Shown: one piece after another, positions 1 through 64,000 of the stretch
Numbering within the stretch: the stretch's first letter is position 1
Layout of the letters: every line of letters starts with the position of its first letter
From: Coraliomargaritaceae bacterium
GTDB lineage: Bacteria > Verrucomicrobiota > Verrucomicrobiia > Opitutales > Coraliomargaritaceae
DNA: 64,000 nucleotides
Direction: 5' to 3'
Assembly (NCBI GenBank): GCA_965656495.1
Contig: CBFHKU010000003.1
Location: 96,001-160,000 of the forward strand
Translations under genes and position numbers: made by a program
The notes under the pieces: generated by a model
Told to the model about the DNA's origin: nothing
Database searches by the model: none
What the model saw: only the letters and a program-made list of their open reading frames with translations

Positions 1-35
1 CAGCGGGCGGTTTTGGCGCTCATTTGTTTTACCGA

Positions 36-743
36 ATGAAACAGGCATGTGAGCATTGTAAGGTGATTTTTTCGCCGATGGCACCGGGTGAACGCTTTTG
101 TTGCGGTGGTTGCCAAGCGGTGGCGGGATTACTGGCGCGTGAGGGTCTGGAAGAGTTTTATCGTCGGCGCGATGCCCCCGGGCAACCGGTTGGGGAATTG
201 CCGCAAGTCAATGTGTCCTGGGCAAAGGATGCGCAGGCGGCGGCCGAGGCCGAGGGCGAGGCGGATTCTGGAACTGCAGCAGGGGGGCATCTGCGGATTG
301 AAGTGGAGGGCATGACCTGCGCGGGCTGTGCCTGGTTGATCGAATGCCTCTTTAACCGGGAAAACGGCGCAAATCGCGCTGCGGTTTCTTTGACGGGCGG
401 GTACCTGGATATGTGGTGGAAAAAGGATGCGGGCTTCCGCTTGGCAGATTTCATCACGCGGCTTGCGGGCTATGGATATCGGGCAAAAGCTTACCGCCGC
501 AGTCGAATCAGGGCGGTCCTTGCGCCGCATGGATATTTTGCAATGGGCCTGATCTTTAGCCTGAATGCGGGCTTTTTGATCTGGTTGAATCGACTCAGCC
601 AGCAGGAGGGTCAGGTGGAGACCTCCTTGCGCATCGTATTGAATGGCTTGCTTGCTGTAAGCCTATTCGCAGGGGCGGCTTGCTGGCTGATCTGGGTCTA
701 TCGCTTGCGGAGAAAACGCATCGGCAAAGGATCCGTCGCCTAA
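36..743 (+). CDS. Heavy-metal-binding protein: FixI/CcoI-type N-terminal Cys-rich domain, HMA domain and two TM helices, no ATPase core
   Basis: CxHC...FCCGGC..V..L....GLEEFY motif and GMTCAGCAWLIE HMA motif; two hydrophobic C-terminal stretches; ATG at 36 preferred over TTG at 24. Confidence 0.7.
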   Translation: MKQACEHCKVIFSPMAPGERFCCGGCQAVAGLLAREGLEEFYRRRDAPGQPVGELPQVNVSWAKDAQAAAEAEGEADSGTAAGGHLRIEVEGMTCAGCAWLIECLFNRENGANRAAVSLTGGYLDMWWKKDAGFRLADFITRLAGYGYRAKAYRRSRIRAVLAPHGYFAMGLIFSLNAGFLIWLNRLSQQEGQVETSLRIVLNGLLAVSLFAGAACWLIWVYRLRRKRIGKGSVA

Positions 744-1306
744 TTCCCCGGGGCGATGAAATTTTCCGGCAGGGGTGGGAGTTCCAATACCATTGGCTCC
801 GGTGCAGGTTTCGACTTGGCTTGCAGATGTTTATTGCAGATCAAATCGCGAATGAGGGGGTCGTAGGCTGGATCCTGCGTAAGTTTTGCGTAGGCAGCTT
901 CGGTTGCGTTAATAAAAGTTTTACACTGGGCGACGCGGGAGGCGTTGGGTTCGTTCTCTTTTATTTCCTTATTCAGGTAAGCGAGCGCTGGTTCGACCCC
1001 GCGATACTGAAAGGCTTTCAGCAATGAAAGGTTCAGGGTTTTACGAGAGCAGGGCTTGAGCCACCAATCCTTTCGTTGTTCTGAAGCCATGATGATTAAT
1101 TGATCCACTTGCCGATCGTTGTTTACGCGCTGCTGCGGGCTTAGGGTAACATAGGACTCCGTCGCCAATGCAATCGCATGGTCCAATTGTTGTGCAATTG
1201 CCAGGGTTTGCTGACTTTTGTTTTCATAAGATGCCCCCGCAAAAAAAGTAGCGAAGGTTCCACACATTAGTGCGCCAAGCAGTAAGGTATTAGAGATCTT
1301 ATTCAT
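740..1306 (-). CDS. Hypothetical protein with N-terminal signal/anchor helix
   Basis: 188-aa ORF with hydrophobic N-terminus, AT-richer than neighbours, no recognised motif. Confidence 0.55.
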   Translation of the reverse strand: MNKISNTLLLGALMCGTFATFFAGASYENKSQQTLAIAQQLDHAIALATESYVTLSPQQRVNNDRQVDQLIIMASEQRKDWWLKPCSRKTLNLSLLKAFQYRGVEPALAYLNKEIKENEPNASRVAQCKTFINATEAAYAKLTQDPAYDPLIRDLICNKHLQAKSKPAPEPMVLELPPLPENFIAPGN

Positions 1307-1363
1307 GCTATATAGGTTTGATAGTTATAAGGAAAGGGCGGGTAGTTGGATTCGGCGGCGGGT

Positions 1364-2797
1364 TTAGGGTTTCCCGCTGCTTACTTCCCGGATTTGAGTG
1401 CTGTCGATTAAAGTTTCACCGGCATACATTTTGGTCACCACAACCAGTGGCTTGCCGGCTTCGCACCAGTCCCCCTCGCGCAGGCGGGTAAAGGCGGCTT
1501 GGATGTTGTCTTCCAGTTCGTGCACGAATTCCATGAAGAAGGGTTCGATCCCGTGTAACAGGAGGAGTTGCTTGAAGAGGATGGGGTTGTCGGTAAAGGC
1601 GTAAACCGGGACATTCGGGCGCAGCGAGGACAGTTTTTGGGTGAAGATGCCGCGTCGGGTAAAGACGAGAATGGGCGCGTCCATCTCGGTCGCAAGGTAT
1701 GCCGCGGAGCGAAGCATTTTACTCTTGGGTAGGTTTAAAACGAGGTCCTTGCGTAAGTTTTCAGTTTGTTCCTGCTCAATCCGGGTGGCGATGCGGTTCA
1801 CGGTTTCCACGCATTCCACCGGATATTTCCCGACCGTGGTTTCGCCGGAAAGCATGACGCAGTCAGCCTGCTCCCGGATTGCATTGGCAATGTCGGTGAC
1901 CTCCGCCCGAGTCGGGATCGGGGAATCGATCATCGATTCCAGCATATGGGTTGCAACGATGACCGGCTTGAGTTGACGAATGCAGGTGTTGATGGCGCGG
2001 CTTTGGATGACCGGCAAATCCTCAAACGGGCACTCAACCCCGAGGTCGCCCCGGGCAATCATCAGGCCGTCCGCCGCAAGGATGATTTCATCCAGATTGG
2101 TAATCGCCTGTTGGTCTTCAATCTTGGCAATGACTTTTGCGGGGCTGGCACGGTGGCGGAGGTATTCATGGAATACATCGAGGTCCGCCGGTTCCCGTAC
2201 AAAGGAGAGCGCAAAAAAGTCGATGTTCTCATCAATCCCGACATCGATGTCGGCTTGGTCTTTTTCAGTCAGAGAGGGTAGGTTGACCCGCACGCCCGGC
2301 AGATTGATGTGTCGGCGGTTGCCGAGGGGACCGGGAATGCAGACCTCGCAGCGCACCCGCGTGCCATTGATCTCCTTTACCTCGAGCCGAATAAGGCCGC
2401 TGTCCACCAACACGGTGTCGCCGACCTTTATATCGTTGGCAAAGCTTTCGTAGTTGACGTCAACCCGGCGAACGCCGTCTTCGCCGATCCCGCCCAGACC
2501 CTCGCCGTAGGTGAAGTCAAAGGTTTCGCCGCTTTCGAGTTCAAAGGTTTCCGGCACATCGCGGGTGCGAATTTCGGGCCCCTTCACATCCATAAGGATC
2601 GCGATATGTCGCCCGACGCGCTCGCCCGCCGCGCGGACTTTATGAATGATTTCGCGGGTCCATTCGTGGTCGGCGTGCGCCATATTGATACGGCAGATGT
2701 CAACGCCCTCGCGAATGAGGGCTTCCAGTGTTTCGGCATCCTGAGTAGCCGGGCCGACGGTGAAGATAAGTTTTGTTTTCCGGTGAGTGGTTCTCAT
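1364..2797 (-). CDS. pyk: Pyruvate kinase
   Basis: [44 protein letters not shown] and MLSGET motifs. Confidence 0.97.
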
Positions 2798-2817
2798 AAG
2801 AGTGATTGTGGGATCCG

Positions 2818-3594
2818 CTATAGGGCTGCGGGGTCAACAACATGGATGGCGAAGTCTTTGTTAAGGTTAAGGCTGGCAAAGCGATCATTAACGCATTCCA
2901 GACTATTGCAATCTTTGCTTAGGTGGGCGAGGTAAAGATTTTGTAACTGGGAGCTGCCGTTCATCTTGGTGAGGGCTTCAAAGGCGGCGTTGTTCGAGAG
3001 GTGCCCGTGGCGGCCACGGATGCGCTGCTTGGTGGACCAGGGCCGTTTGGTGTCTTTCTCAAGGAGTTCCTCGTCATAGTTGGCCTCGATCACCAGCGTT
3101 TGCACCGATCGCATCTGCTCAAATACATGGGCCGGCACGTAGCCGAGGTCCGTGATCCATGCGAGGCTTTGTGGCGGGGTGGATGCGCCGTCCCCCCAGC
3201 GAAAGACGTAGCCCACCGGGTCATAGGCGTCATGGGGCAGGGCAAAGGAGCGCACCTCAAGATCCCGGAAGTGGAAGGTCGTGCCCGTTTCAAAAACCTG
3301 CCAATTCGGGCGTTTGCTGAGTTTGGCCTGTACCGCATCGGCGGTATCACGGTTTGCAAAGATCGGGAGATCGGGGCGACGGGAGAGCCCCCGTATCCCC
3401 TGCGCATGGTCGCTGTGTTCGTGGGTGAGGAAAACCGCCTGAATTTGATCAATGGATTCGCCGAGGGATTCAAGTTTCGCCGCAATACGTTTTCCGCTGA
3501 AACCGGCATCGATTAGAATCTTGCTTTCGGGGGTGCGAAGGAGGGCGCAGTTACCCAAACTACTGGAGCCAAGAATCTGAAAATCGGGATGCAT
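2818..3594 (-). CDS. MBL-fold metallo-hydrolase (YycJ/WalJ-like)
   Basis: [32 protein letters not shown] and LAHLS motifs. Confidence 0.9.
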
Positions 3595-3769
3595 GTGGTA
3601 CTTTGTTAATTAACATCCGGACTTCCGCAAAGCATTTTTACGCGCTTGCCTCTTAAATAAGAGGGCCTATGAATTATATTTTATCCCGCAAAGTCGCTTC
3701 TTTGCTCTAATTGCTGTTTTAAAAGCAAGGGGGTTTGTAAGCCTTCAGCGGGGGATACGATTTTTTACG

Positions 3770-4750
3770 ATGAAGACAGAGAAAAACAAGCCAGCGCAGG
3801 AGGAATTACTCCAAGCGCCGGGTGCGCCCGAAAAGAGCTACGATAAGGATTTTGTCCTGACCGATGCTTATCGCGAGAGCTTGCCTGATATGCAAAATGC
3901 GGACGCCCGCGAAATTTTTGGAGCGAATGTCCCGATCCTGAAAGTGGGGATTTCCAACTTCCGCTTGCCCCTGCGCTACATTCGCCCGAACTCCGATACC
4001 ATCAATTTGGAAACCTCTGTGACCGGCACCGTGTCGCTGGAGGCCAACCAGAAGGGGATCAATATGTCGCGTATTATGCGCGTTTTTTACGAGTTTGAGG
4101 AGCGTATTTTTACTCCGGACCTCCTGCAGGAGATTTTGTTGTCCTATAAAAAGGAACTGCGGGCGCACCGCGCGCAACTGAAATTGGAATTTGAATACCC
4201 GATTCTCAAGCCGAGCCTGCGCTCTGGATTGGAGGGTTGGCAATACTACCGCAGCGCTTTTGAAGGGCGCATTGATGAGCTGAATCGCTTCCGCAAATAC
4301 CTGCACTTTGATTTTGTGTATTCCTCGGCGTGCCCGTGTTCCTCCGAACTCGCGGAGCATGCGCGGGGTCAACGCAATGTATACGGGATTCCGCATTCCC
4401 AGCGCAGCACCGCGCGCGTGAGCGTCGAAGTCGTGCCGGGTGAACACCTCTCGCTCGAGGATTTGCAGGCGATTTGCCTCGAGGCGCTCAAGACCGAGAC
4501 GCAGGTCATGGTCAAGCGGGAAGACGAACAGGCCTTCGCCGAGCTCAACGGTGCCTTCACAAAATTCGTGGAGGATGCCGCCCGTTTGCTTTACGAGGAA
4601 TTGGAGGCGGAGCCGCGCATTCACGATTTCCAAGTGGCCTGTGCGCACCTTGAGTCCCTGCATTCCCATGATGCCGTTGCTGTTATTCACAAGGGCTTAC
4701 CCGGGGGCTTTAGTGGTCAATTCGACGATTTCAAGGGCTTGCTGCGCTAG
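3770..4750 (+). CDS. folE2: GTP cyclohydrolase IB (FolE2)
   Basis: KGINMSR, SACPCS, PHSQRS, VKREDE, FVEDAAR and ESLHSHDA motifs. Confidence 0.95.
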
Positions 4751-4878
4751 TCGTTGCCAGTTTATTCACAGTCCCTGTGGCGTTGCTGTGAATTTTGGGA
4801 ACAAGTCCGGCGATTGCATGTAAATAGGTGCTTCGCCGGATTAAATCCGCAGTCATTGGAGCTAGGTAGACAAATATT

Positions 4879-5430
4879 GTGAGTAAATTAGAAAAAAGTA
4901 CTGCCACGGAAGACGAGCGGTTCGATGTTGTTAACACGGAGGACGAGGTCGTTGAGGTAAAAACGCGTGCGGAGGTGCATCGTCTGGGTTTGAGGCATCG
5001 CGCCATTCATGTTTTCGTCTTTAATGCCGCCGGAGATATCTTCCTGCAGCGCCGCTCCATGAATAAAGATTCCGCTCCGGGGAAATGGGTGAGTTCCTGC
5101 TCCGGCCACGTCGATAGCGGTGAGGATTACGATCCGGCGGCAAGGCGTGAATTGGGTGAGGAGATCGGGCTTTATGAGCCGCTTGAATTTTCGCGGACTT
5201 TTAAGGTGGAGGCCTGTCGCGAGACCGGGAACGAATTCGTCTGGTTGTACACCTGTAAGGCGGAGGGCCCCTTCGAGTTGGACCCCCATGAAATCAGCGA
5301 AGGCAAATGGGTGAGCCTTGAAGATTTGGAAGCGTGGATCGATGCCCGCCCCAGGGATTTCTCTTGGTCCTTCATCTATCTTTGGGAGAAATATACCGAG
5401 CAAGCCGCCGCAGGCGAGGGAAGCTCCTGA
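4879..5430 (+). CDS. NUDIX hydrolase (IDI type 1/YfcD-like)
   Basis: [30 protein letters not shown]...[11 protein letters not shown]udix box. Confidence 0.85.
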
Positions 5431-5493
5431 TATTTTCAGAGAGGGAGCGGCTTGTCGCTTGCCACGCGAGGCGAGATCAGCACGCTTGGTCAA

Positions 5494-6132
5494 ATGTCTG
5501 GCAGTTCAAGCACCGCACGTCCACGTCTCGCCGTCATCGATTACGGCATGGGTAACCTGCGCTCGGTCGTAAAAGCCTGGGAGCATGTCGGTGCCGATGC
5601 TTATTTGGCGGGCGAACCGGAGGCGGTTGGCGACGCCGACGCGGTGGTATTCCCCGGTCAGGGCGCGATGGTGGATGCCATGCGTCGGCTGAGTGAAACC
5701 GGATTTGACCGCGTCATCCGGGATTGGATTGAGGCGGATAAGCCTTTCTTCGGGATTTGCCTCGGCCTGCAGGCGCTCTTTGAGTCCACGGAAGAGGGCA
5801 ACTGCAAGGGCTTGGGGGTCTTTGAGGGATCGGTCCGGCGTTTCGAGGTCGATCCCTCCCTGAAGGTGCCGCACATGGGCTGGAACAGCGTGACCTTTGC
5901 AGAAGGAGCGCCGCTCACCGAGGGCTTCGAGAGCGGGGTCGACCAATTCTACTTTGTGCACAGTTATCACATCGTTCCGGCAGATTCCTCCCTTGTTTGG
6001 TTTGAGACCGACTACGGGGGTTCCTTCGCCTCGGGCATCCAGCGGGGGCGTTGTTATGCCACCCAGTTCCACCCTGAAAAAAGTCAGTCAAAAGGATTGC
6101 AACTTTACGCGAATTTTTTGTTATGCTTATGA
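5494..6132 (+). CDS. hisH: Imidazole glycerol phosphate synthase glutaminase subunit
   Basis: [35 protein letters not shown] and QFHPEKS motifs; ATG at 5494. Confidence 0.96.
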
Positions 6133-6198
6133 CTGTCTCTTTTTCTAACTGAGGCTTGCATAACGATTAACCCAATTTTACTGAATACACCCTGAGAC

Positions 6199-7491
6199 AT
6201 GGAGGAGCAAACCGCACTCATTCGCCTCGACGATACTAACTACGAATTCCCCCTTATTCTAGGAACTGAGGGCGAAAAAGCCTTTGATATACGCAGCCTG
6301 CGCGCGAAATCCGGCTACATTGCCTTTGATGAAGGCTACGGTAACACCGGTTCCTGCCTGAGTGATATCACTTTTATCGACGGCGAACAGGGGGTCTTGC
6401 GGCATCGGGGTTACCCCATCGAGCAACTGGCGGCAAAGTCCACCTTCCTCGAAACCGCCATGCTCATCATTTATGGTGAATTGCCCGCTGAGGAAAAACT
6501 AAACACCTTTCGCCAACAGGTGCGCGGCAGTGCGACGATTCACACCAGCATGCACCACCACTTTGAAGGCTTCCCCAGCAACGCCCATCCCATGTCGATT
6601 CTTTCGGCGATGCTCAATGCCCTCGGTGCCTACTACCCCGAGATGTCCTCCAATGACCGCGAGCAGGACCTCGCCCATTTTGATGAGACCGCCGCCCTCC
6701 TGATTTCCAAAGTGCGCACCATTGCGGCCATGACCTTCCGCATGAAAAAGGGACTCCCCTTTGTGGCGCCCGACCACTCGAGGCGCTATTGCGAGAATTT
6801 CCTCCATATGATGTTCTCTGAGCCCTACGAGGAATACGTCGATAATGTCGGAGCGGGCGATGCCCTCGATCTCTTCCTGCGCTTACATGCTGACCACGAG
6901 CAAAACTGCTCCACCTCAACCGTGCGCATGGTCGCATCCGGCGGTGCAAATCTCTTCGCCTCCGTCTCCGCCGGGGTCTGCGCTCTCTGGGGGCCCTCCC
7001 ACGGCGGCGCCAACATGGCGGTCGTGCAAATGCTCGAGGATATCCACGCCAGCGGTGACGACGGGTCACGCTTTATCGAGGCCGCCAAAGAAGGCAAAGC
7101 CAAGCTCATGGGCTTCGGGCACCGCGTCTACAAAAACTACGACCCCCGCGCCAAGATCCTCGGCAAGACCGTCGAGCAAGTCCTCACCCAAATCGGCGTG
7201 GACGATCCCCTGCTCAAGATCGCCCGGCGTTTGGAGCAATCCGCCCTCGAGGACGATTACTTCGTCAGCCGCAAACTTTATCCCAATGTGGATTTCTACA
7301 GCGGGATCCTCCTGCGCGCCATCGGCATCCCGCCGGAAATGTTTACCGTCATGTTCGCGATTGGCCGCATGCCGGGCTGGATCGCAAATTGGAAGGAAAT
7401 CGCCGAAAACCCCAAGGGCCGTATTCACCGACCCCGCCAGATCTACACCGGTCAAGGGCTTCGCGACTACACCCCCCTCGAAAAACGCTAA
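6199..7491 (+). CDS. gltA: Citrate synthase
   Basis: [35 protein letters not shown] and YPNVDFYSG motifs. Confidence 0.97.
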
Positions 7492-8279
7492 GCGGAATCC
7501 CCGCTCTTACTCGCTTTCTCTTCCGGCGCGTGGACCACGTCCTCCAGCTTCAGGCCCGTGTAGCGGTGGATGCCGCGCAGCAACATCCACAGGGCCAGCA
7601 CCATAATCGCGAGACTCGGCACCACGATCACCGGCCAGCTCCACGCCATCATTTTCGCCACCTCCGCATTGAAGGCATCCGAACCACTCGGGCTCACCAC
7701 AATCCAGCGCGCCAGCATAAAATTTAAAACCGCGCTCAACAGAAACGAGCCCGCCAACAGCCAGGTGCATTTTTCCAGCAGCTTCTCAAAACCCGCCACC
7801 GAATCATTTTCCTCCAGCGCAGCCTGCACCTTATCGACATCCATAATCTCCGGCGAGTAGAGCAGCGTCCGGATCAAAGGGTAGGGCGTCTTCAGCGAAA
7901 TCACCACCGCTATCCCAATCAGCGCCGGGATCGCCGCCTCCTTCACCGCAAACCATTCCGTCGGAATATTCAGGATGCCGATCCCGCCCGTCAGCAGCAC
8001 GCTGATCAGTCCCAGAATCGAGAGGAAGTTGTATTTCTGCCGCTTGAAATAATCATAGATGAAATAGACGACTGGGAAAGCCAGCGCGATCAACAGAATC
8101 GGAATCGCGACATTCTCAAAGTGCGGCTCCAAATAGGCGCCGAACCAACCGCGCCCCTTATTTAATATCATAATCGGCAAAAGAATATTAAAGCCGAGGT
8201 TGAGGAACATGTTCTCCTTTTTCGGTGCCGGTTTTCCCGCCGTCGAACTTTCCGAGGTGCTGTGTTGCGAAGCTGCCAT
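7488..8279 (-). CDS. Integral membrane protein (VC0807/septation protein A-like family)
   Basis: Multiple TM helices; [25 protein letters not shown] and [10 protein letters not shown] pattern; start could be 8279 or 8300. Confidence 0.65.
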
Positions 8280-8304
8280 AAACCGCACTAGGCTTCCCAC
8301 TCAT

Positions 8305-8955
8305 ATGTCAAATGCAAGCTCTATCCGCTGCCTCATCACCGCCGGACCGACCCGCGAGTTCCTCGACCCGGTGCGTTTCCTGAGTAATCCCTCCACCGGT
8401 AAGATGGGTTTTGCCCTCGCCGAGGCCGCCCTCCGCCTCGGTTGGAATGTCGATCTCGTCGCCGGCCCCGTCAGCCTGCCCGAGCCCGAAGGCGCCATCC
8501 TATACCCCGTGGTAAGCGCCGAGGAAATGTTCCATCAGGCCGACGCCCTTTTCGATGCCTGCGATGTCTGCATCATGGCTGCCGCCGTCAGCGATTTCCG
8601 CCCCGCGCACTATCAAGCCCAAAAAGAAAAGAAGACCGATGCCGCCCTCAGCCTCCAACTGGAGCGCACCCCCGACATCCTCGCCACCCTCACCGAGCGC
8701 AAACTCCATCAAACCGTGGTTGGATTCGCCGCCGAGACCCAACACCTCGCCGAAAACGCCCGCGCCAAACTCGCCGCCAAACGCTGCGACCTCATTATCG
8801 CCAACGACCTCACCCAACCCGGCGCCGGATTTGCCACCGATACCAATACCGTCACCCTCTTCGCCGCCGACGGTTCAGACGAAACCCTCGGCCCCGCCCT
8901 CAAATCCGCCCTCGCCACCGAAATTATCCACCGCATCGCCCGCCTCCGCCCTTGA
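8305..8955 (+). CDS. coaB: Phosphopantothenate-cysteine ligase (stand-alone CoaB/DFP domain)
   Basis: [39 protein letters not shown] and IIAND motifs; no CoaC flavoprotein domain. Confidence 0.9.
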
Positions 8956-8976
8956 GCCCGCTTCCAGCATTGTCAT

Positions 8977-9034
8977 CCCCTCAGTCTTACTCATACTCTA
9001 AATCCTAATCTTAATCCTACTCTTAATCTTAATC
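8977..9034. repeat. Left arm: CCCC followed by nine tandem hexamers (consensus YTAMTC)
   Basis: cccc tcagtc ttactc atactc taaatc ctaatc ttaatc ctactc ttaatc ttaatc, read directly. Confidence 0.9.
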
Positions 9035-9064
9035 CTCCCCCCCCCATCTAAAACAACAGTCCAC

Positions 9065-9463
9065 ATGGCTTCCGCCCTCGATCACGAAAAATTAAAGGTG
9101 TATCAAAAAACCCTTCAATTTATCAGTGAGGTGGAAACGCTGCGAAGCGAAATCCCCAAAGGACACACCGCCGCAATCCATCTCGAACGAGCCGCGACCT
9201 CCATCGCACTCAACATTGCAGAAGGAAATGGTAAATATACCGCCGCAGACCGTTGCCGATTTTTTGATATTGCCCGAGGCTCTGCCACTGAATGTGCCGC
9301 AGCTCTGGACATCCTTAATGCAAAAGCAGTCCTCAGTAATGAGACTACAATTCCCGCCAAGGCCCTGCTTTCTGAAATTGTTGCGATGTTGGTCGGATTA
9401 ATTCGCAGTCAAAATTCTGGACGAACGCACGAACCTCCTCAGCCTTACAATGCAAAGGATTAG
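9065..9463 (+). CDS. Four helix bundle protein (23S rRNA intervening-sequence protein / TIGR02436-like)
   Basis: HEKLKVYQ...LERAATSIALNIAEG..K....RCRFFDIARGSATEC signature; AT-richer than flanking genes. Confidence 0.9.
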   Translation: MASALDHEKLKVYQKTLQFISEVETLRSEIPKGHTAAIHLERAATSIALNIAEGNGKYTAADRCRFFDIARGSATECAAALDILNAKAVLSNETTIPAKALLSEIVAMLVGLIRSQNSGRTHEPPQPYNAKD

Positions 9464-9493
9464 CTTGTGCTTTCTGAATTGTTGGAAAGGTTA

Positions 9494-9551
9494 GAGTGAG
9501 ATTAAGATTAGGATTAAGATTAGGATTAAGATTAAGAGTAAGAATAAGGGG
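9494..9551. repeat. Right arm: nine tandem hexamers (consensus GAKTAR) followed by GGGG, inverted relative to 8977-9034
   Basis: gagtga gattaa gattag gattaa gattag gattaa gattaa gagtaa gaataa gggg; 50/58 positions match the reverse complement of the left arm (hand alignment). Confidence 0.9.
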
Positions 9552-9580
9552 AAGAGGAAGTTTATCATTTATAAAGGCAT

Positions 9581-10765
9581 ATGAAAAATACCGGGCTTGA
9601 TAAAATCCTGGGCCGAATTGAGGATCTCGACTCGGTCAACCTCGGTATTCTCGTCCAGCGCCTCGCCCGCGAGCGCAAACTTCAGGAAACCGTCTTCAAT
9701 ACCATTCAGGATGGCATCCTCGTCATTGATACCGATGGCATCGTGCAATACGCCAACGCCGCCGCCCTCGGCATCATCGGTCTCAAGGAAAACGACATCG
9801 GCACCGCCCGCCTCTGGAAAATGGTGCCCGACCTCGCCCGCTCCATCGACCCGCAAAGCGTGGACGGTTCCCGCGCCGCGAAACCCGTCCTCGCCCGCGA
9901 AGTCGAGCTCACCTATCCCGAACGCCGCTACCTCCGCCTTTATATGGTGCCCATTGCCACCCAGGTCGGCGCGTCCGATAGCGGCGGTTACGTCGTGGTC
10001 CTCACCGACGTCACCGAAGACAAGGTCACCCTCGAAGAACGCATCGAGAGCGAACGCATTGATTCCATCATGCGCCTTGCCGCCGGAGTCGCCCATGAAC
10101 TCGGCAACCCCCTCAACTCCCTCACCATCCACCTGCAACTCATCAAGCGTCAACTCGCCAAACTAGAAGCCGACGCCGGGTCGCCCGCCTCCAAATCCAT
10201 CGCCGATTCCCTCCAAATCTGCCAGGGCGAAGTTTCCCGCCTCGATGGCATCATTACCCATTTCCTCGAGGCAGTCCGCCCACAAAAACCCGAACTCAAC
10301 GAGATCAACCTCCTCGAACTCGTCGAGGAAGTCCTGCGCGTGCAGGAGGCTGAGCTCGTGGACCGCAAGCTCGAGATCGACATCGAGGTCAACGATACCC
10401 CGCCCGCCATTCTCGGCGACCGCGGACAAATCAAGCAGGTCTTTTTCAACGTCACCAAAAACGCCATGGAAGCCATGCAGGCCGGTGGACAACTCCGCAT
10501 CCGTACCGCCCTCGACGACGAATTCCTCACCCTCCAATTCATTGACACCGGTTCCGGCATCGCCGAAGCCGACCTCGCCAAAGTCCTCCAGGCCTATTAT
10601 ACCACCAAAGAAGAAGGCCATGGCCTCGGCATGATGATCGTCCAACGCATCATGCGCGACCACGGCGGACAAATCGGAATCGAATCCCGCGAGGGTGCCG
10701 GCACCGTCATTTCCCTCCAATTCCCCCTCCCGCATCGCCGCACCCGACTCCTCGAAGGCGATTAA
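9581..10765 (+). CDS. PAS-domain sensor histidine kinase
   Basis: PAS ([22 protein letters not shown]), H-box [13 protein letters not shown]-box KNAMEAM, DTGSGI, YYTTK and GHGLGM. Confidence 0.92.
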
Positions 10766-10828
10766 AAACAATTACTTGCGCATAAATGGTTGCATACCGC
10801 CAAATTCTCTTTTTTCTCCTCCGCTAGC

Positions 10829-11986
10829 ATGGCAAACGGTTTTAAAGAAGGAATACTCGCATTTGAAGACGGAACAATTTTCCGCGGACGCGCCTTTGGA
10901 GCCGCCGCCACCAAAACCGGAGAGGCCTGTTTCAACACCAGCATGACCGGTTATCAGGAAATCCTGACCGATCCCTCCTATTTCTCCCAGATCATCACCA
11001 TGACCGCCGTCCAGATCGGGAACTACGGTATTTGCCCCGAGGATGTTGAATCCGATGGCCCCAAGGTTAGCGGCTTCGTGGTGCGTGAGGTCAGCCCCCT
11101 CACCAGCAATTGGCGGAGCAACCAGTCCATCCAGGACTACCTCACCGAAGCAGGCATCCCCGGCCTCGAAGGCGTCGATACCCGCGCCATCACCAAAAAA
11201 CTCCGCGTCGCCGGTGCCCTCAACGCCTGCCTCAGCACCGAAGGCCTCAGCGATGAGGAAGCCGTCGCCAAAGCCCGCGATTTCGGCGGACTCGTCGGAG
11301 TCGATTTTGTCAAGGAAGTCACCGCCGCCGCCCCCTACGATTGGACCGCCCGCGGCGAGCCCTGCACTCCCTTTACCGTCGTCGGTACCGATATAAGCAC
11401 CGCCCCCGTTCCCCAGCAACGCTTCAAAATTGCCGCCCTCGACTTTGGCGCCAAATACTCCATCTATCGCCGCCTCCAACAACACGGCTTCGACGTCCAC
11501 GTCTTCCCCGCCAACACCCCCGCCGAGGCCATCCGCGAATTCAATCCCCAGGGACTCTTCCTTTCCAACGGCCCCGGCGATCCCGCCGCCGTCACCTACG
11601 CCCACGCCACCGTGCGCGAACTCATCGACCATTATCCCACCTTTGGCATCTGCCTCGGGCACCAGATCATCACCCACGCCCTCGGCGCCGAAACCTTTAA
11701 GCTCAAATTCGGGCACCGCGGCGGCAACCAACCCGTCAAGAATCTCGAGACCGGAAAAGTTGCCATCACCGCTCAGAATCACGGCTTCGCCTCCACCAAA
11801 GAAGAACTCGAAAAACACGGCGCCATCGTCACCGAGATCAACCTCAACGACCAAACCGTCGAAGGCCTCCGCCTTAAGGACCGCCCCGTCTTCTCCGTGC
11901 AATACCACCCCGAGGCCGCCCCCGGCCCCAACGACGCCGACCCCCTCTTCACCGAATTCCATCAACTCGTCGCCCAACACGTATAG
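10829..11986 (+). CDS. carA: Carbamoyl-phosphate synthase small subunit
   Basis: [45 protein letters not shown] and [10 protein letters not shown] motifs. Confidence 0.97.
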
Positions 11987-12004
11987 GGTGTGGGTGGCTA
12001 AGGG

Positions 12005-12036
12005 GTGGGAAAGTGCAAAGGTGTGAAAGTGGGAAG
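12005..12036. repeat. Tandem octamer array (GTGKGAAR family) after the carA stop
   Basis: gtgggaaa gtgcaaag gtgtgaaa gtgggaag; same family as 54186-54225. Confidence 0.75.
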
Positions 12037-12464
12037 GTTAGGGAACGTCAAAAGTAACCCACGCGCCAACCAATAGCATGTGTACCAGTGATGCCATTTT
12101 TTAAGGAAACGCATACAGAAGCTTCTTGGCTACGAAGCCTTCATGGTTAGAGCGGTCGATGGATCTGCATGACTTCGGTGCAGGTTTTTGAAAAACCAAC
12201 GGCAACCGAAGCGATAACAGGCATCCCGGTTCCTTTATGGAAGGGAAGCTTGCTTATTCGTTGAACACCCAAGCACAAAGCCCACCTCGAATGTGCGTGT
12301 CCCGGTTAACCGCAGGGTCCAAGCGGAACCCAATCTGCCGGACCGCTGCTGAATTCGGTATGGATGCGACTCCTGCAGCTATGTATTTCAATTTATGACT
12401 CAGCTGAAGCACAATCGCAAGCATCCAGCTTCTGTATTGCCCTAAGGCCAGCTTAGCTGGCGAC

Positions 12465-12491
12465 CGCTAATGGGCGCTGATTTTCGCTAAT
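12465..12491. repeat. Three CGCTRAT units at 10-nt period
   Basis: cgctaat ggg cgctgat ttt cgctaat. Confidence 0.55.
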
Positions 12492-12521
12492 CCTTAAAAC
12501 AAAAATATGAGCGGTTCCCGG

Positions 12522-12663
12522 CTCTGCGTTTTATATTCTAACGCGGAGGAGCTCTCAAACTCTGCGTTTATGATTTAACGCGGAGGAGCGGAGGATCAGA
12601 GGCTCTGCGTTTATGATTTAACGCGGAGGAGCGGAGGAGCGAAGGGCTCTCAAACTCTGCGTT
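12522..12663. repeat. REP-like hairpin array, three full units and one half unit (CTCTGCGTT-loop-AACGCGGAG)
   Basis: Units at 12522-12548, 12560-12585 and 12603-12628, half unit at 12655-12663; linkers made of GAG/CGGAG/CAGAG subrepeats. Confidence 0.9.
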
Positions 12664-12674
12664 GGATAGTTGAC

Positions 12675-12703
12675 TTGCAAATTATTGTGAAATCGCAGAT
12701 AGT
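12675..12703 (+). promoter_or_regulatory. Possible sigma70-like promoter of the TA operon
   Basis: TTGCAA - 17 nt - GATAGT, ending 6 nt before the ATG at 12710. Confidence 0.35.
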
Positions 12704-12709
12704 AAAGGT

Positions 12710-12895
12710 ATGGATGCAATGGAAGTCATCGACCACTTCAAGCGCTTACCTGAAGAAGAACAAGGTAAGGTCGTTGAGTTCATCCGTAAGGATAGCTCTG
12801 CGAAAGTGCGCTATGCCGACGATGAGGCTGCCAAAGCTGCGGGCGAGGCTGTCTTTAATGAACACCCCGAAGTGTTCCGCAAGTTGGCACAATGA
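12710..12895 (+). CDS. Putative antitoxin
   Basis: 61-aa ORF overlapping the toxin gene by ATGA; C-terminal ...EHPEVFRKLAQ resembles Doc-associated antitoxin tails. Confidence 0.7.
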   Translation: MDAMEVIDHFKRLPEEEQGKVVEFIRKDSSAKVRYADDEAAKAAGEAVFNEHPEVFRKLAQ

Positions 12896-13275
12896 GCGAT
12901 CCGGTCTTTTTGACGACCGCTCAGGTAGAAGCTTATCACAGACGAGGCTTGGAGCTTTATGGCGGTTCCGAAGGTCTCCGGAACCGTTCTCTTTTTGAAA
13001 GTGCGGTAGCTCAGGCTCAGAACGTATACTGGTATGGAAATGGCGACCTGTATGACATTGCGGCGGCTTACTGCTACTATATCGCACAAGTCCAAGTGTT
13101 CCTTGATGGGAATAAAAGGGCTGCAACTGCTGCATGCTTGGCCTTCCTGAAGTTGAACGGTGTCAGAACTGATATTGAACTGACGATGCCTCTCTATAAT
13201 GCCTTGATTGATATTGCAGAACATCGCATGGACCGTGACGGTCTGGCGGGCATGCTTCGCGAGTTGCTCACATAG
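12892..13275 (+). CDS. Death-on-curing (Doc/Fic family) toxin-like protein
   Basis: YGGSEGLRN..LFESAV, DL..IAAAY and QVFLDGNKRAA..ACLAFLKLNG motifs; Gln at the His position. Confidence 0.88.
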   Translation: MSDPVFLTTAQVEAYHRRGLELYGGSEGLRNRSLFESAVAQAQNVYWYGNGDLYDIAAAYCYYIAQVQVFLDGNKRAATAACLAFLKLNGVRTDIELTMPLYNALIDIAEHRMDRDGLAGMLRELLT

Positions 13276-13341
13276 CCGCAAAAGGGGGTTAAAGGTGGGA
13301 ACGTTGAACGACGGGCGTTGTTGAGTTGTGACCCTTTGCTG

Positions 13342-13465
13342 CTCTGCGTTTATGATTTAACGCGGAGGAGCAGAGGAGCAGAGGCTCTGCGTTTTATATT
13401 TTAACGCGGAGGAGCGGAGGAGCAGAGGGGCTCTGGAACTCTGCGTTTTATATTTTAACGCGGAG
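13342..13465. repeat. REP-like hairpin array, three units, same orientation as 12522-12663
   Basis: Units at 13342-13367, 13385-13411 and 13439-13465. Confidence 0.9.
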
Positions 13466-13474
13466 GGGCGCGGC

Positions 13475-15052
13475 TCAATTAAGGAGGGCGTTGGATTCGA
13501 GCCAGGTGAGGAAGTTGTCGGTGGCGGCTTGGGCGGTGTCGACGGGGATGCCGCCACGGGCGCGGACTTTTTCGGCTTCATTGGGTTCAAAGGTACGGAT
13601 GATGGCTTTGGCGGATCCGCTGCGAAGGGTGTCGAGGGCGACGCGGGCGTCGCGGCTGCGGCGCATGGAACAAAGCACGACACGGGCTTCGCGGGCATTG
13701 ACCTGTTGGAGGACGCGGGCGTCTGAGCCGTCGCCCTGGAGGGCATGGTTTCCGCGTTCCCGGAGTTGGCGGACCACGGAGGCGTCGTCATCGACCACTA
13801 TAACTTCGAGCCCGTGCTCGATGAGGAATTGCACAGTCTGGCGGCCCGCGCGTCCGTAACCGAGGAGGACGGCGTGATCCTTAAAGGTTTTAAATGCATC
13901 GCTGCGGGCGTAGCGGGGTTTGGGGTGGAGCTTCATGAGTCGCCAGGCGATGGAATCGCGCGACACCAGGGGGGTGAGGGTCATGGTGCCGACCGTGATG
14001 AGGGCGAGCATGGAGAAGAGTTCGGGGCTGAGGTGTCCGGCGCTCATGCCGAAGAAGGCGAGGAGGAGGGAAAATTCACTGGTCTGGGAAAGGAGGATGC
14101 CGGCTTCGAGGGCGGCGCGGGTGGAGTAGCCGAGCCGCTCGGCGAGGAAGGTGACGAGGAGGACCGTGACGAGGATGAGGACCAGAATAAGGACGAGGCC
14201 GTGAACCGCCATGGAGGCGGTGGGGAGGGTCAGGACAAAACCGATGCTGATAAAAAAGAGGGCGAGGAAGAAACCGGTGAGGGAATGGAGCATGCCCCGG
14301 ACGAGTCCATTCATGGGGAAGGCGGAGAGGACAAAGCCCGCGAGGAAGGCCCCGACGAGGTAGGGGAGGTCGAGGAGGTGGGCGATTGCGGAAAAGGTGA
14401 AGAGGGTGGCGAGGGCGCCGAGCATGAGGGTTTCTTCATCGGCGCTGAAGCGACCGCAGACCCAGGGGATAAGGCGTCGGTGGAGGAGGAGGGCGGCGGC
14501 ACCGAGGGCGAGGGCTTTGAGGAGGGCGGTAGCGCAGAGGAGGGGTCCGCCTGCCACCGCTTGCAGGCCTACGATCACGAGAATGATAAAGACGTCCTGC
14601 ATGAGGAGAACGCCCACTACGAGGCGTCCGTAGGGTTCAAAGAATTGGCGGCGTTGCTGGAGGTGGCGCACCGCCACGAGGGTAGAACTGGCGGAAAGTG
14701 CCGAGCCAATATAGAAAGCGGTCATCCAATCATAGCCGAGCCACCGCGCGGTGAGGCTCCCGGCGAGACCCAGCAAGAGGAACTGGGTGAAGGCTAGGAT
14801 AAGAACCGGTCGGGCGCGGCCTTTGACGCGGCGTGGGCTGAGGTCGGCGCCGGCGGTAAAGACGAGGACCGCGAGTCCGAGCTCGATGGTTTCACGCACA
14901 AGGGCGGGATCGATCTGGATTTGAAGGGCATCGGCGAGGAATTGGAGGCCGACCCCGCCGAGCATGAGGAGCGGGATGACGGGAAGTCGCACGAGCTTGG
15001 CGAGGCCAAAGGCGAGCGCTGCCACAAGGAGGAGGATGGCGTAACCGCTCAT
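13475..15052 (-). CDS. CPA2 cation:proton antiporter with TrkA-N (KTN) domain, Kef-like
   Basis: Many TM helices; SASSTLV, LLMQD, GAFLAG, SQTSEFS; C-terminal GYGRAG; ATG 15052 overlaps the upstream stop. Confidence 0.9.
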
Positions 15053-16737
15053 GACTGCACGAGCCCCTCCTTGAGCAGGATTTCTTTTTGTGCAATAGTA
15101 CCGTCGGCGGAGGGCATCAAGAGGTAGGCGGTTTCGAGGTCGAGCAAGTCGTCCACCATGGAAAGGTCGAAGGCATGAATGGCGCAGCGCACCCCAAAGG
15201 TTTTGCAACGATAGGCAAGGAGGTGATTAACGTCCTCGATTTGAAGAGCGGAAACCACCAGGCGGGCGCGGCGCAGTCCGATTTCCTCCACCACCGATTC
15301 GTATTCAACACTGCCGATAAAGGTTTCGGCTGCGCCGAGGCCGTCCAGTTTGCGGGGGTCGGTATCGACTGCGAGGACCGCTTGCCCTCTGGCGGCGAGG
15401 GCGGTTGCGATGGCGCGTCCCATCGCGTTCATGCCGACTATAATGCAATGCCCGCTGCGGGAATCCTCTGCCTCGGTGAGGGTCTTTTGTTTACCGCCGA
15501 GGAAGCGAAGGACGCCGCTCTTTTCGCACACCCGGTAAAGTGCGTTCGCGTGGAGGATGAGGTAGGAAGAGACCGCGATTGTGACGAGCCCCACCATCCC
15601 GCCGAGGGTGACGAGGGGCCCGCCTATGAGTCCGGAACTGGCACCGAGTGCGAGGAGGATGAAGGAGAATTCACTGACCTGCCCGGTGGCGATGGCGGTA
15701 TGGAAGGCGGTGTGAGCATCAAAGCGCATCCGGGTGAGGATTGTAAATACGAGGAGTGGTTTTATGAGGAGCACGAAAACGCTGAGGGCGAGCGCCGCGA
15801 CCCAGACGGTTCCGAAGTCCTGCACTTCCATGCGGATGCCGAGGGTCACGAGAAAGACCGCGATGAAGAAAGTCATGAGGGGGTGGAGGCGGCGATGCAG
15901 GTCTTCGTGCATCGGCAATTGCGCCACTGCGACGCCGGCGAGGAAGGCTCCGATTTCGAGGGAGAGATGGAATTGGTGAGCGAGGAGGACGATAAGGAAG
16001 CACCAGCAAAGCGCCCAGATAAAGATGGTATCGGGGGAGTTGGCGGCCCATGCAAAGGGGCGGGGCAGGAGGTAACGCGCTGCCGCAAGCACCACCAAGA
16101 GGAGTAGTGCCATCCCACCGAAGGCGACCCCAAGGCTTTTGAGGACGGGGCTCAGTTCAAAACTGGCACCGCTCCCGAGGCCGCTCAGGACCGTGAGGGC
16201 GAGGATTACGACAATGTCCTGCCCGAGGAAGAGGCCGACTGCGAGGCGGGCGTAGCGGCGGTGCATGTGCCCCTTTTGGTCGAGCAATTTAATGACGACA
16301 ACGGTGCTGCTGAAGGTAACGGTCGCGGCGAGGAAGACCGCGGGGAGCCATTCAAAGCCCAGGAGGCGCGCCACTGCAAATCCGCCAAGGGCGGTGAAGC
16401 ATACCTGAAAACCGCTCAGGAGGAGGGCGGCTTTTCCAAGGTCCTTGATTTTCCCGAAGCTCAGTTCGAGGCCGACGAGGAAGAGGAGGAGGGCGATGCC
16501 GAGTTCCGCAATGAGTTCGAGGGAATGATCGATCGCAACCAGCCCGAGGGCGGGGCCGAGCAAAAGCCCCGCGAGGAGGTAGCCCACCAGTGACGGCATC
16601 CCGATTTTTTTCCCGAGGAACGCAAAGGCGGTCGCCGCGAGGATGATGTAACCGAGGTCGAGGAGTAGGGTGACTTCTGAAAAACCGTCCACGCATTCAT
16701 TGAGAGGCGTATTCCCGGCGGTGGCAATACCACGCAA
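15049..16737 (-). CDS. CPA2 cation:proton antiporter with KTN domain, Kef-like paralog
   Basis: [31 protein letters not shown] and GQVSEFSF motifs; C-terminal GMNAMG; start uncertain. Confidence 0.9.
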
Positions 16738-16768
16738 GGTCTGGGGTAAAAATTTTCAAGCGCGCGAT

Positions 16769-18070
16769 TTATCGGTGGTCTTGAAGGTTTGGGGTTGGGT
16801 CGGATGCCGAAAGCCCTTGTATCCGGCTCATGATTTCACCGATGAGATAAATCGAGCCGGTCACGAGAATGGTTGCTCCGGGTTGTCCGGCGGTGCAGCA
16901 GTCTTTTGAAGGAAAGAGTTGAGCGAGGGTGTCGTCGCGGACGGGGATGGGGTAAGGGTCGGGCAGGTGGCGGCGGAGGCTTTGGGTGGAAGTGGCGCGG
17001 GGCTGGCTGGGCTCTACGAGGATGAGCTCGCGGGCATGGGGTGCGACGGTCTCGATGAGGCTGCGTCCGCGCTCCTCGCCAAGGGTGCCTGCGATGATGA
17101 TGGGTTTTTCTTTGAGCTGTTGCAGGTTTTCGGCGAGGTAGGCGGCGCCCTCGGAGTTGTGGGTGGCGTCGAGAATGAGGCTGCGATCGGGCAGTGCGAT
17201 GGTTTGCCAGCGGCCCGGCCAGTTTACTTGTTGTAGGGCGTTGTGTTTAGAAATGGGAAATCGTTGTTGGAGGATTTCGGTGGCATAGAGTGCAAGGCCG
17301 GCATTGTGCTGTTGGAACCTGCCGTGGAGGTTGGTCTCAGGCAGTGTTTCGGGATCGGGGAAACGTTCCGCAAGGGTATAAACGGGGCTTTGGCGTTCCT
17401 TTGCGATGGCGCGTAATGCGGCTTCGGCCTCGGGGGGAAGGAAACCAAACAGGACCGGTTTGTGGGGTTTGATGATGCCCCCTTTTTCGCGGGCAATCGC
17501 GCTCAGGGTATCGCCCAAAAGGTCGCAATGGTCGAGGCCGATGGAGGTGATAATGCTGAGTTCGGGGTCGACCACGTTGGTGGCGTCGAGGCGTCCGCCG
17601 AGTCCGGTCTCAATGAGCGCGAGATCGACTTGTGCTTCGGAAAAACGAAGGAAGGCCATGGCGGCCATGTATTCAAAAAAGGTGGGGCCGAGTTCGGGGT
17701 TTTCTTTGGCAAGGGTTTCGGCGAGGGGACGCATCCGGGCGGTGTATTCCATTAGGGCTGCTTCCTGCAATGGTTGACGGTTTACCTGAAGGCGTTCCCC
17801 AAGGTGCAGGAGGTGGGGAGAGGTAAAGAGCCCGGTCTTGTATCCATTGTCCCGATACAAAGCCTCGAGGATGGCACAGACGGAACCTTTGCCATTGGTG
17901 CCTGCGACGTGGATGAGGGGGAAGCGTTCCTGGGGGTTTTTCAGGCAGGCGAGAAAGGCCTGCATGCGCTCGAGGCCGTATTTGGAGCCTTGGTTGCGAA
18001 GGGCGTAAAGGAAATCGCAGGTCGCGGCATAGGGGTTTGCCGTGCTGCTGGAATCATTGGCCTCGTGCAT
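16769..18070 (-). CDS. folC: Folylpolyglutamate synthase / dihydrofolate synthase
   Basis: [45 protein letters not shown] and GSIYLIG motifs. Confidence 0.95.
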
Positions 18071-18097
18071 TGCTTTGCCGGAGCCGGCCGTTGGGGT

Positions 18098-18958
18098 CTA
18101 GGCGCTTTGGGAGGCAGTCTTTTTGCCAAAGCACTTTAGGAGATGAATGAGTCGATCGCGCATTTCAGCGCGGGGCGTGATCATATCAACGAGACCGTGT
18201 TCGAGGAGGAACTCGGAGGTTTGGAATCCTTCGGGCAAATCCTGTTGGGTGGTTTCTTTGATAACACGTGGTCCGGCGAAGCCGATGAGGGCTTCCGGTT
18301 CGGCGATAATGACATCTCCGAGAGAGGCGTAGCTCGCCATCACTCCAGCCATGGTGGGGTTGGTAAGAATTGAGATAAAAGGGATGCCGGCTTCGCTGAG
18401 GCGGGCCAGGGCTGCGCTGGTTTTGGCAAGCTGCATGAGGCTTAGGATGCCTTCCTGCATGCGTGCGCCGCCCGAGGCGGAGACGATGATGACCGGGCAT
18501 TTTTCTTCGAGGCCACGTTCAATTGCGCGGGTGATTTTTTCGCCGGCCGCGGATCCGAGGGAGGCTCCCATGAAGCGGAAATCCATCACGGCGATACTGA
18601 CGGGGAGGCCATCCATGGTACCGAGGCCGTCCACTACGGCATCATTTTCCTTGGTTTTCGCCTGATTGGCTTTGAGTTTTTCGGTATATTTTGCGGTGGC
18701 GTTGAATTTGAGGGGGTCGAGTGATTGAACGCCCTGATCCTTTTCTTCGAAGGAATTTTCATCGAGCAAGGAAGCGATACGGTCGCGGGCATTGAGCGGA
18801 AAATGGTAACCGCTGCTGGGAACCACCATGAGGTTTTCCTTGAGGACACGGTTATAAATAATCTCCCCGGTCTTTGGGCATTTGGTCCAAAGGTCCTTGG
18901 GTATATCTTTTTTCTTAACCGTGACGGTTGAGTAGTTCGGTTTGCCAAAAATTGCCAT
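18098..18958 (-). CDS. accD: Acetyl-CoA carboxylase carboxyltransferase beta subunit
   Basis: [35 protein letters not shown] and [11 protein letters not shown] motifs. Confidence 0.96.
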
Positions 18959-18981
18959 TATTTTAAGGAGGGAAGTTGTTG

Positions 18982-19713
18982 TTAACCGTGTCCGATGGCG
19001 ACTGCCCGGAGGTGGGTCACGCCGGCGGCGCGAAGAGTGCGGGCGCAGGCATTGAGAGTCGAACCGGTGGTGAAGACATCGTCCACGAGTATGTAATATG
19101 TATTTGCCATTAAATCAGCTGCAGGGGAGATGGCAAAGGCATTTTTTACGTTTTGTATTCGATCTTTGCGGTCGAGTTGGGTCTGTGATTCGGTGAATTC
19201 TTTGCGTTCGAGGAGGGTTTGAACGGCTTGGGCATCGCTGTTGCGGAGGAGGGTGCGTGCGATTTGCTCGCTTTGATTAAAACCCCGTTCCCGTAGTTTT
19301 GTGGGATGAAGGGGGACCGGCACGAGAATGGCACCGCTCAGGAATGCTTGAAAATGGGGTTGCTCATGTAGCATTCGGGCAAGGTCTTTGAGAATGTAGA
19401 AACCCTGCCGGTATTTGAGGGCGTGCAGGAGGCTGCGCCCCGGGCCTTTGGTGAGAAAGAGGCTTTTTCCTTTTTCAAAGACTGGTTCCAGTTCGGTGCA
19501 GTGGGGGCATTCGCGGGCTGCGATGACCGCTCCAAAAAAGGGATATCCGCAGGTTTTGCAGGCCGGGGGGGTGCAGAACTGCAGCTCGCGAGCGCAGGAG
19601 GGGCAAAGGTATTGATATTTCCCCTGCTCAACCGGCCCGGCGCAATGGACGCAACTGCGCGGAAAGAGCAGGTCGGCGGCGGCATCAAGTGCAGCTTGTA
19701 GGTAGAACGCCAT
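18982..19713 (-). CDS. ComF family protein (double zinc ribbon plus PRTase domain)
   Basis: Four CxxC pairs, VPVPLH..K..ERGFNQS and [11 protein letters not shown]. Confidence 0.9.
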
Positions 19714-19719
19714 TGGTCT

Positions 19720-20073
19720 TTAGGCCACTCTGAGAGCTTTGGCGAGTTGTTGTAGGCGTTTATCGTGGGTCCACAGATTGCAGGCATGCAGGCGGCATGC
19801 CGCAAGCAGATGGGCATCAATCCAGCCTATGCCGCGACCCATAAGGCGGTGCTTTTCGATAAGGTAGAGGACTTCCTCGTTTTCGGCAGCAGGGATTTGC
19901 GGGAGCGCCTGAAAGAGGTGCATTAATGTTTTGCGTTGTTGTAGGTTGCCGAGGGCGAGTTCGCCCAGCACGTGGGGGTGCATATAAACCATCCCATTGC
20001 CGAGTGCTTCGACCAGTTCCGCGTTTTTTCGCCGGAGGTGGTCAATCCAGACGGAAGTATCAACGAGGGTCAT
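19720..20073 (-). CDS. vapC: VapC-family PIN-domain toxin
   Basis: LVDTSVWIDH, HVLGELALG, IGWIDAHLLA and LWTHDKRL motifs. Confidence 0.92.
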   Translation of the reverse strand: MTLVDTSVWIDHLRRKNAELVEALGNGMVYMHPHVLGELALGNLQQRKTLMHLFQALPQIPAAENEEVLYLIEKHRLMGRGIGWIDAHLLAACRLHACNLWTHDKRLQQLAKALRVA

Positions 20074-20264
20074 GGCTTGGCGCGGCGACGGGGGACGGGG
20101 GTGAGGCGCGGTTCGCTGCCGCCGAGGTTTGCAAGGCGGTGGGCGCTTTGTAACTGGACCAAGGCTTCGAGACCCATGCGCACAAGCGCGGTTTTTTCAC
20201 TCACACCGGTTAGGCGGGTGGCTTCCTCAATCAATTCCGGATCAATATTTAGGGTCGTTTTCAT
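20070..20264 (-). CDS. vapB: VapB-family antitoxin
   Basis: MKTTLNIDPELIEEATRLTG..EKTALVRMGLEALV; ATGA overlap with vapC. Confidence 0.9.
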   Translation of the reverse strand: MKTTLNIDPELIEEATRLTGVSEKTALVRMGLEALVQLQSAHRLANLGGSEPRLTPVPRRRAKP

Positions 20265-20293
20265 ACATATAAGGATGTATGAAATGGATGTAT
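20262..20293. promoter_or_regulatory. Probable VapBC autoregulatory operator
   Basis: Palindrome CATACAT-6nt-ATGTATG (20262-20281) overlapping the vapB start codon, plus another ATGTAT half-site at 20288-20293. Confidence 0.6.
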
Positions 20294-20296
20294 CGA

Positions 20297-21034
20297 TCAA
20301 TAAAAAACACGGTCGAGGCAGAGGCCGGTTCCGGGGGCGGTGACAATGCGGTGGGTGCGGGTGCGGGAGTCGAGGATCTCGCGGATGTCGTCGGGGCTGA
20401 GGCGTCCGCGGCCCACGGCGTAGAGTGCCCCGGCAAAACTGCGAACCATCCGGTAGAGATAGCCGCTGCCCTCGGTCGTCATGGTGAGGTGGCGCCCTTT
20501 TTGAACGAGATCGAGGCGATGGACGGTTTTGACGGGATTGGGGTCACTGTCCTTGCCGTGGGTTGCGCCGAAGGCAGAGAAATCATGGGTGCCGACGAGA
20601 AGTTTGGCGGCTTTTTGCATGGCGGGCAGGTCGAGGGGGACATCGCGGCAGGCCCAGAGGTAGCGTTGCTCGAGCGGGTTGGCGCGGCCCAAATAGAAGC
20701 GGTAAATATAACGTTTTCCGATGGCGGAGTGGCGGGCGTGGAAGGATTCGGCTACGGCAGTTGCGGAACGTATTTGAATGGTATGGGGAAGGATTGAATG
20801 AAGGGCGCGAATGAGCTTGCCGGAATCATGGGGCCATTGGGCGTCGAAATGGAAACATTGCCCGCGGGCGTGGACTCCGGCATCGGTACGGCCACTGCCG
20901 TGTGTTTTGATAGCTTGGTCAAAGATCTGGCTCAAGGCGTCTTCGAGGACATTTTGAATACCGTTGCCCCCGGTCTGGCGTTGCCAGCCGTCAAATTCGG
21001 TGCCGTCGTAGGCGCAGATGCATTTCCAGCGCAT
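20297..21034 (-). CDS. truA: tRNA pseudouridine(38-40) synthase
   Basis: [36 protein letters not shown] and YLYRMVR motifs. Confidence 0.96.
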
Positions 21035-21083
21035 GTAAGGATGCTTGCCAAAGGCGCGGGGGATGCAAGGCTGTGTTGCAGAG

Positions 21084-21651
<568 letters not shown>

Positions 21652-21674
<23 letters not shown>

Positions 21675-23685
21675 GGTTTTGCAATTTTCCGGCGCGCTCG
21701 GGGTATTGCTTGATGAATTCGAGGAAGAGGTCTTTGGCAATGGGGCCGGCGGTGGACCCGCCGTGATAGGCCTGACTTTCTTCGGTGCCTTCGACCATGA
21801 CCGCAACCGCGATTTGCGGATTCTCCACCGGAGCAAAACCAATAAACCATGCGAGGTTCACTTCTTTGCCGTGGGCGCGGAAATCGGCGGTGCCGGTTTT
21901 TCCGGCGGTGCGGAACTCGTCGATGCCGACGAGACGTCCGGTTCCATTGCGACCTGTAACACGCTCCATCCCTTGCCAAAGAAGGGCGCGCTGACGCGGG
22001 CTGAGATCGAGGGCTTCTCCACCGTGATCGACGGGCTCTCTTTCATGTGGCGCTTTGGCGAGGATGGTCGGGCGGGTGCGGGTTTCATTGCGGGCGAGCG
22101 AGGCGGTGAAGCAAGCCATCTGCAGTGGGGTTGCCAGTAGGAAGCCTTGTCCAATCGCAGTATTGGCGGTATCGCCTGGAACCCAGCCCGAACCGGTGGC
22201 CTCGCGTTTCCACTCCTTGGAGGGTACGATATTACGCTTCGTTTCATAGGGGAGTTCGATCCCGGTTTTTTGATCAAAGCCAAAACGCTGGGCTTCGGCA
22301 CTGAGCACATCAATCCCCATCGAGAGGCCTTCGGCGTAGAAGAAAACATTGCAACTGCCCTCAATCGCATCTGCCAATTGCACGTTTCCGTGACCGTTTC
22401 GGGCATGACAACGAAAGACGCGGTTACCGACGCGGTAAACCCCGCTGCAATTATGGGTCGTCTCCGGGTCAATTGAACCGTGGCGCATTCCCGCGATGGC
22501 GGTGAGGAGTTTAAAGGTGGAGCCGGGGGGGTAGGAGAGTTGAAGGGCGCGGTTTAGCCAGGCGCCTGTTTCGTTGATTTGGTCAAAGGTCGCTTGAGGG
22601 ATGAAAGGACTTAGGTGATTTTGATTGTAGGTGGGATGACTGGCGAGGGCGAGGACTTCCCCGGTGTGAATGTCGAGGGCGACCGCCGCTCCGGCGCGCT
22701 CTCCAAGAGCGGTTTCAGCAGCGCGCTGCAGGTCGATATCAATACTGATATTGAGCGATTGCCCTTGTTGCGGCGCATTGAGTTCGAGGCGGGTATCCTG
22801 AAAACCAAGGGGGTCCACGCGCCAGAGTTCGCGTCCGGTGGTCCCGGTCAGTTCGTCATTGAAATAGGCCTCAAGGCCGGAACGCCCGACTTTTTTCTGA
22901 AAGGCAAAGGTCTTGATGCCGTCATTTGGGAATTCTTCGGGCGCGAGATTTTTATTTTGGACGTAGCCCAAGAGATGGGCGGCGAGCTCGCGGTAGGGGT
23001 AGTAGCGGGCTGTATCGGTATGTATTTGGATGGGGGAACCGGGCGGGGGCGGTATTTGTTCAACCAGTTGGGCGTATTGGTTGGGGGTCAGGTCCCGGAC
23101 AAGAGGCAGGGGCAGAAGGAGGTTTTCGTTAAAGTGGCGGATAAGGCGGCTTTCACTGAGGGTGTCCTCGCGCCCGGTGATCGCATTGATCTGATCGAGG
23201 TATTTCTGGATGACTTCCTGTCGTGCCTGCCATTGAAGTTTATTGTAGTCCGGGAGGGGCGGGGAATCGGGGCGTTCCTCCGGGGGCGTTTCGTTAAAGC
23301 GGTCATTGATTTCGGCGCGTGCCTCCTTGAAGAGTTTGGAATAGCGGGAGCGAAACTCCGGGCGCAAATCATCGAGATAGACAACTGCGGAGTAATGGGG
23401 GCGGTTTCCAACAAGGAGTCGGCCACGGCGGTCATAGACGTCGCCCCGGGGGCCCGGTTTTAAAATACGGCGTTCGGTTTGGCGTTTTTCGATGACTTCG
23501 TAGGCGTCGCGGTCAATGAGTTGTCGCCACGCCAGGCCCAAGATCAGGATGGCGGTGAGGGCGAAGGTCAGCCAAACGAAGAAGAGGATGCGCGGGTTTT
23601 CCCCCTTGTGATGATCCAGCGGTTCCATTTCCGGTTTAACGAATGGGGAGGCCCTCCGGTTCAGGGTCGAGGCGGAAGAATGCAA
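21652..23685 (-). CDS. mrdA: Penicillin-binding protein 2
   Basis: [16 protein letters not shown] (SxxK), SCN (SxN) and GKTGT; lies in the mre cluster; start uncertain. Confidence 0.93.
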
Positions 23686-24166
23686 TCAGCATGCGTTGGA
23701 AGCGAAAAAACCATGCTGTGATTAACAAGAGAGCGAGGCTTGAGCTCAAGATGACGAGGGCGGTTTGTATCCATAAATCCAATACAAAATAACTTCCGGC
23801 GCCTTTGGTGAGTGTCAGGGCCAGAATCACGCCAATGTTGAAAAATTGGGTAAGAATGAAGGGATGATAGCTCTGTTCTGCGCGGAGGCGGTGTCGCAGT
23901 AAGCCGGTGAGGGTTCCGGCTAGGAGAAAGAGGGCGGTGAAAAACCCGAAAGGCACGGGGCAGGCGGCGTCGATCCAGAGGCCGGAGAGGAGTATGCAGA
24001 TAAATGCGGAAGGTGGTTTCAGGTAAAGGGCGGGCATGACCGGCATTGGACCCAAGAGGAGGAGGTAGATTCCGAGGCTCGCAAGGCTACTGTTTGCGAG
24101 TTGAGCCAGATAAAAGAAGAGGATGTTGGCCCCAAGAAAAATAAAGGCGCGGGAATCAATCAACAT
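23636..24166 (-). CDS. mreD: Membrane protein at the MreD position
   Basis: About five TM helices; located between mreC and mrdA; identity based mainly on synteny. Confidence 0.6.
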
Positions 24167-25007
24167 GGCTTGATACCTCCGTTGCGAGTAGTGGGATAAG
24201 GACCGTGACTTCCTTGAGCTCGTGCAGACGATCATCGAGTTCAACTGCCCCGGTTTGGAAGATGCCGGTGCTACCGGGCGCTAACCAAGGGACCGTACCA
24301 ATTTTAAGTCCGGCGGGAAAGGTTCCGCCCAGATGGGTCGAGACAAGGCTGAGGGGGCTGCGGCTGGTAGTGAGGAGATCCTGCGGGACATCGCTGACTT
24401 CACCACGGGGCGAGGCAAAGCCCGACTGAATGCGCCCTTGATAGACCACCGGGCGGGAGTCGCCCTCAAAGCTGGCGGCCATGCGGAAGCGCGGGCTCGT
24501 GACGAGTTCGACCCGGCTGGTGTAAGCGTAGACTTCCACAACCCGGCCCACGACCCCGCCGGAAAAAATAACGGCAGCCCCTACCGGGATTTGGTAATCG
24601 CGGCCCTTGCGAATGAGGAGGTGCTGCCACCAGGCATTGAGGTCGCGCCGAATGACGCGTGCGACTTCATGGTGAAATGCCTGCTGCGGGGGGAGGTCGA
24701 GGAGGTTTTCGAGGCGCTCGATTTCTTCTTCGAGGGTTTGGTATCGCTGTGCGATGACGTGATAGCGGGCGTTGGTACGGGCGAGGTCACGACCTGCCTC
24801 GAGGAGGTCGATTTTTGAATGGTTACGCGCGGCCCAGAAATCGGAGAGTTGGTCGATTTTTGTGGTGACGAGCCAAGCGGGGGCATGGAACTCCGCGAAA
24901 CTCAAACGGGTGAAACTTTTAACAGAGGCGGGAAGGATCCACCAAAAGAGTAGAAAGGCGGCAAGGGCGACCAGCGGCTTGATTTTCTCAAGGCGGAGTT
25001 TCGCCAC
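24156..25007 (-). CDS. mreC: Rod shape-determining protein MreC
   Basis: N-terminal TM and coiled coil; ARVIRR...LLIRKG, GVVGRVVEV....SRVELV and GGTFPAGLKIGTV. Confidence 0.92.
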   Translation of the reverse strand: MAKLRLEKIKPLVALAAFLLFWWILPASVKSFTRLSFAEFHAPAWLVTTKIDQLSDFWAARNHSKIDLLEAGRDLARTNARYHVIAQRYQTLEEEIERLENLLDLPPQQAFHHEVARVIRRDLNAWWQHLLIRKGRDYQIPVGAAVIFSGGVVGRVVEVYAYTSRVELVTSPRFRMAASFEGDSRPVVYQGRIQSGFASPRGEVSDVPQDLLTTSRSPLSLVSTHLGGTFPAGLKIGTVPWLAPGSTGIFQTGAVELDDRLHELKEVTVLIPLLATEVSSHVD

Positions 25008-25016
25008 GGCGGGAGA

Positions 25017-26039
25017 TTAGTTCTTGGGGTTACCCGCGAGGTCTTTCAAAAGAAAGGCCAATTCCTGGAGGACGAGACCGGTGCCATTGGCAACCGCACT
25101 GAGGGGATCGTCTGCAATGATGACGGGCAGGCCGGTGGCATCACTGAGTTGCTGGTCGAGGCCGCGAATCATGGCGCCGCCGCCCGCAAGGACGAAACCG
25201 CGGTTAACGAGATCAGCGGAAAGTTCCGGCGGGCACCGCTCAAGGGCGTTGCGAACGAGTTCCACAATCGAAGCGATGGTATCGGCGAGCGCTTCGCGAA
25301 TTTCAACGGAGGTGATGGAAATGGTCTTGGGCAGGCCCGCAACAGAATCGCGTCCGCGCACCTCCATAGAGATTTCCTCTTCGAGCTTAAAGGCGGACCC
25401 CGCCCGGATCTTGATCTCTTCGGCGGTTCGTTCGCCGATCATGAGATTGTAGGCGCGTTTCAGGTAATTGACGATGGCGTTGTCGATTTCATCGCCACCG
25501 ACGCGGATGCTCTTGGTGTAGACGACCCCGGCAAGGGAAATGATAGCGACTTCGGTGGTGCCGCCGCCGATATCAACAATCATGTTGGCGGCGGGTTCGT
25601 CGATCGGGAGCCCCACGCCGATTGCGGCGGCCATCGGTTCTTCGATGAGGACAACATCGCGTGCGCCCGCCCGGATGGCGGAATCTTTAACAGCGCGTCG
25701 CTCGACTTCGGTAATCCCGGAGGGAACGGCAACCACGATGCGGGGTGCAATGAAAGTTTTTTTGCGGTTCACCTTGTTGATGAAATAACGGAGCATCGCT
25801 TCCGTGATCTCAAAGTCTGCAATCACGCCGTCCTTCATGGGGCGAATCGCGGTGATGTTGCCAGGGGTGCGGCCCAACATTTTTTTCGCTTCTGAACCAA
25901 CCGCGCAGACTTTTTTGGTGGAGGTATAGACCGCTACCACGCTCGGTTCGCTCAACACAATACCTTTATCCTTGGCGAAAACGAGGGTATTCGCGGTTCC
26001 GAGGTCAATGCCGATGTCGTTGGAGAGAAGTCCTAGCAC
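25017..26039 (-). CDS. mreB: Rod shape-determining protein MreB
   Basis: [39 protein letters not shown] and IGERTAE motifs. Confidence 0.98.
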
Positions 26040-26136
26040 GTTGATAAAAAATAAAGTGTTTTCCGCAATGAGCGTTTAAACAGGGTAATTTTTTCCAGTA
26101 AAAAAATATAAAGTCAAATTATAACGAAGCGGGCGT

Positions 26137-26640
26137 TCAGTCGCGGTTGACCTGATTGCGCAGGAAGGAAATGACATCCTCGAATTGGGCGGCGTTCTCA
26201 TTATTGGCGGCAACGAGGTTTTCATGCGCTTCAAGGACTTTGCGGGCGTCCGCAATTTCCTGGTTATTGAGCTGGGTATATTCGGTTTCTGCATCGCAGG
26301 TGCTACACAAGTCGCTGTCAATGCTGAGCAAGGTATGGAGGCCGAGGTTATTGAGGAGCTCATTGATGTTGGAACTGAGGTTGCAGAGCAGGAGGGTGCC
26401 ATTGGGTTCCTTATCGCGCAGCTCAATGGCCAGACCCGCCAGGATTCCCAAAAAGGTGGAATCCATCCCGCGGCAGTCCTCCAAATCAAAGACAAAGCGG
26501 CGGTGCCCCTGCTCTAACATGCGATCAATAAAATCCCGGAAGTTCCCGCAATTGAGATAGTTGGCCTTTCCTAAAATACGCACCGTTACATGCTCATCTT
26601 GTGGACAAACAAGGAAGGTGGGCTGTTGTGGATCGCTCAT
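26137..26640 (-). CDS. STAS-domain anti-sigma factor antagonist-like protein
   Basis: FVFDLEDCRGMDSTFLGILAG and LLNNLGL motifs. Confidence 0.85.
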   Translation of the reverse strand: MSDPQQPTFLVCPQDEHVTVRILGKANYLNCGNFRDFIDRMLEQGHRRFVFDLEDCRGMDSTFLGILAGLAIELRDKEPNGTLLLCNLSSNINELLNNLGLHTLLSIDSDLCSTCDAETEYTQLNNQEIADARKVLEAHENLVAANNENAAQFEDVISFLRNQVNRD

Positions 26641-26659
26641 CGCTGTTGCTTGGCGTGGC

Positions 26660-29404
26660 TCAGGATGCCGCAATGATGTCGCGCAGGACATACGGCAAAA
26701 TTCCGCGGTGCCGGTAGTAATCAATCTCGATGTTGGTATCGATACGGAGGATTAAATCGACCGACTCCGTGCTTCCGTCGGGGCGTTGGATGGTGAGCGG
26801 TAGGGTCTGACCCGGCTTGACGGAATCACTGAGACCATTGATAGAGAAAGTTTCCTCGCCGGAGAGGCTCAGGGTGGAGTCATCAACGCCTTCTGGGAAC
26901 TGGAGCGGCAGGACGCCCATCCCGATGAGATTGCTGCGGTGAATGCGTTCAAAGCTTTTGGCAACCACCGCTCGAACTCCGAGGAGGGCGGTACCCTTGG
27001 CGGCCCAGTCGCGCGAACTACCCATGCCGTAATCTTCACCTGCGATCACGATGAGTCCCTCGCCGCGCTCGCGGTAGGTTTGGCAGGCGTCGTGAATATC
27101 CATGGGGGTGGCTTCGGGCATGAGCTTCGTGAAGCCGCCCTCCTTGCCGTCTGCCATTTTATTTTTAAAGCGTACATTGGCAAAGGTGCCACGGGTCATG
27201 ATGCGGTCGTTGCCGCGCCGGGAGCCGAAACTATTAAAGTCTTTTTTATCGACGCCGCGTTCCTTGAGGTAGCGGCCTGCGGGACCTTCTTCTTTAATTG
27301 CACCAGCGGGTGAGATATGGTCGGTGGTGATGGAGTCGCCGACGATTGCAAGGGGCCGGAGGTTGTTGAGATCGGCGATGGTGCCGGGCTCGAGGCCAAA
27401 TTCTTCAAAGAAGGGGGGGCTTTGGATGTAGGTTGAATCGTGATCCCACTGGTAGTTGGCGCCGGTGCTGGATTGGACTTCGTTCCATTCAGGGTTGGCG
27501 TTGGCGAGGTCGCCGTATTTGCTCTGGAACATTTCGGGCTTGAGGCCGGAAAGGACGAGGGACTCGACTTCTTCGTTGCTGGGCCAGATGTCTTTTAAGA
27601 AAACGGGTTGCCCGTTGGAGTCGGTTCCGAGGGCTTCGTTGGAGAGGTCGATATCGACTGTTCCGGCAAGGGCGTATGCCACCACGAGGGGTGGGGACAT
27701 CAGGAAATTGGATTTGATGGCACCGTGCACGCGGGCCTCGAAATTACGGTTCCCGGAAAGGACGGAGGCACCGACGAGTTCGCCTTCCTTGAGGGCGGCT
27801 TCGATGGCGGGGTCGAGGGGGCCGGAGTTGCCGATACAGGTGGTGCAGCCATAACCGACGAGATTGAAACCAAGGGCGTCGAGGTCTTCCTGTAGCTCGG
27901 TGGCCTCGAGGTAATCGGTAACGACGCGGGAGCCGGGGCCGAGCGAAGTTTTGACAAGGGGATTGATTTTGAGGCCTTTCGCGCGGGCTTTACGCGCCAC
28001 GAGTCCGGCGGCAATCATAACCGAGGGGTTGGAGGTGTTGGTGCAACTCGTGATGGCGGCGATGAGAACCTGACCATGTGCAATCTCGGGGAGGGTCTCC
28101 TCTGCCACTGCTGCAGGGCTTGTTCCGGCGTCGCGCCCGCCCGCTGCAACCGGTGCGGCGACGCGGACTTTTTTGTCGCGGTCTGCGGCAGGCACGCCAA
28201 AGCCGCCTTCGGCGACGGGCATATCCATGAGTTGGCGGAAGCGCTCGCGCAGGGCGGGGACTTCGATGCGATCCTGCGGGCGTTTGGGTCCGGCGACGCA
28301 GGGGACAATGTCGCTGATGTCGAGGTCAAGGGATTTGGTGTATTCGATTTCCCCGGCACGCGGGATGCCGAATAAACCTTGAGCGCTGTAGTATTCCTTG
28401 ACGCGCTGGATATCGGCTTCGCTGCGCCCGGTGAGGCGGAGGTAATCGAGGGATTTTTCGTCAACGGGGAAGAAACCCATGGTGGCGCCGTATTCCGGGG
28501 CCATATTGGCAACGGTGGCGCGGTCGGCGAGGCTGAGGCGGGCGGCGCCTTCGCCGTAGAATTCGACGAACTTCCCGACGACCTTCTCGCTGCGGAGCAT
28601 TTCGGTGATGCGGAGGGTGAGGTCGGTGGCGGTGGCTCCTTCGGGGAGTTCGCCGGTGAGGTGAACGCCGATGACCTCCGGAGTTTTGAAATAGATGGGT
28701 TGTCCGAGCATTCCAGACTCGGCTTCGATGCCGCCGACGCCCCAACCGACGATACCGAGACCGTTAATCATGGTGGTATGGGAATCGGTACCCACGAGGG
28801 TGTCGGGGTAAAGGAGGCCGTCCTTTTCAAAGACGACGCGGGCGAGATACTCGAGGTTGACCTGGTGGACAATTCCAATGGCGGGCGGGACGACGCTGAA
28901 TGTTTCAAAGGCCTGCTGACCCCACTTGAGGAATTGATAACGTTCCTTGTTGCGGGCAAATTCGATTTTCAGGTTTTCGAGGAAGGCGTTGGCGGAACCG
29001 GAGCGGTCGACTTGGACGGAGTGATCGACTACGAGGTCGACGGGCACGAGGGGTTCGATCTTGGCGGGGTCGGAACCAATCGCTTGAACGGCGTCGCGCA
29101 TCGCGGCGAGGTCCACCAAGAGGGGGACTCCGGTGAAGTCCTGCAGCACCACCCGGGAAACGACGAAGGGGATTTCCTTGTTGCCGACCTCGCGCGGGTT
29201 CCATTGGGCAAGGGCTTCAACGTCTTCTTTTACAATGCGTTTGCCGTCGCAATTCCGAAGCACGGACTCTAGTACGATCCGAATGCTGACGGGCAATTTG
29301 GCAATGCCTTCAAACCCGGCCTGACTTTGCAGGGCGGGCAGGCTGTAGTAATGCTTGCCGTTGAGTTCTTGGAGGACGTTAAAGGGATCATTCATGCGAG
29401 GCAC
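26660..29404 (-). CDS. acnA: Aconitate hydratase A
   Basis: [53 protein letters not shown] and [10 protein letters not shown] motifs. Confidence 0.98.
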
Positions 29405-29452
29405 CTCATTATGTATCGGTTCTTTTTCCCGAGAAGTTATCAGTTGTGGTTG

Positions 29453-29926
29453 CTAGGATTTAAGAGCGGCTTTGATGGCGTCAAAGTCAGGAAGTTGTTT
29501 TGGGTCATCGGAAGATTCGGCATAGATAATTGTACCGTTTTCATCGACGACAAAAGCAGAGCGTTTCGCTACACCTTTGAAGCCGAGCAAGTCTGGATAC
29601 AGCACATCGTATGCCGCCGCGACTTCTTTGTTGAAATCACTGAGCAGGGGGAATTTCAGGGCATCCACTTCTGCCATTTTTTCGAGGGTAAAGGGGCTAT
29701 CGACCGAGATGCCGTAGACCGCGGCATTGAGGTCCGCGTAGTCTTGAATGCCGGAGCTGACGGAGCACATTTCCTCCATGCATACACTGGTAAAGGCAAG
29801 GGGGAAGAAGAGGAGGACCGTCTTTTGCTTGCCGTAATTATCGGAGAGGCGCACATCGTGGAGGCCTTCGGCGTTTTTGGTTTTAAGGGTGAAGTCCGGT
29901 GCGGAGGAGTTGGATGGGAGGGCCAT
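29453..29926 (-). CDS. Peroxiredoxin (AhpC/TSA family)
   Basis: APDFTL, FFPLAFTSVC..E, GISVDS, FPLLSD and RSAFVVD motifs. Confidence 0.9.
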   Translation of the reverse strand: MALPSNSSAPDFTLKTKNAEGLHDVRLSDNYGKQKTVLLFFPLAFTSVCMEEMCSVSSGIQDYADLNAAVYGISVDSPFTLEKMAEVDALKFPLLSDFNKEVAAAYDVLYPDLLGFKGVAKRSAFVVDENGTIIYAESSDDPKQLPDFDAIKAALKS

Positions 29927-29961
29927 GTTGTATATTGCTTAGGTTGATGAGTGGGCGGAAT

Positions 29962-31143
29962 TTATCCGACTAATTTGAAGAAAATGCGTTTCCCAGCCTG
30001 AATGATAGTGGCTTCGTTGTTTCGGCTGAGGGTAAAGTTGGGGTCGTTTTGTTTTTCGCTGTCAATTTTCACGCCGCCTTGTTCGACCAAGCGACGAATC
30101 GCGCCCTTGCTCTCGAAGAGCTGAGACGCGGCCATCAGGTTGACGAGGGAGTTGCTTTCCGCGTCCGGGGAAAGCTCGCTCCAGGTGAAAGTGGGCATAT
30201 CGTCCGGCAGTTTGTTTTTTGAAAAGACCTGCTCGAATTGCTGTAATTCATGGCGTGCGATTTTCATGGAGTGAAACTGACCCACGAGGGCAGAAGCCAG
30301 GCTCTTTTTGGCGTCCATGGGATGCCCGGCTTTGAGTTTTTCAACGCGTGCTTCGTCAAACTCCAACAGGAGTTGGTAGTAGTCCCACATGGTTGCATCG
30401 GGGATGGACATGATTTTCCCAAACATTTCCTTTGGGCTGTCGGTGAAGGCGATATAGTTGTCTGCGCTCTTCGACATTTTCATGGAACCGTCGAGACCGA
30501 CCAGGAGGGGCATGGTGATGACGGATTGTTCCTGTTTGCCCGCATCTTTTTGGAGGGCGCGACCGACCAGCATGTTGAAGAGTTGGTCGGTTCCGCCGAT
30601 TTCGACGTCGGCATGGATCTTGAGGGAGTCGTAGCCCTGAATGAGTGGGTAGAGAAATTCGATAATCGAGATGGGCGTGTTGCCGGCGTAGCGTTTTGCG
30701 AAATCATCGCGCTCGAGCATTCGGGCAACGGTCATTTTGCGGGCGAGTTTGAGGCAGTCCTCGAAATTCATCGCATCAAACCACTCGCTGTTATAATAGA
30801 CGGTGGTTTTATCGCGATCCAGAACTTTGAAGGCCTGTTCCAGGTAGGTTTCGGCGTTGGACCGAATTTCTTCGCGGGTGAGTTGGGGCCGCGAGGAGGA
30901 ACGCCCGGAGGGGTCGCCGATCAGGGTCGTAAAGTCACCGATGATCAGGATCGCTTCATGACCCATCGCCTGAAATTGCCGCAATTTATTGAAGACTACA
31001 AGGTGCCCAAAGGTCAGGTCCGGGCGGGTGGGGTCAACGCCGAGCTTGATCCGGAGCGGACGGTTGCCATGGAGGCGGTCTTCCAGTTCGGATTCGCCGA
31101 TGATAGTATCGGTGTTAATGCTGATTGTTTGAATCAAACTCAT
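29962..31143 (-). CDS. tyrS: Tyrosine-tRNA ligase
   Basis: KLGVDPT, IGDFT.LIGDPSGRS, YPLIQGYDS, GGTDQLFN, KMSKS and a C-terminal S4 domain. Confidence 0.96.
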   Translation of the reverse strand: MSLIQTISINTDTIIGESELEDRLHGNRPLRIKLGVDPTRPDLTFGHLVVFNKLRQFQAMGHEAILIIGDFTTLIGDPSGRSSSRPQLTREEIRSNAETYLEQAFKVLDRDKTTVYYNSEWFDAMNFEDCLKLARKMTVARMLERDDFAKRYAGNTPISIIEFLYPLIQGYDSLKIHADVEIGGTDQLFNMLVGRALQKDAGKQEQSVITMPLLVGLDGSMKMSKSADNYIAFTDSPKEMFGKIMSIPDATMWDYYQLLLEFDEARVEKLKAGHPMDAKKSLASALVGQFHSMKIARHELQQFEQVFSKNKLPDDMPTFTWSELSPDAESNSLVNLMAASQLFESKGAIRRLVEQGGVKIDSEKQNDPNFTLSRNNEATIIQAGKRIFFKLVG

Positions 31144-31205
31144 GGCGCGTTAGGAAAGCTTTAACTAATTGCGACAAGCGCTCGCTGGGTAAAGGAAAAA
31201 CGGAG

Positions 31206-31772
31206 CTAGAGCCGCTGACGGACCGCCTCGTAGAGGCAAACGCCGGCGGAGACGGAGACGTTGAGGCAATCGACTTTACCCGCCATAGGGATGCTGACGA
31301 GATGGTCACAGTGATCGGCGGTAACCTTGCGAATGCCCCATCCCTCGCTTCCAAGGACAAAGGCGGTCGGTTGCTGGAGGTCAACCGCGTAGAGGGCTCC
31401 AGTACCCCGGTCGGAGGTGCCGACGATTTGGAGGCCCTGATCCTTGAGTTTTCGAAGGAGGGCATTGATGTTCTTGACCTTGAGGAAAGGGACTTCATCG
31501 GCGCCGCCGCAGGAAATATCGCGAACCGTATGGGTGATCCCGCAGGAACCCTTCACGGGGGCGAGAATTGCGGTAACACCCGCGCCGGAGGCGGTGCGCA
31601 TGCAGGCCCCGAGATTGTGGGGATCCTGCACGCCCTCCAAAATAAGGAGGAGCGGATTTTCGGTGCGATCCAGCAAATCAAAAAGATCATCCTCCGTTTC
31701 AAGATGCACCACGGAGGCGGATTGGGAATAACGCGGGGGGCGTTTGATTTTGTGAACGGAATTGCGACCCAT
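31206..31772 (-). CDS. TrmH/SpoU-family RNA 2'-O-methyltransferase (RlmB-like catalytic domain)
   Basis: GVQDPHNLGACMRTA, VLGSEGWG and IPMAG.V.CLNVSV motifs; short N-terminus. Confidence 0.88.
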   Translation of the reverse strand: MGRNSVHKIKRPPRYSQSASVVHLETEDDLFDLLDRTENPLLLILEGVQDPHNLGACMRTASGAGVTAILAPVKGSCGITHTVRDISCGGADEVPFLKVKNINALLRKLKDQGLQIVGTSDRGTGALYAVDLQQPTAFVLGSEGWGIRKVTADHCDHLVSIPMAGKVDCLNVSVSAGVCLYEAVRQRL

Positions 31773-31781
31773 AATGAGAAA

Positions 31782-32828
31782 CTACAAGAGCTCGGTCTGT
31801 TTTTTACTGTCGGGTTCGAGTCCGGTGAGTTGCCAGCCTTTTTCGGTTAGGACGCGGCCTTGGGCGGTGCGCTGGAGGTAACCCTCTTGGATAAGGAAGG
31901 GTTCGTGGACTTCTTCGAGGGTGTGGGCCTCTTCGCCGACTGCCACTGCCACCGTTCCGAGCCCGACCGGACCGCCGCGATAATTGGCGGCGATGACGCG
32001 CATGACCTGTTTGTCCATTTCGTCGAGTCCGTGCTGGTCGATTTCAAGGAGTTCAAGGGCGGCGGCGGCTGTTTCTTTTGTGATGATACCCTCGGCGCGT
32101 TGCTGGGCGTAATCGCGACAAAAGTTGACGAGGTTGTTCGCGATTCGGGGGGTGCCCCGGGCGCGGCGGGCGATTTCAGCGGCTCCGTCCTTCTGGTATT
32201 TCACTTCCAGGAGATCGCAACTGCGCTCCACGATACCCTGAAGGGTGGCATGGTCGTAATAGTTGAGGCGTGACTGGAGGGTGAAGCGGCTGCGCAGGGG
32301 TGCGGTGAGCAGTCCCATGCGGGTGGTTGCGCCGAGGAGGGTAAAGCGTGGGAGGTTGAGTCGTACGCTGCGGGCGTTGGGGCCCTGATCAATCATGATA
32401 TCGATGCGAAAATCCTCCATCGCGGAGTAGAGGTATTCCTCAACGGTCTTGGGTAGGCGGTGAATCTCGTCGATAAAGAGGAGGTCGCCTTCTTGAAGGT
32501 TGGTGAGCAGTCCGGCGAGGTCGGCGGGTTTATCAATGACGGGGCCGGATGTGATGCTGACCTGCTTGCCCATTTCATTACCGAGAATAAGGGAAAGGGT
32601 GGTCTTGCCCAAACCCGGGGGGCCGCTCAAGAGGATGTGGTTGAGCGGGTCGTTGCGATCCCGGGCGGCGCCGACCATGACCTTGAGGCGTTCAACCGTC
32701 TTGTCCTGTCCGGCAAAATCATCGAAGCTGAGGGGCCGAAGGGCGGCCTCGGCGGGATTTTCAGGCTCGGCGAGACTTTGTACGATGAACTCGCTTCCGG
32801 TGGGTGGATCTTCGGGTGAAAAGGGCAT
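31782..32828 (-). CDS. ruvB: Holliday junction branch migration helicase
   Basis: LRP..F..FAGQ, GPPGLGKTT, FIDEIHRL, LYSAMEDF and RGTPRIAN motifs. Confidence 0.97.
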   Translation of the reverse strand: MPFSPEDPPTGSEFIVQSLAEPENPAEAALRPLSFDDFAGQDKTVERLKVMVGAARDRNDPLNHILLSGPPGLGKTTLSLILGNEMGKQVSITSGPVIDKPADLAGLLTNLQEGDLLFIDEIHRLPKTVEEYLYSAMEDFRIDIMIDQGPNARSVRLNLPRFTLLGATTRMGLLTAPLRSRFTLQSRLNYYDHATLQGIVERSCDLLEVKYQKDGAAEIARRARGTPRIANNLVNFCRDYAQQRAEGIITKETAAAALELLEIDQHGLDEMDKQVMRVIAANYRGGPVGLGTVAVAVGEEAHTLEEVHEPFLIQEGYLQRTAQGRVLTEKGWQLTGLEPDSKKQTELL

Positions 32829-32885
32829 CTTGAGAAAGCAGTATGGCGCAGTGGAGCTGTTTTTCCATGCTGGAATAAAGTTAAT

Positions 32886-34181
32886 TTATTCCTGGCGCAA
32901 TTCGCGGGGCATTTCGGTGTCTTTAAGGCGTTCAATCTTGGCACCGAGGGCGCTGAGTTTCTGCTCGAAGCGTTCATAGCCTCGGTCGAGGTGGTAAATG
33001 CGTTGAATCCAAGTGTTACCGTTTGCGGCGAGGGCAGCGAGGATCAAGGCGGCGGAGGCGCGGAGGTCTGATGCCATGACGGGTGCCCCTGAAAAAGAGG
33101 AGGGGCCTTTGACGATGGCGCTGGGGCCCTCAATCGCGATATCGGCGCCCATGCGCTGTAATTCCGGCACGTGCATGAAACGGTTGGGGTAGATGCGCTC
33201 GGTCATGATCGAGATGCCGTCGGTGATCGCCATGAGGGCGCAGAACTGGGCTTGCAGGTCGGTGGGAAAACCGGGGTAGGGCAAGGTGATACAATCAACG
33301 GGGCGCAGCTTGCCGTTGTGGGGCAGCACCCGCAGTCCGTCGGCTTCGATTTCAATCGGGACGCCGGCTTCCTCGAGCTTGTCGAGAAAGGCGCCGAGAA
33401 GGTTGGGGGCGATTCCCTTGACGAGGACGTTTCCGTTGGTGATGGCCGCCGCGACGACAAATGTTCCCGCCTCAATGCGGTCAGCGATTACCTCGTGTTC
33501 ACAGCCGTGCAGTTGCTCGACTCCGTGAATGGTGAGTTCGGGGCTGCCGATGCCCTCAATGCGGGCGCCCATTTTAACGAGGAGGTTGCAGAGATCGACA
33601 ATTTCCGGTTCACAGGCCGCGCATTCGATGCGGGTTGTGCCGGGGGCGAGGGTCGCAGCCATCAGAATATTGGCGGTTCCGGTAACAGTGCTGCCGTTGC
33701 GACCGCCGAGAAAAATGGGGCCGCCGCGCATGTTACCCGCTTCGATGTGAACATAGCCGCGATCGACGCGCACCTCGCAGTTGAGCTTCGCCAGGCCTTT
33801 GAGGTGGAGGTCGATGGGGCGCGGGCCGATCACGCAACCCCCGGGAATCGAGACCTCCGCACGGCGCAAGCGGGCGACCAGCGGGCCAATCAGGCATACT
33901 GAAGCCCGCATTTTGCGAACGAGTTCGTAAGGGGCAACATGGGTCAACTGCGTTGCGGTGACTTCCCAGGTGCCGGGTTCGGGATTTTCGATCTTCGCGC
34001 CAACGTGCCTGAGAATTTCAACCATGAAGCGGATGTCGCTCAGGTCGGGCACGCGGGTCAGTCGAACGGTTTCCTTCGTGAGCAGGCAAGCCGCGAGGAG
34101 CGGGAGCGCGGCGTTTTTCGCGCCACCGACTTCAATCGTGCCGCTTAGGGGGCCGTTGCCGTTGACGCGAAAAACATCCAT
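32886..34181 (-). CDS. murA: UDP-N-acetylglucosamine 1-carboxyvinyltransferase
   Basis: GAKNAALP, MRAS, PGGCVIGPRPIDLH, DRIEAGT, PGFPTDLQ, DLRASA and HLDRGYE motifs. Confidence 0.98.
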   Translation of the reverse strand: MDVFRVNGNGPLSGTIEVGGAKNAALPLLAACLLTKETVRLTRVPDLSDIRFMVEILRHVGAKIENPEPGTWEVTATQLTHVAPYELVRKMRASVCLIGPLVARLRRAEVSIPGGCVIGPRPIDLHLKGLAKLNCEVRVDRGYVHIEAGNMRGGPIFLGGRNGSTVTGTANILMAATLAPGTTRIECAACEPEIVDLCNLLVKMGARIEGIGSPELTIHGVEQLHGCEHEVIADRIEAGTFVVAAAITNGNVLVKGIAPNLLGAFLDKLEEAGVPIEIEADGLRVLPHNGKLRPVDCITLPYPGFPTDLQAQFCALMAITDGISIMTERIYPNRFMHVPELQRMGADIAIEGPSAIVKGPSSFSGAPVMASDLRASAALILAALAANGNTWIQRIYHLDRGYERFEQKLSALGAKIERLKDTEMPRELRQE

Positions 34182-34197
34182 CGCTTGTTACCGGAGT

Positions 34198-34833
34198 TTA
34201 GCTCCGGCGTTGAGAGCCTCTGGAATTGCGACCACGTCCGCCGCGACTGCGGCGTCGGTTGCCGTTTTCGCCGCGTGGACCGCGTGGACCGCGCTGGCTT
34301 GAGCCGGAACCCTTGCGTCCACCGCGATGGCGGGCGGGCGGGGTCTTGGGTCCAAGGCCGAAGAGTTTGAGGATCGCAGCGATTAAACCACCGCTCTTGC
34401 GCGGGGTGTTTTTGTTGGATTGTTTGGGCGCATGGGCGGATTTTGCGCTGCGCTCCTGTTGGCGGGCCTGATGGCGGGCATCGCGCTCGGACTTGCGCTG
34501 CAAGAGGCGGGTTTCCACGCGTTTGACGGCGGCAAGGGTTGCCTCGGTCGGTTGGGGATCGGCGCGATTTTCGTCGGTGGCTGGAGTCGCTTCGCGCTGT
34601 TTGGCGCGTGGCGGGCGAGGCTTGCTTGGTTCGGCTTGGGGGGTTGGTTCGCCGCTCAAGCGTTCACCGCGCAGGGCTTCAGCGGGATCGATCTCGCCGA
34701 TTGAACCGCTGGGCGCGGCGGCGTGTTCTTTTTTAAAGCCTCCACTGCGACGGCGGCTGCGGGGCTTGGCATCCGTGCTGGGCGCGTAGTCTTCCGCATT
34801 GTTGGTAGGGTTCGTTTCTTCGAATTCAGGCAT
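34198..34833 (-). CDS. Hypothetical low-complexity Arg/Gly-rich protein
   Basis: 211-aa ORF co-oriented with and 16 nt upstream of murA; one amphipathic helix and an Arg-rich tail. Confidence 0.7.
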   Translation of the reverse strand: MPEFEETNPTNNAEDYAPSTDAKPRSRRRSGGFKKEHAAAPSGSIGEIDPAEALRGERLSGEPTPQAEPSKPRPPRAKQREATPATDENRADPQPTEATLAAVKRVETRLLQRKSERDARHQARQQERSAKSAHAPKQSNKNTPRKSGGLIAAILKLFGLGPKTPPARHRGGRKGSGSSQRGPRGPRGENGNRRRSRGGRGRNSRGSQRRS

Positions 34834-35124
34834 CGTATGTATTGTTATGTATTTATTTCTGGTGTGGCAATCAACGGCGCTCGAACAGTCAAAGCGCGGC
34901 TGAGAGGGGGCGGTAGTACATTTAGCAGTGTGGAGCTTTATGTAGTTGTCCTAAAGTGGACGGTTTAGTGATGATTTGGAGGCCGCCCCGGGCCGAGATC
35001 ATCGAATCAAGGGTTGAAAGTAGAGTGTTGAGGCTTCGAGTGGCAAGCGCATAGTGCGGGTGGGGTGTAAATCTTTCGCCTTCGGGCTTGCGCAGCGCTC
35101 AGGGGTCTTTTACACAGGCTAGTT

Positions 35125-35496
35125 ATGGATAAACTGGAAGAAATTTTTGAGCTGCAGGATGCGTTGAATAAACGGATTGGCGTTAACTTGGACGCCTTGA
35201 GCGATGAGGAAAAAGCGAAGTGGGTATTGCAATATTCGCGTGCGATGCAGCAGGAGCTTGCGGAGCTGATTGATTCCGTGCCTTGGAAATGGTGGGCGAA
35301 ATACCAGGAATTTGACGAGCAAAACGCGAAGGTGGAGGTGGTGGACCTCTTTCATTTTCTTGTTTCTGCGGCTCAGGTGCTCGGCATGACGGCGGAAGAT
35401 GTCTATGAAGCTTACACCAAGAAGAACAAGGTGAATCACAATCGTCAGGACAGCGGTTACGAGAAAAAGGACGAGTCCGATTCACGACATATCTAA
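35125..35496 (+). CDS. Dimeric (all-alpha) dUTPase family protein
   Basis: QELAEL...PWKWW, KVEVVDLFHF and Y.KKN.VNH.RQ..GY motifs. Confidence 0.88.
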   Translation: MDKLEEIFELQDALNKRIGVNLDALSDEEKAKWVLQYSRAMQQELAELIDSVPWKWWAKYQEFDEQNAKVEVVDLFHFLVSAAQVLGMTAEDVYEAYTKKNKVNHNRQDSGYEKKDESDSRHI

Positions 35497-35514
35497 AAGA
35501 AAGGTACGCTAGGC

Positions 35515-36126
35515 ATGGACGCGCTCAATGAGAACCCCCTCATGATTTTGGCCTATGTGGGCATTGCGGCCTACATCCTTCACCTATACCTTGGGGATTT
35601 TCGGTTGGAAAAGAGCGGCGAGCCGAACCCGAAGGCGATGCCCGGCGCGAAGGGGGCCGCCGTCTCGGTTTATTGGCTTGGGGCTTTTGGGGCTTTGGTT
35701 CTGCTCGGGCTTGAGACCGGCGGTGAAATCGCCCTGGGGATCGTGTCTGAACAGAGTGAGATGCTTTGGTATTTTGTTTTTGCCTCGCTGGGTGCGGGGG
35801 TGGTGGAAGAAGTGATTTTCCGCGGCTTTCTTGTGGTGGAGTACAAGGGTCGCGCGGCATTGGTGGCGAGTTGTGTGGGGTTTTCGCTGATTTTCGCAGT
35901 CATTCACGGTCATTTTTGGAGCACGGAGGAGGGTTTTGCATGGACCTTCACGACCAAGGCTTGGTTTACAACGGCCCTGCTCTTTGCGAATTCCCTGTGG
36001 TTTTACGCCCTGCGCTTCGGGCCGTGGAACCCCACGCGTTCGCTTTTCCCCTGTATGTTGGCACACGCCGCCAGCAACCTTGGAGTTTTCGCGGTTAAAC
36101 TCGCCCAGGGTTACGTAATTTTCTAG
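35515..36126 (+). CDS. CPBP (CAAX/Abi) intramembrane metalloprotease
   Basis: EEVIFRG, FAVIH and HAASN motifs; TM helices. Confidence 0.88.
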   Translation: MDALNENPLMILAYVGIAAYILHLYLGDFRLEKSGEPNPKAMPGAKGAAVSVYWLGAFGALVLLGLETGGEIALGIVSEQSEMLWYFVFASLGAGVVEEVIFRGFLVVEYKGRAALVASCVGFSLIFAVIHGHFWSTEEGFAWTFTTKAWFTTALLFANSLWFYALRFGPWNPTRSLFPCMLAHAASNLGVFAVKLAQGYVIF

Positions 36127-38168
36127 GCGAGCAAACCATCGCGGCGCAGGAGCGCCTCCGGTTGGGGATCGCGGCCCATGAAGTCGCGGAAGAGTTGGGC
36201 GGGATCTTCGGCATCGCCGCGGGCGAGGATTTTTTCGCGGAAGTCGCGACCGGTTTGGGCGTTTAGGATGCCTTCGTTCTGGAAACGGGTAAAGGCGTCG
36301 GCGTCGAGGACCTCCGCCCATTTATAGCTGTAATAACCGGCGGCGTAGCCGGTGGGGTCGCTGAAGAGATGGCTGAAATTGAAGGTGTTGGGTTTGGGGG
36401 TGGTCTTGTAGGTGGGCTGGTAGTCGGCGGTCTGGGCTGCGACGAAGGCATCGGGATCCTCGGAGGACTCCGGCCATTCGGTGTGGAGGGCGAGGTCGAG
36501 CTTGCCGAGGGCGAGTTGGCGCATGGCAGCGCTCGCCTTGCGGAAATTTCGGGCGGCCTGCATTTTATTGAAGAGTTCCTCGGGGATGGTTGCGCCGCTC
36601 TCGCAGTGGCGGGCAAAGCGGTCGAGGCTGATCCGTTCCCAGCACCAGTTTTCCATTATTTGTGAGGGGAGCTCAACGAAATCCCATGCCACATTGACCC
36701 CGTTGAGGGATTTGACCGCCACTTCCCCGCAAAGGTGGTGCAAGAGGTGACCAAATTCGTGGAAGATGGTCTCGACTTCGTAATGGGTGAGGCATGCGGG
36801 CTTGCCGTCGATCGCAGGGCTGAGGTTGCCGCAGATGAGGCCCAGGTGGGGACTGCGGGGCTTGCCCGGTTCGCGCTCGCCGGTGATGAGATAATTCATC
36901 CAAGCCCCGCCGCGTTTGGATTCTCTCGGGTGCCAGTCCGCATAGAAGGCGCCGAGCATCTCGCCGGAGTCGGCGTCGAACAATTCATAATATTGAACAT
37001 CGGGGTGCCATGTTTCCGCTTCGCCCGCCTGTACCCGCAGGCCGAAAATTTGCCCCGCTAGATCGAAGAGACCATGGATGACCCGATCGATTGGGAAGTA
37101 GGGGCGCAGGGCTTCTTCGTCGAAGTCATAGCCCGCACGACGTTGTTTTTCCGCCCAGTAGCCGGATTCCCAGGGTTCGAGGGGTTCTATAGCAGTTCCG
37201 GTAGACTCGGCTTTGAAGGCTTGCAGGGCGCGGGTTTCCTCCTGAAATTGCGAACGGATACGTGCGTGCATGTCCTCCGTGAAATGGAGCGCGGTGGCGG
37301 CGTTTTTAACAATTCTCCGTTCGGTGACAAAATCGGCAAAATGTTGCTTGCCAAGGATGCCGGCCAGTTCGTGACGCAGCTTTAAAATCTCCGGGACAAG
37401 GGCTTGGTTGTCGTTTGGCGCCTCGCGACCCACCGCCGAGTAGGCGGTCCAGACGCTTTTGCGGAGGGTTTCATCATCGGCGTAGGTCAATACCGCGATG
37501 AGGGACGGCGCCTGCAGGGTAAAGCGCCAAGCGGTGGGTTGCCCCTTCTGGGTGGCACTTTGCCGGGCGGCCTCGCGTGCGGAATTCGGTAGTCCGGTAA
37601 GTTGTCCCTCATCGGTGACAAATATTTCCCATGCATTGGTGGCATCGAGGCAATTTTCGGAGTATTTTTGGGTGAGTTGGGCAAGCTCTTGTTGGATTTT
37701 GCGGACCGCATCCTTTTGCTCGGCTGGCAAATCGGCGCCCTGTTCGCGGAAATCGGCGAGGGTTTCCTCGACATGCCGCCGTTGGTGGGGGTGGAGGTTC
37801 TGGAGATCGATGCGCTCAGCGGCGGTGCGGAGTCGTTCCCAGATTCCGGTGTTGAGGGGGATATCGGCGAAGAATTGGGAGACTGCGGGCAACATGGCGT
37901 TGTAGGCGGTCCGCAGTTCGGGGCTATTGGCGACGCTGTCGAGGTGACTCACAAGGCCCCAAGCGTGATTGAGCGGCTCGGTGGCGGACTCCAGGGCGGC
38001 GAAGCTCGTTTGGTAGTCCAGCGTTTCATTGGCCTCGAGCGGTTTTGCGAGGGCATCGATCGCGCTTTGCGCAGCCTTCAGGGCGTATTGGATATCGGGC
38101 TCAACCGCCGCAGGGCTGAGGGTGGACCAGGCGATTTTAAAATCCTGTGCGAGGAAGGGATGTTGCAT
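36123..38168 (-). CDS. prlC: Oligopeptidase A (M3 family)
   Basis: KRGGAWM, FHEFGHLLH, WDFVELPSQIMENW and GYAAGYYSYKWAEVLDADAF motifs; ATG at 38168. Confidence 0.93.
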   Translation of the reverse strand: MQHPFLAQDFKIAWSTLSPAAVEPDIQYALKAAQSAIDALAKPLEANETLDYQTSFAALESATEPLNHAWGLVSHLDSVANSPELRTAYNAMLPAVSQFFADIPLNTGIWERLRTAAERIDLQNLHPHQRRHVEETLADFREQGADLPAEQKDAVRKIQQELAQLTQKYSENCLDATNAWEIFVTDEGQLTGLPNSAREAARQSATQKGQPTAWRFTLQAPSLIAVLTYADDETLRKSVWTAYSAVGREAPNDNQALVPEILKLRHELAGILGKQHFADFVTERRIVKNAATALHFTEDMHARIRSQFQEETRALQAFKAESTGTAIEPLEPWESGYWAEKQRRAGYDFDEEALRPYFPIDRVIHGLFDLAGQIFGLRVQAGEAETWHPDVQYYELFDADSGEMLGAFYADWHPRESKRGGAWMNYLITGEREPGKPRSPHLGLICGNLSPAIDGKPACLTHYEVETIFHEFGHLLHHLCGEVAVKSLNGVNVAWDFVELPSQIMENWCWERISLDRFARHCESGATIPEELFNKMQAARNFRKASAAMRQLALGKLDLALHTEWPESSEDPDAFVAAQTADYQPTYKTTPKPNTFNFSHLFSDPTGYAAGYYSYKWAEVLDADAFTRFQNEGILNAQTGRDFREKILARGDAEDPAQLFRDFMGRDPQPEALLRRDGLLA

Positions 38169-38269
38169 GGAGCTTAGGTTCTGATTGCGGGCGGGGAAGT
38201 CAATGCGTTGTGAGCGGTAAAGTTGGAAAAACTTTGCAGCACGCGGCCTTGATCGGTAGATTTGTTTGA

Positions 38270-39250
38270 ATGAAAGAACAATTTGCTTTGCGACATCATG
38301 AATTTGGAAAAGCGGATGCGGTTTTGCGCTTGGAGTCCATACCACAGCCCGAACCCGGGGCGGGAGAAGTGGGGGTTCGCCTGCTTGCGGCGACGATTAA
38401 TCCCTCGGATTATGGTCGGTTGGATGGGCGTTACGGGGTGTTGCCGGACTTGCCGGCGGTGGCGGGCCGCGAAGGGGTTGGGGTGATTGAATCACTGGGA
38501 GCCGGGGTTGAGGGCGTGGAATGCGGTCAACGGGTTCGCTTCACGGATGCCGGGGCTTGGCGGGAGTACTGTTGCCTGCCGGTGGAGTCTTTGCTTCTGG
38601 TGCCGGAAGGCGTGCCCACGGAGCAGGCTGCGATGGCGTTTATCAATCCCCCGACCGCCTATTGTTTGTTGCGGCAGTTTGTGGATTTAAAAGCAGGTGA
38701 TTGGATTGTTCAGAATGCGGGGAATTCGGCGGTGGGCCTGGCGGTGATTCAGATGGCGAAAGCCTTGGGAATACACACGGTGAGTGAGGTGCGTCGGGCG
38801 GAATTGATTGAACCGTTGGAGGCACTGGGTGCAGACCGGGTGGTGCTGGAGGGTTCCGGTTGGGAGCGCTGGGTTCCGGATTTGACAGAGGGCAAGGGGC
38901 TGCGGCTGGCTTTAAATTCAGTGGGTGGGGCGAGTGCGATCGCGCAACTGAAGGCGCTGGGGGATGGCGCCACACAGGTTACGTTTGGAGGGATGACCGG
39001 GGAAGCGGTGCGTTTCCCGACGCGGTATTTGATTTTCAATGACCTGCGCTTGGTCGGTTTCTGGTGGGATGCGTATTGCCGAAAGGCCGAGCGCGACGCG
39101 GTAGAGGCAATCATGGGGGCGGTTTTCGAGATGCAGGCAAAGGGTTCGTTGTGTTTGCCGATTGCGGGCAAGTATTCGTTTTCTGAATACAAGGAGGCGC
39201 TGGCACATAACCAATCGCCGCGCCTTGGGAAAATTCTACTGACTCCTTGA
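38270..39250 (+). CDS. 2-enoyl thioester reductase-like MDR oxidoreductase
   Basis: INPSD...L.GRY, GREGVG, INPPTAY, IVQNAGNSAVG, LALNSVGG and TFGGM motifs. Confidence 0.85.
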   Translation: MKEQFALRHHEFGKADAVLRLESIPQPEPGAGEVGVRLLAATINPSDYGRLDGRYGVLPDLPAVAGREGVGVIESLGAGVEGVECGQRVRFTDAGAWREYCCLPVESLLLVPEGVPTEQAAMAFINPPTAYCLLRQFVDLKAGDWIVQNAGNSAVGLAVIQMAKALGIHTVSEVRRAELIEPLEALGADRVVLEGSGWERWVPDLTEGKGLRLALNSVGGASAIAQLKALGDGATQVTFGGMTGEAVRFPTRYLIFNDLRLVGFWWDAYCRKAERDAVEAIMGAVFEMQAKGSLCLPIAGKYSFSEYKEALAHNQSPRLGKILLTP

Positions 39251-39303
39251 GGAAGATCGGCATTCGGGATTGTGTTTCTGTAGAAGTGAGCGAAAGTAAT
39301 AGT

Positions 39304-40065
39304 ATGATGCGGCTGGTTCAATTGCTTTTATTATCCTTTCTTTTGCTTGGAATGATCTCCTGCAAACCCTCTTCGTTGGAAGTGGTGGGTGAGACCGATG
39401 AGAAGCAATACCAGTTGGCAAAGAGTTATCAGGCACAGGGTCGAATCGACGAGGCTTTAAGCGCGTTTCTGCGGGTGATTGACGTGCGTCGCGATGCCCC
39501 GGAATCGCATTTTGAGGCGGGTTATATCTATCTTGAATCCCTGAAGGATCCCATCAGTGCGATCTATCATTTGAAGCGCTATCTGCAATTGAAGCCCGGT
39601 TCGCCACAGGCGGTGCAGGTGGGGCAGTTGATTGAGACTGCCGAAAAGGAATTCGCGCGGCAACTGCCTGCCGGGCCTTACGAGGCGGAGCTGGATCAGG
39701 TGGATATGTTGGAATTGTTGAAGGGATTGAGGGCAGAAAACGAGCGCCTGAAGCGGGCCCTGATGGCGGCAGAACAGCGCTTGGGTCAGTATGAGGGCAT
39801 GGTGAGCGGGGCGCGACGTGCAACTTCTGCGACGGAGAGTTATGCGGCGCTGACGCCTGATCCGCAGGTTCGGCGGGCTGAAATCGAGCCGGAACCGGCG
39901 GATGTTCCCCGTACGTATAAGGTGCAGTCGGGAGACACCTTGAGTCGAATCAGTCAGCGATTTTACGGGACCCCGAATCGGTATCAGGATATTTATCAGG
40001 CCAATCGCGATCGAATGGCGAGTGAGAATGCCCTGCGGGTCGGGCAAGAGCTCCGCATTCCCTGA
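39304..40065 (+). CDS. Lipoprotein with TPR, coiled-coil and LysM domains
   Basis: Lipobox-like MISC; TPR-like helices; YKVQSGDTLSRIS.RFYG...Y..IYQAN...LRVGQELRIP. Confidence 0.85.
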   Translation: MMRLVQLLLLSFLLLGMISCKPSSLEVVGETDEKQYQLAKSYQAQGRIDEALSAFLRVIDVRRDAPESHFEAGYIYLESLKDPISAIYHLKRYLQLKPGSPQAVQVGQLIETAEKEFARQLPAGPYEAELDQVDMLELLKGLRAENERLKRALMAAEQRLGQYEGMVSGARRATSATESYAALTPDPQVRRAEIEPEPADVPRTYKVQSGDTLSRISQRFYGTPNRYQDIYQANRDRMASENALRVGQELRIP

Positions 40066-40072
40066 GTTTGAG

Positions 40073-41200
40073 ATGAGTTTGGAATTTTTTGACCATAATT
40101 CGACAACTCCGTTGAATGCGGCGGCGGCGCTGGCATGGAAGGAAGCGCAGGGGGCGTCATGGCTGAATCCCTCGAGTCCCTATCGAGCGGCGGCGGCGGT
40201 GCGGGCACGCCTAGAGGCGGCGCGGGAGCGTTTGGCGGTTTTATTGGAGACGAAGTCGGAACGCGTGGTTTTTAATTCAGGGGCAACGGAGGGCAACAAT
40301 CGGGTCTTTGAGCTATGGTCGCGTCAGTTGCCGGCGGGAGCGCGGGTGGGGGTGAGCCCGACGGAGCACCCGAGTGTTTTGGAGGCGGCACGGTATTATT
40401 TTGGGGAACGAATCGATTGGTTGCCCCTTGATGCGGGTGGGGCGGTTGCTGCGGATCAGATCGATTACGGCGGGCTGTCGGCGCTTTCTGCGATGGCCGC
40501 CAATAATGAAACCGGCGTATTGAATCCCTGGTCGCAGATTGCGGCGGACTGTCGCGCGGCGGGGATTCCGTTTCATTGCGATGCCTCTCAATGGTTGGGG
40601 AAATTGCCGGCAAGCGGTTTGGGGACTTGCGATTATTTGACGGTCTGCGCCCACAAGTTTGGAGGCCCGAAGGGTACGGGTTTTCTATTGTTACCGGAGG
40701 GCGGTGCGGCGGCGGGCTTTCAAAGAGGCGGCCCCCAGGAAGGCGGGCACCGGGCGGGCACGGAGGATGTGCCGGGAATACTTGCGATGCTGGCGGCGTT
40801 GGAAGCAGCGCCGGCGGGGGCGGCGGTAGCGCGGGATGCGTTTGAGGCGGGCTTGTTGGCGGCGCTCCCGCAGTGTGAAGTGGTGGGCAAGGCTGCAGCA
40901 CGGCTTTGGAACACGAGTGCGCTGTGTTTGCCGGATTTTGAAAATGTTCGCTGGATTCGGGCGCTGGAAAAACGGGGATTTTTGGTTTCGACCGGATCGG
41001 CCTGCGCGAGTGGAAAAGTGGGTGCCTCGCTGGTGCTGGCGGCGATGGGGTATAGCGTCGATAGGATTCGCCGGGTGGTGCGTATCAGCGCGGGGGCGGA
41101 GACGAAACCGGCGGCCTGGGAGGGCTTGCGGGCGGCGTTTGTTGAAAGTTATGCGGACTTGCGGGAATCGGCGGGGGAGAGTCCGGTGGTCGCCGTTTAG
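40073..41200 (+). CDS. Cysteine desulfurase family protein (IscS/NifS-like)
   Basis: DHNSTTP, NSGATEGNN, ANNETG, HCDASQ, AHKFGGPKG, RAGT and STGSAC motifs. Confidence 0.9.
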   Translation: MSLEFFDHNSTTPLNAAAALAWKEAQGASWLNPSSPYRAAAAVRARLEAARERLAVLLETKSERVVFNSGATEGNNRVFELWSRQLPAGARVGVSPTEHPSVLEAARYYFGERIDWLPLDAGGAVAADQIDYGGLSALSAMAANNETGVLNPWSQIAADCRAAGIPFHCDASQWLGKLPASGLGTCDYLTVCAHKFGGPKGTGFLLLPEGGAAAGFQRGGPQEGGHRAGTEDVPGILAMLAALEAAPAGAAVARDAFEAGLLAALPQCEVVGKAAARLWNTSALCLPDFENVRWIRALEKRGFLVSTGSACASGKVGASLVLAAMGYSVDRIRRVVRISAGAETKPAAWEGLRAAFVESYADLRESAGESPVVAV

Positions 41201-41211
41201 AGATTTGGCAT

Positions 41212-42282
41212 ATGCGGTTTTCAACGGTCAGACTACAGGATTTTCGCAATATTGAATTTGCGGAATTGGATTTATCGGGGGACCGGGTATTTCTGTGCGG
41301 GCCGAACGGGCAGGGGAAGTCGAATCTCTTGGAGGGGCTGGGTCTGGTGACGGCATTGCGTTCATTTCGCACGCAGGATTTGGGGGCCTTGCGGCGCCAG
41401 GAAAGCGCGGGGTATCGGGCCTTTTACGAAATTGAACACGAGGCGCGCGGTCGGGTTGAGTTGGAGGTTCAGGCTTCCGGTGGACCCCGGTCGGTTCTGG
41501 TGGACGGCGAAAAGGTTGGGAAGATGTCGGATTACATCGGGCGTTTTCCGGTGGTGCCTCTGAGTTCGGGTGATTTGATGTTGCTGCGCGGGTCGCCGAG
41601 TGAGCGCCGCCGATTCATGGATTTGACGCTGTCTTCGCTGGACGGGGCTTATTACATGGCGTTGCGTAATTACCACAAAGGAGTGGCGGAGCGAAATCGG
41701 TTGTTGAAGCAGGGTGGTAGTGATGGGGAGTTGGATGCCTTTGAGGCGGAGATGGCGCTGCATGCGCATCGTCTGCAGGTGGAACGTGCGGCAGGGGTTA
41801 AAGCGCTGCAGGGGGTGCTGGAGCGAGTATACCGAGCTATGGCGGATCATGAGGAAGGGCCGGAGTTGAGCTACGCGGCGAATACGGAGCTCGTGGAGGC
41901 GGATCACTACCGTGAAATGTGGGGACGCCAGCGCGAGAGGGACCGCATCATCGGGGCAACCCAAAAGGGGCCTCACCGGGATGATTTCAAATTGGGCTTA
42001 TGCCTGGGTTCGGCGAGGGAATACGGATCGGATGGTCAGCAGCGCGGCTTGATCGTGGCGTTGCGGGTGGCGCAGGCGGAGTTGTTCTTGGAGCGCCTTG
42101 CGGTGATGCCGGTGCTTTTGGTGGACGATGTACTGGGCGAGCTGGATCCGAAACGACGGGCGGGTTTCTGGAAAGCCTGCCCGGGATCCTTTCAGATAAT
42201 CGCTAGCGGGACCGTTTTTCCGGAAGACTCGAAAGCCTGGAAACGCTACTCAGTCGCGGCGGGTCGTTTTGAATTAGGGTAA
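41212..42282 (+). CDS. recF: DNA replication and repair protein RecF
   Basis: DFRN, GPNGQGKSNLLE, GSPSERRRFMD, GPHRDD, SDGQQR and LLVDDVLGELD motifs. Confidence 0.95.
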   Translation: MRFSTVRLQDFRNIEFAELDLSGDRVFLCGPNGQGKSNLLEGLGLVTALRSFRTQDLGALRRQESAGYRAFYEIEHEARGRVELEVQASGGPRSVLVDGEKVGKMSDYIGRFPVVPLSSGDLMLLRGSPSERRRFMDLTLSSLDGAYYMALRNYHKGVAERNRLLKQGGSDGELDAFEAEMALHAHRLQVERAAGVKALQGVLERVYRAMADHEEGPELSYAANTELVEADHYREMWGRQRERDRIIGATQKGPHRDDFKLGLCLGSAREYGSDGQQRGLIVALRVAQAELFLERLAVMPVLLVDDVLGELDPKRRAGFWKACPGSFQIIASGTVFPEDSKAWKRYSVAAGRFELG

Positions 42283-42774
42283 GTTTAATTCCTCCACGAG
42301 GGTGAGTTCGCCGCTGGGGTCGCAGTTGGCACGCAGACCGACAAAACTGTTTTTGAATCGATCGTAGTAAGGCCAAAGGAGGGTGCGGTCGGTTTTGGGG
42401 ATGGGGAGTTCGTCAATCGCGTTGCGGGAGAAGAAAGCGAAGTGGCCTTCGTCGATGGTCGGGGGCAGTGCGTCGATGGCGCGACGGCAATCAAAGAGGA
42501 ACATGAGCCAATGCCCGGTGCCTTCATAGCTTTTCTCGGCGATGTAGCCAAAACAGTGAAGGTCTTCGTCCATCAGTTCCAAGCCCACTTCTTCCTGGGT
42601 CTCGCGTCGGGCGCACTCGTAGGGCGACTCTCCCAGATGCATGTCCAGTTTTCCGCCGATGGGGCTCCAGCAGCCAAAATTGGGAGCTTTGCTGCGTTGA
42701 ATCAGAAGGTGCTCTCCCTTTGGGTTACGAATAAAAACCAGAACGCTGATTTTGAAGGGCAATTGGGCTGTCAT
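42274..42774 (-). CDS. NUDIX hydrolase (MutT-like)
   Basis: GGKLD...GESPYECARRETQEEVGL Nudix box. Confidence 0.88.
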   Translation of the reverse strand: MTAQLPFKISVLVFIRNPKGEHLLIQRSKAPNFGCWSPIGGKLDMHLGESPYECARRETQEEVGLELMDEDLHCFGYIAEKSYEGTGHWLMFLFDCRRAIDALPPTIDEGHFAFFSRNAIDELPIPKTDRTLLWPYYDRFKNSFVGLRANCDPSGELTLVEELNLP

Positions 42775-42924
42775 GGCTCAAAGCTTTCTCATAAAAACTG
42801 CTATGCAAGCGTTTAATGGCTTGCTTTACAAAAGGTAGTCCTTTTATTTTTCCATCTTCTATGGAATAAAGCGTAGATTGTTTACTTTTCTCACCTTTCT
42901 TTAATTAACCAATTTATATCAAAT

Positions 42925-43509
42925 ATGTTCAAAAAGCTGCTACCCCTTATAGCTTTTTTAGTCAGTTCAATTAGCCCATTGATCGCGGAGGAAGCGATTA
43001 CGGTGGATCGGGTTAAGTTCAATACCGTGGGGGATCGCTGGGTGCAGGTGGAGATTGAGCTCACTTGCAATGGCAACCCCGCTCCGGATGCGGTCAACAA
43101 GGACTACGTGGAGAAAATCAAGGTCAAGCCCTTGTTGGCGTATCGCACCAGCTCCGGAGAATATAGTTTCTACACCTCGCAGGTAGAGATCCTCATTATG
43201 GAAGCGCGGGATAAAAACACCGTCTACTTTTACATGCCCGGTCTTATTATGGAGCGGGATGAAATTCGTGGAGATCCGGAATTTCATTATGTTGAAATCT
43301 CAATCGCGGGGCAGGTGCAGGATCCGCAGAAAGGACCTGCCATGGGGAATATCACAAGCGAGGCGATGTTAAAGAACATGCAGTCCAAGGCGGAGGCTCA
43401 ATCGGAAGCAAATAAAGATATCCTCATTCCATCTTATTATGCGCCGCTGCAATACCGTGGCGATTCCCGCAAAGAACCGGTCTATCTGCGGCGCGACCCA
43501 CAGTCTTAG
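42925..43509 (+). CDS. Secreted protein, first gene of the pilus-like cluster (Amuc_1102-like by position)
   Basis: Signal peptide; beta-rich; directly upstream of the PilM-like gene. Confidence 0.55.
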   Translation: MFKKLLPLIAFLVSSISPLIAEEAITVDRVKFNTVGDRWVQVEIELTCNGNPAPDAVNKDYVEKIKVKPLLAYRTSSGEYSFYTSQVEILIMEARDKNTVYFYMPGLIMERDEIRGDPEFHYVEISIAGQVQDPQKGPAMGNITSEAMLKNMQSKAEAQSEANKDILIPSYYAPLQYRGDSRKEPVYLRRDPQS

Positions 43510-43561
43510 TCGCAGCCTTCAATCCAAGCATTTCTTAAAAAACGTTTCCAACTTTTAGTCC

Positions 43562-45226
43562 ATGAGCAATTCTTCCCGATTAATCATCAACTGCGGCGCC
43601 AGTCGTGTGACTGCTGCCAAGGTAAATGCACAGTCCGGAAACGTGAAGCTCGAGCAATTGGCGACCCACTATTTGGAAAGCGATGCCGTCACGGATGAAA
43701 ATTGGATCGACGCGGTTGGAGCCGCCCTCAAAGAACTGGCGCGTTCCAGCAACTTACAGGGCAATGCCACTTTTATTCTTCCCGGCAATCAGGTACTCAC
43801 TAAGACCATCAAGATCCCCCATGTTGAGGCCGAGAAGCGGGCCCAGATAATTGCCTTTGAAGCGCAGCAAAGTATTCCCTATCCATTACACGAAGTCGTT
43901 TGGGACAGTCAGGTTATTGGTGATGATGGGATCGAGATTGAGGTGCTTTTTATCGCCTGCAAAATAGATACGATTGAAACCTTTTGCGCTGGAGTCCGGG
44001 CGGCGGGTCTCACCGCGGAAGGCATCACCGCCGCCAGTATTCTGGAATACAACCTCCTCGCCTTGGCGGACCCCGGTGCCAGCAGTGACGACCTCGTTAT
44101 CAACATCGGCGCCCGCACCACCAACCTGCTTTTCCGCAACGCCGACGGTTTCTTTGTGCGCAACCTCTCGCTCGGTGGGCAGGTCTTGAGCCAGAGCATT
44201 GCCGATAGCCTGGGTAAAACGCTGGAACAAGCCGAGGCCATCAAGCTACAATTCTATAACCGGGAAAACGAAACGCTGGAAGACAGCAACGGTGCGAAAG
44301 CTCTCACCGATAGCGCCGACGCCTTCATGCGCCGGATCTCACAGGAAGTCACTCGCTCCATCGTTAATTACCGTCGCCAAAAAAATGCACCCGCACCGGG
44401 AAGAATTCTTTTGAGCGGTCGTGGATCACAGGTGCGTGGCCTTGCGGAATTCCTGCACAACAGCCAAAAGGTTCCGGTTGAACGGCTTGACCCCCTTGAA
44501 CACGTGACCGTCGAGGCCGGCGTCACCGAAGAACCGGAAACCCTACGCGTCCTCCTGCCGCAGATTGTCGGTGAGGCATGCCGCCCCTTGATCGAGAATG
44601 GCGCCGGGGTAAACCTCCTCCCCGAAGCGGTGCAGGACGCAATGCGTTTTGCCAAGCAGAAACCCCTCCTGATGGCGGCGGCGGTTTGTTTGGCACTGGC
44701 TCCCTGGCCCGCTTGGAAAGTCTTTAACGATAAAGTAGCGGCCTGCGATTCCCGGATCGCGGAATTGCGCAGCGTCGCGGCGCCCTACCTTGAACGCAAG
44801 ACAGAGATCGAGCAAAACATCCAAAAAACGGAAGCGGTCAAGGATTCCATCGAGCGGGTTGAAGGCTTGGTGCAATCCAAGAGTAATTGGATTCAATTCT
44901 TTGCCGAGATGCAGGAAAGCATGACAAGCGCCGAGGACGTCTGGCTCGATGATTTAAAAGTCATACGCGAAGCAAAGGACGGCACCTCCAGTTACGAAGT
45001 CGCACTCGAAGGACAGATGCTTGTGCGTGAAACCGCCAACGGGTCTGCGGGTTTGGATCGCGACGTGCTGACGCGGCGCATTCGCAGCCTGATTTCCAGC
45101 CTTGAGACCTCCGCATTTATAGTGGATTCCAAGCCGCCCCGGATTCGCTGGTCCATGCTCAATGAAGGACTCAATGTTCTGCCTTTTGAAATCAAACTGG
45201 TTGTCGATCCGACCAAGCCCCTTTAG
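43562..45226 (+). CDS. PilM-like actin-fold protein fused to a PilN-like domain (Amuc_1101-like)
   Basis: FEAQQSIPYPL.EV.WD, VINIGARTTNL, AEAIK, ILLSGRGS; then VNLLP, a TM helix, coiled coil and VWL. Confidence 0.85.
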   Translation: MSNSSRLIINCGASRVTAAKVNAQSGNVKLEQLATHYLESDAVTDENWIDAVGAALKELARSSNLQGNATFILPGNQVLTKTIKIPHVEAEKRAQIIAFEAQQSIPYPLHEVVWDSQVIGDDGIEIEVLFIACKIDTIETFCAGVRAAGLTAEGITAASILEYNLLALADPGASSDDLVINIGARTTNLLFRNADGFFVRNLSLGGQVLSQSIADSLGKTLEQAEAIKLQFYNRENETLEDSNGAKALTDSADAFMRRISQEVTRSIVNYRRQKNAPAPGRILLSGRGSQVRGLAEFLHNSQKVPVERLDPLEHVTVEAGVTEEPETLRVLLPQIVGEACRPLIENGAGVNLLPEAVQDAMRFAKQKPLLMAAAVCLALAPWPAWKVFNDKVAACDSRIAELRSVAAPYLERKTEIEQNIQKTEAVKDSIERVEGLVQSKSNWIQFFAEMQESMTSAEDVWLDDLKVIREAKDGTSSYEVALEGQMLVRETANGSAGLDRDVLTRRIRSLISSLETSAFIVDSKPPRIRWSMLNEGLNVLPFEIKLVVDPTKPL

Positions 45227-45231
45227 TTCCA

Positions 45232-46230
45232 ATGGATAGCATTAAGAAAAATCCGGTTTTTGCGGCAGTGATGCTCGTTTGCCTACTCGTCTTTTTGGCG
45301 GGGGCGGCACTTGCCTTTATGGCAGCGGGTGCAGTTGCCAAATCTGACAAAAAATTGCAAAGCGCGGAGCGTGGCCTCGAGGCGGCGCATCGCGGAGACC
45401 CGGCACCCTCGCAGGATAGCGTGGAGGCCTCCGCTCAAAACCTCGAAGCTTTGGTAGAGCAATTGAAACGCATTCGCACGGACCTCGAGCGCGGTGCCAG
45501 TCTCGTACTCTCCAATGACGGCGTGGTCGTCATGGCATCCATCCAGCAATTCATCAGCGAGGCAAATTCCAAGCTGAAGGCGCACCAACACATGAACAGT
45601 GCCACCGAAACAATGGAGGCGGCTCCCATCAGCACCCGCGACGGTTTCGCATACGGCTTTGATGCGTATGCCGATGCCGCCACTATCCCCGCCGATCCCC
45701 GAGTGGTTCCTTTGCTCGACAAACAACGTCAGATTCTAGGTGTCCTCGTCGATAAACTCATCGCGGCGCATCCACAGTCCATTGAACTCATGGAGCGCGA
45801 GGCGCTCGAAGCGACCGGGCCGGCAGAAAGAATTCCGGGCACCTTTGAGATTGATCCCGCCGCTACCGCGCGCGTGCCCGATGCCATTGAGACCCTCGCC
45901 TTTCGCGTCAGCTTCAAGGGTTACACCGAATCGCTCCGTCTCTTCCTGAATGAACTGGCGAAATTCGACCTGCCGATCGTGGTCCGCAGTGTGGAAGTCG
46001 AACGCCCTGCCGGAAGCGATACAGTGGATGCCAAACAGGCGGAGAAAAAAGACAGCCTGGAGTCCATCTTCGGGGTTTTCGGGATGGAGGATGCCGCTGA
46101 GGAGGAAGCACAGCCTGAGGCTCAAAAGCCCGTCATTACCGACAACATTTCCACCTTCACCCTGCTGCTTGAATTTATTGAAGTCGTCTTGCCTGCCGAA
46201 ACCCAAACTGAGGAAGGAGATGCCGCTTAA
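45232..46230 (+). CDS. Pilus-associated protein (Amuc_1100-like, PilO-like fold)
   Basis: N-terminal TM; F.YGF..Y; FRVSFKG..ESLR.FLNEL....IVVRSVEV; position in the cluster. Confidence 0.7.
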   Translation: MDSIKKNPVFAAVMLVCLLVFLAGAALAFMAAGAVAKSDKKLQSAERGLEAAHRGDPAPSQDSVEASAQNLEALVEQLKRIRTDLERGASLVLSNDGVVVMASIQQFISEANSKLKAHQHMNSATETMEAAPISTRDGFAYGFDAYADAATIPADPRVVPLLDKQRQILGVLVDKLIAAHPQSIELMEREALEATGPAERIPGTFEIDPAATARVPDAIETLAFRVSFKGYTESLRLFLNELAKFDLPIVVRSVEVERPAGSDTVDAKQAEKKDSLESIFGVFGMEDAAEEEAQPEAQKPVITDNISTFTLLLEFIEVVLPAETQTEEGDAA

Positions 46231-46235
46231 ACGCC

Positions 46236-47135
46236 ATGAATCGCTCCTACGATAAAATTCTTTTAGTCGTCGGTCTGTTGGCGCTTGTTGCCAGCACCCT
46301 CTTTTATTTTCTCAGCGGTTCTCCGCAGGCCGCGGAATCCGTCCCGCCGGTTGAGCCGGTTGGCGCTCTCTATGCGCCGATACCCACTCCGAAAATGACA
46401 TTGGTCGATGCCGTCTGGCCGGAAGCCGGCGAGCAATCCACCGGATGGATCTACGATGTCTTCACCCCGCCGAAAATTTATATCAACCTCGAGACCGGTG
46501 AATGGGTCAGCGAGGGCTGGAAGCCGCCTCCGCCACCCGAGCCCTTTGGTCTCTATCTCGCAGAATTGGAACGGGCGCGTTACCGCATTCAATTGTTGGG
46601 TTATATTGAAGAGGATTTCAAGGACGCCAGTAAGAGCCTTCTTTTGATGGTGGATCTGGAATCAGACAAAAACCTGCGGGTGCGGGTCGGCGAATCCGTT
46701 GAAGCGAGTGACTTTGAAGTCATTGATTTTAGCATCGAACGCGTATTCGGCGACGACGGCAGTATCACCAAGCGTGCCACCGCTACTATTATGGATTCGC
46801 GCAGTGGTGAAACGCTTGAGCTGACTCACGGTCAGCCCCTCTATACCGATGGGGTAGTGATTCTACTGCGTTCTGAAGAAGATCCTGCGCTCGAATGGCG
46901 TCCCGAAGCGGTTGGGGCTACCCTTCAAAATGAACGCGGCAGCTACAACCTTGCGGGCATTGATTTCGAGGCCGCAACTTTAACGATAGAAAAGACTTAC
47001 CCCGATAGTGAGCGTGAAGCCGAGACTCAAACCCTTGCGGTTCAAGTAGCGGACAGCACCGATGCCATCGAAACAGAAAATAACGAATCCGCCGACGCGG
47101 AACCTGAAACCACCGTCTTTGACGGAATGTTCTAA
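46236..47135 (+). CDS. Pilus-system protein (Amuc_1099-like by position)
   Basis: N-terminal anchor (SYDKILL); lies between the Amuc_1100-like gene and the secretin. Confidence 0.55.
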   Translation: MNRSYDKILLVVGLLALVASTLFYFLSGSPQAAESVPPVEPVGALYAPIPTPKMTLVDAVWPEAGEQSTGWIYDVFTPPKIYINLETGEWVSEGWKPPPPPEPFGLYLAELERARYRIQLLGYIEEDFKDASKSLLLMVDLESDKNLRVRVGESVEASDFEVIDFSIERVFGDDGSITKRATATIMDSRSGETLELTHGQPLYTDGVVILLRSEEDPALEWRPEAVGATLQNERGSYNLAGIDFEAATLTIEKTYPDSEREAETQTLAVQVADSTDAIETENNESADAEPETTVFDGMF

Positions 47136-47189
47136 AATATACAAAAAACATAATTGCCTCTCATTCATCTTTAAACGCTAATTCAAATT

Positions 47190-49769
47190 ATGAAAAAATA
47201 CGTCCTCGCTAAAAAAAGCCTGCTCGCGGTCCTTATGGCCGGTCTGATGACGGCATCATTCATTTCCTTACCCAGCGCAGCCATTGCGCAAAGTGCGTCT
47301 GAAAAGGTCCGCATCATGGCAGAGGCCTTGCGTGCCCGCGATTCAGGTAATCTTGCTCTGGCTAAGGAGAAAGCGGAGGAGCTCATACGCCTCGTGCCGA
47401 ATGACACCAACGCCCAGCGCGTCCTGGCATCCATCAACAGCGAGATGGAGCGCCGTGATTCCGGTGAAGCTCTCTATGGAGCGACCACCTTGCCTGCCAA
47501 CGCCGCTGAGGCGGATGCCGGTTCGGTTGCGCTTGCCGCGCAAGCCGAAGCCGATCGCCTTGCCGAGGAAGCCGTTGCCGCACAGGAAGCGGAACGCCTT
47601 GCCGCCAAGGCCCGCACCGAAGCACTCCTCAAGGAAGCCAAATCGCTTGAGTCCGCAGGGGACTACGAAGGGGCCCGCGCTCAGCTCGATGAATATTTTG
47701 CTGCAGGCGCCAATTCCCGCACCGCCCGCAATCTTGATGCCAAACTCGAGCGGATTGCCAACTCGCCCGCTGGAGTTGAAATGGCTGAAGTCAGCCCCAA
47801 GTTTGTTGCTGACAGCGAAATTGTTGAGGATCTCCTTCTTAAAGGCCGCGCCCAATTCCTGAACGGTGACTACGATGGCGCTGCTGCTACTTTCAAGGAA
47901 GTCGAGGCCCGCGCTCCCAACAATTCCGAGGCGAAGCTCTACTCTCAGCGCATCGCCCAAGTGGTGAGCGCGATTCATAAAGCCAATCTCTACAAGACCC
48001 GTGAGCAAATGCTAGCGGAGGTCGATCAGCAGTGGGAGCGCCCCAAGGTCTTTGACATCTCCGCCTCCGACGCCGCTGCCGATGGCGGTGACAGCAGCAC
48101 CCAACGCAAGCTCAACAGCATCGTTATTCCTCAGGTTAACTTCTCCGGAATGGAGCTCACCCGTGTGATTGAGACCCTCTCGGAACTTTCCCTGCAATAC
48201 GATCCCGCCGGCGAGGGCGTCAATATCGTGGTGCTCTTTAACCCAAACAACACCAACCCCAGCGTCAATATCAGTCTCCGCAACCTCAGCCTCGACCGCA
48301 TTCTTCAGTTCGTCACCCAGCAGGTCAATTTCACCTATGAGGTCGGTTCGGATGCGGTCACGGTGGCACCCAGCTTCGGCCCGGAAGGCGGTCAAAGCAC
48401 TGTCACAGAGTTCTTCCCCATCTCGGCAGGTACCGTGATCCGCCTCACCGGTTTTGGTGACAGCGCCGCTTCCGCCGGGCCGGTTGATCCCTTTGCGCCG
48501 GTCGCAAGTTCGAGCAGCGGTCCTTCTGCCAACGAAAAGACCGAAGCCCTGCAGTCCTTCTTCCAGCGCGCCGGGGTGAATTTCGAGCTTCCCGGAGCGA
48601 GCCTTGCCTTTGACGGCGAACAGCTCATCGTGACCCAGACCCGCCAAAACCTCGACCGGATGCGCGCCATTCTTCGTAATTACAGCGAGGTCAAGCAGGT
48701 CGAAATCGAGGCGAAATTCCTTGAAGTCGCCCAAAGCGATCTCGAGGAGCTCGGCTTCAACTGGAAGGTTACTCAAGGAGGCTCTACCGTCGCGGATTTA
48801 GGGCTACGATCCATTAATTCAGCATTCTCAGTAGATACAAACACTAGTAGTATCAGCATCAATCGCCCCGCTAACATAGAAAGAGACGGCTTTGGAAGCG
48901 TAGTGTCAGAGACTGAAGAACTGAATTTAGTAGCTCCGGTTACTCCGCCTGTATTGCCGCAAGCTCTGGATTACGCTTCGAATGTGACTGCCAGCGCTTT
49001 TAGTAAGACCGGCCTAATACAATTCAATAATTATGACTTGGATCTGGCGATTCGCGCGCTCTCGCGGAAGACCGGTAGTGATTTAATGAGCGCCCCCAAA
49101 GTGACCGTCCTCTCTGGTAAGCGAGCCACTATTACGGTTGCGCAAGAACTTCGTTATCCTGAAAGTTATGGAGATATAGAAGCGCCTCCGCCTCAATCAT
49201 CTCGAGATGGAACAGGCAGTGGCTCCATCGCCATCACAGCCGGTACTCCTGAGGATTTTACTGTTCGCAATGTGGGTGTGGAGTTGGCCGTGACTCCAAA
49301 TGTGGAAAATGACGACACCATAAGCCTCGTGCTTGAACCCAAGGTCACCGAGTTTGAAGGATTCGTAGAATATGGTGGTCCCAGTGTGGCTGTTACCGGC
49401 GATACTACCGTTACGGTGCCATCTGGATTCTTCCAGCCGATCTTCTCGACTCGAGAAATTTCCACGGAGGTGACTATTTTTGATGGTGCGACTCTCGTGA
49501 TGGGTGGCCTCACCCGCGATGAGGTCAAGAGCGTGAACGACAAGGTGCCGGTGCTCGGTGACATCCCGGGCGTGGGTCGTCTCTTCCGCTCGGAGGGCGA
49601 GACCCGCCAGAAGCGCAATCTCCTCATCTTTGTGACTGCAAATCTTGTGAGCCCCGGCGGTTCGCTATCTCGCCAGAGCTATGACAACGCCAAAGCTAAC
49701 GAACTCTTTCAAAATCCAATTATCATGACCCCTTCAGGAGCGGTCAACCGCACCATAGAAGATAACTAA
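47190..49769 (+). CDS. Outer-membrane secretin with N-terminal TPR (PilQ/GspD family, Amuc_1098-like)
   Basis: QVEIEAKFLEV, LMSAPKVT, VGVELAVTP, DGATLVMGGL, DKVPVLGDIP.VGRLFRS and LLIFVT motifs. Confidence 0.93.
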   Translation: MKKYVLAKKSLLAVLMAGLMTASFISLPSAAIAQSASEKVRIMAEALRARDSGNLALAKEKAEELIRLVPNDTNAQRVLASINSEMERRDSGEALYGATTLPANAAEADAGSVALAAQAEADRLAEEAVAAQEAERLAAKARTEALLKEAKSLESAGDYEGARAQLDEYFAAGANSRTARNLDAKLERIANSPAGVEMAEVSPKFVADSEIVEDLLLKGRAQFLNGDYDGAAATFKEVEARAPNNSEAKLYSQRIAQVVSAIHKANLYKTREQMLAEVDQQWERPKVFDISASDAAADGGDSSTQRKLNSIVIPQVNFSGMELTRVIETLSELSLQYDPAGEGVNIVVLFNPNNTNPSVNISLRNLSLDRILQFVTQQVNFTYEVGSDAVTVAPSFGPEGGQSTVTEFFPISAGTVIRLTGFGDSAASAGPVDPFAPVASSSSGPSANEKTEALQSFFQRAGVNFELPGASLAFDGEQLIVTQTRQNLDRMRAILRNYSEVKQVEIEAKFLEVAQSDLEELGFNWKVTQGGSTVADLGLRSINSAFSVDTNTSSISINRPANIERDGFGSVVSETEELNLVAPVTPPVLPQALDYASNVTASAFSKTGLIQFNNYDLDLAIRALSRKTGSDLMSAPKVTVLSGKRATITVAQELRYPESYGDIEAPPPQSSRDGTGSGSIAITAGTPEDFTVRNVGVELAVTPNVENDDTISLVLEPKVTEFEGFVEYGGPSVAVTGDTTVTVPSGFFQPIFSTREISTEVTIFDGATLVMGGLTRDEVKSVNDKVPVLGDIPGVGRLFRSEGETRQKRNLLIFVTANLVSPGGSLSRQSYDNAKANELFQNPIIMTPSGAVNRTIEDN

Positions 49770-49793
49770 TCATAGGAATCTTTTTGAAAATAA

Positions 49794-49830
49794 AGCCCTT
49801 CTGGCTTTGGTCAGGGGGCTCCTGTTTTTA
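49794..49830 (+). terminator. Possible intrinsic terminator after the secretin gene
   Basis: Imperfect hairpin agcccttctgg...tcagggggct followed by cctgttttta. Confidence 0.45.
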
Positions 49831-49870
49831 TCTTTGAAATAAAAAGTTATGTAGGTATAATGTATTTAAT

Positions 49871-52800
49871 ATGAAATTTAAAAAATATCATTTCGGGGTT
49901 TTCTCTATTTTATTGATCGCAATCTTTGTTGTCAGCTTATCCCTTTTTGAAAATTCCAATGATCTGCAAAAAGACTCAGGCGAGAGCACACAATCCTCGA
50001 GCACTTTGCCAAATGAAAATTCAGAAAATGAATGGAATGAGGCTGGGACATCGAATTTAAAGCCAGTGACAGCAGACAATGATGCGCTGACAGATGAAAG
50101 TCCCGAGTTTGAGAAGCTTGTCACAAATCCCCTTGAGGTTGCGCGTAAACGGTGGTTGGAGGAGAAAATTATCAATAAAAGTGAGGATAATGGCTACTAT
50201 CGCACTACCTTTTACAAAGCTCATGATTTTAAATATTCGAAGATACGTGTTGATGAAACTTACGACTTAAACCCTGATACAAATTCGGAGGCGCGATTAC
50301 TTTCACGCGCTGCGTATGTGGCCGACCATTTTCTTATTCGACTCCGCAAAGATCAGGAAGGCCTTGTCGATGCAATGCTGGCAAAATTTCCGGAACTTAA
50401 AATACGAAAAGAACTCGATACAAATGAGCACGTGTTGCTGGAGTTTGACTTAAATCACTATGACATTGATCTCTTTAACTTTTGGTCGGCGCGGCTTCGC
50501 GCCTACGGACTAAATGCGGAGAAGGATTTTATCACTAGTGCTTCGCAGGCCACACCTTTTGATCCTGGTTTTGCCCAGCAATGGGCACTGCATAATACCG
50601 GTCAGGATGGTGGTACTGACGATGCAGACATTGATGCGATCGAAGCATGGGAAATACAACAAGGCAGCTCTGACGTCATTGTCGCTGTGCTGGATAGCGG
50701 TGTTGATTTGGATCATGTGGATCTTGTCACCAATCTTTGGACTACAACGGTAAACGGAAACATCATACGTGGTTACGATTTTGTGAATGGTGGCACCAAT
50801 CCAGAAGACGATCACAATGCAGGGCACGGCACCCATGTGGCGGGTATTATAGGTGCTAAGCCGAATAATTCACGCGGCATTGCCGGAGTAAACTGGAATG
50901 TTCGAATCATGCCGATTAAGGTGTTAAATGCGAACAATGTAGGGACTACTTCTGATGTAATCGCTGGTATCAACCGAGCGGTCCTATCCGGAGCTAATAT
51001 TATCAATATGTCTTTGGGTAGTGTTGGCCCGGGGAGTAATGATGATTCGGATTCTTACTATTACGCTTTAAAACAAGCGCGTGACCATAATGAAAATGGG
51101 ATTCTCGTAGTGGCTTCCGCAGGAAATGGTAATGGCTCCGACAATGACACTTTTCCCAGATATCCCGCTTCTTATGATTTAAACAACATCATTGCAGTGG
51201 GTTCATCGGATGATGATGATGCTATGGCTGGGCATTCAAATATTGGCGCGACATCCGTAGATCTCGTCGCACCGGGCGAAGAGATCTACAGTACGCTACC
51301 AAACAACGAGTATGGCGATTTGACTGGCACCTCGATGGCGGCTCCTCATGTCGCCGGTGCGGCGGCTTTACTCCTGGCGGAAGACCCAAATCAGAGCTAC
51401 GAGGATTTGCGCACACGCATTTTGAATTCAGTTGATAAGAAAGATGCTTTTAAGGATGTCACGGTGACGGGGGGTCGCTTAAATTTAAATAATGCATTAG
51501 CCGCTTATGGCGGCGCGCAGGTACAAGCAACAAATATCATTTTAACGCCACTTGGTAATAATGATGACTTTTGGACCGAAGGGGAGCCGTTGCAGATAGA
51601 TGTTGGTATTAAAAACTTTGGTGGTGGTAACGCGACCAACATTGTGATGAATCTGGAGATTACTCAGGGAGGTAATTATGCGACCATAACATCAGCTGCT
51701 ACCTCGCCCATTAACAGTATAGCAAACATGGCACCTAACCAAGAGGCCTACCTCTCAGATGCATTCCAGTTGACTGCAGGCAATTTAGGGGACTTTGATT
51801 TCGAGCAGGAGGTTGAGATAAAGCTCACGATAAGTTGCACCGGTGGTCTAAGTACAATAGCGTATAAAGACGCTGTGATATACCAGACTGCTTCACTTTC
51901 TGGATATGTCTTCGATGGTGAAGATGGGACTACGCCCATCGCTGGCGCTACCGTTAAATTGAGTGCGAATTTATCAGCGCTGGGAAATATTGAACTTGAG
52001 GAAGAGACTGCAGCTGACGGATCCTACAATTTTTCACTATTCACAGGCTTGGTTTCTGTGAACGTTGAGGCCGTTGATTATGAGACTTCTGCCACCAAGG
52101 TGTTCGACTTAACGCCAGCGGATCCAGACCAAACGCATAACTTTGAACTAGGGGTGAGTCGCTTTGCGGTGCGTACCCCAACCATTGAACTCACGATTCC
52201 GCGCGAGACGACGCAGCGTGTCCCTGCATTGATCGAAAATACCGGGACATCGCCAGTGCCACTTTTCTTTAATTCGCAAGTTTCAGAGTCTAACAACTTT
52301 TATATTGGTCAGCAGCTTTTTGGATTGAAGGGAGTCGGCACAAACACACCCACTTTGGTTTTGATTAATCAATATTCATTGCAAGCAAGCGAGGAGATTT
52401 CTTTAAATCTGCCCGATGGCCATTTCGCTGTTGATGTAACATATTTTCAGGGTGGCGTCTGGATCTTGACTACGAGTGATACTGGAGCTGCTGCTCTGGT
52501 CGAGTATAGCGGAGAAGATTTTACATTTTTGCGGCAAGTTGATTTGGATATCGCCAATACGAGTGCGGTCTCAATCGAGGGATTACTGACGATTCCCTTC
52601 CCGGATACGGATGCCGAGAGCGGAAGGACGGAAGTTTTGGGGCTCCTTGTACGTCGAAGGCTCTTCTTTTTTGATCCTTTTCTCTACCGCGTGAACCCCG
52701 GTGCCATTGATAGGGCAGATCTCACTATTTCTGTTGCTGAAGTAAATGTTAATTTCCTAATTTTCGGCGATAGAAGCTTCTATTTCGGAGCCTATGGCGG

Positions 52801-53707
52801 CGAGCGTGATTCATTCTTTTACGGTCAAGGCAATACACTTTCTGAGTGGGAGGTGACTGGTGAAAACAACTTAACTAACGATGGTGGCTTTCAATGGCCT
52901 GCCTTTATGGCAAATGATACGGGTATAGAGGTCCCAAGTACAGACGTTCTTTCTATTTGTTACTTTAATGGTACTTCTAGTCTTTATGTATTGATGGGTG
53001 GGTCTGTGAATAATCTACTCAAAGTGAACTGGGATGACTCACGAGTGACTAATATTTATGATGCGCCGAGCGGCTTAGAGCGTCTAACCGCCTCTCAGTC
53101 ACAAATAAATATTCCCTGGCTCAGCCTTTTGAGTGATGCAGGCAGTGTTAATCGAGGCGAAACCAGCGAGTTGCCGATGAGGATTGATACAAATACGCTT
53201 GAAGATGGAGATGAGCGAACTGGATATGTCAGAGTTCAATCTTTGGAAAATAATGCTTACGAATTGGTAACGGTCAAATTAACGGTTGGTGCCTTGGGCC
53301 TTGATCCCTCTTATGTGGCGTGGTATCAGAGCTTCTTTGCACGAGATCCTCTGGCAAGTGGCATGAGCTATGATTCGGACAATGATGGTATTGCGAATGC
53401 TTTGGAATATGTGATCGGAACTAACCCTGCCGTGATTGATCCAAATCCAGAAGAAGTCGGTGTACCCAAGGTCATGGAAGATCCCGATGATGGCAATATA
53501 TACATGAAATTTAACCGTCGCGCTGGCTTGCCGGATGGCGCAGTGGAAATTCAGGGGAAAGCCAACCTCACCGATGATTGGCAAAACCTGGTTGAGGGAA
53601 CGGATTATGAAATAATTAAGAAGGAGACTGTCGATGGCATCGATAGATTGACAATCTCAACCCCTTTTACCAACTCGGCATTTTTCAGATTATTGATTTC
53701 TCTTTAA
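49871..53707 (+). CDS. Large S8 (subtilisin-like) serine peptidase
   Basis: Catalytic triad motifs VAVLDSG, GHGTHVAG and GTSMAAPHVAG; N-terminal anchor; carboxypeptidase-regulatory-like segment; DSDNDG motif near the C-terminus. Confidence 0.93.
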   Translation: MKFKKYHFGVFSILLIAIFVVSLSLFENSNDLQKDSGESTQSSSTLPNENSENEWNEAGTSNLKPVTADNDALTDESPEFEKLVTNPLEVARKRWLEEKIINKSEDNGYYRTTFYKAHDFKYSKIRVDETYDLNPDTNSEARLLSRAAYVADHFLIRLRKDQEGLVDAMLAKFPELKIRKELDTNEHVLLEFDLNHYDIDLFNFWSARLRAYGLNAEKDFITSASQATPFDPGFAQQWALHNTGQDGGTDDADIDAIEAWEIQQGSSDVIVAVLDSGVDLDHVDLVTNLWTTTVNGNIIRGYDFVNGGTNPEDDHNAGHGTHVAGIIGAKPNNSRGIAGVNWNVRIMPIKVLNANNVGTTSDVIAGINRAVLSGANIINMSLGSVGPGSNDDSDSYYYALKQARDHNENGILVVASAGNGNGSDNDTFPRYPASYDLNNIIAVGSSDDDDAMAGHSNIGATSVDLVAPGEEIYSTLPNNEYGDLTGTSMAAPHVAGAAALLLAEDPNQSYEDLRTRILNSVDKKDAFKDVTVTGGRLNLNNALAAYGGAQVQATNIILTPLGNNDDFWTEGEPLQIDVGIKNFGGGNATNIVMNLEITQGGNYATITSAATSPINSIANMAPNQEAYLSDAFQLTAGNLGDFDFEQEVEIKLTISCTGGLSTIAYKDAVIYQTASLSGYVFDGEDGTTPIAGATVKLSANLSALGNIELEEETAADGSYNFSLFTGLVSVNVEAVDYETSATKVFDLTPADPDQTHNFELGVSRFAVRTPTIELTIPRETTQRVPALIENTGTSPVPLFFNSQVSESNNFYIGQQLFGLKGVGTNTPTLVLINQYSLQASEEISLNLPDGHFAVDVTYFQGGVWILTTSDTGAAALVEYSGEDFTFLRQVDLDIANTSAVSIEGLLTIPFPDTDAESGRTEVLGLLVRRRLFFFDPFLYRVNPGAIDRADLTISVAEVNVNFLIFGDRSFYFGAYGGERDSFFYGQGNTLSEWEVTGENNLTNDGGFQWPAFMANDTGIEVPSTDVLSICYFNGTSSLYVLMGGSVNNLLKVNWDDSRVTNIYDAPSGLERLTASQSQINIPWLSLLSDAGSVNRGETSELPMRIDTNTLEDGDERTGYVRVQSLENNAYELVTVKLTVGALGLDPSYVAWYQSFFARDPLASGMSYDSDNDGIANALEYVIGTNPAVIDPNPEEVGVPKVMEDPDDGNIYMKFNRRAGLPDGAVEIQGKANLTDDWQNLVEGTDYEIIKKETVDGIDRLTISTPFTNSAFFRLLISL

Positions 53708-53713
53708 GATTTT

Positions 53714-53742
53714 AAAGGCCCGCCATCCGGCGGGCCTTTTTT
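53714..53742 (+). terminator. Intrinsic terminator
   Basis: Perfect stem AAAGGCCCGCC-atcc-GGCGGGCCTTT plus a T-run, just after the S8 stop. Confidence 0.9.
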
Positions 53743-53774
53743 ATGTCTGTCAAAAATAGACCTTCGCCCGCGAC

Positions 53775-53798
53775 CTTCCCACTTTCGTACTTTCCTAC
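53775..53798. repeat. Octamer array, reverse orientation of the GTGKGAAR family
   Basis: cttcccac tttcgtac tttcctac. Confidence 0.6.
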
Positions 53799-53858
53799 CT
53801 ACAACCCTCATCTCCGTTCTTGTTTTTGAGCTCCGGCGGCTTTATGCTGGTCGACATC

Positions 53859-54173
53859 ATGATCGAACTGGTTAAAAAATCAATGTTGGCGGGCTTGGGA
53901 CTCGCCGTCGTGACGAAAGACAAAGTGCTGGAGTCATTGCATGAATTAGTGGAGAAGGGGAACCTCTCCAAAGAGGAAGCCGCCGCGATGTCGGAAAAGA
54001 TCGTGGCAGCGGGCGAGGCCGAAACCGAGAAGGCGAAGGTCGAGGCGAGTCAGCTCTTCAATCAGCTCCTACAGCGCGCCAATGTCGTGACCAAGGATCA
54101 ATACGACGCCCTCGCGGCGCGGGTCACGGAACTGGAGGGGCGCCTGCATAAGGAGTTTCCAAACGCTGATTGA
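53859..54173 (+). CDS. Phasin-like / PHA-granule-associated family small protein
   Basis: KK.MLAGLGLA..TKDK....L.ELVEKG.LS.EEA and VT.....L..RV..LE pattern. Confidence 0.75.
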   Translation: MIELVKKSMLAGLGLAVVTKDKVLESLHELVEKGNLSKEEAAAMSEKIVAAGEAETEKAKVEASQLFNQLLQRANVVTKDQYDALAARVTELEGRLHKEFPNAD

Positions 54174-54185
54174 GCGGCGTTTGGA

Positions 54186-54225
54186 GTGGGAAGGTGTGAA
54201 AGTATAAAAGTGGGAAGGTGTGAAA
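54186..54225. repeat. Left arm: five tandem octamers (GTGKGAAR)
   Basis: gtgggaag gtgtgaaa gtataaaa gtgggaag gtgtgaaa. Confidence 0.88.
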
Positions 54226-54244
54226 GCTATGAGGGTAAAATATC

Positions 54245-54595
54245 ATGAGTGATTTTGCAGAGCGGTTTGAGGATCTGCGCATTTGGCAGGAGGCGCGTGG
54301 TTTGGTGAATGCGATTTATGAGGCGATGGGCGAGTGTCGGGACTATGCCTTTAAGGATCAAATTACACGGGCGACAGTCTCAACAATGAATAATATTGCT
54401 GAAGGTTTTGAGCGCCGCTCTTCGAGGGACTTTGGTCATTTTTTGGACATTGCGAAAGGTTCTGCCGGTGAAGTTCGAAGTATGCTTTATCTCGCGGAAG
54501 ACCTGAAGCTAATCGGTTCAGCCCTTTCCAAGAATTTAAGAGAAAAAGCACGCGTACTTTCTGCGGGGATTGCTGCCTTTCGCCGCAAATTATAA
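54245..54595 (+). CDS. Four helix bundle protein (23S rRNA intervening-sequence protein / TIGR02436-like)
   Basis: RFEDLRIWQEA...DYAFKDQITRATVSTMNNIAEGFER....F..FLDIAKGSAGEVRSMLY signature. Confidence 0.92.
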   Translation: MSDFAERFEDLRIWQEARGLVNAIYEAMGECRDYAFKDQITRATVSTMNNIAEGFERRSSRDFGHFLDIAKGSAGEVRSMLYLAEDLKLIGSALSKNLREKARVLSAGIAAFRRKL

Positions 54596-54598
54596 AAC

Positions 54599-54630
54599 CT
54601 TCACACTTTCAAACCTTTCCACCTTCCCAC
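54599..54630. repeat. Right arm: four tandem octamers, inverted relative to 54186-54225
   Basis: cttcacac tttcaaac ctttccac cttcccac. Confidence 0.85.
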
Positions 54631-54648
54631 CTCAGCTCAGCTGAAACA

Positions 54649-56298
54649 ATGAAACCCTTCAACTACCTCGCCAATGCGGTGCGTGCTCCGGAAATTGTCG
54701 CGATTCTGGTGCGCTGGGGGTTTGAGGACCTGCTCCTGCAACTGGAAACGCCGCCGCTTTTGTTGCGCAATCTCGTCCGTTCAAAAGTGGCGCATTTGAC
54801 GCCCTACGAGCGCCTGCGCAATGCCCTCGAGGAATTGGGTCCGATCTTTGTGAAGTTTGGTCAGGTGCTCTGCACGCGCCCGGACCGTCTGCCGGAACCG
54901 CTGGTGCGGGAATTGAAACGGCTGCGTGATCAGGTGGAGCCGCAGGCCTTTGAAAAGATCGAGCCGGTATTGTTGCGGGAATTAACGGGGGAACTGGATG
55001 CGGTCTTTACCGAATTCGACCCGGTGCCGGTGGCGGCGGGTTCGCTGGGGCAGGTTTACAAGGCGCGGCGCCGCACGGATGGCGCATGGGTTGCAGTGAA
55101 GGTTCAGCGGGCGGAAATCCAGAGTAATATTCGCGCGGATATGGACATCATTGCTTGGTTTGCGCGGCAGTTGCACGCGCGGGTCACGGATTTGCAGCCC
55201 TACAATCTGCCTGCCTTGGTCGCCGATGCGGAGCGCCGCATTCAGGCGGAATTGGATTACCGGAATGAAGCGGACAATGCCGAAGTGTTCCGCGCCTTGA
55301 ATGCCGGGGAGGCGGGGGTCTTTGCTCCGGCGGTGGATCGTGCCTTGAGTACGCGCCGCCTCTTGGTGACGGAATGGGTGGAGGGCAGTGCTCCGCATTC
55401 GGCGGATCTGGACGCGGCGGCGGCGCGTGAGGTCGCGCTCCTCGGCGGGCGCAGTATGTTTCGTCAAATTGTGGCAACCGGATTTTTCCACGCCGATCCG
55501 CATGCCGGGAATCTTTTGATCACGCCCGAGGGGCGCGTTTGTTTCTTGGACTGGGGACAGGCGGGTCAAATTACGGTTGAGATGCGCTATGTATTGGCGG
55601 ATTTATTTGCTGCGATTGCGGCGGGGGATGCTTGGGCGGTCACGCAGGTGGCGGAGCGGATGTCGGAGGGACGCCGGCCCATTGAGCAAGGGCGTCTGGA
55701 AGCGGAGGTGACTTATTTGCTGAATCGGCAGGGCAATGCGGGCGCTTTGAAAGCGGAGATCGGGGCTTTGGCGCTCAAGCTCTTGTATATTTTTGGGCGC
55801 AATGGGGTGGTGGTGCCACCGGATTACGCCTTGCTGGCGAAGGCGATACTTTGCGTGGAGGAAACCGCACGCAGTCTCGATCCGGATTTTGAGATCGAAC
55901 CGGTGGCGCGACCCTTCCTTGAGGAATTGGCGCAATCGCGCTGGAGTATTGACGGTTTAAAGCGTCAGGCGCTCTATCCGGCGCTCTCGGCAATGCGTCA
56001 TTTGCGGCAGGTCCCCGAGCAGTTGCAGCGTATTCTGCAGCGCGTGGAGGCGGAGGATATTCAGATAAACATGCACCACGCCGGGACCGAAAACCTGGAG
56101 GAGACTTTTAACGCCTCAATGAATCGCCTGACGGCGGGTATTATTGTCGGATCGCTGGTGATTGGTTCCTCGCTTGTGATTACGACTGGAGTTAAGCCCC
56201 TATTGATGGGCTATCCCGTTCTAGGCTTGCTTGGTTTTCTTGCTTCATTCTTACTGGGGTTATACATCCTTATATCAACGTTTAAGAATCACCGCTGA
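54649..56298 (+). CDS. ABC1/AarF/UbiB family atypical kinase
   Basis: LEELGPIFVKFGQ, AAGSLGQVY, VAVKVQR, ELDY..EA, FFHADPHAGN and LDWG motifs. Confidence 0.93.
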   Translation: MKPFNYLANAVRAPEIVAILVRWGFEDLLLQLETPPLLLRNLVRSKVAHLTPYERLRNALEELGPIFVKFGQVLCTRPDRLPEPLVRELKRLRDQVEPQAFEKIEPVLLRELTGELDAVFTEFDPVPVAAGSLGQVYKARRRTDGAWVAVKVQRAEIQSNIRADMDIIAWFARQLHARVTDLQPYNLPALVADAERRIQAELDYRNEADNAEVFRALNAGEAGVFAPAVDRALSTRRLLVTEWVEGSAPHSADLDAAAAREVALLGGRSMFRQIVATGFFHADPHAGNLLITPEGRVCFLDWGQAGQITVEMRYVLADLFAAIAAGDAWAVTQVAERMSEGRRPIEQGRLEAEVTYLLNRQGNAGALKAEIGALALKLLYIFGRNGVVVPPDYALLAKAILCVEETARSLDPDFEIEPVARPFLEELAQSRWSIDGLKRQALYPALSAMRHLRQVPEQLQRILQRVEAEDIQINMHHAGTENLEETFNASMNRLTAGIIVGSLVIGSSLVITTGVKPLLMGYPVLGLLGFLASFLLGLYILISTFKNHR

Positions 56299-56323
56299 AA
56301 TCTACTCGGCTAACGACCTATAC

Positions 56324-57037
56324 ATGACAGTTAAGCAATCCGGCAACCCTGCTCCGCCGGCGGACAATTTGGCCTTGCGGAGCCTTGTGCACGACCTGAA
56401 CAATTTAATTACGGTTATACAAGGTAATCTTACCTTGGCACGTGAGGCATTACCTGAAGGGGAATCATCACAAAGAAATCTGGTTGCAGCGGAGCAGGCG
56501 ATGGGGCAGCTGCGCCCGCTCATCGGTCAATTGGCGTCCCTGCATCAGCCGCTTGGCGCAGAGCAGGTAACGGCGGCGAAGCCCTTGGCGCGGGAATGTC
56601 TGGCGATCTGTCTTGGGAGTAGTCCGGTGACCGGGCAGTTGAAGGTGGAGGCAGACCTCCCGGCGGTGGCGATGGAGCGGAGTTCATTGGCGCGCATTAT
56701 CAATAATCTCTTAATTAACGCCCGGGAGGCCATGCCGCAGGGGGGTCGCGTGGTCTTGCGTCTCTCCCGTCTGGGAGATTCAGAGCTTTTTCCGGAGGAA
56801 TTACCGCGCGGTGATTATGTCGTATTTGAACTGACGGACAATGGGCCCGGCATTGCGCCCGAGTTGCTGAACCGTATTTTTGAGCCGAATTACAGTGAAA
56901 AAGTATGGGGTCAGGGCTTGGGTTTGGCTTCCAGTCGTGCCTTGGCAGCGGCGAGCGGGGGCACCCTGACGGCACGTTCCACGCTGGGTCAGGGGGCTAC
57001 TTTCCGTTTGATTTTGCCCAGCGCAGGCAATCCCTGA
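56324..57037 (+). CDS. Histidine kinase core (HisKA plus HATPase) without a sensor domain
   Basis: VHDLNNLITVIQG, NLLINAREAMP.GG, DNGPGI...L.RIFEP and GQGLGL motifs. Confidence 0.82.
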   Translation: MTVKQSGNPAPPADNLALRSLVHDLNNLITVIQGNLTLAREALPEGESSQRNLVAAEQAMGQLRPLIGQLASLHQPLGAEQVTAAKPLARECLAICLGSSPVTGQLKVEADLPAVAMERSSLARIINNLLINAREAMPQGGRVVLRLSRLGDSELFPEELPRGDYVVFELTDNGPGIAPELLNRIFEPNYSEKVWGQGLGLASSRALAAASGGTLTARSTLGQGATFRLILPSAGNP

Positions 57038-57148
57038 ATAAAGCCGAACTGGGCTCTACCCGCCCTCCAGCGGTTTATTTTTCTTTAAATGGAACCTTTT
57101 CATCGACATCTTTACGTATGTTAAAAGTATTATACCTATCTACTTATC

Positions 57149-57868
57149 ATGATGAAAACTACATATAACTCCCGCAAAGGATTCACGCTGATCGAAATGA
57201 TTGGTGTTTTGGCTATTATTGGTATTCTCGCTGCCGTGGTGGCACCCCGTGTAATCGAATCGATTCGCGATGCCAAGGTAACATCTGCAATCTCATCGGT
57301 CAACGCCGCTAAGACTGCTGTGTTGAACTACTACCAGCGCTACGACCGTATTCCATTGGACGGCGCTTTGGCAAATTATGCAAACAATCGCCCAGGTGCA
57401 TCTGGTAATGCTCCCGCTAATCTTGCCACCAATGCGGATACCTTGGGGCATATCCTTTTCTACCAAGAGTTGCTGATGGAAGAAATCAAGACTCCCATCG
57501 GAGAAGCGGAGTCTGGCACCAAAGACTTTGCAGTCGGATGTGTTTCAACTGCCGGTGGGGGTGCTTGTGATGCAGGAGGAGGCAGTGAATCTTATGCGAA
57601 TGACTCAACTTTTTCCTTTAAATCTGCCGGTAATGCTACTCGTGTAGCGTATTATTACATTCCAAATCTGACTAGACAAGAAGCCGCTGCGCTAGGCACC
57701 AAGGTGAATGGCCCATTCCCGGTAACCGTTCAGGGTGAATCTGCAATCATTGCGGAATCTACTATCGGTTCGGGTGCCCTATCAAATATCGAAGGCGCCA
57801 ATTGCTGGTTTGTAGAAAATAGCAGTGGAGGCACCTTCGACGCCTATCTCTACGTGGCGCACCAGTAG
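57149..57868 (+). CDS. Type IV pilin / pseudopilin
   Basis: Class III signal RKG|FTLIEMIGVLAIIGILAAVVAP. Confidence 0.92.
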   Translation: MMKTTYNSRKGFTLIEMIGVLAIIGILAAVVAPRVIESIRDAKVTSAISSVNAAKTAVLNYYQRYDRIPLDGALANYANNRPGASGNAPANLATNADTLGHILFYQELLMEEIKTPIGEAESGTKDFAVGCVSTAGGGACDAGGGSESYANDSTFSFKSAGNATRVAYYYIPNLTRQEAAALGTKVNGPFPVTVQGESAIIAESTIGSGALSNIEGANCWFVENSSGGTFDAYLYVAHQ

Positions 57869-57912
57869 TCCTCGTACCTGACCTGATACTCTGAATCTTA
57901 ACAACATTCGCC

Positions 57913-59688
57913 TTGAGCGAAACTGACATTCAGTCAAAAAGTAACGGTCAGGCCTCCATAAAAATGGAGGCCTGGCTTGTTTCTGAGGGGGCGCTTACGC
58001 AATCTCAGGCCGATTTGGCGGCGCGCGAAGCGACGCGCCTGAGCCTGAGTTTTAGTGAGGTCGTGCAACGTCTGGGCTTGGTTACCAGTGACCAGTTGGC
58101 GCTTTACCGTTCGGTGCGGGGTCAGCTCAGCACCGCCCGCGATTTCATTGCGACGGGTTCCGGCGACCAATCGCACCTCAGTCTGCGGCGGCTCGTCTTG
58201 AGTGATGCCCTGCGTGAACGACTGCCACTGGACTTGTGTCAAAGCACCGTCTCCATTCCCATCGCGGAGCGCAACAATGCCCTTTGGGTGGCATGCGCCA
58301 ACCCCTTTGATTTGCCGACCCTCAAGCGTTTGGAAGGCGCGGCGGGGCAAGCGGTGGAAGCCCTGCCGGCTTCCGAGACCGACATCCGTCTCGCGATCAA
58401 CCGCAACTATCGCGCGCACCAGGATCTTTACGATGCGGTCGCCGCTATCATCAAGATGGATGAGGCGGAATTGGAAGAGCAGGGCTCGGACGATGCTCCC
58501 ATGATTCGTCTCGCCGAGCAAATTCTACTCCATGCCGCAACCCGCGAGGCGAGCGATGTGCACCTGCACGCCGAGGAACGATTTTTCCGCATCCGTTTAC
58601 GGGTGGACGGGGTTTTGGAAGAGGGCTTGCTTTTGCCAAGCGCGATTCGCAGCGCCCTGACGGCGCGCTTTAAAATTTTGGCAGGGATGGACACCGCGGA
58701 GGATCGCCTTCCGCAGGATGGGCGTATTCATTTCCCGATTGGTTCAGAGGAGGTGGACATCCGGGTGTCGAGCCTGCCCTGCAGCAATGGAGAAAGCATT
58801 GTGATGCGTCTTTTGGATCAGTCGCGCCTCAAGCTGGACCTACCGACTCTGGGATTTTCAGAGGCGCAGCAGACCCAACTCACCGAGGTTTTGAATCAGC
58901 CCTACGGGGTGTTTTTGATTACCGGTCCCACCGGTAGCGGTAAAACTACGACGCTCTATACACTGCTGGGCATGATCGACGCCGAGGAGCGCAGTGTTTT
59001 CACGCTTGAAGATCCGATTGAATACCGGATGCCGCTGATTCGGCAGACGCAGGTGAAAGATGATATCGGCTTGAGTTTCTCGGCGGGCTTGCGGACCCTT
59101 TTGCGTCAGGACCCGGATGTGATTTTGGTGGGTGAGACCCGCGACCAGGTGACCGCAGAACTGATGGTTCGCGCGGCATTGACGGGTCACTTGGTTTTCT
59201 CGACCTTGCACACGAACGACGCCTTAAGTGCGGTGCCGCGTCTGAATGATCTCGGAGTGCCGCCTTATCTTTTGGCGGGCAGTTTATTAGGATTGAGTGC
59301 CCAGCGACTCGCGCGGCGCCTCTGCCCGATTTGCCGTGAAAGTTTTGAGATGAGCGCGAAGGAATGGAACGCCTTGGCAGGCCAGGGGAGCCCTTTGCTC
59401 ACAGAGACCGCGGTCACGCTCCATCGCCCTGCGGGATGTGAGGCGTGCGCGCAGAAAGGTTATAGTGGACGCGTCAGCATTGCAGAAATTGTGGAGGTGG
59501 ATAAGGCAGTGCGCGGCTGGATTGAGCATGGAAAATCGGTGGGTACGATGCAGGAGCAATTGCGTGCGTCGGGCGTTTCTTTCATGCGGGATGATGGATT
59601 GGCAAAAGCTTTAGCCGGACTGACGAGTGTGGAAGAAATCGCACGGGTGGTACAGTTGGAGAGCGAGGAGGTGCTGGACGATGCCTGA
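57913..59688 (+). CDS. GspE/PilB-family assembly ATPase
   Basis: ASDVH, RVDGVL, PQDGR, GPTGSGKTTT, LEDPIEY, LRQDPD.ILVGE, TGHLV.STLH and CxxC/CxxC motifs. Confidence 0.95.
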   Translation: MSETDIQSKSNGQASIKMEAWLVSEGALTQSQADLAAREATRLSLSFSEVVQRLGLVTSDQLALYRSVRGQLSTARDFIATGSGDQSHLSLRRLVLSDALRERLPLDLCQSTVSIPIAERNNALWVACANPFDLPTLKRLEGAAGQAVEALPASETDIRLAINRNYRAHQDLYDAVAAIIKMDEAELEEQGSDDAPMIRLAEQILLHAATREASDVHLHAEERFFRIRLRVDGVLEEGLLLPSAIRSALTARFKILAGMDTAEDRLPQDGRIHFPIGSEEVDIRVSSLPCSNGESIVMRLLDQSRLKLDLPTLGFSEAQQTQLTEVLNQPYGVFLITGPTGSGKTTTLYTLLGMIDAEERSVFTLEDPIEYRMPLIRQTQVKDDIGLSFSAGLRTLLRQDPDVILVGETRDQVTAELMVRAALTGHLVFSTLHTNDALSAVPRLNDLGVPPYLLAGSLLGLSAQRLARRLCPICRESFEMSAKEWNALAGQGSPLLTETAVTLHRPAGCEACAQKGYSGRVSIAEIVEVDKAVRGWIEHGKSVGTMQEQLRASGVSFMRDDGLAKALAGLTSVEEIARVVQLESEEVLDDA

Positions 59689-60892
59689 GTTTCGTTATAA
59701 GGCCGTTAGCCCGGAAGGCCGGGTCACTCAAGGGGTGCGCGAAGCGGAAACGCAGGGTCGCTTGCGCGAGGTTCTTGAAATGGAGAACCTTGAGTTGGTG
59801 GAGTGCGCCTTAAAGGATCGCTCCAGTGGCGGTCGCTATAAACGCCTAAAGATGCAGACCGCCGATTTGGCAAATTTGCTCTTCCAATTGGGGATGCAAT
59901 TGCGGGCGGGCGTATCGATTGTGGATGCTTTGCGGGCACGCGAGGGAGAGGATGCCGGCGGGGTGCAGGGAACGGTGCGGCAACGCCTCGCGGAGGTAGT
60001 GGAACAGGGCACACCCATGAGCGAAGGCCTCACGCAGTTCCCGCGCATTTTTCCGAGTTACGTGCAGAATGTGGTGCGGGTTGCGGAACGAAGCGGCACC
60101 CTGGCAGAAAATCTAATTTCCCTGCGGGCGTATATGGAATGGCTCGACCAGAACTGGAAAACTTTTAAACAGGCGATGCTTTATCCCATGTTTGTGGTGG
60201 CGGCGCTGGTGGTTTTTATCTTTATCGCGCTGCGTTTTATTTTTCCGACGGTTGTAGAACTCCTGTATGAATTGGAGATCCCGCTCCCACTGGTCACGCG
60301 CATCATGATTGCGGCGAGTGATTTTGTAGTGGGCTACTGGATCTGGATCTTGGCAGCGGGTTTTTTGTTGCCGATCGGCCTGCGAATTTTGTTTCGGGTT
60401 TCCAGCACGGCGGCGTATTGGCGGGACCGCTTTCTTATTAGTATTCCCTATCTGGGTAGCGTGATCCGCACTCTCTCAATCGCACGTTTCCTGCGGAGCC
60501 TCATCCTCATGCAGAAAGCGGGAATCGTAATTACCGATTCCCTGCGCATGGCGCGGGATGTGGTGGGCAATCGGGTGATTGAGGCAAGCGTCATAAAGAT
60601 TGAGACTGCGGTAGCGAACGGTTCCACCATGAGCAGTAGCATGTCGAAGGATGCCACTTTTCCGGCGTTGGTGCGCACCATGGTGGGAGTCGGTGAACGC
60701 AGCGGTTCCCTCGATGAATCCCTCGAGGCGGTGGTGTCTTATTATGACGACCTCGTGCCGCGTAAGATTAAGGCTTTCTTCGCGGTGTTGGAGCCGACCC
60801 TTATTGTGACGACGGTTTTGCTTGCGGGCTTTGTCGCGGCAGCGGTTTTTCTTCCACTCGTACAAATGCTCAGCCCGGGAGCCCTGAATTAA
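59681..60892 (+). CDS. GspF/PilC-family inner-membrane platform protein
   Basis: FRYKA, L.AGV, FPRIF, ERSGTL, AMLYP, GERSGSL and LEP motifs. Confidence 0.93.
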   Translation: MPEFRYKAVSPEGRVTQGVREAETQGRLREVLEMENLELVECALKDRSSGGRYKRLKMQTADLANLLFQLGMQLRAGVSIVDALRAREGEDAGGVQGTVRQRLAEVVEQGTPMSEGLTQFPRIFPSYVQNVVRVAERSGTLAENLISLRAYMEWLDQNWKTFKQAMLYPMFVVAALVVFIFIALRFIFPTVVELLYELEIPLPLVTRIMIAASDFVVGYWIWILAAGFLLPIGLRILFRVSSTAAYWRDRFLISIPYLGSVIRTLSIARFLRSLILMQKAGIVITDSLRMARDVVGNRVIEASVIKIETAVANGSTMSSSMSKDATFPALVRTMVGVGERSGSLDESLEAVVSYYDDLVPRKIKAFFAVLEPTLIVTTVLLAGFVAAAVFLPLVQMLSPGALN

Positions 60893-62082
60893 TGATGAGC
60901 GCACATTTTCACAATGACTTAAACGATCGGCGTGCCGGTTTCAGTTTACTTGAACTGATCGGTGTGATGACGGTCATTTCCATTCTCTTGGCGGCGGCGA
61001 TTCCCCTGACGGTCAATGTGATTCAAAGTCAACGCCTCGCGGATGAAAAAGCCGCTTTACCGGCGCTGGCGGAAGCCTTGAAGCGGGGGATGCTCCGCGA
61101 GCAGGCTTTTCCGCTTTACGCGAATGGGGTAGCACGCAGTCAGGAGGCTGCGAACAATTATTACTGGTGGAATCTTGCCGCGCGTCACGGTGCGGGCAGC
61201 GCCAACGAGGCGCGTTATCCAGTGGGTTCGCGCAATACGGCGGGCAATGTGCGGAAGTTGTATTTCGCGGATGGGAGCTTTGCGGATTTTTCTTTCTCGG
61301 ACCTGACGGGCAATGGCTCCGGATGGCTGAATGATTTTCAGGATCCGCGCGAGTTACGGCTTTTGCTGCTTTCGACGACCAATCCCGACTTGCCGCTGCC
61401 GGACACAATTAGCGGAGCGGAATTTGACAATCTCTGGGACAACTGGGCGGTTGGCAGTGATGGAGAACCCATGAGCGGTAATTGGGCGGCTTACGGGTTA
61501 TCTGCTTCGCAATGGGAAAATCGCGCCGCAGAACTGGTGGTTCAGCGGGTGGATTTGCGGGAATGGTTGTGCGAGGTTACGGTGGAGATTCGGCGTGGTG
61601 TGGATGTTTCCGGGTTAGGTGTCATGCCCTTTAGCCTTTTAGATGTGGAAGACACTGCGGATATGCGTCGTGTAGTATTGGAAAATGTCTCCGGAGTGCA
61701 GGTACATGTGGCGCGTTCGACGGATCAGAATGGTTTCGGTGATGTTACTTATACGATCGAATCTATTGCGATTGATGGCATTCCCATTGTGGAGCTGGAA
61801 TACGACACGGATGATGGGATTTTCGAGGAATTAACTCCCCAGTTAATATTACTCAATGACTCGGGAGGCCAGGTGGATAATCAGGTTTTGAATTTAGAGG
61901 ATCGCAATTCCACTTTGGGTTTTGGCAATTCTGACAGTGCGATCCAAACGCGATATTTTTTGCTGAATGAAATTATCAACCTTTTAGACACCAGCGAACC
62001 AACACCCAATCAAGTGGGGGCGGTGGTGTTGGATAAAAACTTTAAAACCCTTCGCTTTGACGGGCAACGTTGGCGGTATTAA
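60892..62082 (+). CDS. Prepilin-type N-terminal cleavage domain protein (large minor pilin)
   Basis: RAG|FSLLELIGVMTVISILLAAAIP. Confidence 0.85.
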   Translation: MMSAHFHNDLNDRRAGFSLLELIGVMTVISILLAAAIPLTVNVIQSQRLADEKAALPALAEALKRGMLREQAFPLYANGVARSQEAANNYYWWNLAARHGAGSANEARYPVGSRNTAGNVRKLYFADGSFADFSFSDLTGNGSGWLNDFQDPRELRLLLLSTTNPDLPLPDTISGAEFDNLWDNWAVGSDGEPMSGNWAAYGLSASQWENRAAELVVQRVDLREWLCEVTVEIRRGVDVSGLGVMPFSLLDVEDTADMRRVVLENVSGVQVHVARSTDQNGFGDVTYTIESIAIDGIPIVELEYDTDDGIFEELTPQLILLNDSGGQVDNQVLNLEDRNSTLGFGNSDSAIQTRYFLLNEIINLLDTSEPTPNQVGAVVLDKNFKTLRFDGQRWRY

Positions 62083-62105
62083 TTTGAGCAAAACGATTTA
62101 GCTAC

Positions 62106-63455
62106 ATGGCACAGGTATACATCATATGGGATCACGGGAAGCTGACGGCCTGGCGGCGGAAGGGGAAGTCGGCGGCTCTTCTGGCGGAGGCTCCGGTTGA
62201 AAAGGTGGAGGGTCTTTTAAGTTACCTGAAGGAAAATGGCCGCAAGCTCCGGATTTCGCACCTGACGATTTATCTGGATCATGGTGCCTTGGATCATCAT
62301 GTGGAACGCTTGCCCCCGCTGGCAGGCAAGCTGCAGCGTCAATTAATGGCGCAGCGCAAGGAAAAGCTCTATGGTGCGGTGCCGCGGTCGTGGGTTTCGC
62401 AGGCGATGGAATTGACGGAGAAGGGTGCCCACAGTTTTCATTTTGTGGCCAGTTTGCCGGAAGCGCTGAGTGAACCGATCGCACGCTGGGCCTTGAATTC
62501 CGGTATCGTTCTCCAGGGAATTTTCAGTTTACCACACGCACTGGCGATGCTGGAGGCGGGGCCGGATGAGAGCGGGAAGTCGCGGATCATTTATCGCGCC
62601 GTGAATGAATCGGGCTATTTGTTGGCGTATGATGCGCTGGGTCGTTTTCTTTTCGTGAACCGGGTCGCGCGGAAAAATGCGAATGCGGATTCGCTGGAGT
62701 CGGGTTCAAAGCGCTTGGCGCTTTTTACGGAACAGGAATTTGGGGAGACTCTGGAGATACAACTCGAGTCGGGGGAAGATGATGCAGCGCCGGATGGGGA
62801 GGCTGCTCTGATTGGACGTTTGTTGCAGGGCAAGCCGTCCCTGAAAATGAATCTAATCGCGCCGAAGCAGCGGAATCGTCAACGCTGGCGTAAGCGTCGT
62901 CATCGGGCCTTTGCGCTCAGTGTTACGGCTTTTGGTCTGAGCTTTCTGTTCATGTTGCCGCAAGTGGAGCGCAAGCGGGAGGTGCAGTTGCTTGCGGAGG
63001 CGATGCAGACGGAAATACAGACGGAGTCATTGGCTACGCGCAAGATTGAGAATGATATTGTGAACAATCGGGCGCTCATGCATGTGATCGACTTCAGCCG
63101 TGAACGAATTGGGCTTACGGGTGAGGACGCAGTGCCGATGCCAATGTCGATGGCAGTGGGGGCAATTTCACACAGCCTCCCGAACGAGGTTGAGCTGGAC
63201 ATGCTGGATTGCCGTTTGGTGGTGGAGGAGCCGAGTATCTCAGTTGAGATGCGGGGTCGCCCTTTGACAGCGGATATTGATCTGGTGGACACCTTGGAGC
63301 GTTTTGAAGAGGCTATAAAAAACCGGGGTTGGAACTATGGCGACTGGCAGTTGGCATTTGCGCGGGAACGGAGCCGGGAGTCGCGTTTTGATCGCAGGGG
63401 TTCTTTGCGTAGTTTTACGCTCTCGTTTAAACTTTATCCATTTGAGGAGAAATAA
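62106..63455 (+). CDS. Hypothetical GspL or PilM-PilN-like alignment protein
   Basis: Soluble N-domain, then MNL, basic stretch, TM helix, coiled coil and LP..V.L; operon context. Confidence 0.5.
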   Translation: MAQVYIIWDHGKLTAWRRKGKSAALLAEAPVEKVEGLLSYLKENGRKLRISHLTIYLDHGALDHHVERLPPLAGKLQRQLMAQRKEKLYGAVPRSWVSQAMELTEKGAHSFHFVASLPEALSEPIARWALNSGIVLQGIFSLPHALAMLEAGPDESGKSRIIYRAVNESGYLLAYDALGRFLFVNRVARKNANADSLESGSKRLALFTEQEFGETLEIQLESGEDDAAPDGEAALIGRLLQGKPSLKMNLIAPKQRNRQRWRKRRHRAFALSVTAFGLSFLFMLPQVERKREVQLLAEAMQTEIQTESLATRKIENDIVNNRALMHVIDFSRERIGLTGEDAVPMPMSMAVGAISHSLPNEVELDMLDCRLVVEEPSISVEMRGRPLTADIDLVDTLERFEEAIKNRGWNYGDWQLAFARERSRESRFDRRGSLRSFTLSFKLYPFEEK

Positions 63456-63461
63456 ATTACG

Positions 63462-64000
63462 ATGCGCAAACTGCTCTATATTCTTTACACTATTCTAGCC
63501 TCGTATCCGGTAATCTTTCTATTGGTGCTGGCAACAGTGGGAGTCGTCTATCTGGGCACGGGATATCGTCCTGTGGAGGCGCGTTATGAGGCTTTATTGG
63601 CGGAGCGGGTGCAGTTGAAGCAGGACCGCCAGCGTCTTGCGCAAGAATTGGAGGGTATGCGGCAAGGCGACTTGCAGAAACGTCTACAAATTTTCAGCAA
63701 TGAATTTTTGGCAGCGGATGAGGTGGAGGAGGCGCGTCTTACGGGCGTATTAAACACGGCACTTGCGGCGAGTGGTTGGTCGATTGAATCGGCCGCCATC
63801 AAGATGGAAGAAACGCCGGAGGAGGCCTTGGGCTTGGGGGCTTTGGTTGTGGCGTATGAGGGGCGCGCACAGGGACTGACCTTGAGTGATGACAGTTCGT
63901 TTTTACCGACCTATTCCTTGATGCAGGCCTGCACTTATTTGTGGCGCAAGTCGCCGATAAAGGATTTCTCACGCATTTGTATTGAGCGTGATTCTAAGGG
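63462..64000 (+). CDS. Partial ORF running off the window; PilO/GspM-like by layout
   Basis: ATG at 63462, MRKLLYILYTILASYPVIFLLVLATVGVVYLG (TM) followed by a coiled coil; hand translation stays open to the end; absent from the ORF track because it has no stop. Confidence 0.6.
   Translation, partial: MRKLLYILYTILASYPVIFLLVLATVGVVYLGTGYRPVEARYEALLAERVQLKQDRQRLAQELEGMRQGDLQKRLQIFSNEFLAADEVEEARLTGVLNTALAASGWSIESAAIKMEETPEEALGLGALVVAYEGRAQGLTLSDDSSFLPTYSLMQACTYLWRKSPIKDFSRICIERDSK

Follow-up and report, generated by a model that had tools for sequence, protein, structure and literature searches.

Proteins of the four-helix-bundle family PF05635 are, to our knowledge, widespread and represented by solved pentamer structures, with no known function outside DGRs, and we likewise know of no explanation for the short intergenic arrays of hexamers to octamers. 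Among the closest described systems are the intervening sequences (IVSs) of 23S rRNA that carry an S23p ORF. Specifically, the accessible text of PMC4990558 describes in the Coxiella IVS a 28-bp stem, heptamer tandem repeats before the S23p ORF and RNase III cleavage at the first repeat, and the same protein domain occurs in CPR 16S and 23S insertions, according to the available part of bioRxiv 2024.02.27.582315. Among relatives with solved structures, 2GSC is reported to be a homopentamer (PMC4990558, accessible text), and all five protomers of Avd touch one RNA stem-loop via the same residues (bioRxiv 2023.10.23.563531, accessible text). No description of a word-armed four-helix-bundle cassette outside rRNA was found in the literature searched, which consisted largely of open-access main texts.

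The locus studied here lies in a window of 64,000 nt (the whole stretch of DNA that was analyzed) from a 2.06-Mb Coraliomargaritaceae genome, G000. A coaB-type gene with a DFP C-terminal domain (8305..8955, + strand) is followed by a host spacer (8956..8976, +) common to the empty alleles of three genomes of the same genus (G001, G002 and G005), which places the left border of the cassette at 8976/8977. On the other side, a spacer that aligns poorly with the empty alleles (9552..9580, +), leaving the right border unfixed to the base, leads to a PAS histidine kinase gene (9581..10765, +). The initial annotation had placed the cassette between co-oriented coaB and kinase genes with no transposase nearby, and both statements hold: the two flanking genes and the cassette gene share one strand, and the 12 Pfam-scanned ORFs from 3770-15208 include no transposase. 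Together with one further ORF at 54245, the 13 scanned window ORFs include no transposase and no reverse transcriptase, and no flanking direct repeat above threshold was detected at the cassette. The one reverse transcriptase gene of the genome (G000:C13:33267-33737, an open frame of 480 aa) is unlinked to any four-helix-bundle gene, its two Y1 transposase genes lie on contigs C9 and C15, and an RNase III gene is present in the host. Elsewhere in the window (12500-13470), a small ORF precedes a Doc/Fic toxin gene (12892-13275, TIGR01550), and the two are bracketed by copies, in direct orientation, of a repeat with an 8-9-nt word that resembles one beside a GxxExxY gene. The gene labels gltB/gltD, rfbA, ubiB and phasin are names that we presume to apply.

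The cassette itself (8977-9551) consists of a gene between two inverted arrays. The left, pyrimidine (TC) arm (8977..9034, +) is CCCC followed by nine hexamers of the NT(A/G)NTC family, and the right, purine (GA) arm (9494..9551, +), its reverse complement, is nine hexamers followed by GGGG. On recount, the arms were complementary at 50/58 positions (~85-86%) and stood 30 nt from the ORF on either side, exactly as first described, and a repeat search lengthened this pairing to 62 nt with 85% identity. The left arm, originally written as nine copies of YTAMTC, does have nine units, but the strict word in just six, including an uninterrupted run in the five gene-proximal units (9005-9034, +). 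The description of the unit as AT-rich is borne out by a GC content of 0.47-0.51 over the cassette versus 0.59-0.65 in flanking 300-nt bins. Folding of 8960-9580, a check that the initial annotation had proposed, returned a stable stem (z = -5.67 as RNA and -6.71 as DNA, with 0/20 shuffles equally good). The predicted core stem (9001..9527, +) comprises a 19-bp helix (9001-9019/9509-9527) and an 11-bp helix (9021-9031/9497-9507), separated by one mismatch and with mean pair probabilities of 0.98-0.99, and would loop the gene out; in size it is close to the 28-bp stem of the Coxiella IVS. Long-range pairs, numbering 30-90, appeared in 12/12 folded junctions. No Rfam family matched within 8800-9700, and arms acting as a promoter or terminator were rejected as a candidate, given one promoter-like site versus 0.8 expected and no terminators.

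Not all of this symmetry is informative. The in-register match of 85% reflects the background of the word family, because other tracts in the genome match equally well: the left arm pairs with 21/46 of them as well as or better than with its partner, and for the right arm the figure is 37/46. This ruled out 50/58 as a special co-adaptation of this arm pair. Similarly, the equal unit numbers and exact 30-nt spacing emphasized at first are true at this locus, yet incidental, because both vary among the homolog cassettes considered below, where unit numbers are equal in 13/57 and the gap varies from 2 to 141 nt upstream of the start codon and from -49 to +146 nt relative to the stop codon; they were accordingly dropped as design features. 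Thus, the arrangement of a gene between arms far exceeds chance, whereas the degree of arm match does not.

The enclosed gene (9065..9463, +), of which the hexamer clade has one copy in G000, encodes a protein of 132 aa that scores above cut-off for both TIGR02436 (72.5 bits, cut-off 24) and PF05635 (77.4 bits, cut-off 33.8), in agreement with the original family assignment. Its predicted structure (pLDDT 90.5) has the fold of pentameric 2GSC (TM 0.82), 2RLD (TM 0.73) and Avd (4DWL, TM 0.72), so that the proposed likeness to Avd holds by fold, at TM 0.70-0.72. Matches in the ESM Atlas were exclusively PF05635 clusters, and profile and fold comparison yielded no transposase-family match; we know of no catalytic role for the protein. 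By analogy with 2GSC and Avd, it would be a homopentamer. Codon comparison indicates purifying selection on the intact gene, with dN/dS of 0.05-0.15 in the seven measurable of nine intact gene pairs, the other two being saturated; between G000 and the damaged gene of G006, there were five non-synonymous and three synonymous changes.

The history of the coaB-kinase junction could be followed through the family. The kinase was found in 88/101 family genomes, and 85 loci were taken, of which seven lacked an adjacent coaB, leaving 78 junctions. Intact genes occupied 12 of these and damaged genes nine (eight deleted or truncated and one full-length with motif changes), while four retained arm stumps and 53 were empty, ten of the latter with a 4-nt overlap of coaB and kinase. 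The empty sites that the initial annotation had suggested looking for are therefore abundant, and the cassette is far from fixed among relatives. Three congeneric genomes (G001, G002 and G005) have empty junctions, which share the spacer up to 8976 and do not align at the right border; the nearest relative, G006, carries a 24-residue deletion in the gene and short arms of two and four units; at some junctions, arms outlast the decay of the ORF. The cassette was also present at contig breaks in G003 and G247, and G199 has the gene at a different site. Cassettes or relics occur in 8/17 genera and require 13 changes on the kinase tree. These alignments show gene and arms to be a discrete presence/absence unit, and the cassette to be an old resident of the junction, often lost by what appear to be internal deletions that leave arm stumps. 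A mobile cassette had been the first reading, and it was this survey that moved our view towards an old, single-copy resident.

The trees add a qualification. Ten site genes from other genera fall on one branch (75/85) and cluster by genus within it, a pattern compatible with a single old insertion followed by many losses. The window's gene sits on a long branch and was unplaced in both quick and careful trees; a single clade uniting it with the other site genes appeared in 0% of 200 bootstrap trees and was not rejected by the AU test (p = 0.35). For the origin of the window's copy, orthology and re-acquisition are both compatible with the trees. Named records sharing the junction belong to Opitutales-type Verrucomicrobiota. 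Three empty junctions, in G031 (L011), G014 (L024) and G026 (L030), hold hairpins of other 9-nt words, and the junction is tolerant of several repeat families.

RNA data came from five runs with shares of 0.05-0.22, four of which were compared, as contigs only. One contig of metatranscriptome run X1 (depth 2.3) skips 574 nt (8990..9563), joining 8989 to 9564, and shows 16 differences across the 216 nt that precede the joint and none across the 86 nt that follow it. Because the joint lies off the stem base and leaves a stump like the genomic ones, a deletion allele of another strain is the probable source, and a skip at the level of RNA or reverse transcription the less likely one. In run X5, the right arm is three units (18 nt) shorter, and run X4 yielded a 184-nt contig identical to 9075-9258, which alone is no proof of transcription. 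Metagenome contigs, searched for strain alleles, gave 0 matches to two patterns.

The word itself extends well beyond the cassette. G000 holds 48 hexamer tracts of at least four units in 31 intergenic regions without the gene (51 tracts under a looser rule), besides heptamer and octamer arrays, and four PF05635 genes, three of which are flanked by clear inverted arrays, each gene having a word of its own (6, 7 or 8 nt long). The heptamer-armed gene (G000:C1:370514-370879), with five and nine units, sits between two glutamate synthase-like genes, and its copy in G006 has an internal stop. The octamer-armed gene lies within the window (54245-54595, +) between two co-oriented genes, with arms at ~54180-54225 (five units) and 54595-54635, and has orthologs of 69-100% in eight other family genomes. 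The fourth paralog (G000:C3:59881-60237) has weak heptamer-like flanks, no better than shuffles; downstream of it, the start of the interrupted gene recurs in degenerate form, as if insertion had duplicated its target. The gene-less tracts stand in mosaics with heptamer and octamer words, 9-mer hairpins resembling those beside GxxExxY genes (five genes), and REP-like repeats resembling those beside one of the two Y1 transposase genes. Such mosaics reach 1.5 kb (C1:93800-95000, C1:101100-101850, C4:154500-157300, C5:1050-4250 and C5:150600-152100), mix all these words with REP-like palindromes, and in some cases surround toxin-antitoxin-like genes. No strand bias was found for gene-less tracts in co-oriented gaps (12 vs 15), and convergent gaps held 11/43 placed tracts versus 102/700 gaps overall.

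Across the family, a full or near-full gene (E < 1e-45) occurs in 16/101 genomes, in one copy each except for a duplicated contig in G216, and all 16 have 21-159 overlapping hexamer matches. Genomes lacking the gene reached at least 15 matches in 12/85 cases; eight of these 12 retain a junction relic, G003 has an arm at a contig end, the G235 contig ends at coaB, G233 has no coaB match and G014 is unexplained. The association nevertheless rests on related genomes and is not significant after phylogenetic correction, as six independent pairs gave 2.5 in the same direction, 0 opposite and 3.5 without difference (p = 0.25). Further, octamer arrays are predicted by the octamer gene (5/9 with vs 3/92 without) but not by the hexamer gene (2/16 with vs 6/85 without); because hexamer arrays, too, are predicted by the octamer gene (6/9 with vs 22/92 without, p = 0.002), general repeat richness confounds the link. 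The initial annotation had listed hexamer tracts occurring genome-wide and unlinked to these genes among the observations that together would speak against it; such tracts do exist, 48 of them without a gene, while all 16 gene-bearing genomes are array-rich, at p = 0.25 for the pairs. The uniqueness that it implied for the locus is lost to these tracts, to the chance symmetry and to a design common to the protein family.

That design becomes visible among homologs. Among 544 relatives of the cassette protein, the best 80 (46-78% identical, from about ten phyla) were examined, and 57/74 scorable loci had inverted NT(A/G)NTC arrays, the TC arm being upstream in 44 and reversed in 13; of the rest, six had the same strand on both sides, ten were one-sided and one was without arrays. 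Arm complementarity, whose conservation had been in question, is thus kept across phyla. For comparison, 61 loci were drawn from other four-helix-bundle clades, namely the top matches to two paralogs across 150 genomes of the class together with one own paralog, and an NT(A/G)NTC tract was found in 0/58 scorable loci of this set; an inverted hexamer pair occurred in 0/177 control windows. The repeat period was 6 in 74/75 loci of the hexamer clade, whereas the other clades had period 7 (heptamer arms) in 43/59 and inverted arms in 51/59. A quick tree of 140 rows, after six duplicates or fragments were dropped, resolved the hexamer clade as a single branch with support 100; the clade had been picked by similarity to the query, and the outgroup came from one class alone. 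These comparisons of loci show that each four-helix-bundle protein clade appears with a repeat word of its own. The two arms of a locus shared a word variant more often than when permuted (0.627 vs 0.504), which lineage effects could also explain. By a crude choice of ORFs, upstream neighbors fell into 55 families among 75 loci, and the gene was co-oriented with its upstream neighbor in 55/66 and its downstream neighbor in 47/61. Flanking direct repeats of 20-90 nt were present at 9/81 loci; at six (L039, L053, L062, L072, L075 and L088), repeats of 40-90 nt flank the cassette as a possible trace of an insertion mechanism, those of L053 including the start of the downstream gene. Phage was set aside as a vehicle, as none of 71 pattern matches on viral contigs was a relative.

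One regularity may connect the word to the protein. Five units were found in the TC arm of 32/57 cassettes versus the GA arm of 15/57 (p = 0.002), and when the set was thinned to 28 loci of <66% identity (19 scorable), the counts were 12/19 and 5/19 (p = 0.049), the TC arm never exceeding six units. The genome-wide tracts of G000 likewise have their mode at five units (22/48, with a threshold of four), and a rough count in other clades peaks at 4-5; the window's locus, at nine units per arm, departs from it, as does that of G006, at two and four. A word in runs of five beside a protein of five putative subunits suggests that the protein recognizes its own repeats, possibly with one word per subunit, and the same count may also be explained by a preferred stem length of ~30 bp.

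Our preferred interpretation, to which we assign a probability of about one half, combines these lines: the cassette would be of IVS type, placed outside rRNA, and its pentamer would bind its own word. Transcribed from the coaB operon, the arms would pair into a stem of ~30 bp that loops out the ORF and serves as an RNase III-type substrate; the protein would sit on its word as a five-subunit ring, one unit per subunit, on a single or paired strand, and the ring would thereby decide what becomes of the stem and of the message encoding the protein. Through this word recognition, the gene-less copies would also be maintained in the genome. A DNA or duplex target fits as well as single-strand RNA, because there is no strand bias and 13/57 cassettes have their arms reversed. 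Transfer to new sites would be rare and would need a borrowed enzyme or recombination, because no catalytic role is known for the protein. From the IVS-like reading first offered, this retains the discrete unit, the empty sites, the conserved complementary arms and the stable stem, without the implied uniqueness. Were the stem alone to matter, with RNase III excising the ORF from the operon message and the protein a passenger, the 19+11 bp stem, the host RNase III gene, the survival of arms after ORF decay and the occurrence of both arm orientations would all be accommodated, and the Coxiella IVS, which has heptamer repeats, is cut by RNase III and carries a decaying ORF (PMC4990558, accessible text), would be a parallel. 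Any inverted repeat would then suffice, however, yet one word family tracks one clade over about ten phyla; the ORF is under purifying selection, and a cut mRNA, unlike rRNA, would presumably have no folded scaffold to hold its pieces. We consider this alternative unlikely.

The action could instead lie in DNA, with a vertically kept single-copy gene whose product would act with a nuclease or an HUH transposase that it borrows, copying or protecting hairpins of the word in single-stranded DNA around the chromosome in the manner of RAYTs and REPINs, the conservation of the latter depending on the RAYT (bioRxiv 2021.07.10.451892, available text). A single gene copy beside arrays that number in the dozens in each genome, genus-level vertical inheritance at this site, the absence of strand bias, the share of tracts in convergent gaps (11/43 against 102/700) and the mosaics with REP-like repeats resembling those beside a Y1 transposase gene are all in keeping with this; the protein, however, lacks a transposase-family match, its relative Avd binds RNA, and the clade has also spread over phyla into many different sites, so that we find it rather improbable. 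A host regulator is also conceivable, analogous to the TRAP ring, that controls many transcripts via dispersed arrays and is autoregulated by its own arms. Purifying selection and the five-unit mode in genome-wide tracts (22/48) agree with it, as does the regulatory role proposed for Beggiatoa heptamers (PMC4679880, accessible text), but the gene is absent or broken at 66/78 junctions, and the arrays lack a consistent strand or position, lying in mixed mosaics rather than leaders, which makes such a regulator very unlikely. Least credible of all is a neutral by-product, in which slippage and fold-back copying made the arms and shared ancestry alone ties them to the gene. Strain-variable unit numbers (18 nt fewer in run X5) and an arm match at family background would be expected of it; however, the word persists across many phyla beside proteins that share just 46-58% identity with the query, the arms of a locus share a word variant (0.627 vs 0.504), and TC-arm length is narrow.

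If word binding holds, two open questions would be joined, and a protein of 15 kDa might offer a compact, sequence-specific nucleic-acid-binding ring. More tentatively, and with less confidence than in the combined reading, four-helix-bundle (S23p/Avd-like) pentamers could be clade-specific readers of tandem words, five per ring, with a resident gene maintaining a genome-wide word population in a RAYT-like but non-transposase fashion. Were this true, the large PF05635 family would gain a function, the 6-8-nt intergenic repeats of many bacteria would be explained, and rRNA IVSs would be cases of such cassettes that landed in rRNA. The window's locus is an ordinary member of the class, and its value lies in the history traced over 78 junctions and in the counts of genes against arrays.

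Set against described systems, the cassette differs from IS elements and MITEs in having no transposase, one copy in the genome and no flanking direct repeat above threshold. The heptamer repeats of Beggiatoaceae, Cyanobacteria and Bacteroidetes are, like its words, intergenic and tandem (2-6 copies), patchy and apparently horizontal, with no known mechanism, but are mostly direct repeats before start codons, whereas the cassette word has six letters and is linked to a single gene clade (PMC4679880, whose accessible text has no mention of "four helix", "pentamer" or "intervening"). With RAYT/REPIN systems and TIRtrons, it shares a single-copy gene with its own flanking inverted repeats, gene-less dispersed copies and long vertical residence, differing in the lack of an HUH or tyrosine transposase and in tandem 6-nt words instead of 20-40-nt palindromes (PMC3733652; bioRxiv 2021.07.10.451892; accessible text of both). 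Avd (4DWL, 8UB7) is alike in fold and, as described in the accessible text of bioRxiv 2023.10.23.563531, is a pentameric barrel with five protomers on one RNA stem-loop, but the two proteins are 13-14% identical and the cassette gene has no adjacent reverse transcriptase, template or variable repeat. Thus, the cassette has an IVS-like design, yet is not a member of the IVSs, being outside rRNA, nor of DGRs, RAYT/REPIN systems or IS elements. Unlike 23S rRNA IVSs, it lies between protein genes (coaB and the kinase), its hexamers on both sides form the entire stem, its ORF shows purifying selection instead of decay, and its word has dozens of gene-less copies. With the IVSs of Coxiella burnetii and Leptospira, as the accessible text of PMC4990558 portrays them, it has in common the protein family, a terminal stem that loops out the ORF, a similar size, short tandem repeats of variable copy number before the ORF, and a sporadic distribution with empty sites in relatives, here 53/78 junctions.

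Follow-up and report, generated by a model that had tools for sequence, protein, structure and literature searches.

The question raised by this locus, a stretch of 64,000 nt from a Coraliomargaritaceae genome (hereafter the window), is what the arrays of short periodic words flanking several of its small genes are for, and whether the genes and the words belong together. Two of the genes belong to the four-helix-bundle family TIGR02436/PF05635, which is very large and has solved structures, but for which we know of no function. Nor, to our knowledge, is it known how the short periodic repeats between the genes of many bacteria arose. Cyanobacterial STRRs are of this kind, being short tandem intergenic words in which inverted pairs are frequent.

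The first-pass annotation had treated positions 8977–54630 as one candidate system, in which the two four-helix-bundle genes and a Doc-type toxin–antitoxin (TA) pair were bracketed by repeats with no mobility enzyme in cis. The span resolves into three separate loci (Table 1) and is not one system in cis. The absence of a mobility enzyme was borne out, with no transposase, reverse transcriptase (RT) or recombinase family among the 18 window proteins at the three loci. The proposed minimum of four repeat alphabets also held, all four being present far above the chance expectation from 100 Markov shuffles of the window (arrays seen vs expected: 6-mer, 2 vs 0.0; 8-mer, 4 vs 0.04; CGCTRAT, 1 vs 0.0; AACGCRGAG, 13 vs 1.3).

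Table 1. Repeat arrays and associated genes in the window
Feature	Position	Strand	Description
Left arm, cassette 1	8973..9036	+	Tandem TCNTAM 6-mers; 8 units (mode in the family, 5)
Four-helix-bundle gene 1	9065..9463	+	TIGR02436/PF05635, 132 aa, 'clade 7'
Right arm, cassette 1	9494..9555	-	6-mer array in inverted copy
Lone 8-mer arm (orphan array)	12002..12038	+	Cassette-2 word, right after carA
Hairpin and three 10-nt CGCTRAT units	12438..12511	+	Dispersed unit, ~20 genome matches elsewhere
Left block, tandem ~44-nt units	12520..12663	+	CTCTGCGTT ... TAACGCGGAG, up to 3 times; GxxExxY-type arm derivatives
61-aa ORF upstream of doc	12710..12895	+	Candidate antitoxin, by position only
Doc-family toxin gene	12892..13275	+	TIGR01550; passenger within tandem array
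Right block, 44-nt units	13340..13470	+	Direct repeat, right of TA pair
Lone 8-mer arm	53773..53800	-	Upstream of phasin-like gene
Left arm, cassette 2	54183..54227	+	Five RGTRKGAA-type 8-mers
Four-helix-bundle gene 2	54245..54595	+	TIGR02436/PF05635, 116 aa, 'clade 13'
Right arm, cassette 2	54597..54633	-	8-mer array, inverted

Inverted arms around four-helix-bundle genes

Genes 1 and 2 pass the curated TIGR02436/PF05635 cut-offs (72.5 and 94.5 bits vs 24; 77.4 and 101.3 vs 33.8). Their description as divergent paralogs with different arms was confirmed, the proteins sharing 28 % identity and lying between inverted 6-mer and 8-mer arms, respectively (cassette 1: 62 nt, 85 % complementary; cassette 2: 34 nt, 82 %). 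Gene 1 has coaBC on one side and a PAS histidine kinase gene on the other, while gene 2 sits between a phasin-like gene and ubiB; both cassettes are thus placed between protein genes, not inside an rRNA gene. GC3 is 0.44 in each, vs 0.74–0.75 for the neighbours of gene 1. Neither the cassette genes nor the window returned an Rfam or PADLOC match, and a single promoter-like site falls across the left arm of cassette 1, as many as chance alone would give.

Inverted arms of about five words are the normal layout of the family. The comparison with control genes that the annotation had proposed gave clear enrichment, with an inverted-arm score of at least 26 in 101 of 125 family members vs 2 of 298 controls; arms were in direct orientation in 7/125 and weak or absent in 24/125, including one of the four members in this genome. 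Relatives of gene 1 were found across phyla (n=80), and 66 of the 74 with full flanks are armed. Both neighbours point the same way as the cassette gene in 93/107 cases (controls, 172/299), and a median dN/dS of 0.13 (74 pairs) indicates that the cassette genes are under purifying selection.

At fixed junctions, cassettes are gained, lost, internally deleted and replaced. The phasin–ubiB junction, for which 49 distinct metagenomic versions were collected, carries the 8-mer with 14/14 clade-13 genes and a CAAC 7-mer with 10/10 clade-9 genes, and where different clades share a site their words have a similarity of only 0.02. The junction thus hosts two clades with a distinct word apiece, and its occupant appears to have been exchanged between strains. 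An alternative allele with 7-mer arms fills exactly positions 54176–54650 in runs of two studies (joints only, 30 letters per side) and had no match in a scan of JGI metagenomes. The lone arm upstream of the phasin-like gene differs in unit number among strains and is missing in congener G098. Comparison with empty sites in congeners (three for cassette 1 and one for cassette 2, all of them diverged) revealed no target-site duplication.

Two further events were considered for cassette 1 and set aside. Re-acquisition was suggested by the nesting of this genome (G000) and G097 among empty congeners in the kinase tree, but a single group of gene 1 and the same-site family genes was not rejected (AU test, p 0.56), a result that fits loss as well as regain. 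Gene-skipping joints in run X4, candidates for excision of gene 1, contain different letters between sides of ~30 nt and are more likely gene-less hairpins at other loci.

The repeat word follows the protein clade

The suggestion that protein and repeat unit co-vary was upheld: the word tracks the clade (on a quick family tree) across phyla and ~60 host sites, as well as at the phasin–ubiB junction. Among the gene 1 relatives, whose loci fall into 63–64 neighbour clusters, a TCNTAA-type word of the same polarity forms arrays of at least three units in 53/74 left arms and 63/74 right arms. At least 12 matches to the 6-mer occur in 17/18 clade-7 genomes vs 8/83 without clade 7, and at least seven to the 8-mer in 7/9 clade-13 genomes vs 7/92 without clade 13, the thresholds having been chosen after the counts were known and the counts taking in the cassette's own arms. 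Independent pairs gave five same, no opposite and two ties for the 6-mer (p 0.0625, significance being out of reach) and no trend for the 8-mer control.

Within the family, a clade usually keeps to a single site (clade 7: 13/13), and word sharing is weak when genes of one clade from different sites are compared (median 0.14; 26 % above 0.3); some of the co-variation between word and protein is therefore co-inheritance. Gene-less arm pairs occur where the genome also has the matching clade, and 20 hand-picked stretches (G007–G010 and others) contained 16 gene-less 6-mer hairpins. Because the word follows the lineage across phyla and gene-less copies are scattered through the genome, it is likely that the arms are recognised by the protein they flank, a predicted assembly of five subunits.

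The number of words per arm bears on this prediction. Unit number has a mode of 5 in clade-7 arms, in gene-less hairpins and in the 6-mer arrays of this genome (22/52), cassette 1 lying above it at 8–9; arm length divided by period has a median of 5.1 (IQR 4.3–6.4, 79 cassettes). An automatic PWM count returned a median of 3, but undercounted clade 7 too and was discarded. The predicted fold is an XCC0516-like four-helix bundle (pLDDT 90; rmsd to 2GSC 1.2–1.6 Å), gene 2 matches 2GSC by sequence and the model matches 2GSC, 2RLD and Avd. From the five chains in each of 2GSC and 2RLD and from published work, we infer that the cassette proteins are homopentamers. Recognition of each arm by its oligomeric protein would fit both the tally of five units and the fact that the solved homologues are pentamers.

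The Doc pair and three-unit arms

The TA pair had been thought to share the bracketed design. The blocks on either side of it proved to be in direct orientation (local-alignment score 174 vs 31 for inverted), and its homologues lack arms: none of the 23 scorable Doc homologue loci is bracketed likewise. Among 20 PIN genes, direct repeats flank two and inverted flanks score above 28 in none, indicating that TA modules are not generally arm-bracketed. The 61-aa ORF matched no NCBIfam family.

The repeats around the pair are tandem copies of three-unit arms like those beside GxxExxY nuclease genes. GxxExxY nuclease-family genes are a parallel system with three-unit arms (three units in 20/28), and the CGCTRAT unit left of the pair has the same three-unit design; no DUF559 gene is present in the genome. 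One REP/arm mosaic carries the Doc pair as a passenger.

Dispersed arrays and REP mosaics

Arrays had been noted only in gaps beside modules, a restriction that does not hold given the two lone 8-mer arms in the window and 214 arrays at 66 loci genome-wide, mostly gene-less. In this genome, the gene-less copies are mostly single arms in mosaics. The suggested search for enzymes acting in trans found two transposases of the Y1/RAYT type, together with five GxxExxY nuclease-family genes of full length. The Y1 genes lie on contigs C9 and C15, and NF047646 was passed by C15 alone (91.4 vs 80; C9, 50.3). The C9 transposase is flanked by GTRG-REPs, of which there are 156 copies, and for 45 of the 52 6-mer arrays a GTRG-REP is no more than 300 nt away, often via a similar junction. 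The orphan arms of the four-helix-bundle and GxxExxY systems are stitched into REP mosaics in this genome.

Relation to known systems

Among the closest known systems are the ORF-bearing intervening sequences (IVSs) of 23S rRNA. According to the available parts of the sources (PMC4990558; bioRxiv 10.1101/2024.02.27.582315), these share the protein family, the inverted ends and a scattered, site-bound occurrence; in Coxiella, the S23p family ORF has heptamer repeats upstream, and RNase III cuts a 28-bp stem (PMC4990558). The present cassettes, in contrast, lie between protein genes and have imperfect word-array arms with no RNA-helix bias, genes under purifying selection and gene-less copies genome-wide.

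RAYT/REP/REPIN/BIME systems, as portrayed in the portions consulted of PMC3116915 and PMC3733652, resemble them in having a single-copy gene between inverted cognate repeats, dispersed intergenic gene-less doublets and mosaic clusters. The cassette genes, however, lack an HUH/Y1 domain, and their arms are periodic words rather than GTAG-footed palindromes; this genome does have a genuine Y1/REP pair, but it is a separate one whose repeats intermingle with the arms. The diversity-generating retroelement (DGR) protein Avd (PDB 4DWL, 8UB7) shares the modelled fold of the cassette proteins (TM 0.7). In the sections available, all five Avd protomers touch RNA, with flipped bases in inter-protomer crevices (bioRxiv 10.1101/2023.10.23.563531; PMC10053308). 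Unlike in DGRs, no RT lies beside the cassette genes, the one RT found in the genome being a UG13b-type defence RT on contig C13.

The Xanthomonas GGGAATC and Nostoc heptamer repeats are likewise short words in tandem between genes, with many pairs inverted, in the parts of PMC4692102 available; that paper interprets its repeats as G-quadruplexes, which the present 6-mer cannot form, and the terms 'four helix' and 'intervening' are absent from its main text. No description of such cassettes outside rRNA was found in the literature covered, which held few subscription papers and no supplements.

Candidate mechanism and alternatives

Our preferred reading, to which we assign a probability of about 0.5, is that a pentamer and its cognate five-word arms form a selfish cassette operating at the DNA level, with binding and mobility both putative. 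The cassette consists of a four-helix-bundle gene and two inverted arms of about five words, and occupies the gap between two co-oriented genes. The predicted pentamer would bind its own arm, one word per subunit and probably on DNA; this would keep word and protein matched and help arm pairs to spread. Movement would most likely depend on host recombination, with the protein having no catalytic role: whole cassettes may be exchanged via the flanking genes, shrink by internal deletion and reach new sites by arm-directed recombination. The seeding of new sites is the weak point of this reading, no catalytic activity being known for the protein. A bolder extension, which we offer tentatively and hold to be doubtful, is that the cassettes are a novel class of minimal selfish element. 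A ring oligomer whose subunits each read a single word (five in four-helix-bundle proteins, three in GxxExxY nucleases) would pair the inverted arms and drive their recombination or copying to new sites, in dozens of orthogonal protein–word pairs.

Handling at the RNA level, which the first-pass annotation had also envisaged, would make the cassettes an mRNA version of the rRNA IVSs, with RNase III cutting the arm stem and the pentamer binding RNA so as to regulate either itself or how the host operon is processed. The Coxiella precedent speaks for it, as do the folding of the window arms as RNA (z -5.3 and -2.0), the co-orientation of the genes in operons, the presence of rnc (RNase III) in the genome, RNA binding by Avd and, as a weak hint, an exact 184-nt gene 1 contig in one metatranscriptome; RNA runs X19 and X20 contain little of the stretch. 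The idea was nevertheless weakened. The sense strand shows no G.U excess over A.C (G.T 142 vs A.C 175 in the arms of 99 cassettes), whereas tRNA acceptor stems, used as the control since the terminator set of 16 hairpins was too small, gave 16 vs 0; and unit variants show no in-register compensation (43 matches vs 40.4 ± 5.3 across loci). Lone arms are common, arrays are enriched in convergent gaps (24/232 vs 35/1099 co-oriented) and the spread of gene-less copies would go unexplained. We consider this reading rather unlikely and infer that the arms act on DNA rather than RNA.

It is improbable that the arms are mere passengers copied by RAYT/REPIN or other small transposons, with the four-helix-bundle protein uninvolved. 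The REP-flanked C9 transposase and the closeness of 6-mer arrays to its repeats would suit such copying, but the window holds no REP, none of 36 CGCGGAG-type arrays lies near a GTRG-REP and the 6-mer is abundant, as clean gene-less hairpins, in genomes with no match to that REP (e.g. G007–G010, G043 and G078). G039 and G040 have 34 and 24 6-mer matches and no Y1 hit at 1e-15, and the 6-mer still tracks clade 7 when the comparison is confined to genomes with a Y1 hit (at least 12 matches in 14/14 with the clade vs 6/28 without, under the same post hoc threshold). Passenger copying probably accounts for the secondary mosaics of this genome only. Equally improbable is an origin with no recognition at all, the arms arising by slippage and gene conversion and being co-inherited with a weakly beneficial small gene. 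Shifts of unit number among strains, the site-bound clades and the drift of words as proteins diverge are what such a process would produce; a degenerate non-coding 6-mer that keeps its polarity and a mode of five units beside ~50 % identical proteins, at ~60 sites in several phyla, is hard to obtain without selection.

Implications

The observations link PF05635 with periodic intergenic repeats, and each protein gains a specific candidate ligand. Protein 1 with its 6-mer arms and protein 2 with its 8-mer arms form a ready orthogonal pair for comparing cognate with non-cognate binding. If the pairing is real, nature would have provided, in this family, a library of programmable nucleic-acid binders of small size, and its arms would mark recombination hot spots within housekeeping operons. 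A ring-oligomer code, if true, would explain both PF05635 and the orphan 6–11-nt intergenic repeats of many bacteria.

Three separate loci in the window

The window (positions 96001-160000 of contig C3 in the 2.06-Mb genome G000) encodes an Amuc_1098-like secretin and is best matched by sequencing runs of marine origin. Both the secretin and the named relatives of gene 1 indicate membership of the Opitutales (Verrucomicrobiota). The first-pass annotation joined positions 8977..54630 into one system of bracketed modules; instead, we find three separate loci, with all window repeat motifs at counts far above shuffled sequence and 28 % identity between the genes of loci 1 and 3.

Features of the three loci (window coordinates)
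Locus	Feature	Position	Gap	Basis
1	Four-helix-bundle gene, TIGR02436/PF05635 (gene 1, clade 7)	9065-9463	Whole coaBC/histidine kinase gap	Profile match
1	Arms: inverted TCNTAM 6-mer arrays, one on either side of the gene			
2	Doc toxin and small upstream ORF, two direct 44-nt-unit blocks around		Convergent carA-kefC gap	
2	Vicinity: lone 8-mer arm and CGCTRAT unit			
3	Second TIGR02436/PF05635 gene (gene 2, clade 13)	54245-54595	Whole phasin-like/ubiB gap	Profile match
3	Arms: inverted 8-mer arrays, one on either side of the gene			

The CTCTGCG/CGCGGAG blocks around the Doc pair are three-unit arms of the type found at GxxExxY nuclease-family genes, and on C8 a GxxExxY gene is preceded by the same word. 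A search of six congeners gave no Doc gene, and the carA-kefC gap content differs in the four readable ones. As the blocks are direct and such flanks occur at 0/23 scorable Doc homologue loci, the pair is a passenger within a repeat island, not a bracketed module of the same design as had been proposed. In L105 and L107 (G100, G098), an AT-rich ORF of ~200 aa lies where G000 has the pair. G000 has 20 PIN/VapC matches in its 2.06 Mb, one in the window (19720-20073), a high TA load.

A TTGTCA hexamer common to congeners directly precedes cassette 1 (gene plus arms; window 8970-8997; empty sites L045-L047); the cassette perhaps lies inside a promoter spacer, the promoter-scan match there being at chance level. 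A non-periodic unit at 12050-12161 has ~6 more genome copies, often beside an 8-mer arm.

Arms across the PF05635 family

Inverted arms are the normal packaging of the PF05635 family. We assembled 127 non-redundant, near-full-length members out of 140 matches, from 30 retrieved loci, 80 more taken from the listed matches (a list ending before 106 weaker ones), and junction loci. In this set, which thus leans to strong matches, an inverted-flank score of at least 26 was returned for 101/125 members with both flanks vs 2/298 similar-sized control genes, bearing out the predicted enrichment; 7/125 reached that score in direct orientation. Median dN/dS was 0.13 over 74 non-independent pairs, and by a rough ORF rule both neighbours are co-oriented for 93/107 family genes vs 172/299 controls.

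Clade-7 arms, arrays of G000 and gene-less hairpins all have a modal unit number of five, and arm length divided by period is 5.1 (IQR 4.3-6.4, 79 cassettes); an automatic count gave three, yet undercounted known cases. GxxExxY arms begin at a TTAAC-like foot, and 20/28 of them consist of three units.

Repeat word and protein clade

Within the host family, clade 7 sits at the coaBC-kinase junction in 13/13 cases and clade 13 at phasin-ubiB in 7/9. Arm-word similarity is 0.64 for the same clade and site, 0.14 for the same clade at other sites and 0.02 where different clades share a site. Since clades are mostly site-bound and similarity falls to 0.14 elsewhere, part of the word-clade signal is co-inheritance. 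A stronger test lies outside the host family, in the 80 best gene-1 relatives (46-78 % identity), which span Verrucomicrobiota, Planctomycetota, Lentisphaerota, Kiritimatiellota, Thermodesulfobacteriota, Bacteroidota and others and form 63-64 neighbour clusters (biggest 5-6), a singleton merely having no detected common neighbour. The TCNTAA-type word keeps its polarity among them, with at least three units in 53/74 left and 63/74 right arms. Removal of 24 loci without ubiB and of duplicates from 80 metagenome loci left 49 distinct phasin-ubiB junctions; the 8-mer accompanies 14/14 clade-13 genes and a CAAC 7-mer 10/10 clade-9 genes, the remainder including deletion relics and empty sites. The proposal that protein and repeat unit co-vary is thus upheld both at phasin-ubiB and across phyla.

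Among 101 host-family genomes, many of them incomplete, 6-mer and 8-mer abundance follows the presence of the cognate clade, at cut-offs set after the counts were known. At least 12 6-mer matches occur in 17/18 genomes with a clade-7 gene vs 8/83 without, of which 4/8 retain a relic at coaBC-kinase; in the sole clade-7 genome under the cut-off (G089), the gene is divergent and its arms are short. At least seven 8-mer matches occur in 7/9 genomes with clade 13 vs 7/92 without. Cross-pairing is weaker (6-mer abundant in 5/9 clade-13 genomes vs 20/92 others; 8-mer abundant in 4/18 clade-7 genomes vs 10/83 others). Independent pairs on the kinase tree (30 genomes) gave five agreeing, none opposed and two tied (p 0.0625), the 8-mer control being without trend.

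Gain, loss and exchange at junctions

At coaBC-kinase (30 loci), the gene is present in 12 (one frameshifted, one split over contigs), with 4 relics, 12 empty sites, 1 with GxxExxY-type arms and a REP, and 1 without coaB. At phasin-ubiB (30 loci), clade 13 occupies 7 and clade 9 occupies 6; internal deletions and gene-less hairpins account for 3 each, 10 sites are empty and 1 locus is cut short. No target duplication was visible against the empty congener sites compared (three for cassette 1, one for cassette 2), which have since diverged. Several cassettes (L044 in G097, L059, L071, L080, L091, L102, L391-L393, L435) have retained both arms despite a frameshift or an internal deletion and represent intermediates between the complete cassette and the gene-less hairpin.

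In sequencing run X15, a 517-nt contig at depth 12 connects 54176 to 54650 alongside the window allele at depth 106; in X12, from a different study, loose ends at both positions carry GTTG/CAAC 7-mers; X5 and X9 hold the window allele alone. We read the X15 and X12 junctions as whole-cassette exchange among close strains, though joints with 30-letter sides may stem from other organisms.

Arrays and enzymes in G000

A motif scan of G000, long genes excluded, returned 214 arrays at 66 loci, the majority without a gene inside, contrary to the earlier impression that repeats occur only beside cargo modules. Convergent gaps are enriched (24/232; co-oriented 35/1099, divergent 6/230). Three of the four PF05635 genes are armed; the fourth (G000:C3:59880-60222, L003) has decayed arms and lies between two fragments that resemble a broken rfbA-type gene. 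The suggested search for co-occurring enzymes yielded two Y1 transposase genes, one on C9 flanked by a 156-copy REP and a RAYT at G000:C15:9088-9684 (L013) that has a separate REP family, arranged as long tandem arrays, and one UG13b-type (defence) reverse transcriptase (G000:C13:32796-34223; L223:1030-2457). RNase III and GxxExxY genes (five full-length, two fragments) are also encoded.

Genome-wide (59 array loci), third codon positions of genes on either strand favour C to the left of repeat islands and G to the right (G/C skew of + genes, -0.24 left and 0.005 right vs -0.06 overall; of - genes, 0.14 and 0.49 vs 0.26), as also at window 10832-15052 (carA, kefC-like). This could mark repeated repair synthesis starting at islands.

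How the arms may be read

The most likely reading, for which we infer binding, oligomer state and seeding step, is that a pentamer would read five words in each arm, probably on DNA. The model of protein 1 fits XCC0516 (2GSC), BT_0352 (2RLD) and Avd, the DGR accessory protein. Published work describes XCC0516 as a pentamer; Avd is likewise described as pentameric, with five of five protomers touching an RNA stem-loop and bases flipped out between protomers (10.1101/2023.10.23.563531, PMC10053308).

Cassettes might instead act at the RNA level, as intervening sequences, and their arms are indeed predicted to fold as RNA. Sense-strand mismatches, however, comprise 142 G.T vs 175 A.C (99 cassettes; A.C leads in 11/18 clades), compared with 16 G.T vs 0 A.C in control tRNA acceptor stems. 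In-register unit-variant matches in 29 6-mer arm pairs number 43 vs 40.4 +/- 5.3 for different-locus arms (35.6 +/- 4.9 after order shuffling), a test weakened by the register ambiguity of periodic sequence. Because G.T is not in excess and in-register matching is no better than across loci, each arm looks like an independent site array rather than half of a selected helix, and we consider RNA-level action unlikely.

Passive carriage by RAYT/REPIN elements would account for the many G000 arrays that are mosaics with the GTRG-footed, 156-copy REP of the C9 gene; genomes without that REP are nonetheless 6-mer-rich, with gene-less hairpins (loops 9-37 nt), making this quite improbable. Marginally less probable still is neutral co-inheritance of arms with gene, which fits the mostly one-site clades of the host family and their differing words at other sites, but hardly a word and polarity kept over so many neighbour clusters in several phyla. 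Under the pentamer reading, the cassette would be kept by purifying selection and exchanged via homology of flanking genes, arm pairs would be seeded at new sites, and orphan arms would have spread further in G000 by REP mosaics.

The nearest published work concerns the Coxiella IVS, REPINs, Avd and Xanthomonas heptamers; no description of such cassettes outside rRNA was found in a search covering a minority of subscription papers. To these, our analysis adds the 6-mer and 8-mer cassettes, negative RNA-helix tests and a genome-level match of word to clade; it also takes the TA pair out of the system and finds hints that alleles are exchanged.

Follow-up and report, generated by a model that had tools for sequence, protein, structure and literature searches.

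A Four-Helix-Bundle Gene with Inverted Octamer Arms Is One of Several Alternative Alleles at a Phasin-Like/ABC1 Gene Junction in Coraliomargaritaceae

Introduction

Two groups of described systems are close to the locus reported here: gene-bearing elements such as the open reading frame (ORF)-bearing intervening sequences (IVSs) of 23S rRNA, and dispersed intergenic repeat arrays, among which BIME/REP mosaics are a comparable class. In the 23S IVS of Coxiella burnetii, RNase III cuts a terminal stem of 28 bp, tandem heptamers precede the ORF, and the structure 2GSC is described in the same report as a toroidal pentamer (PMC4990558). For Avd of the diversity-generating retroelements, all five protomers are reported to contact an RNA stem-loop (10.1101/2023.10.23.563531). 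The minimal mobile element (Saunders and Snyder 2002), as defined in PMC3787668, is a third system of relevance. The intergenic heptamer families include GGGAATC of Xanthomonas and GGGGAYT of Nostoc (PMC4692102) and TAACTGA of Beggiatoaceae (PMC4679880); the terms “four helix” and “S23” are absent from the main texts of these two reports. A full-text literature search, in which most subscription journals were beyond reach, returned no description of repeat-armed four-helix-bundle cassettes outside rRNA.

Here, we describe such a cassette in a 64,000-nt window (the whole stretch of DNA that was analyzed; contig CBFHKU010000003.1, positions 96,001 to 160,000, of assembly GCA_965656495.1) from a Coraliomargaritaceae bacterium that was detected in marine sequencing runs. 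The study genome is designated G000 and its contigs C1, C2, etc.; loci, including those from the genomes of relatives, are labeled L followed by three digits.

Results and Discussion

Layout of the Cassette and Its Flanking Genes

The cassette spans positions 54174–54648 (475 nt) and consists of one gene with inverted octamer arms, located between two host genes encoded, as it is, on the plus strand. The upstream host gene (53859–54173; 104 aa from a conserved ATG) is phasin-like, with weak family matches that both fall below the cut-off (NF047773, 27.8 bits versus 35; TIGR01837, 23.2 versus 94.7). The downstream host gene (54649–56298; 549 aa) encodes an ABC1/UbiB-like atypical kinase (PF03109, 204.9 bits; TIGR01982, 305.8 bits, under the 487.6 cut-off). 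Between them, the cassette gene (54245–54595; 116 aa) was identified by profile match as a four-helix-bundle gene of the TIGR02436/PF05635 (23S_rRNA_IVP) family and has a G+C content of 47.6%, compared with 54.1% for the genome.

Inspection of the repeats showed the 5' purine arm (54186–54226, plus strand) to have five degenerate octamers (54186–54225) of the form GT[G/A][G/T][G/A]AA[G/A]. It starts 12 nt past the phasin-like stop and reads GTGGGAAG GTGTGAAA GTATAAAA GTGGGAAG GTGTGAAA. The 3' pyrimidine arm (54597–54632, plus strand), delimited by repeat and fold inspection, has four degenerate octamers (54599–54630) complementary to the 5' arm, which begin 3 nt after the ORF stop and end 18 nt before the ABC1 ATG at 54649. 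Re-reading the sequence confirmed the coordinates of both arms and the 12-, 3- and 18-nt gaps in the original prediction. Its GTGKGAAR unit described the arrays correctly, but only four of the five and two of the four octamers fit it exactly, as the units are degenerate. The proposed likeness to the layout at 8977–9551 was also confirmed, in that the gene at 9065–9463 belongs to the same family and has hexamer arms, there with the pyrimidine arm first. The hexamer of that cassette is TAATCY, its neighbors are coaBC-like and histidine kinase genes, and its clade is found at the same site in approximately 11 family loci.

Two features had been missed: a hairpin that spans the stop codon of the phasin-like gene (54157–54186), discussed below, and a third octamer array (53773–53800, minus strand; pyrimidine form on the plus strand). 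This array lies between the terminator-like hairpin of an upstream S8-peptidase-like gene (53714–53739, plus strand; outside the cassette) and the phasin promoter-like site. It is present in the study genome and in L006, where it is two units longer, and is absent from the 140 nt upstream in the other family loci inspected. We considered this array as part of the cassette or its transcript and rejected the assignment because it is upstream of the promoter-like site and absent from other relatives; it was therefore treated as one of 57 dispersed arrays. The promoter-like site itself (TTGTTT, 17 nt, TATGCT; 53820–53848, plus strand) is approximately 10 nt before the phasin ATG and was recognized by eye and by its conservation in relatives; it was missing from the output of a consensus promoter scan. 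By eye, a TTGTnT-17-TAnnnT arrangement at 53820–53861, 6–10 nt before the phasin ATG, is conserved in most family loci, and its position suggests that the phasin transcript is leaderless or near-leaderless.

Insertion and Alternative Alleles at the Phasin-ABC1 Junction

An ABC1 orthologue was found in 66 of 101 family genomes. Sixty-seven junction loci were retrieved, two of which (L066 and L071) were dropped as contig ends cut them, and the other 65 were classed by tblastn and by eye. Twenty were empty, 11 held a type-A cassette (the octamer-armed type), 12 held a type-B cassette, and two and five, respectively, held relics of these types; the remainder comprised three loci in which a 9-mer hairpin was present, 11 that had other spacers and one that lacked the phasin-like gene. 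The type-B protein is 33–38% identical to type A and its arms are heptamers (GTTG[T/C]TN) at the same junction. Types A and B are mixed within genera.

In the empty family loci the gap between the two host genes ranges from −4 to 56 nt. Outside the family, 16 of 282 sampled genomes of the order matched the phasin query, and no cassette was present in the 15 loci from other families of the order in which both genes were found. The gaps in 12 of these loci were −4 (four times) to 38 nt and in three were 71–146 nt. An ATGA overlap of the phasin-like and ABC1 genes occurs in nine empty alleles, five in the family and four in the outgroup. The cassette is, as originally predicted, an insertion between originally adjacent phasin-like and ABC1 genes. 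The adjacency of this gene pair stated in the original prediction was likewise correct (within 60 nt in 20 of 65 family and 12 of 15 outgroup loci). The original prediction had named a lack of empty alleles in relatives and arms that do not pair as the outcomes that would count against it; the synteny check it proposed found empty alleles, and the arms are predicted to pair.

Several mutually exclusive alternative alleles occupy this junction, and they decay. Seven of the type-A loci are intact and four are broken or strongly diverged, and gene-less octamer and heptamer hairpins are found at the site (L029, L045). On an ABC1 tree (FastTree, with no shuffled-label null, and on which gain and loss are not separable), the labels of 17 genera require only the minimum of 16 changes. 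The states A, B, 9-mer and empty require 22 over 53 tips, and the distinction between A and B requires 12 over 30 tips. The phasin genes of the type-A locus L042 and the type-B locus L051 agree at 311 of 315 nt, which fits exchange by recombination in the flanking genes. In L018 and L030, type-B loci of two genera, the cassette dS is 0.38 compared with saturation for the phasin gene and 1.45 for the start of ABC1; this low value against diverged flanks points to transfer, in this case without co-transfer of the flanks. Between genera, the identity of the type-A four-helix-bundle protein (71–78%) mostly tracks that of ABC1 (66–79%), so vertical inheritance and recurrent loss account for much of the pattern, and much of the type-A history may have been of this kind. 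The pair L026/L036, with 90% protein identity across genera, was considered as a case of transfer, which was unsupported as its dS is 1.64 compared with 1.42 for phasin. Types A and B also occurred in one genome (L050/L051; bin contamination 4%), which may represent a strain mixture in the bin.

Comparison of filled and empty alleles by eye revealed no direct duplication beyond the stop/start trinucleotides, and no recombinase, nuclease or reverse-transcriptase domain was found within the cassette. Target choice via likeness of the arm repeat to the upstream gene end was also considered (longest match, mean 5.71 versus 5.42; 4 of 300 permutations) and rejected, as the signal was driven by two loci whose frame enters the arm (14 and 15 nt).

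The Four-Helix-Bundle Protein

The 116-aa product scored 94.5 bits against TIGR02436 (cut-off 24) and 101.3 bits against PF05635 (cut-off 33.8). Its predicted model has four helices (pLDDT 96) and TM-scores of 0.89 to 2GSC, 0.81 to 2RLD and 0.67 to Avd (4DWL); the 2GSC and 2RLD entries have five chains each. The protein is slightly basic (pI 8.8; K+R 19 versus D+E 17). It is under purifying selection: there were nine synonymous and no non-synonymous changes relative to the sister genome, and dN/dS was at most 0.04 for type A (0.04 for L026/L036) and 0–0.08 in six type-B pairs. In two very close pairs the counts of synonymous/non-synonymous changes were 0/2 and 1/4, and there are many broken alleles. 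By analogy to the structural matches, we infer that the protein would form an S23p/Avd-type pentameric ring, and it likely binds its own arm repeat.

Match of the Repeat Unit to the Protein Subfamily

Genes of the TIGR02436/PF05635 (S23p/IVP) family were found in 36 of 50 family genomes, with up to nine copies each and at least 150 matches. The study genome has four such four-helix-bundle genes, with four different arm units. We assembled 127 usable genes from the supplied loci, 80 more among the matches listed, and the phasin-site loci. On a tree of the protein family built by a quick method, the repeat unit (6, 7 or 8 nt) and its polarity were specific to each well-supported clade. Within the bacterial family, clade and site are largely confounded. 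This confounding is broken because one site can hold different clades with different units, as do the phasin-ABC1 junction and a second site, and because relatives from several phyla that were found by protein alone carry the core of the type-A arms.

These cross-phylum relatives, the best 80 of 528 by protein patterns alone (76 after removal of four duplicates), came from Verrucomicrobiota, Bacteroidota, Marinimicrobia, Patescibacteria and other phyla. The core AARGT/ACYTT, which was picked after looking at the relatives' arms, was present at least twice in both arms in 9 of 11 type-A loci, 41 of the 76 closest relatives and 3 of 116 other family genes, the loci not being independent. The positives represent 31 downstream-gene clusters, or approximately 25 sites when merged by eye, with at least 12 loci at cysD-cysN. 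Regardless of the unit, inverted arms were found at 138 of 202 loci compared with 2 of 1010 shuffles, and arms in direct orientation at 20 of 202. Together, these data indicated that the repeat unit co-varies with the protein subfamily across phyla. At this position other relatives have a different gene of the kind, whose repeat is 7 bases long, so a gene and its repeat probably move together as a matched unit that can be exchanged. Plain linkage, with inheritance as a block, could also produce this co-variation.

Type A is found at other sites as well. It is located after argG, facing a convergent gene (L124/L185), in a host whose phasin site has a gene-less octamer hairpin (L029), and before trpA in L184. 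The cassettes of two relatives (L213, L223) adjoin apparent tRNA genes, as judged by eye.

Predicted Folds and RNA-Level Explanations

The arms at 54186–54219 and 54597–54630 are complementary at 28 of 34 positions (82%). RNA folds that included the arm stem had z-scores of −2.09 and −2.50 (3 of 100 shuffles were as good), and arm-to-arm pairing had a predicted probability of 0.89–1.0 at 24 of 41 purine-arm positions. Pairing of the arms, as originally predicted, was thus borne out in the predicted fold. The minus strand folded as DNA gave an identical stem (z −2.09), so the folds do not discriminate between RNA and DNA.

Three helices meet at a junction in the predicted structure: the stop hairpin, the arm stem, which stacks on this hairpin, and a mini-hairpin of 5 bp with a GC-NNN-GC triloop (54632–54644, plus strand), 4 nt before the ABC1 start. 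The hairpin at 54157–54186 (plus strand; z −3.4, 1 of 200 shuffles as good) has the stop codon in its loop, and its 12 bp are formed by the last 12 coding nt of the phasin-like gene and an inverted copy at 54175–54186, just past the stop. Inverted copies of the last 11–17 nt of the host gene across the stop codon were found in 7 of 11 type-A alleles and in none of the 20 empty alleles. Stop-spanning hairpins scoring at least 20 were present in 7 of 11 type-A, 1 of 12 type-B, 0 of 20 empty and 0 of 11 other alleles, and in 3 of 1079 control genes. The phasin end occurs in five sequence versions that all keep the pairing, which was perfect over 11–17 bp in five loci. Such hairpins also occur elsewhere (20 bp at cysD in L203, 12 bp in L135 and 18 bp in L136); the low frequency of those scoring at least 20 at other loci (6 of 98 in the family and 3 of 70 cross-phylum) indicates that this feature is not universal. 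Mini-hairpins of the GC-NNN-GC type are enriched next to these cassettes, occurring at 20 of the 127 family loci and in 7 of the 76 relatives (from the best 80 of 528), compared with 26 of 1079 control genes. At L322, a decayed type-A left end has a degenerate stop-spanning hairpin and no ABC1 start after it.

A possible but rather unlikely explanation for this anatomy is an IVS at the mRNA level, in which the arms would pair, RNase III would cut the stem, the gene loop would be removed and the stop hairpin would protect the upstream 3' end. The conserved pairing of the hairpin in five sequence versions, the predicted 28-pair stem on which it stacks, the presence of RNase III (rnc) in the genome (210 bits), and the protein family and anatomy shared with the Coxiella 23S IVS (PMC4990558) all favor this explanation. 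An excess of G-U pairs among the arm mismatches on the sense strand, which would speak for it, was not found (204 G-U versus 253 A-C), and a register-free wobble test showed no bias (22 versus 20 loci). The terminator control for the wobble test was underpowered (6 versus 4), so this null result lowers the probability of an RNA-level function and does not exclude it. In addition, one RNA-library contig spans 54358–54666, from the ORF interior across the 3' arm to the start of ABC1; it may derive from DNA and cannot show cleavage. Its six substitutions in the ORF were read as synonymous from the codon positions.

In the contigs of two RNA and two DNA runs, weak evidence in that only contigs were available, no joints skipping the cassette were found. 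There were also no indels or end pile-ups at the cassette in the contigs of these four runs, taken from a total of 24, in which strand, ends and cleavage are not visible. The RNA contigs break near the arms, but so do those of DNA run X11, and we therefore drew no inference from these breaks.

Short unpaired gaps at both ends of the stem give a geometry that fits rejoining of the flanking genes. The original proposal that the arms exist to join the flanking genes in the mRNA was not supported, because there was no G-U excess and no skipping joint, and the argG copy faces a convergent gene. Rejoining of the flanks is a possible side effect that makes the insertion tolerable. A related, very improbable explanation is translational coupling, in which the stem would loop the gene out and the ribosome would reinitiate at ABC1, the arms having been selected because they preserve an ancestral overlap coupling. 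The ATGA overlaps of nine empty alleles suggest such an ancestral state, and in 19 filled alleles the outermost pairs are 0–9 nt from the stop and mostly at most 16 nt from the start (by duplexfold, which over-extends). However, the neighbor that the type-A cassette after argG faces is convergent, 11 “other” alleles tolerate spacers of 92–253 nt without such arms, and wobble bias is absent. The missing Shine-Dalgarno motif before ABC1 was dropped as evidence of coupling; such motifs precede only 59 of 632 long ORFs tested in the study genome and, with the motif so rare in this organism, its absence is uninformative.

Dispersed Arrays and Other Armed Genes

Only two of the 57 octamer arrays genome-wide flank a four-helix-bundle gene and 55 do not; on contigs C1–C3 there were 34 arrays compared with 0, 0 and 0 in three shuffles. 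Many arrays belong to mosaics that also contain REP-like hairpins and arms of heptamers, hexamers and 9-mers, stacked in intergenic islands at C1:74470-75700, C1:271030-272000, C4:138700-139650, C5:640-1440 and C6:148850-149380. A Y1 transposase-like gene (L296, C9:69024-69299) is followed by a cluster of mosaic-type REP-like hairpins and is flanked by REPs like those in the mosaics. We take this gene to be a candidate RAYT and use the labels RAYT, REP and BIME for the gene, hairpins and mosaics.

Arms can thus spread without the gene, which keeps alive the explanation that the octamer arrays were dispersed together with REP/RAYT mosaics and only by chance lie on both sides of an ordinary gene that is useful to the host, with no functional link between the two. 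The mixed arrays, the REP-flanked Y1 gene and the REP-like inserts seen by eye at the phasin-ABC1 junction itself (L053, L059, L060, L062) are consistent with such passive assembly. We consider it distinctly unlikely given the enrichment of inverted arms over shuffled and direct arrangements, the unit and polarity fixed per protein clade across phyla, and the four different units of the four genes in the study genome.

Other repeat-associated genes were observed. In the window, an octamer array and GCGGAGGA-type arrays form repeat-rich intergenic segments (12020–12035, 12580–12645 and 13341–13470) flanking a small ORF (12892–13275) that is presumably Fic/Doc-like. The GxxExxY genes at L299, L301 and L302 also have inverted repeat arms; L302 is in tandem copies with a 5' fragment that resembles the beginning of alaS, which suggests that a flank was captured from another site. 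At L002 (C3:59917-60228), a four-helix-bundle cassette has apparent gene fragments on both sides, which we take to be from an rfbA-like gene, as if it had moved with pieces of its former site. A 480-aa reverse-transcriptase-like ORF with a YADD motif (L303, C13:33267-33737) is located away from the four-helix-bundle genes.

A Model for the Armed Cassette

We favor, at roughly even confidence, the explanation that this locus is a single-gene cassette with mutually exclusive alleles that are exchanged between relatives by recombination and a protein that binds its own arm repeat. Exchange of alleles by recombination is likely. The pentameric ring would recognize the degenerate repeat when the nucleic acid is single-stranded or folded back, and such recognition could keep gene and arms matched. 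It may also help the unit to enter new junctions on rare occasions (argG, trpA, cysD-cysN and approximately 20 others), after which the unit would spread at its fixed site like a minimal mobile element. Folding back would allow the operon to tolerate the insertion, and would not be the selected function.

If taken further, these observations could define mobile elements of a class of their own, whose Avd-like ring recognizes its own repeat and drives insertion at stop/start sites without a conventional transposase, with the inverted copy of the target end as a scar and with rRNA IVSs and 6–9 nt arrays as special cases or relics. We regard this proposal as tentative and, on balance, unlikely.

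Three features are new at this locus: competition between two protein/repeat pairs for a single site, an inverted copy that spans the stop codon, and a wobble test with a negative outcome. The phasin-ABC1 junction, where two protein/repeat pairs compete for one site, represents a natural specificity swap. With empty alleles and gene-less relics alongside these two natural pairs, binding, RNA processing and mobility are addressable at a single site. The match of protein subfamily to repeat offers a specific candidate ligand for the widespread S23p/IVP family, which has no known function, just as short intergenic repeat arrays lack an explanation.

Comparison with Known Systems

The cassette resembles the ORF-bearing 23S rRNA IVSs (helix 45 of Coxiella burnetii with S23p; Leptospira, Brucella), as they are described in PMC4990558, in its PF05635 gene, size (approximately 450 nt), terminal inverted repeats, stem of approximately 28 bp, tandem repeats in the 5' arm and patchy spread. 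Membership of this class was rejected based on location: the terminal inverted-repeat stem is predicted, but the cassette lies between two protein-coding genes. It also differs in that both arms are repeat arrays, rival cassettes occupy one site and the protein here is under purifying selection.

The fold of the protein (TM 0.67 to 4DWL) and the pentameric ring inferred from the chains of 2GSC and 2RLD are similar to Avd. Identity to Avd is only 10%, however, and no reverse transcriptase or template/variable repeat adjoins the gene. Assignment as a diversity-generating retroelement was rejected, as the neighbors are the phasin-like and ABC1 genes and the only RVT_1 match of the genome is on another contig. 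An origin as a MITE or IS-derived element was rejected because of the lack of a target-site duplication (by eye) and of a transposase in the cassette. A REPIN or BIME was rejected as the cassette ends lack the GTAG/GTGG-tagged REP seen by the Y1 gene; other octamer arrays are found among such REPs.

The arrays are like the heptamer families (PMC4692102, PMC4679880) in being dispersed, degenerate, intergenic arrays of 6–9 nt units with some convergent inverted pairs, and unlike them in that the unit studied here is an octamer and is linked to a protein subfamily. Based on the account in PMC3787668, the cassette is similar to a minimal mobile element in having variable gene content between conserved flanks among close relatives, with alleles common to distant genomes and differing in close ones. 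It is different in that one architecture serves all alleles, copies reach new sites and the flanks of L018/L030 were not co-transferred. By analogy, then, the cassette is one that appears to work like an ORF-bearing rRNA IVS placed in a coding operon and to be distributed like a minimal mobile element.
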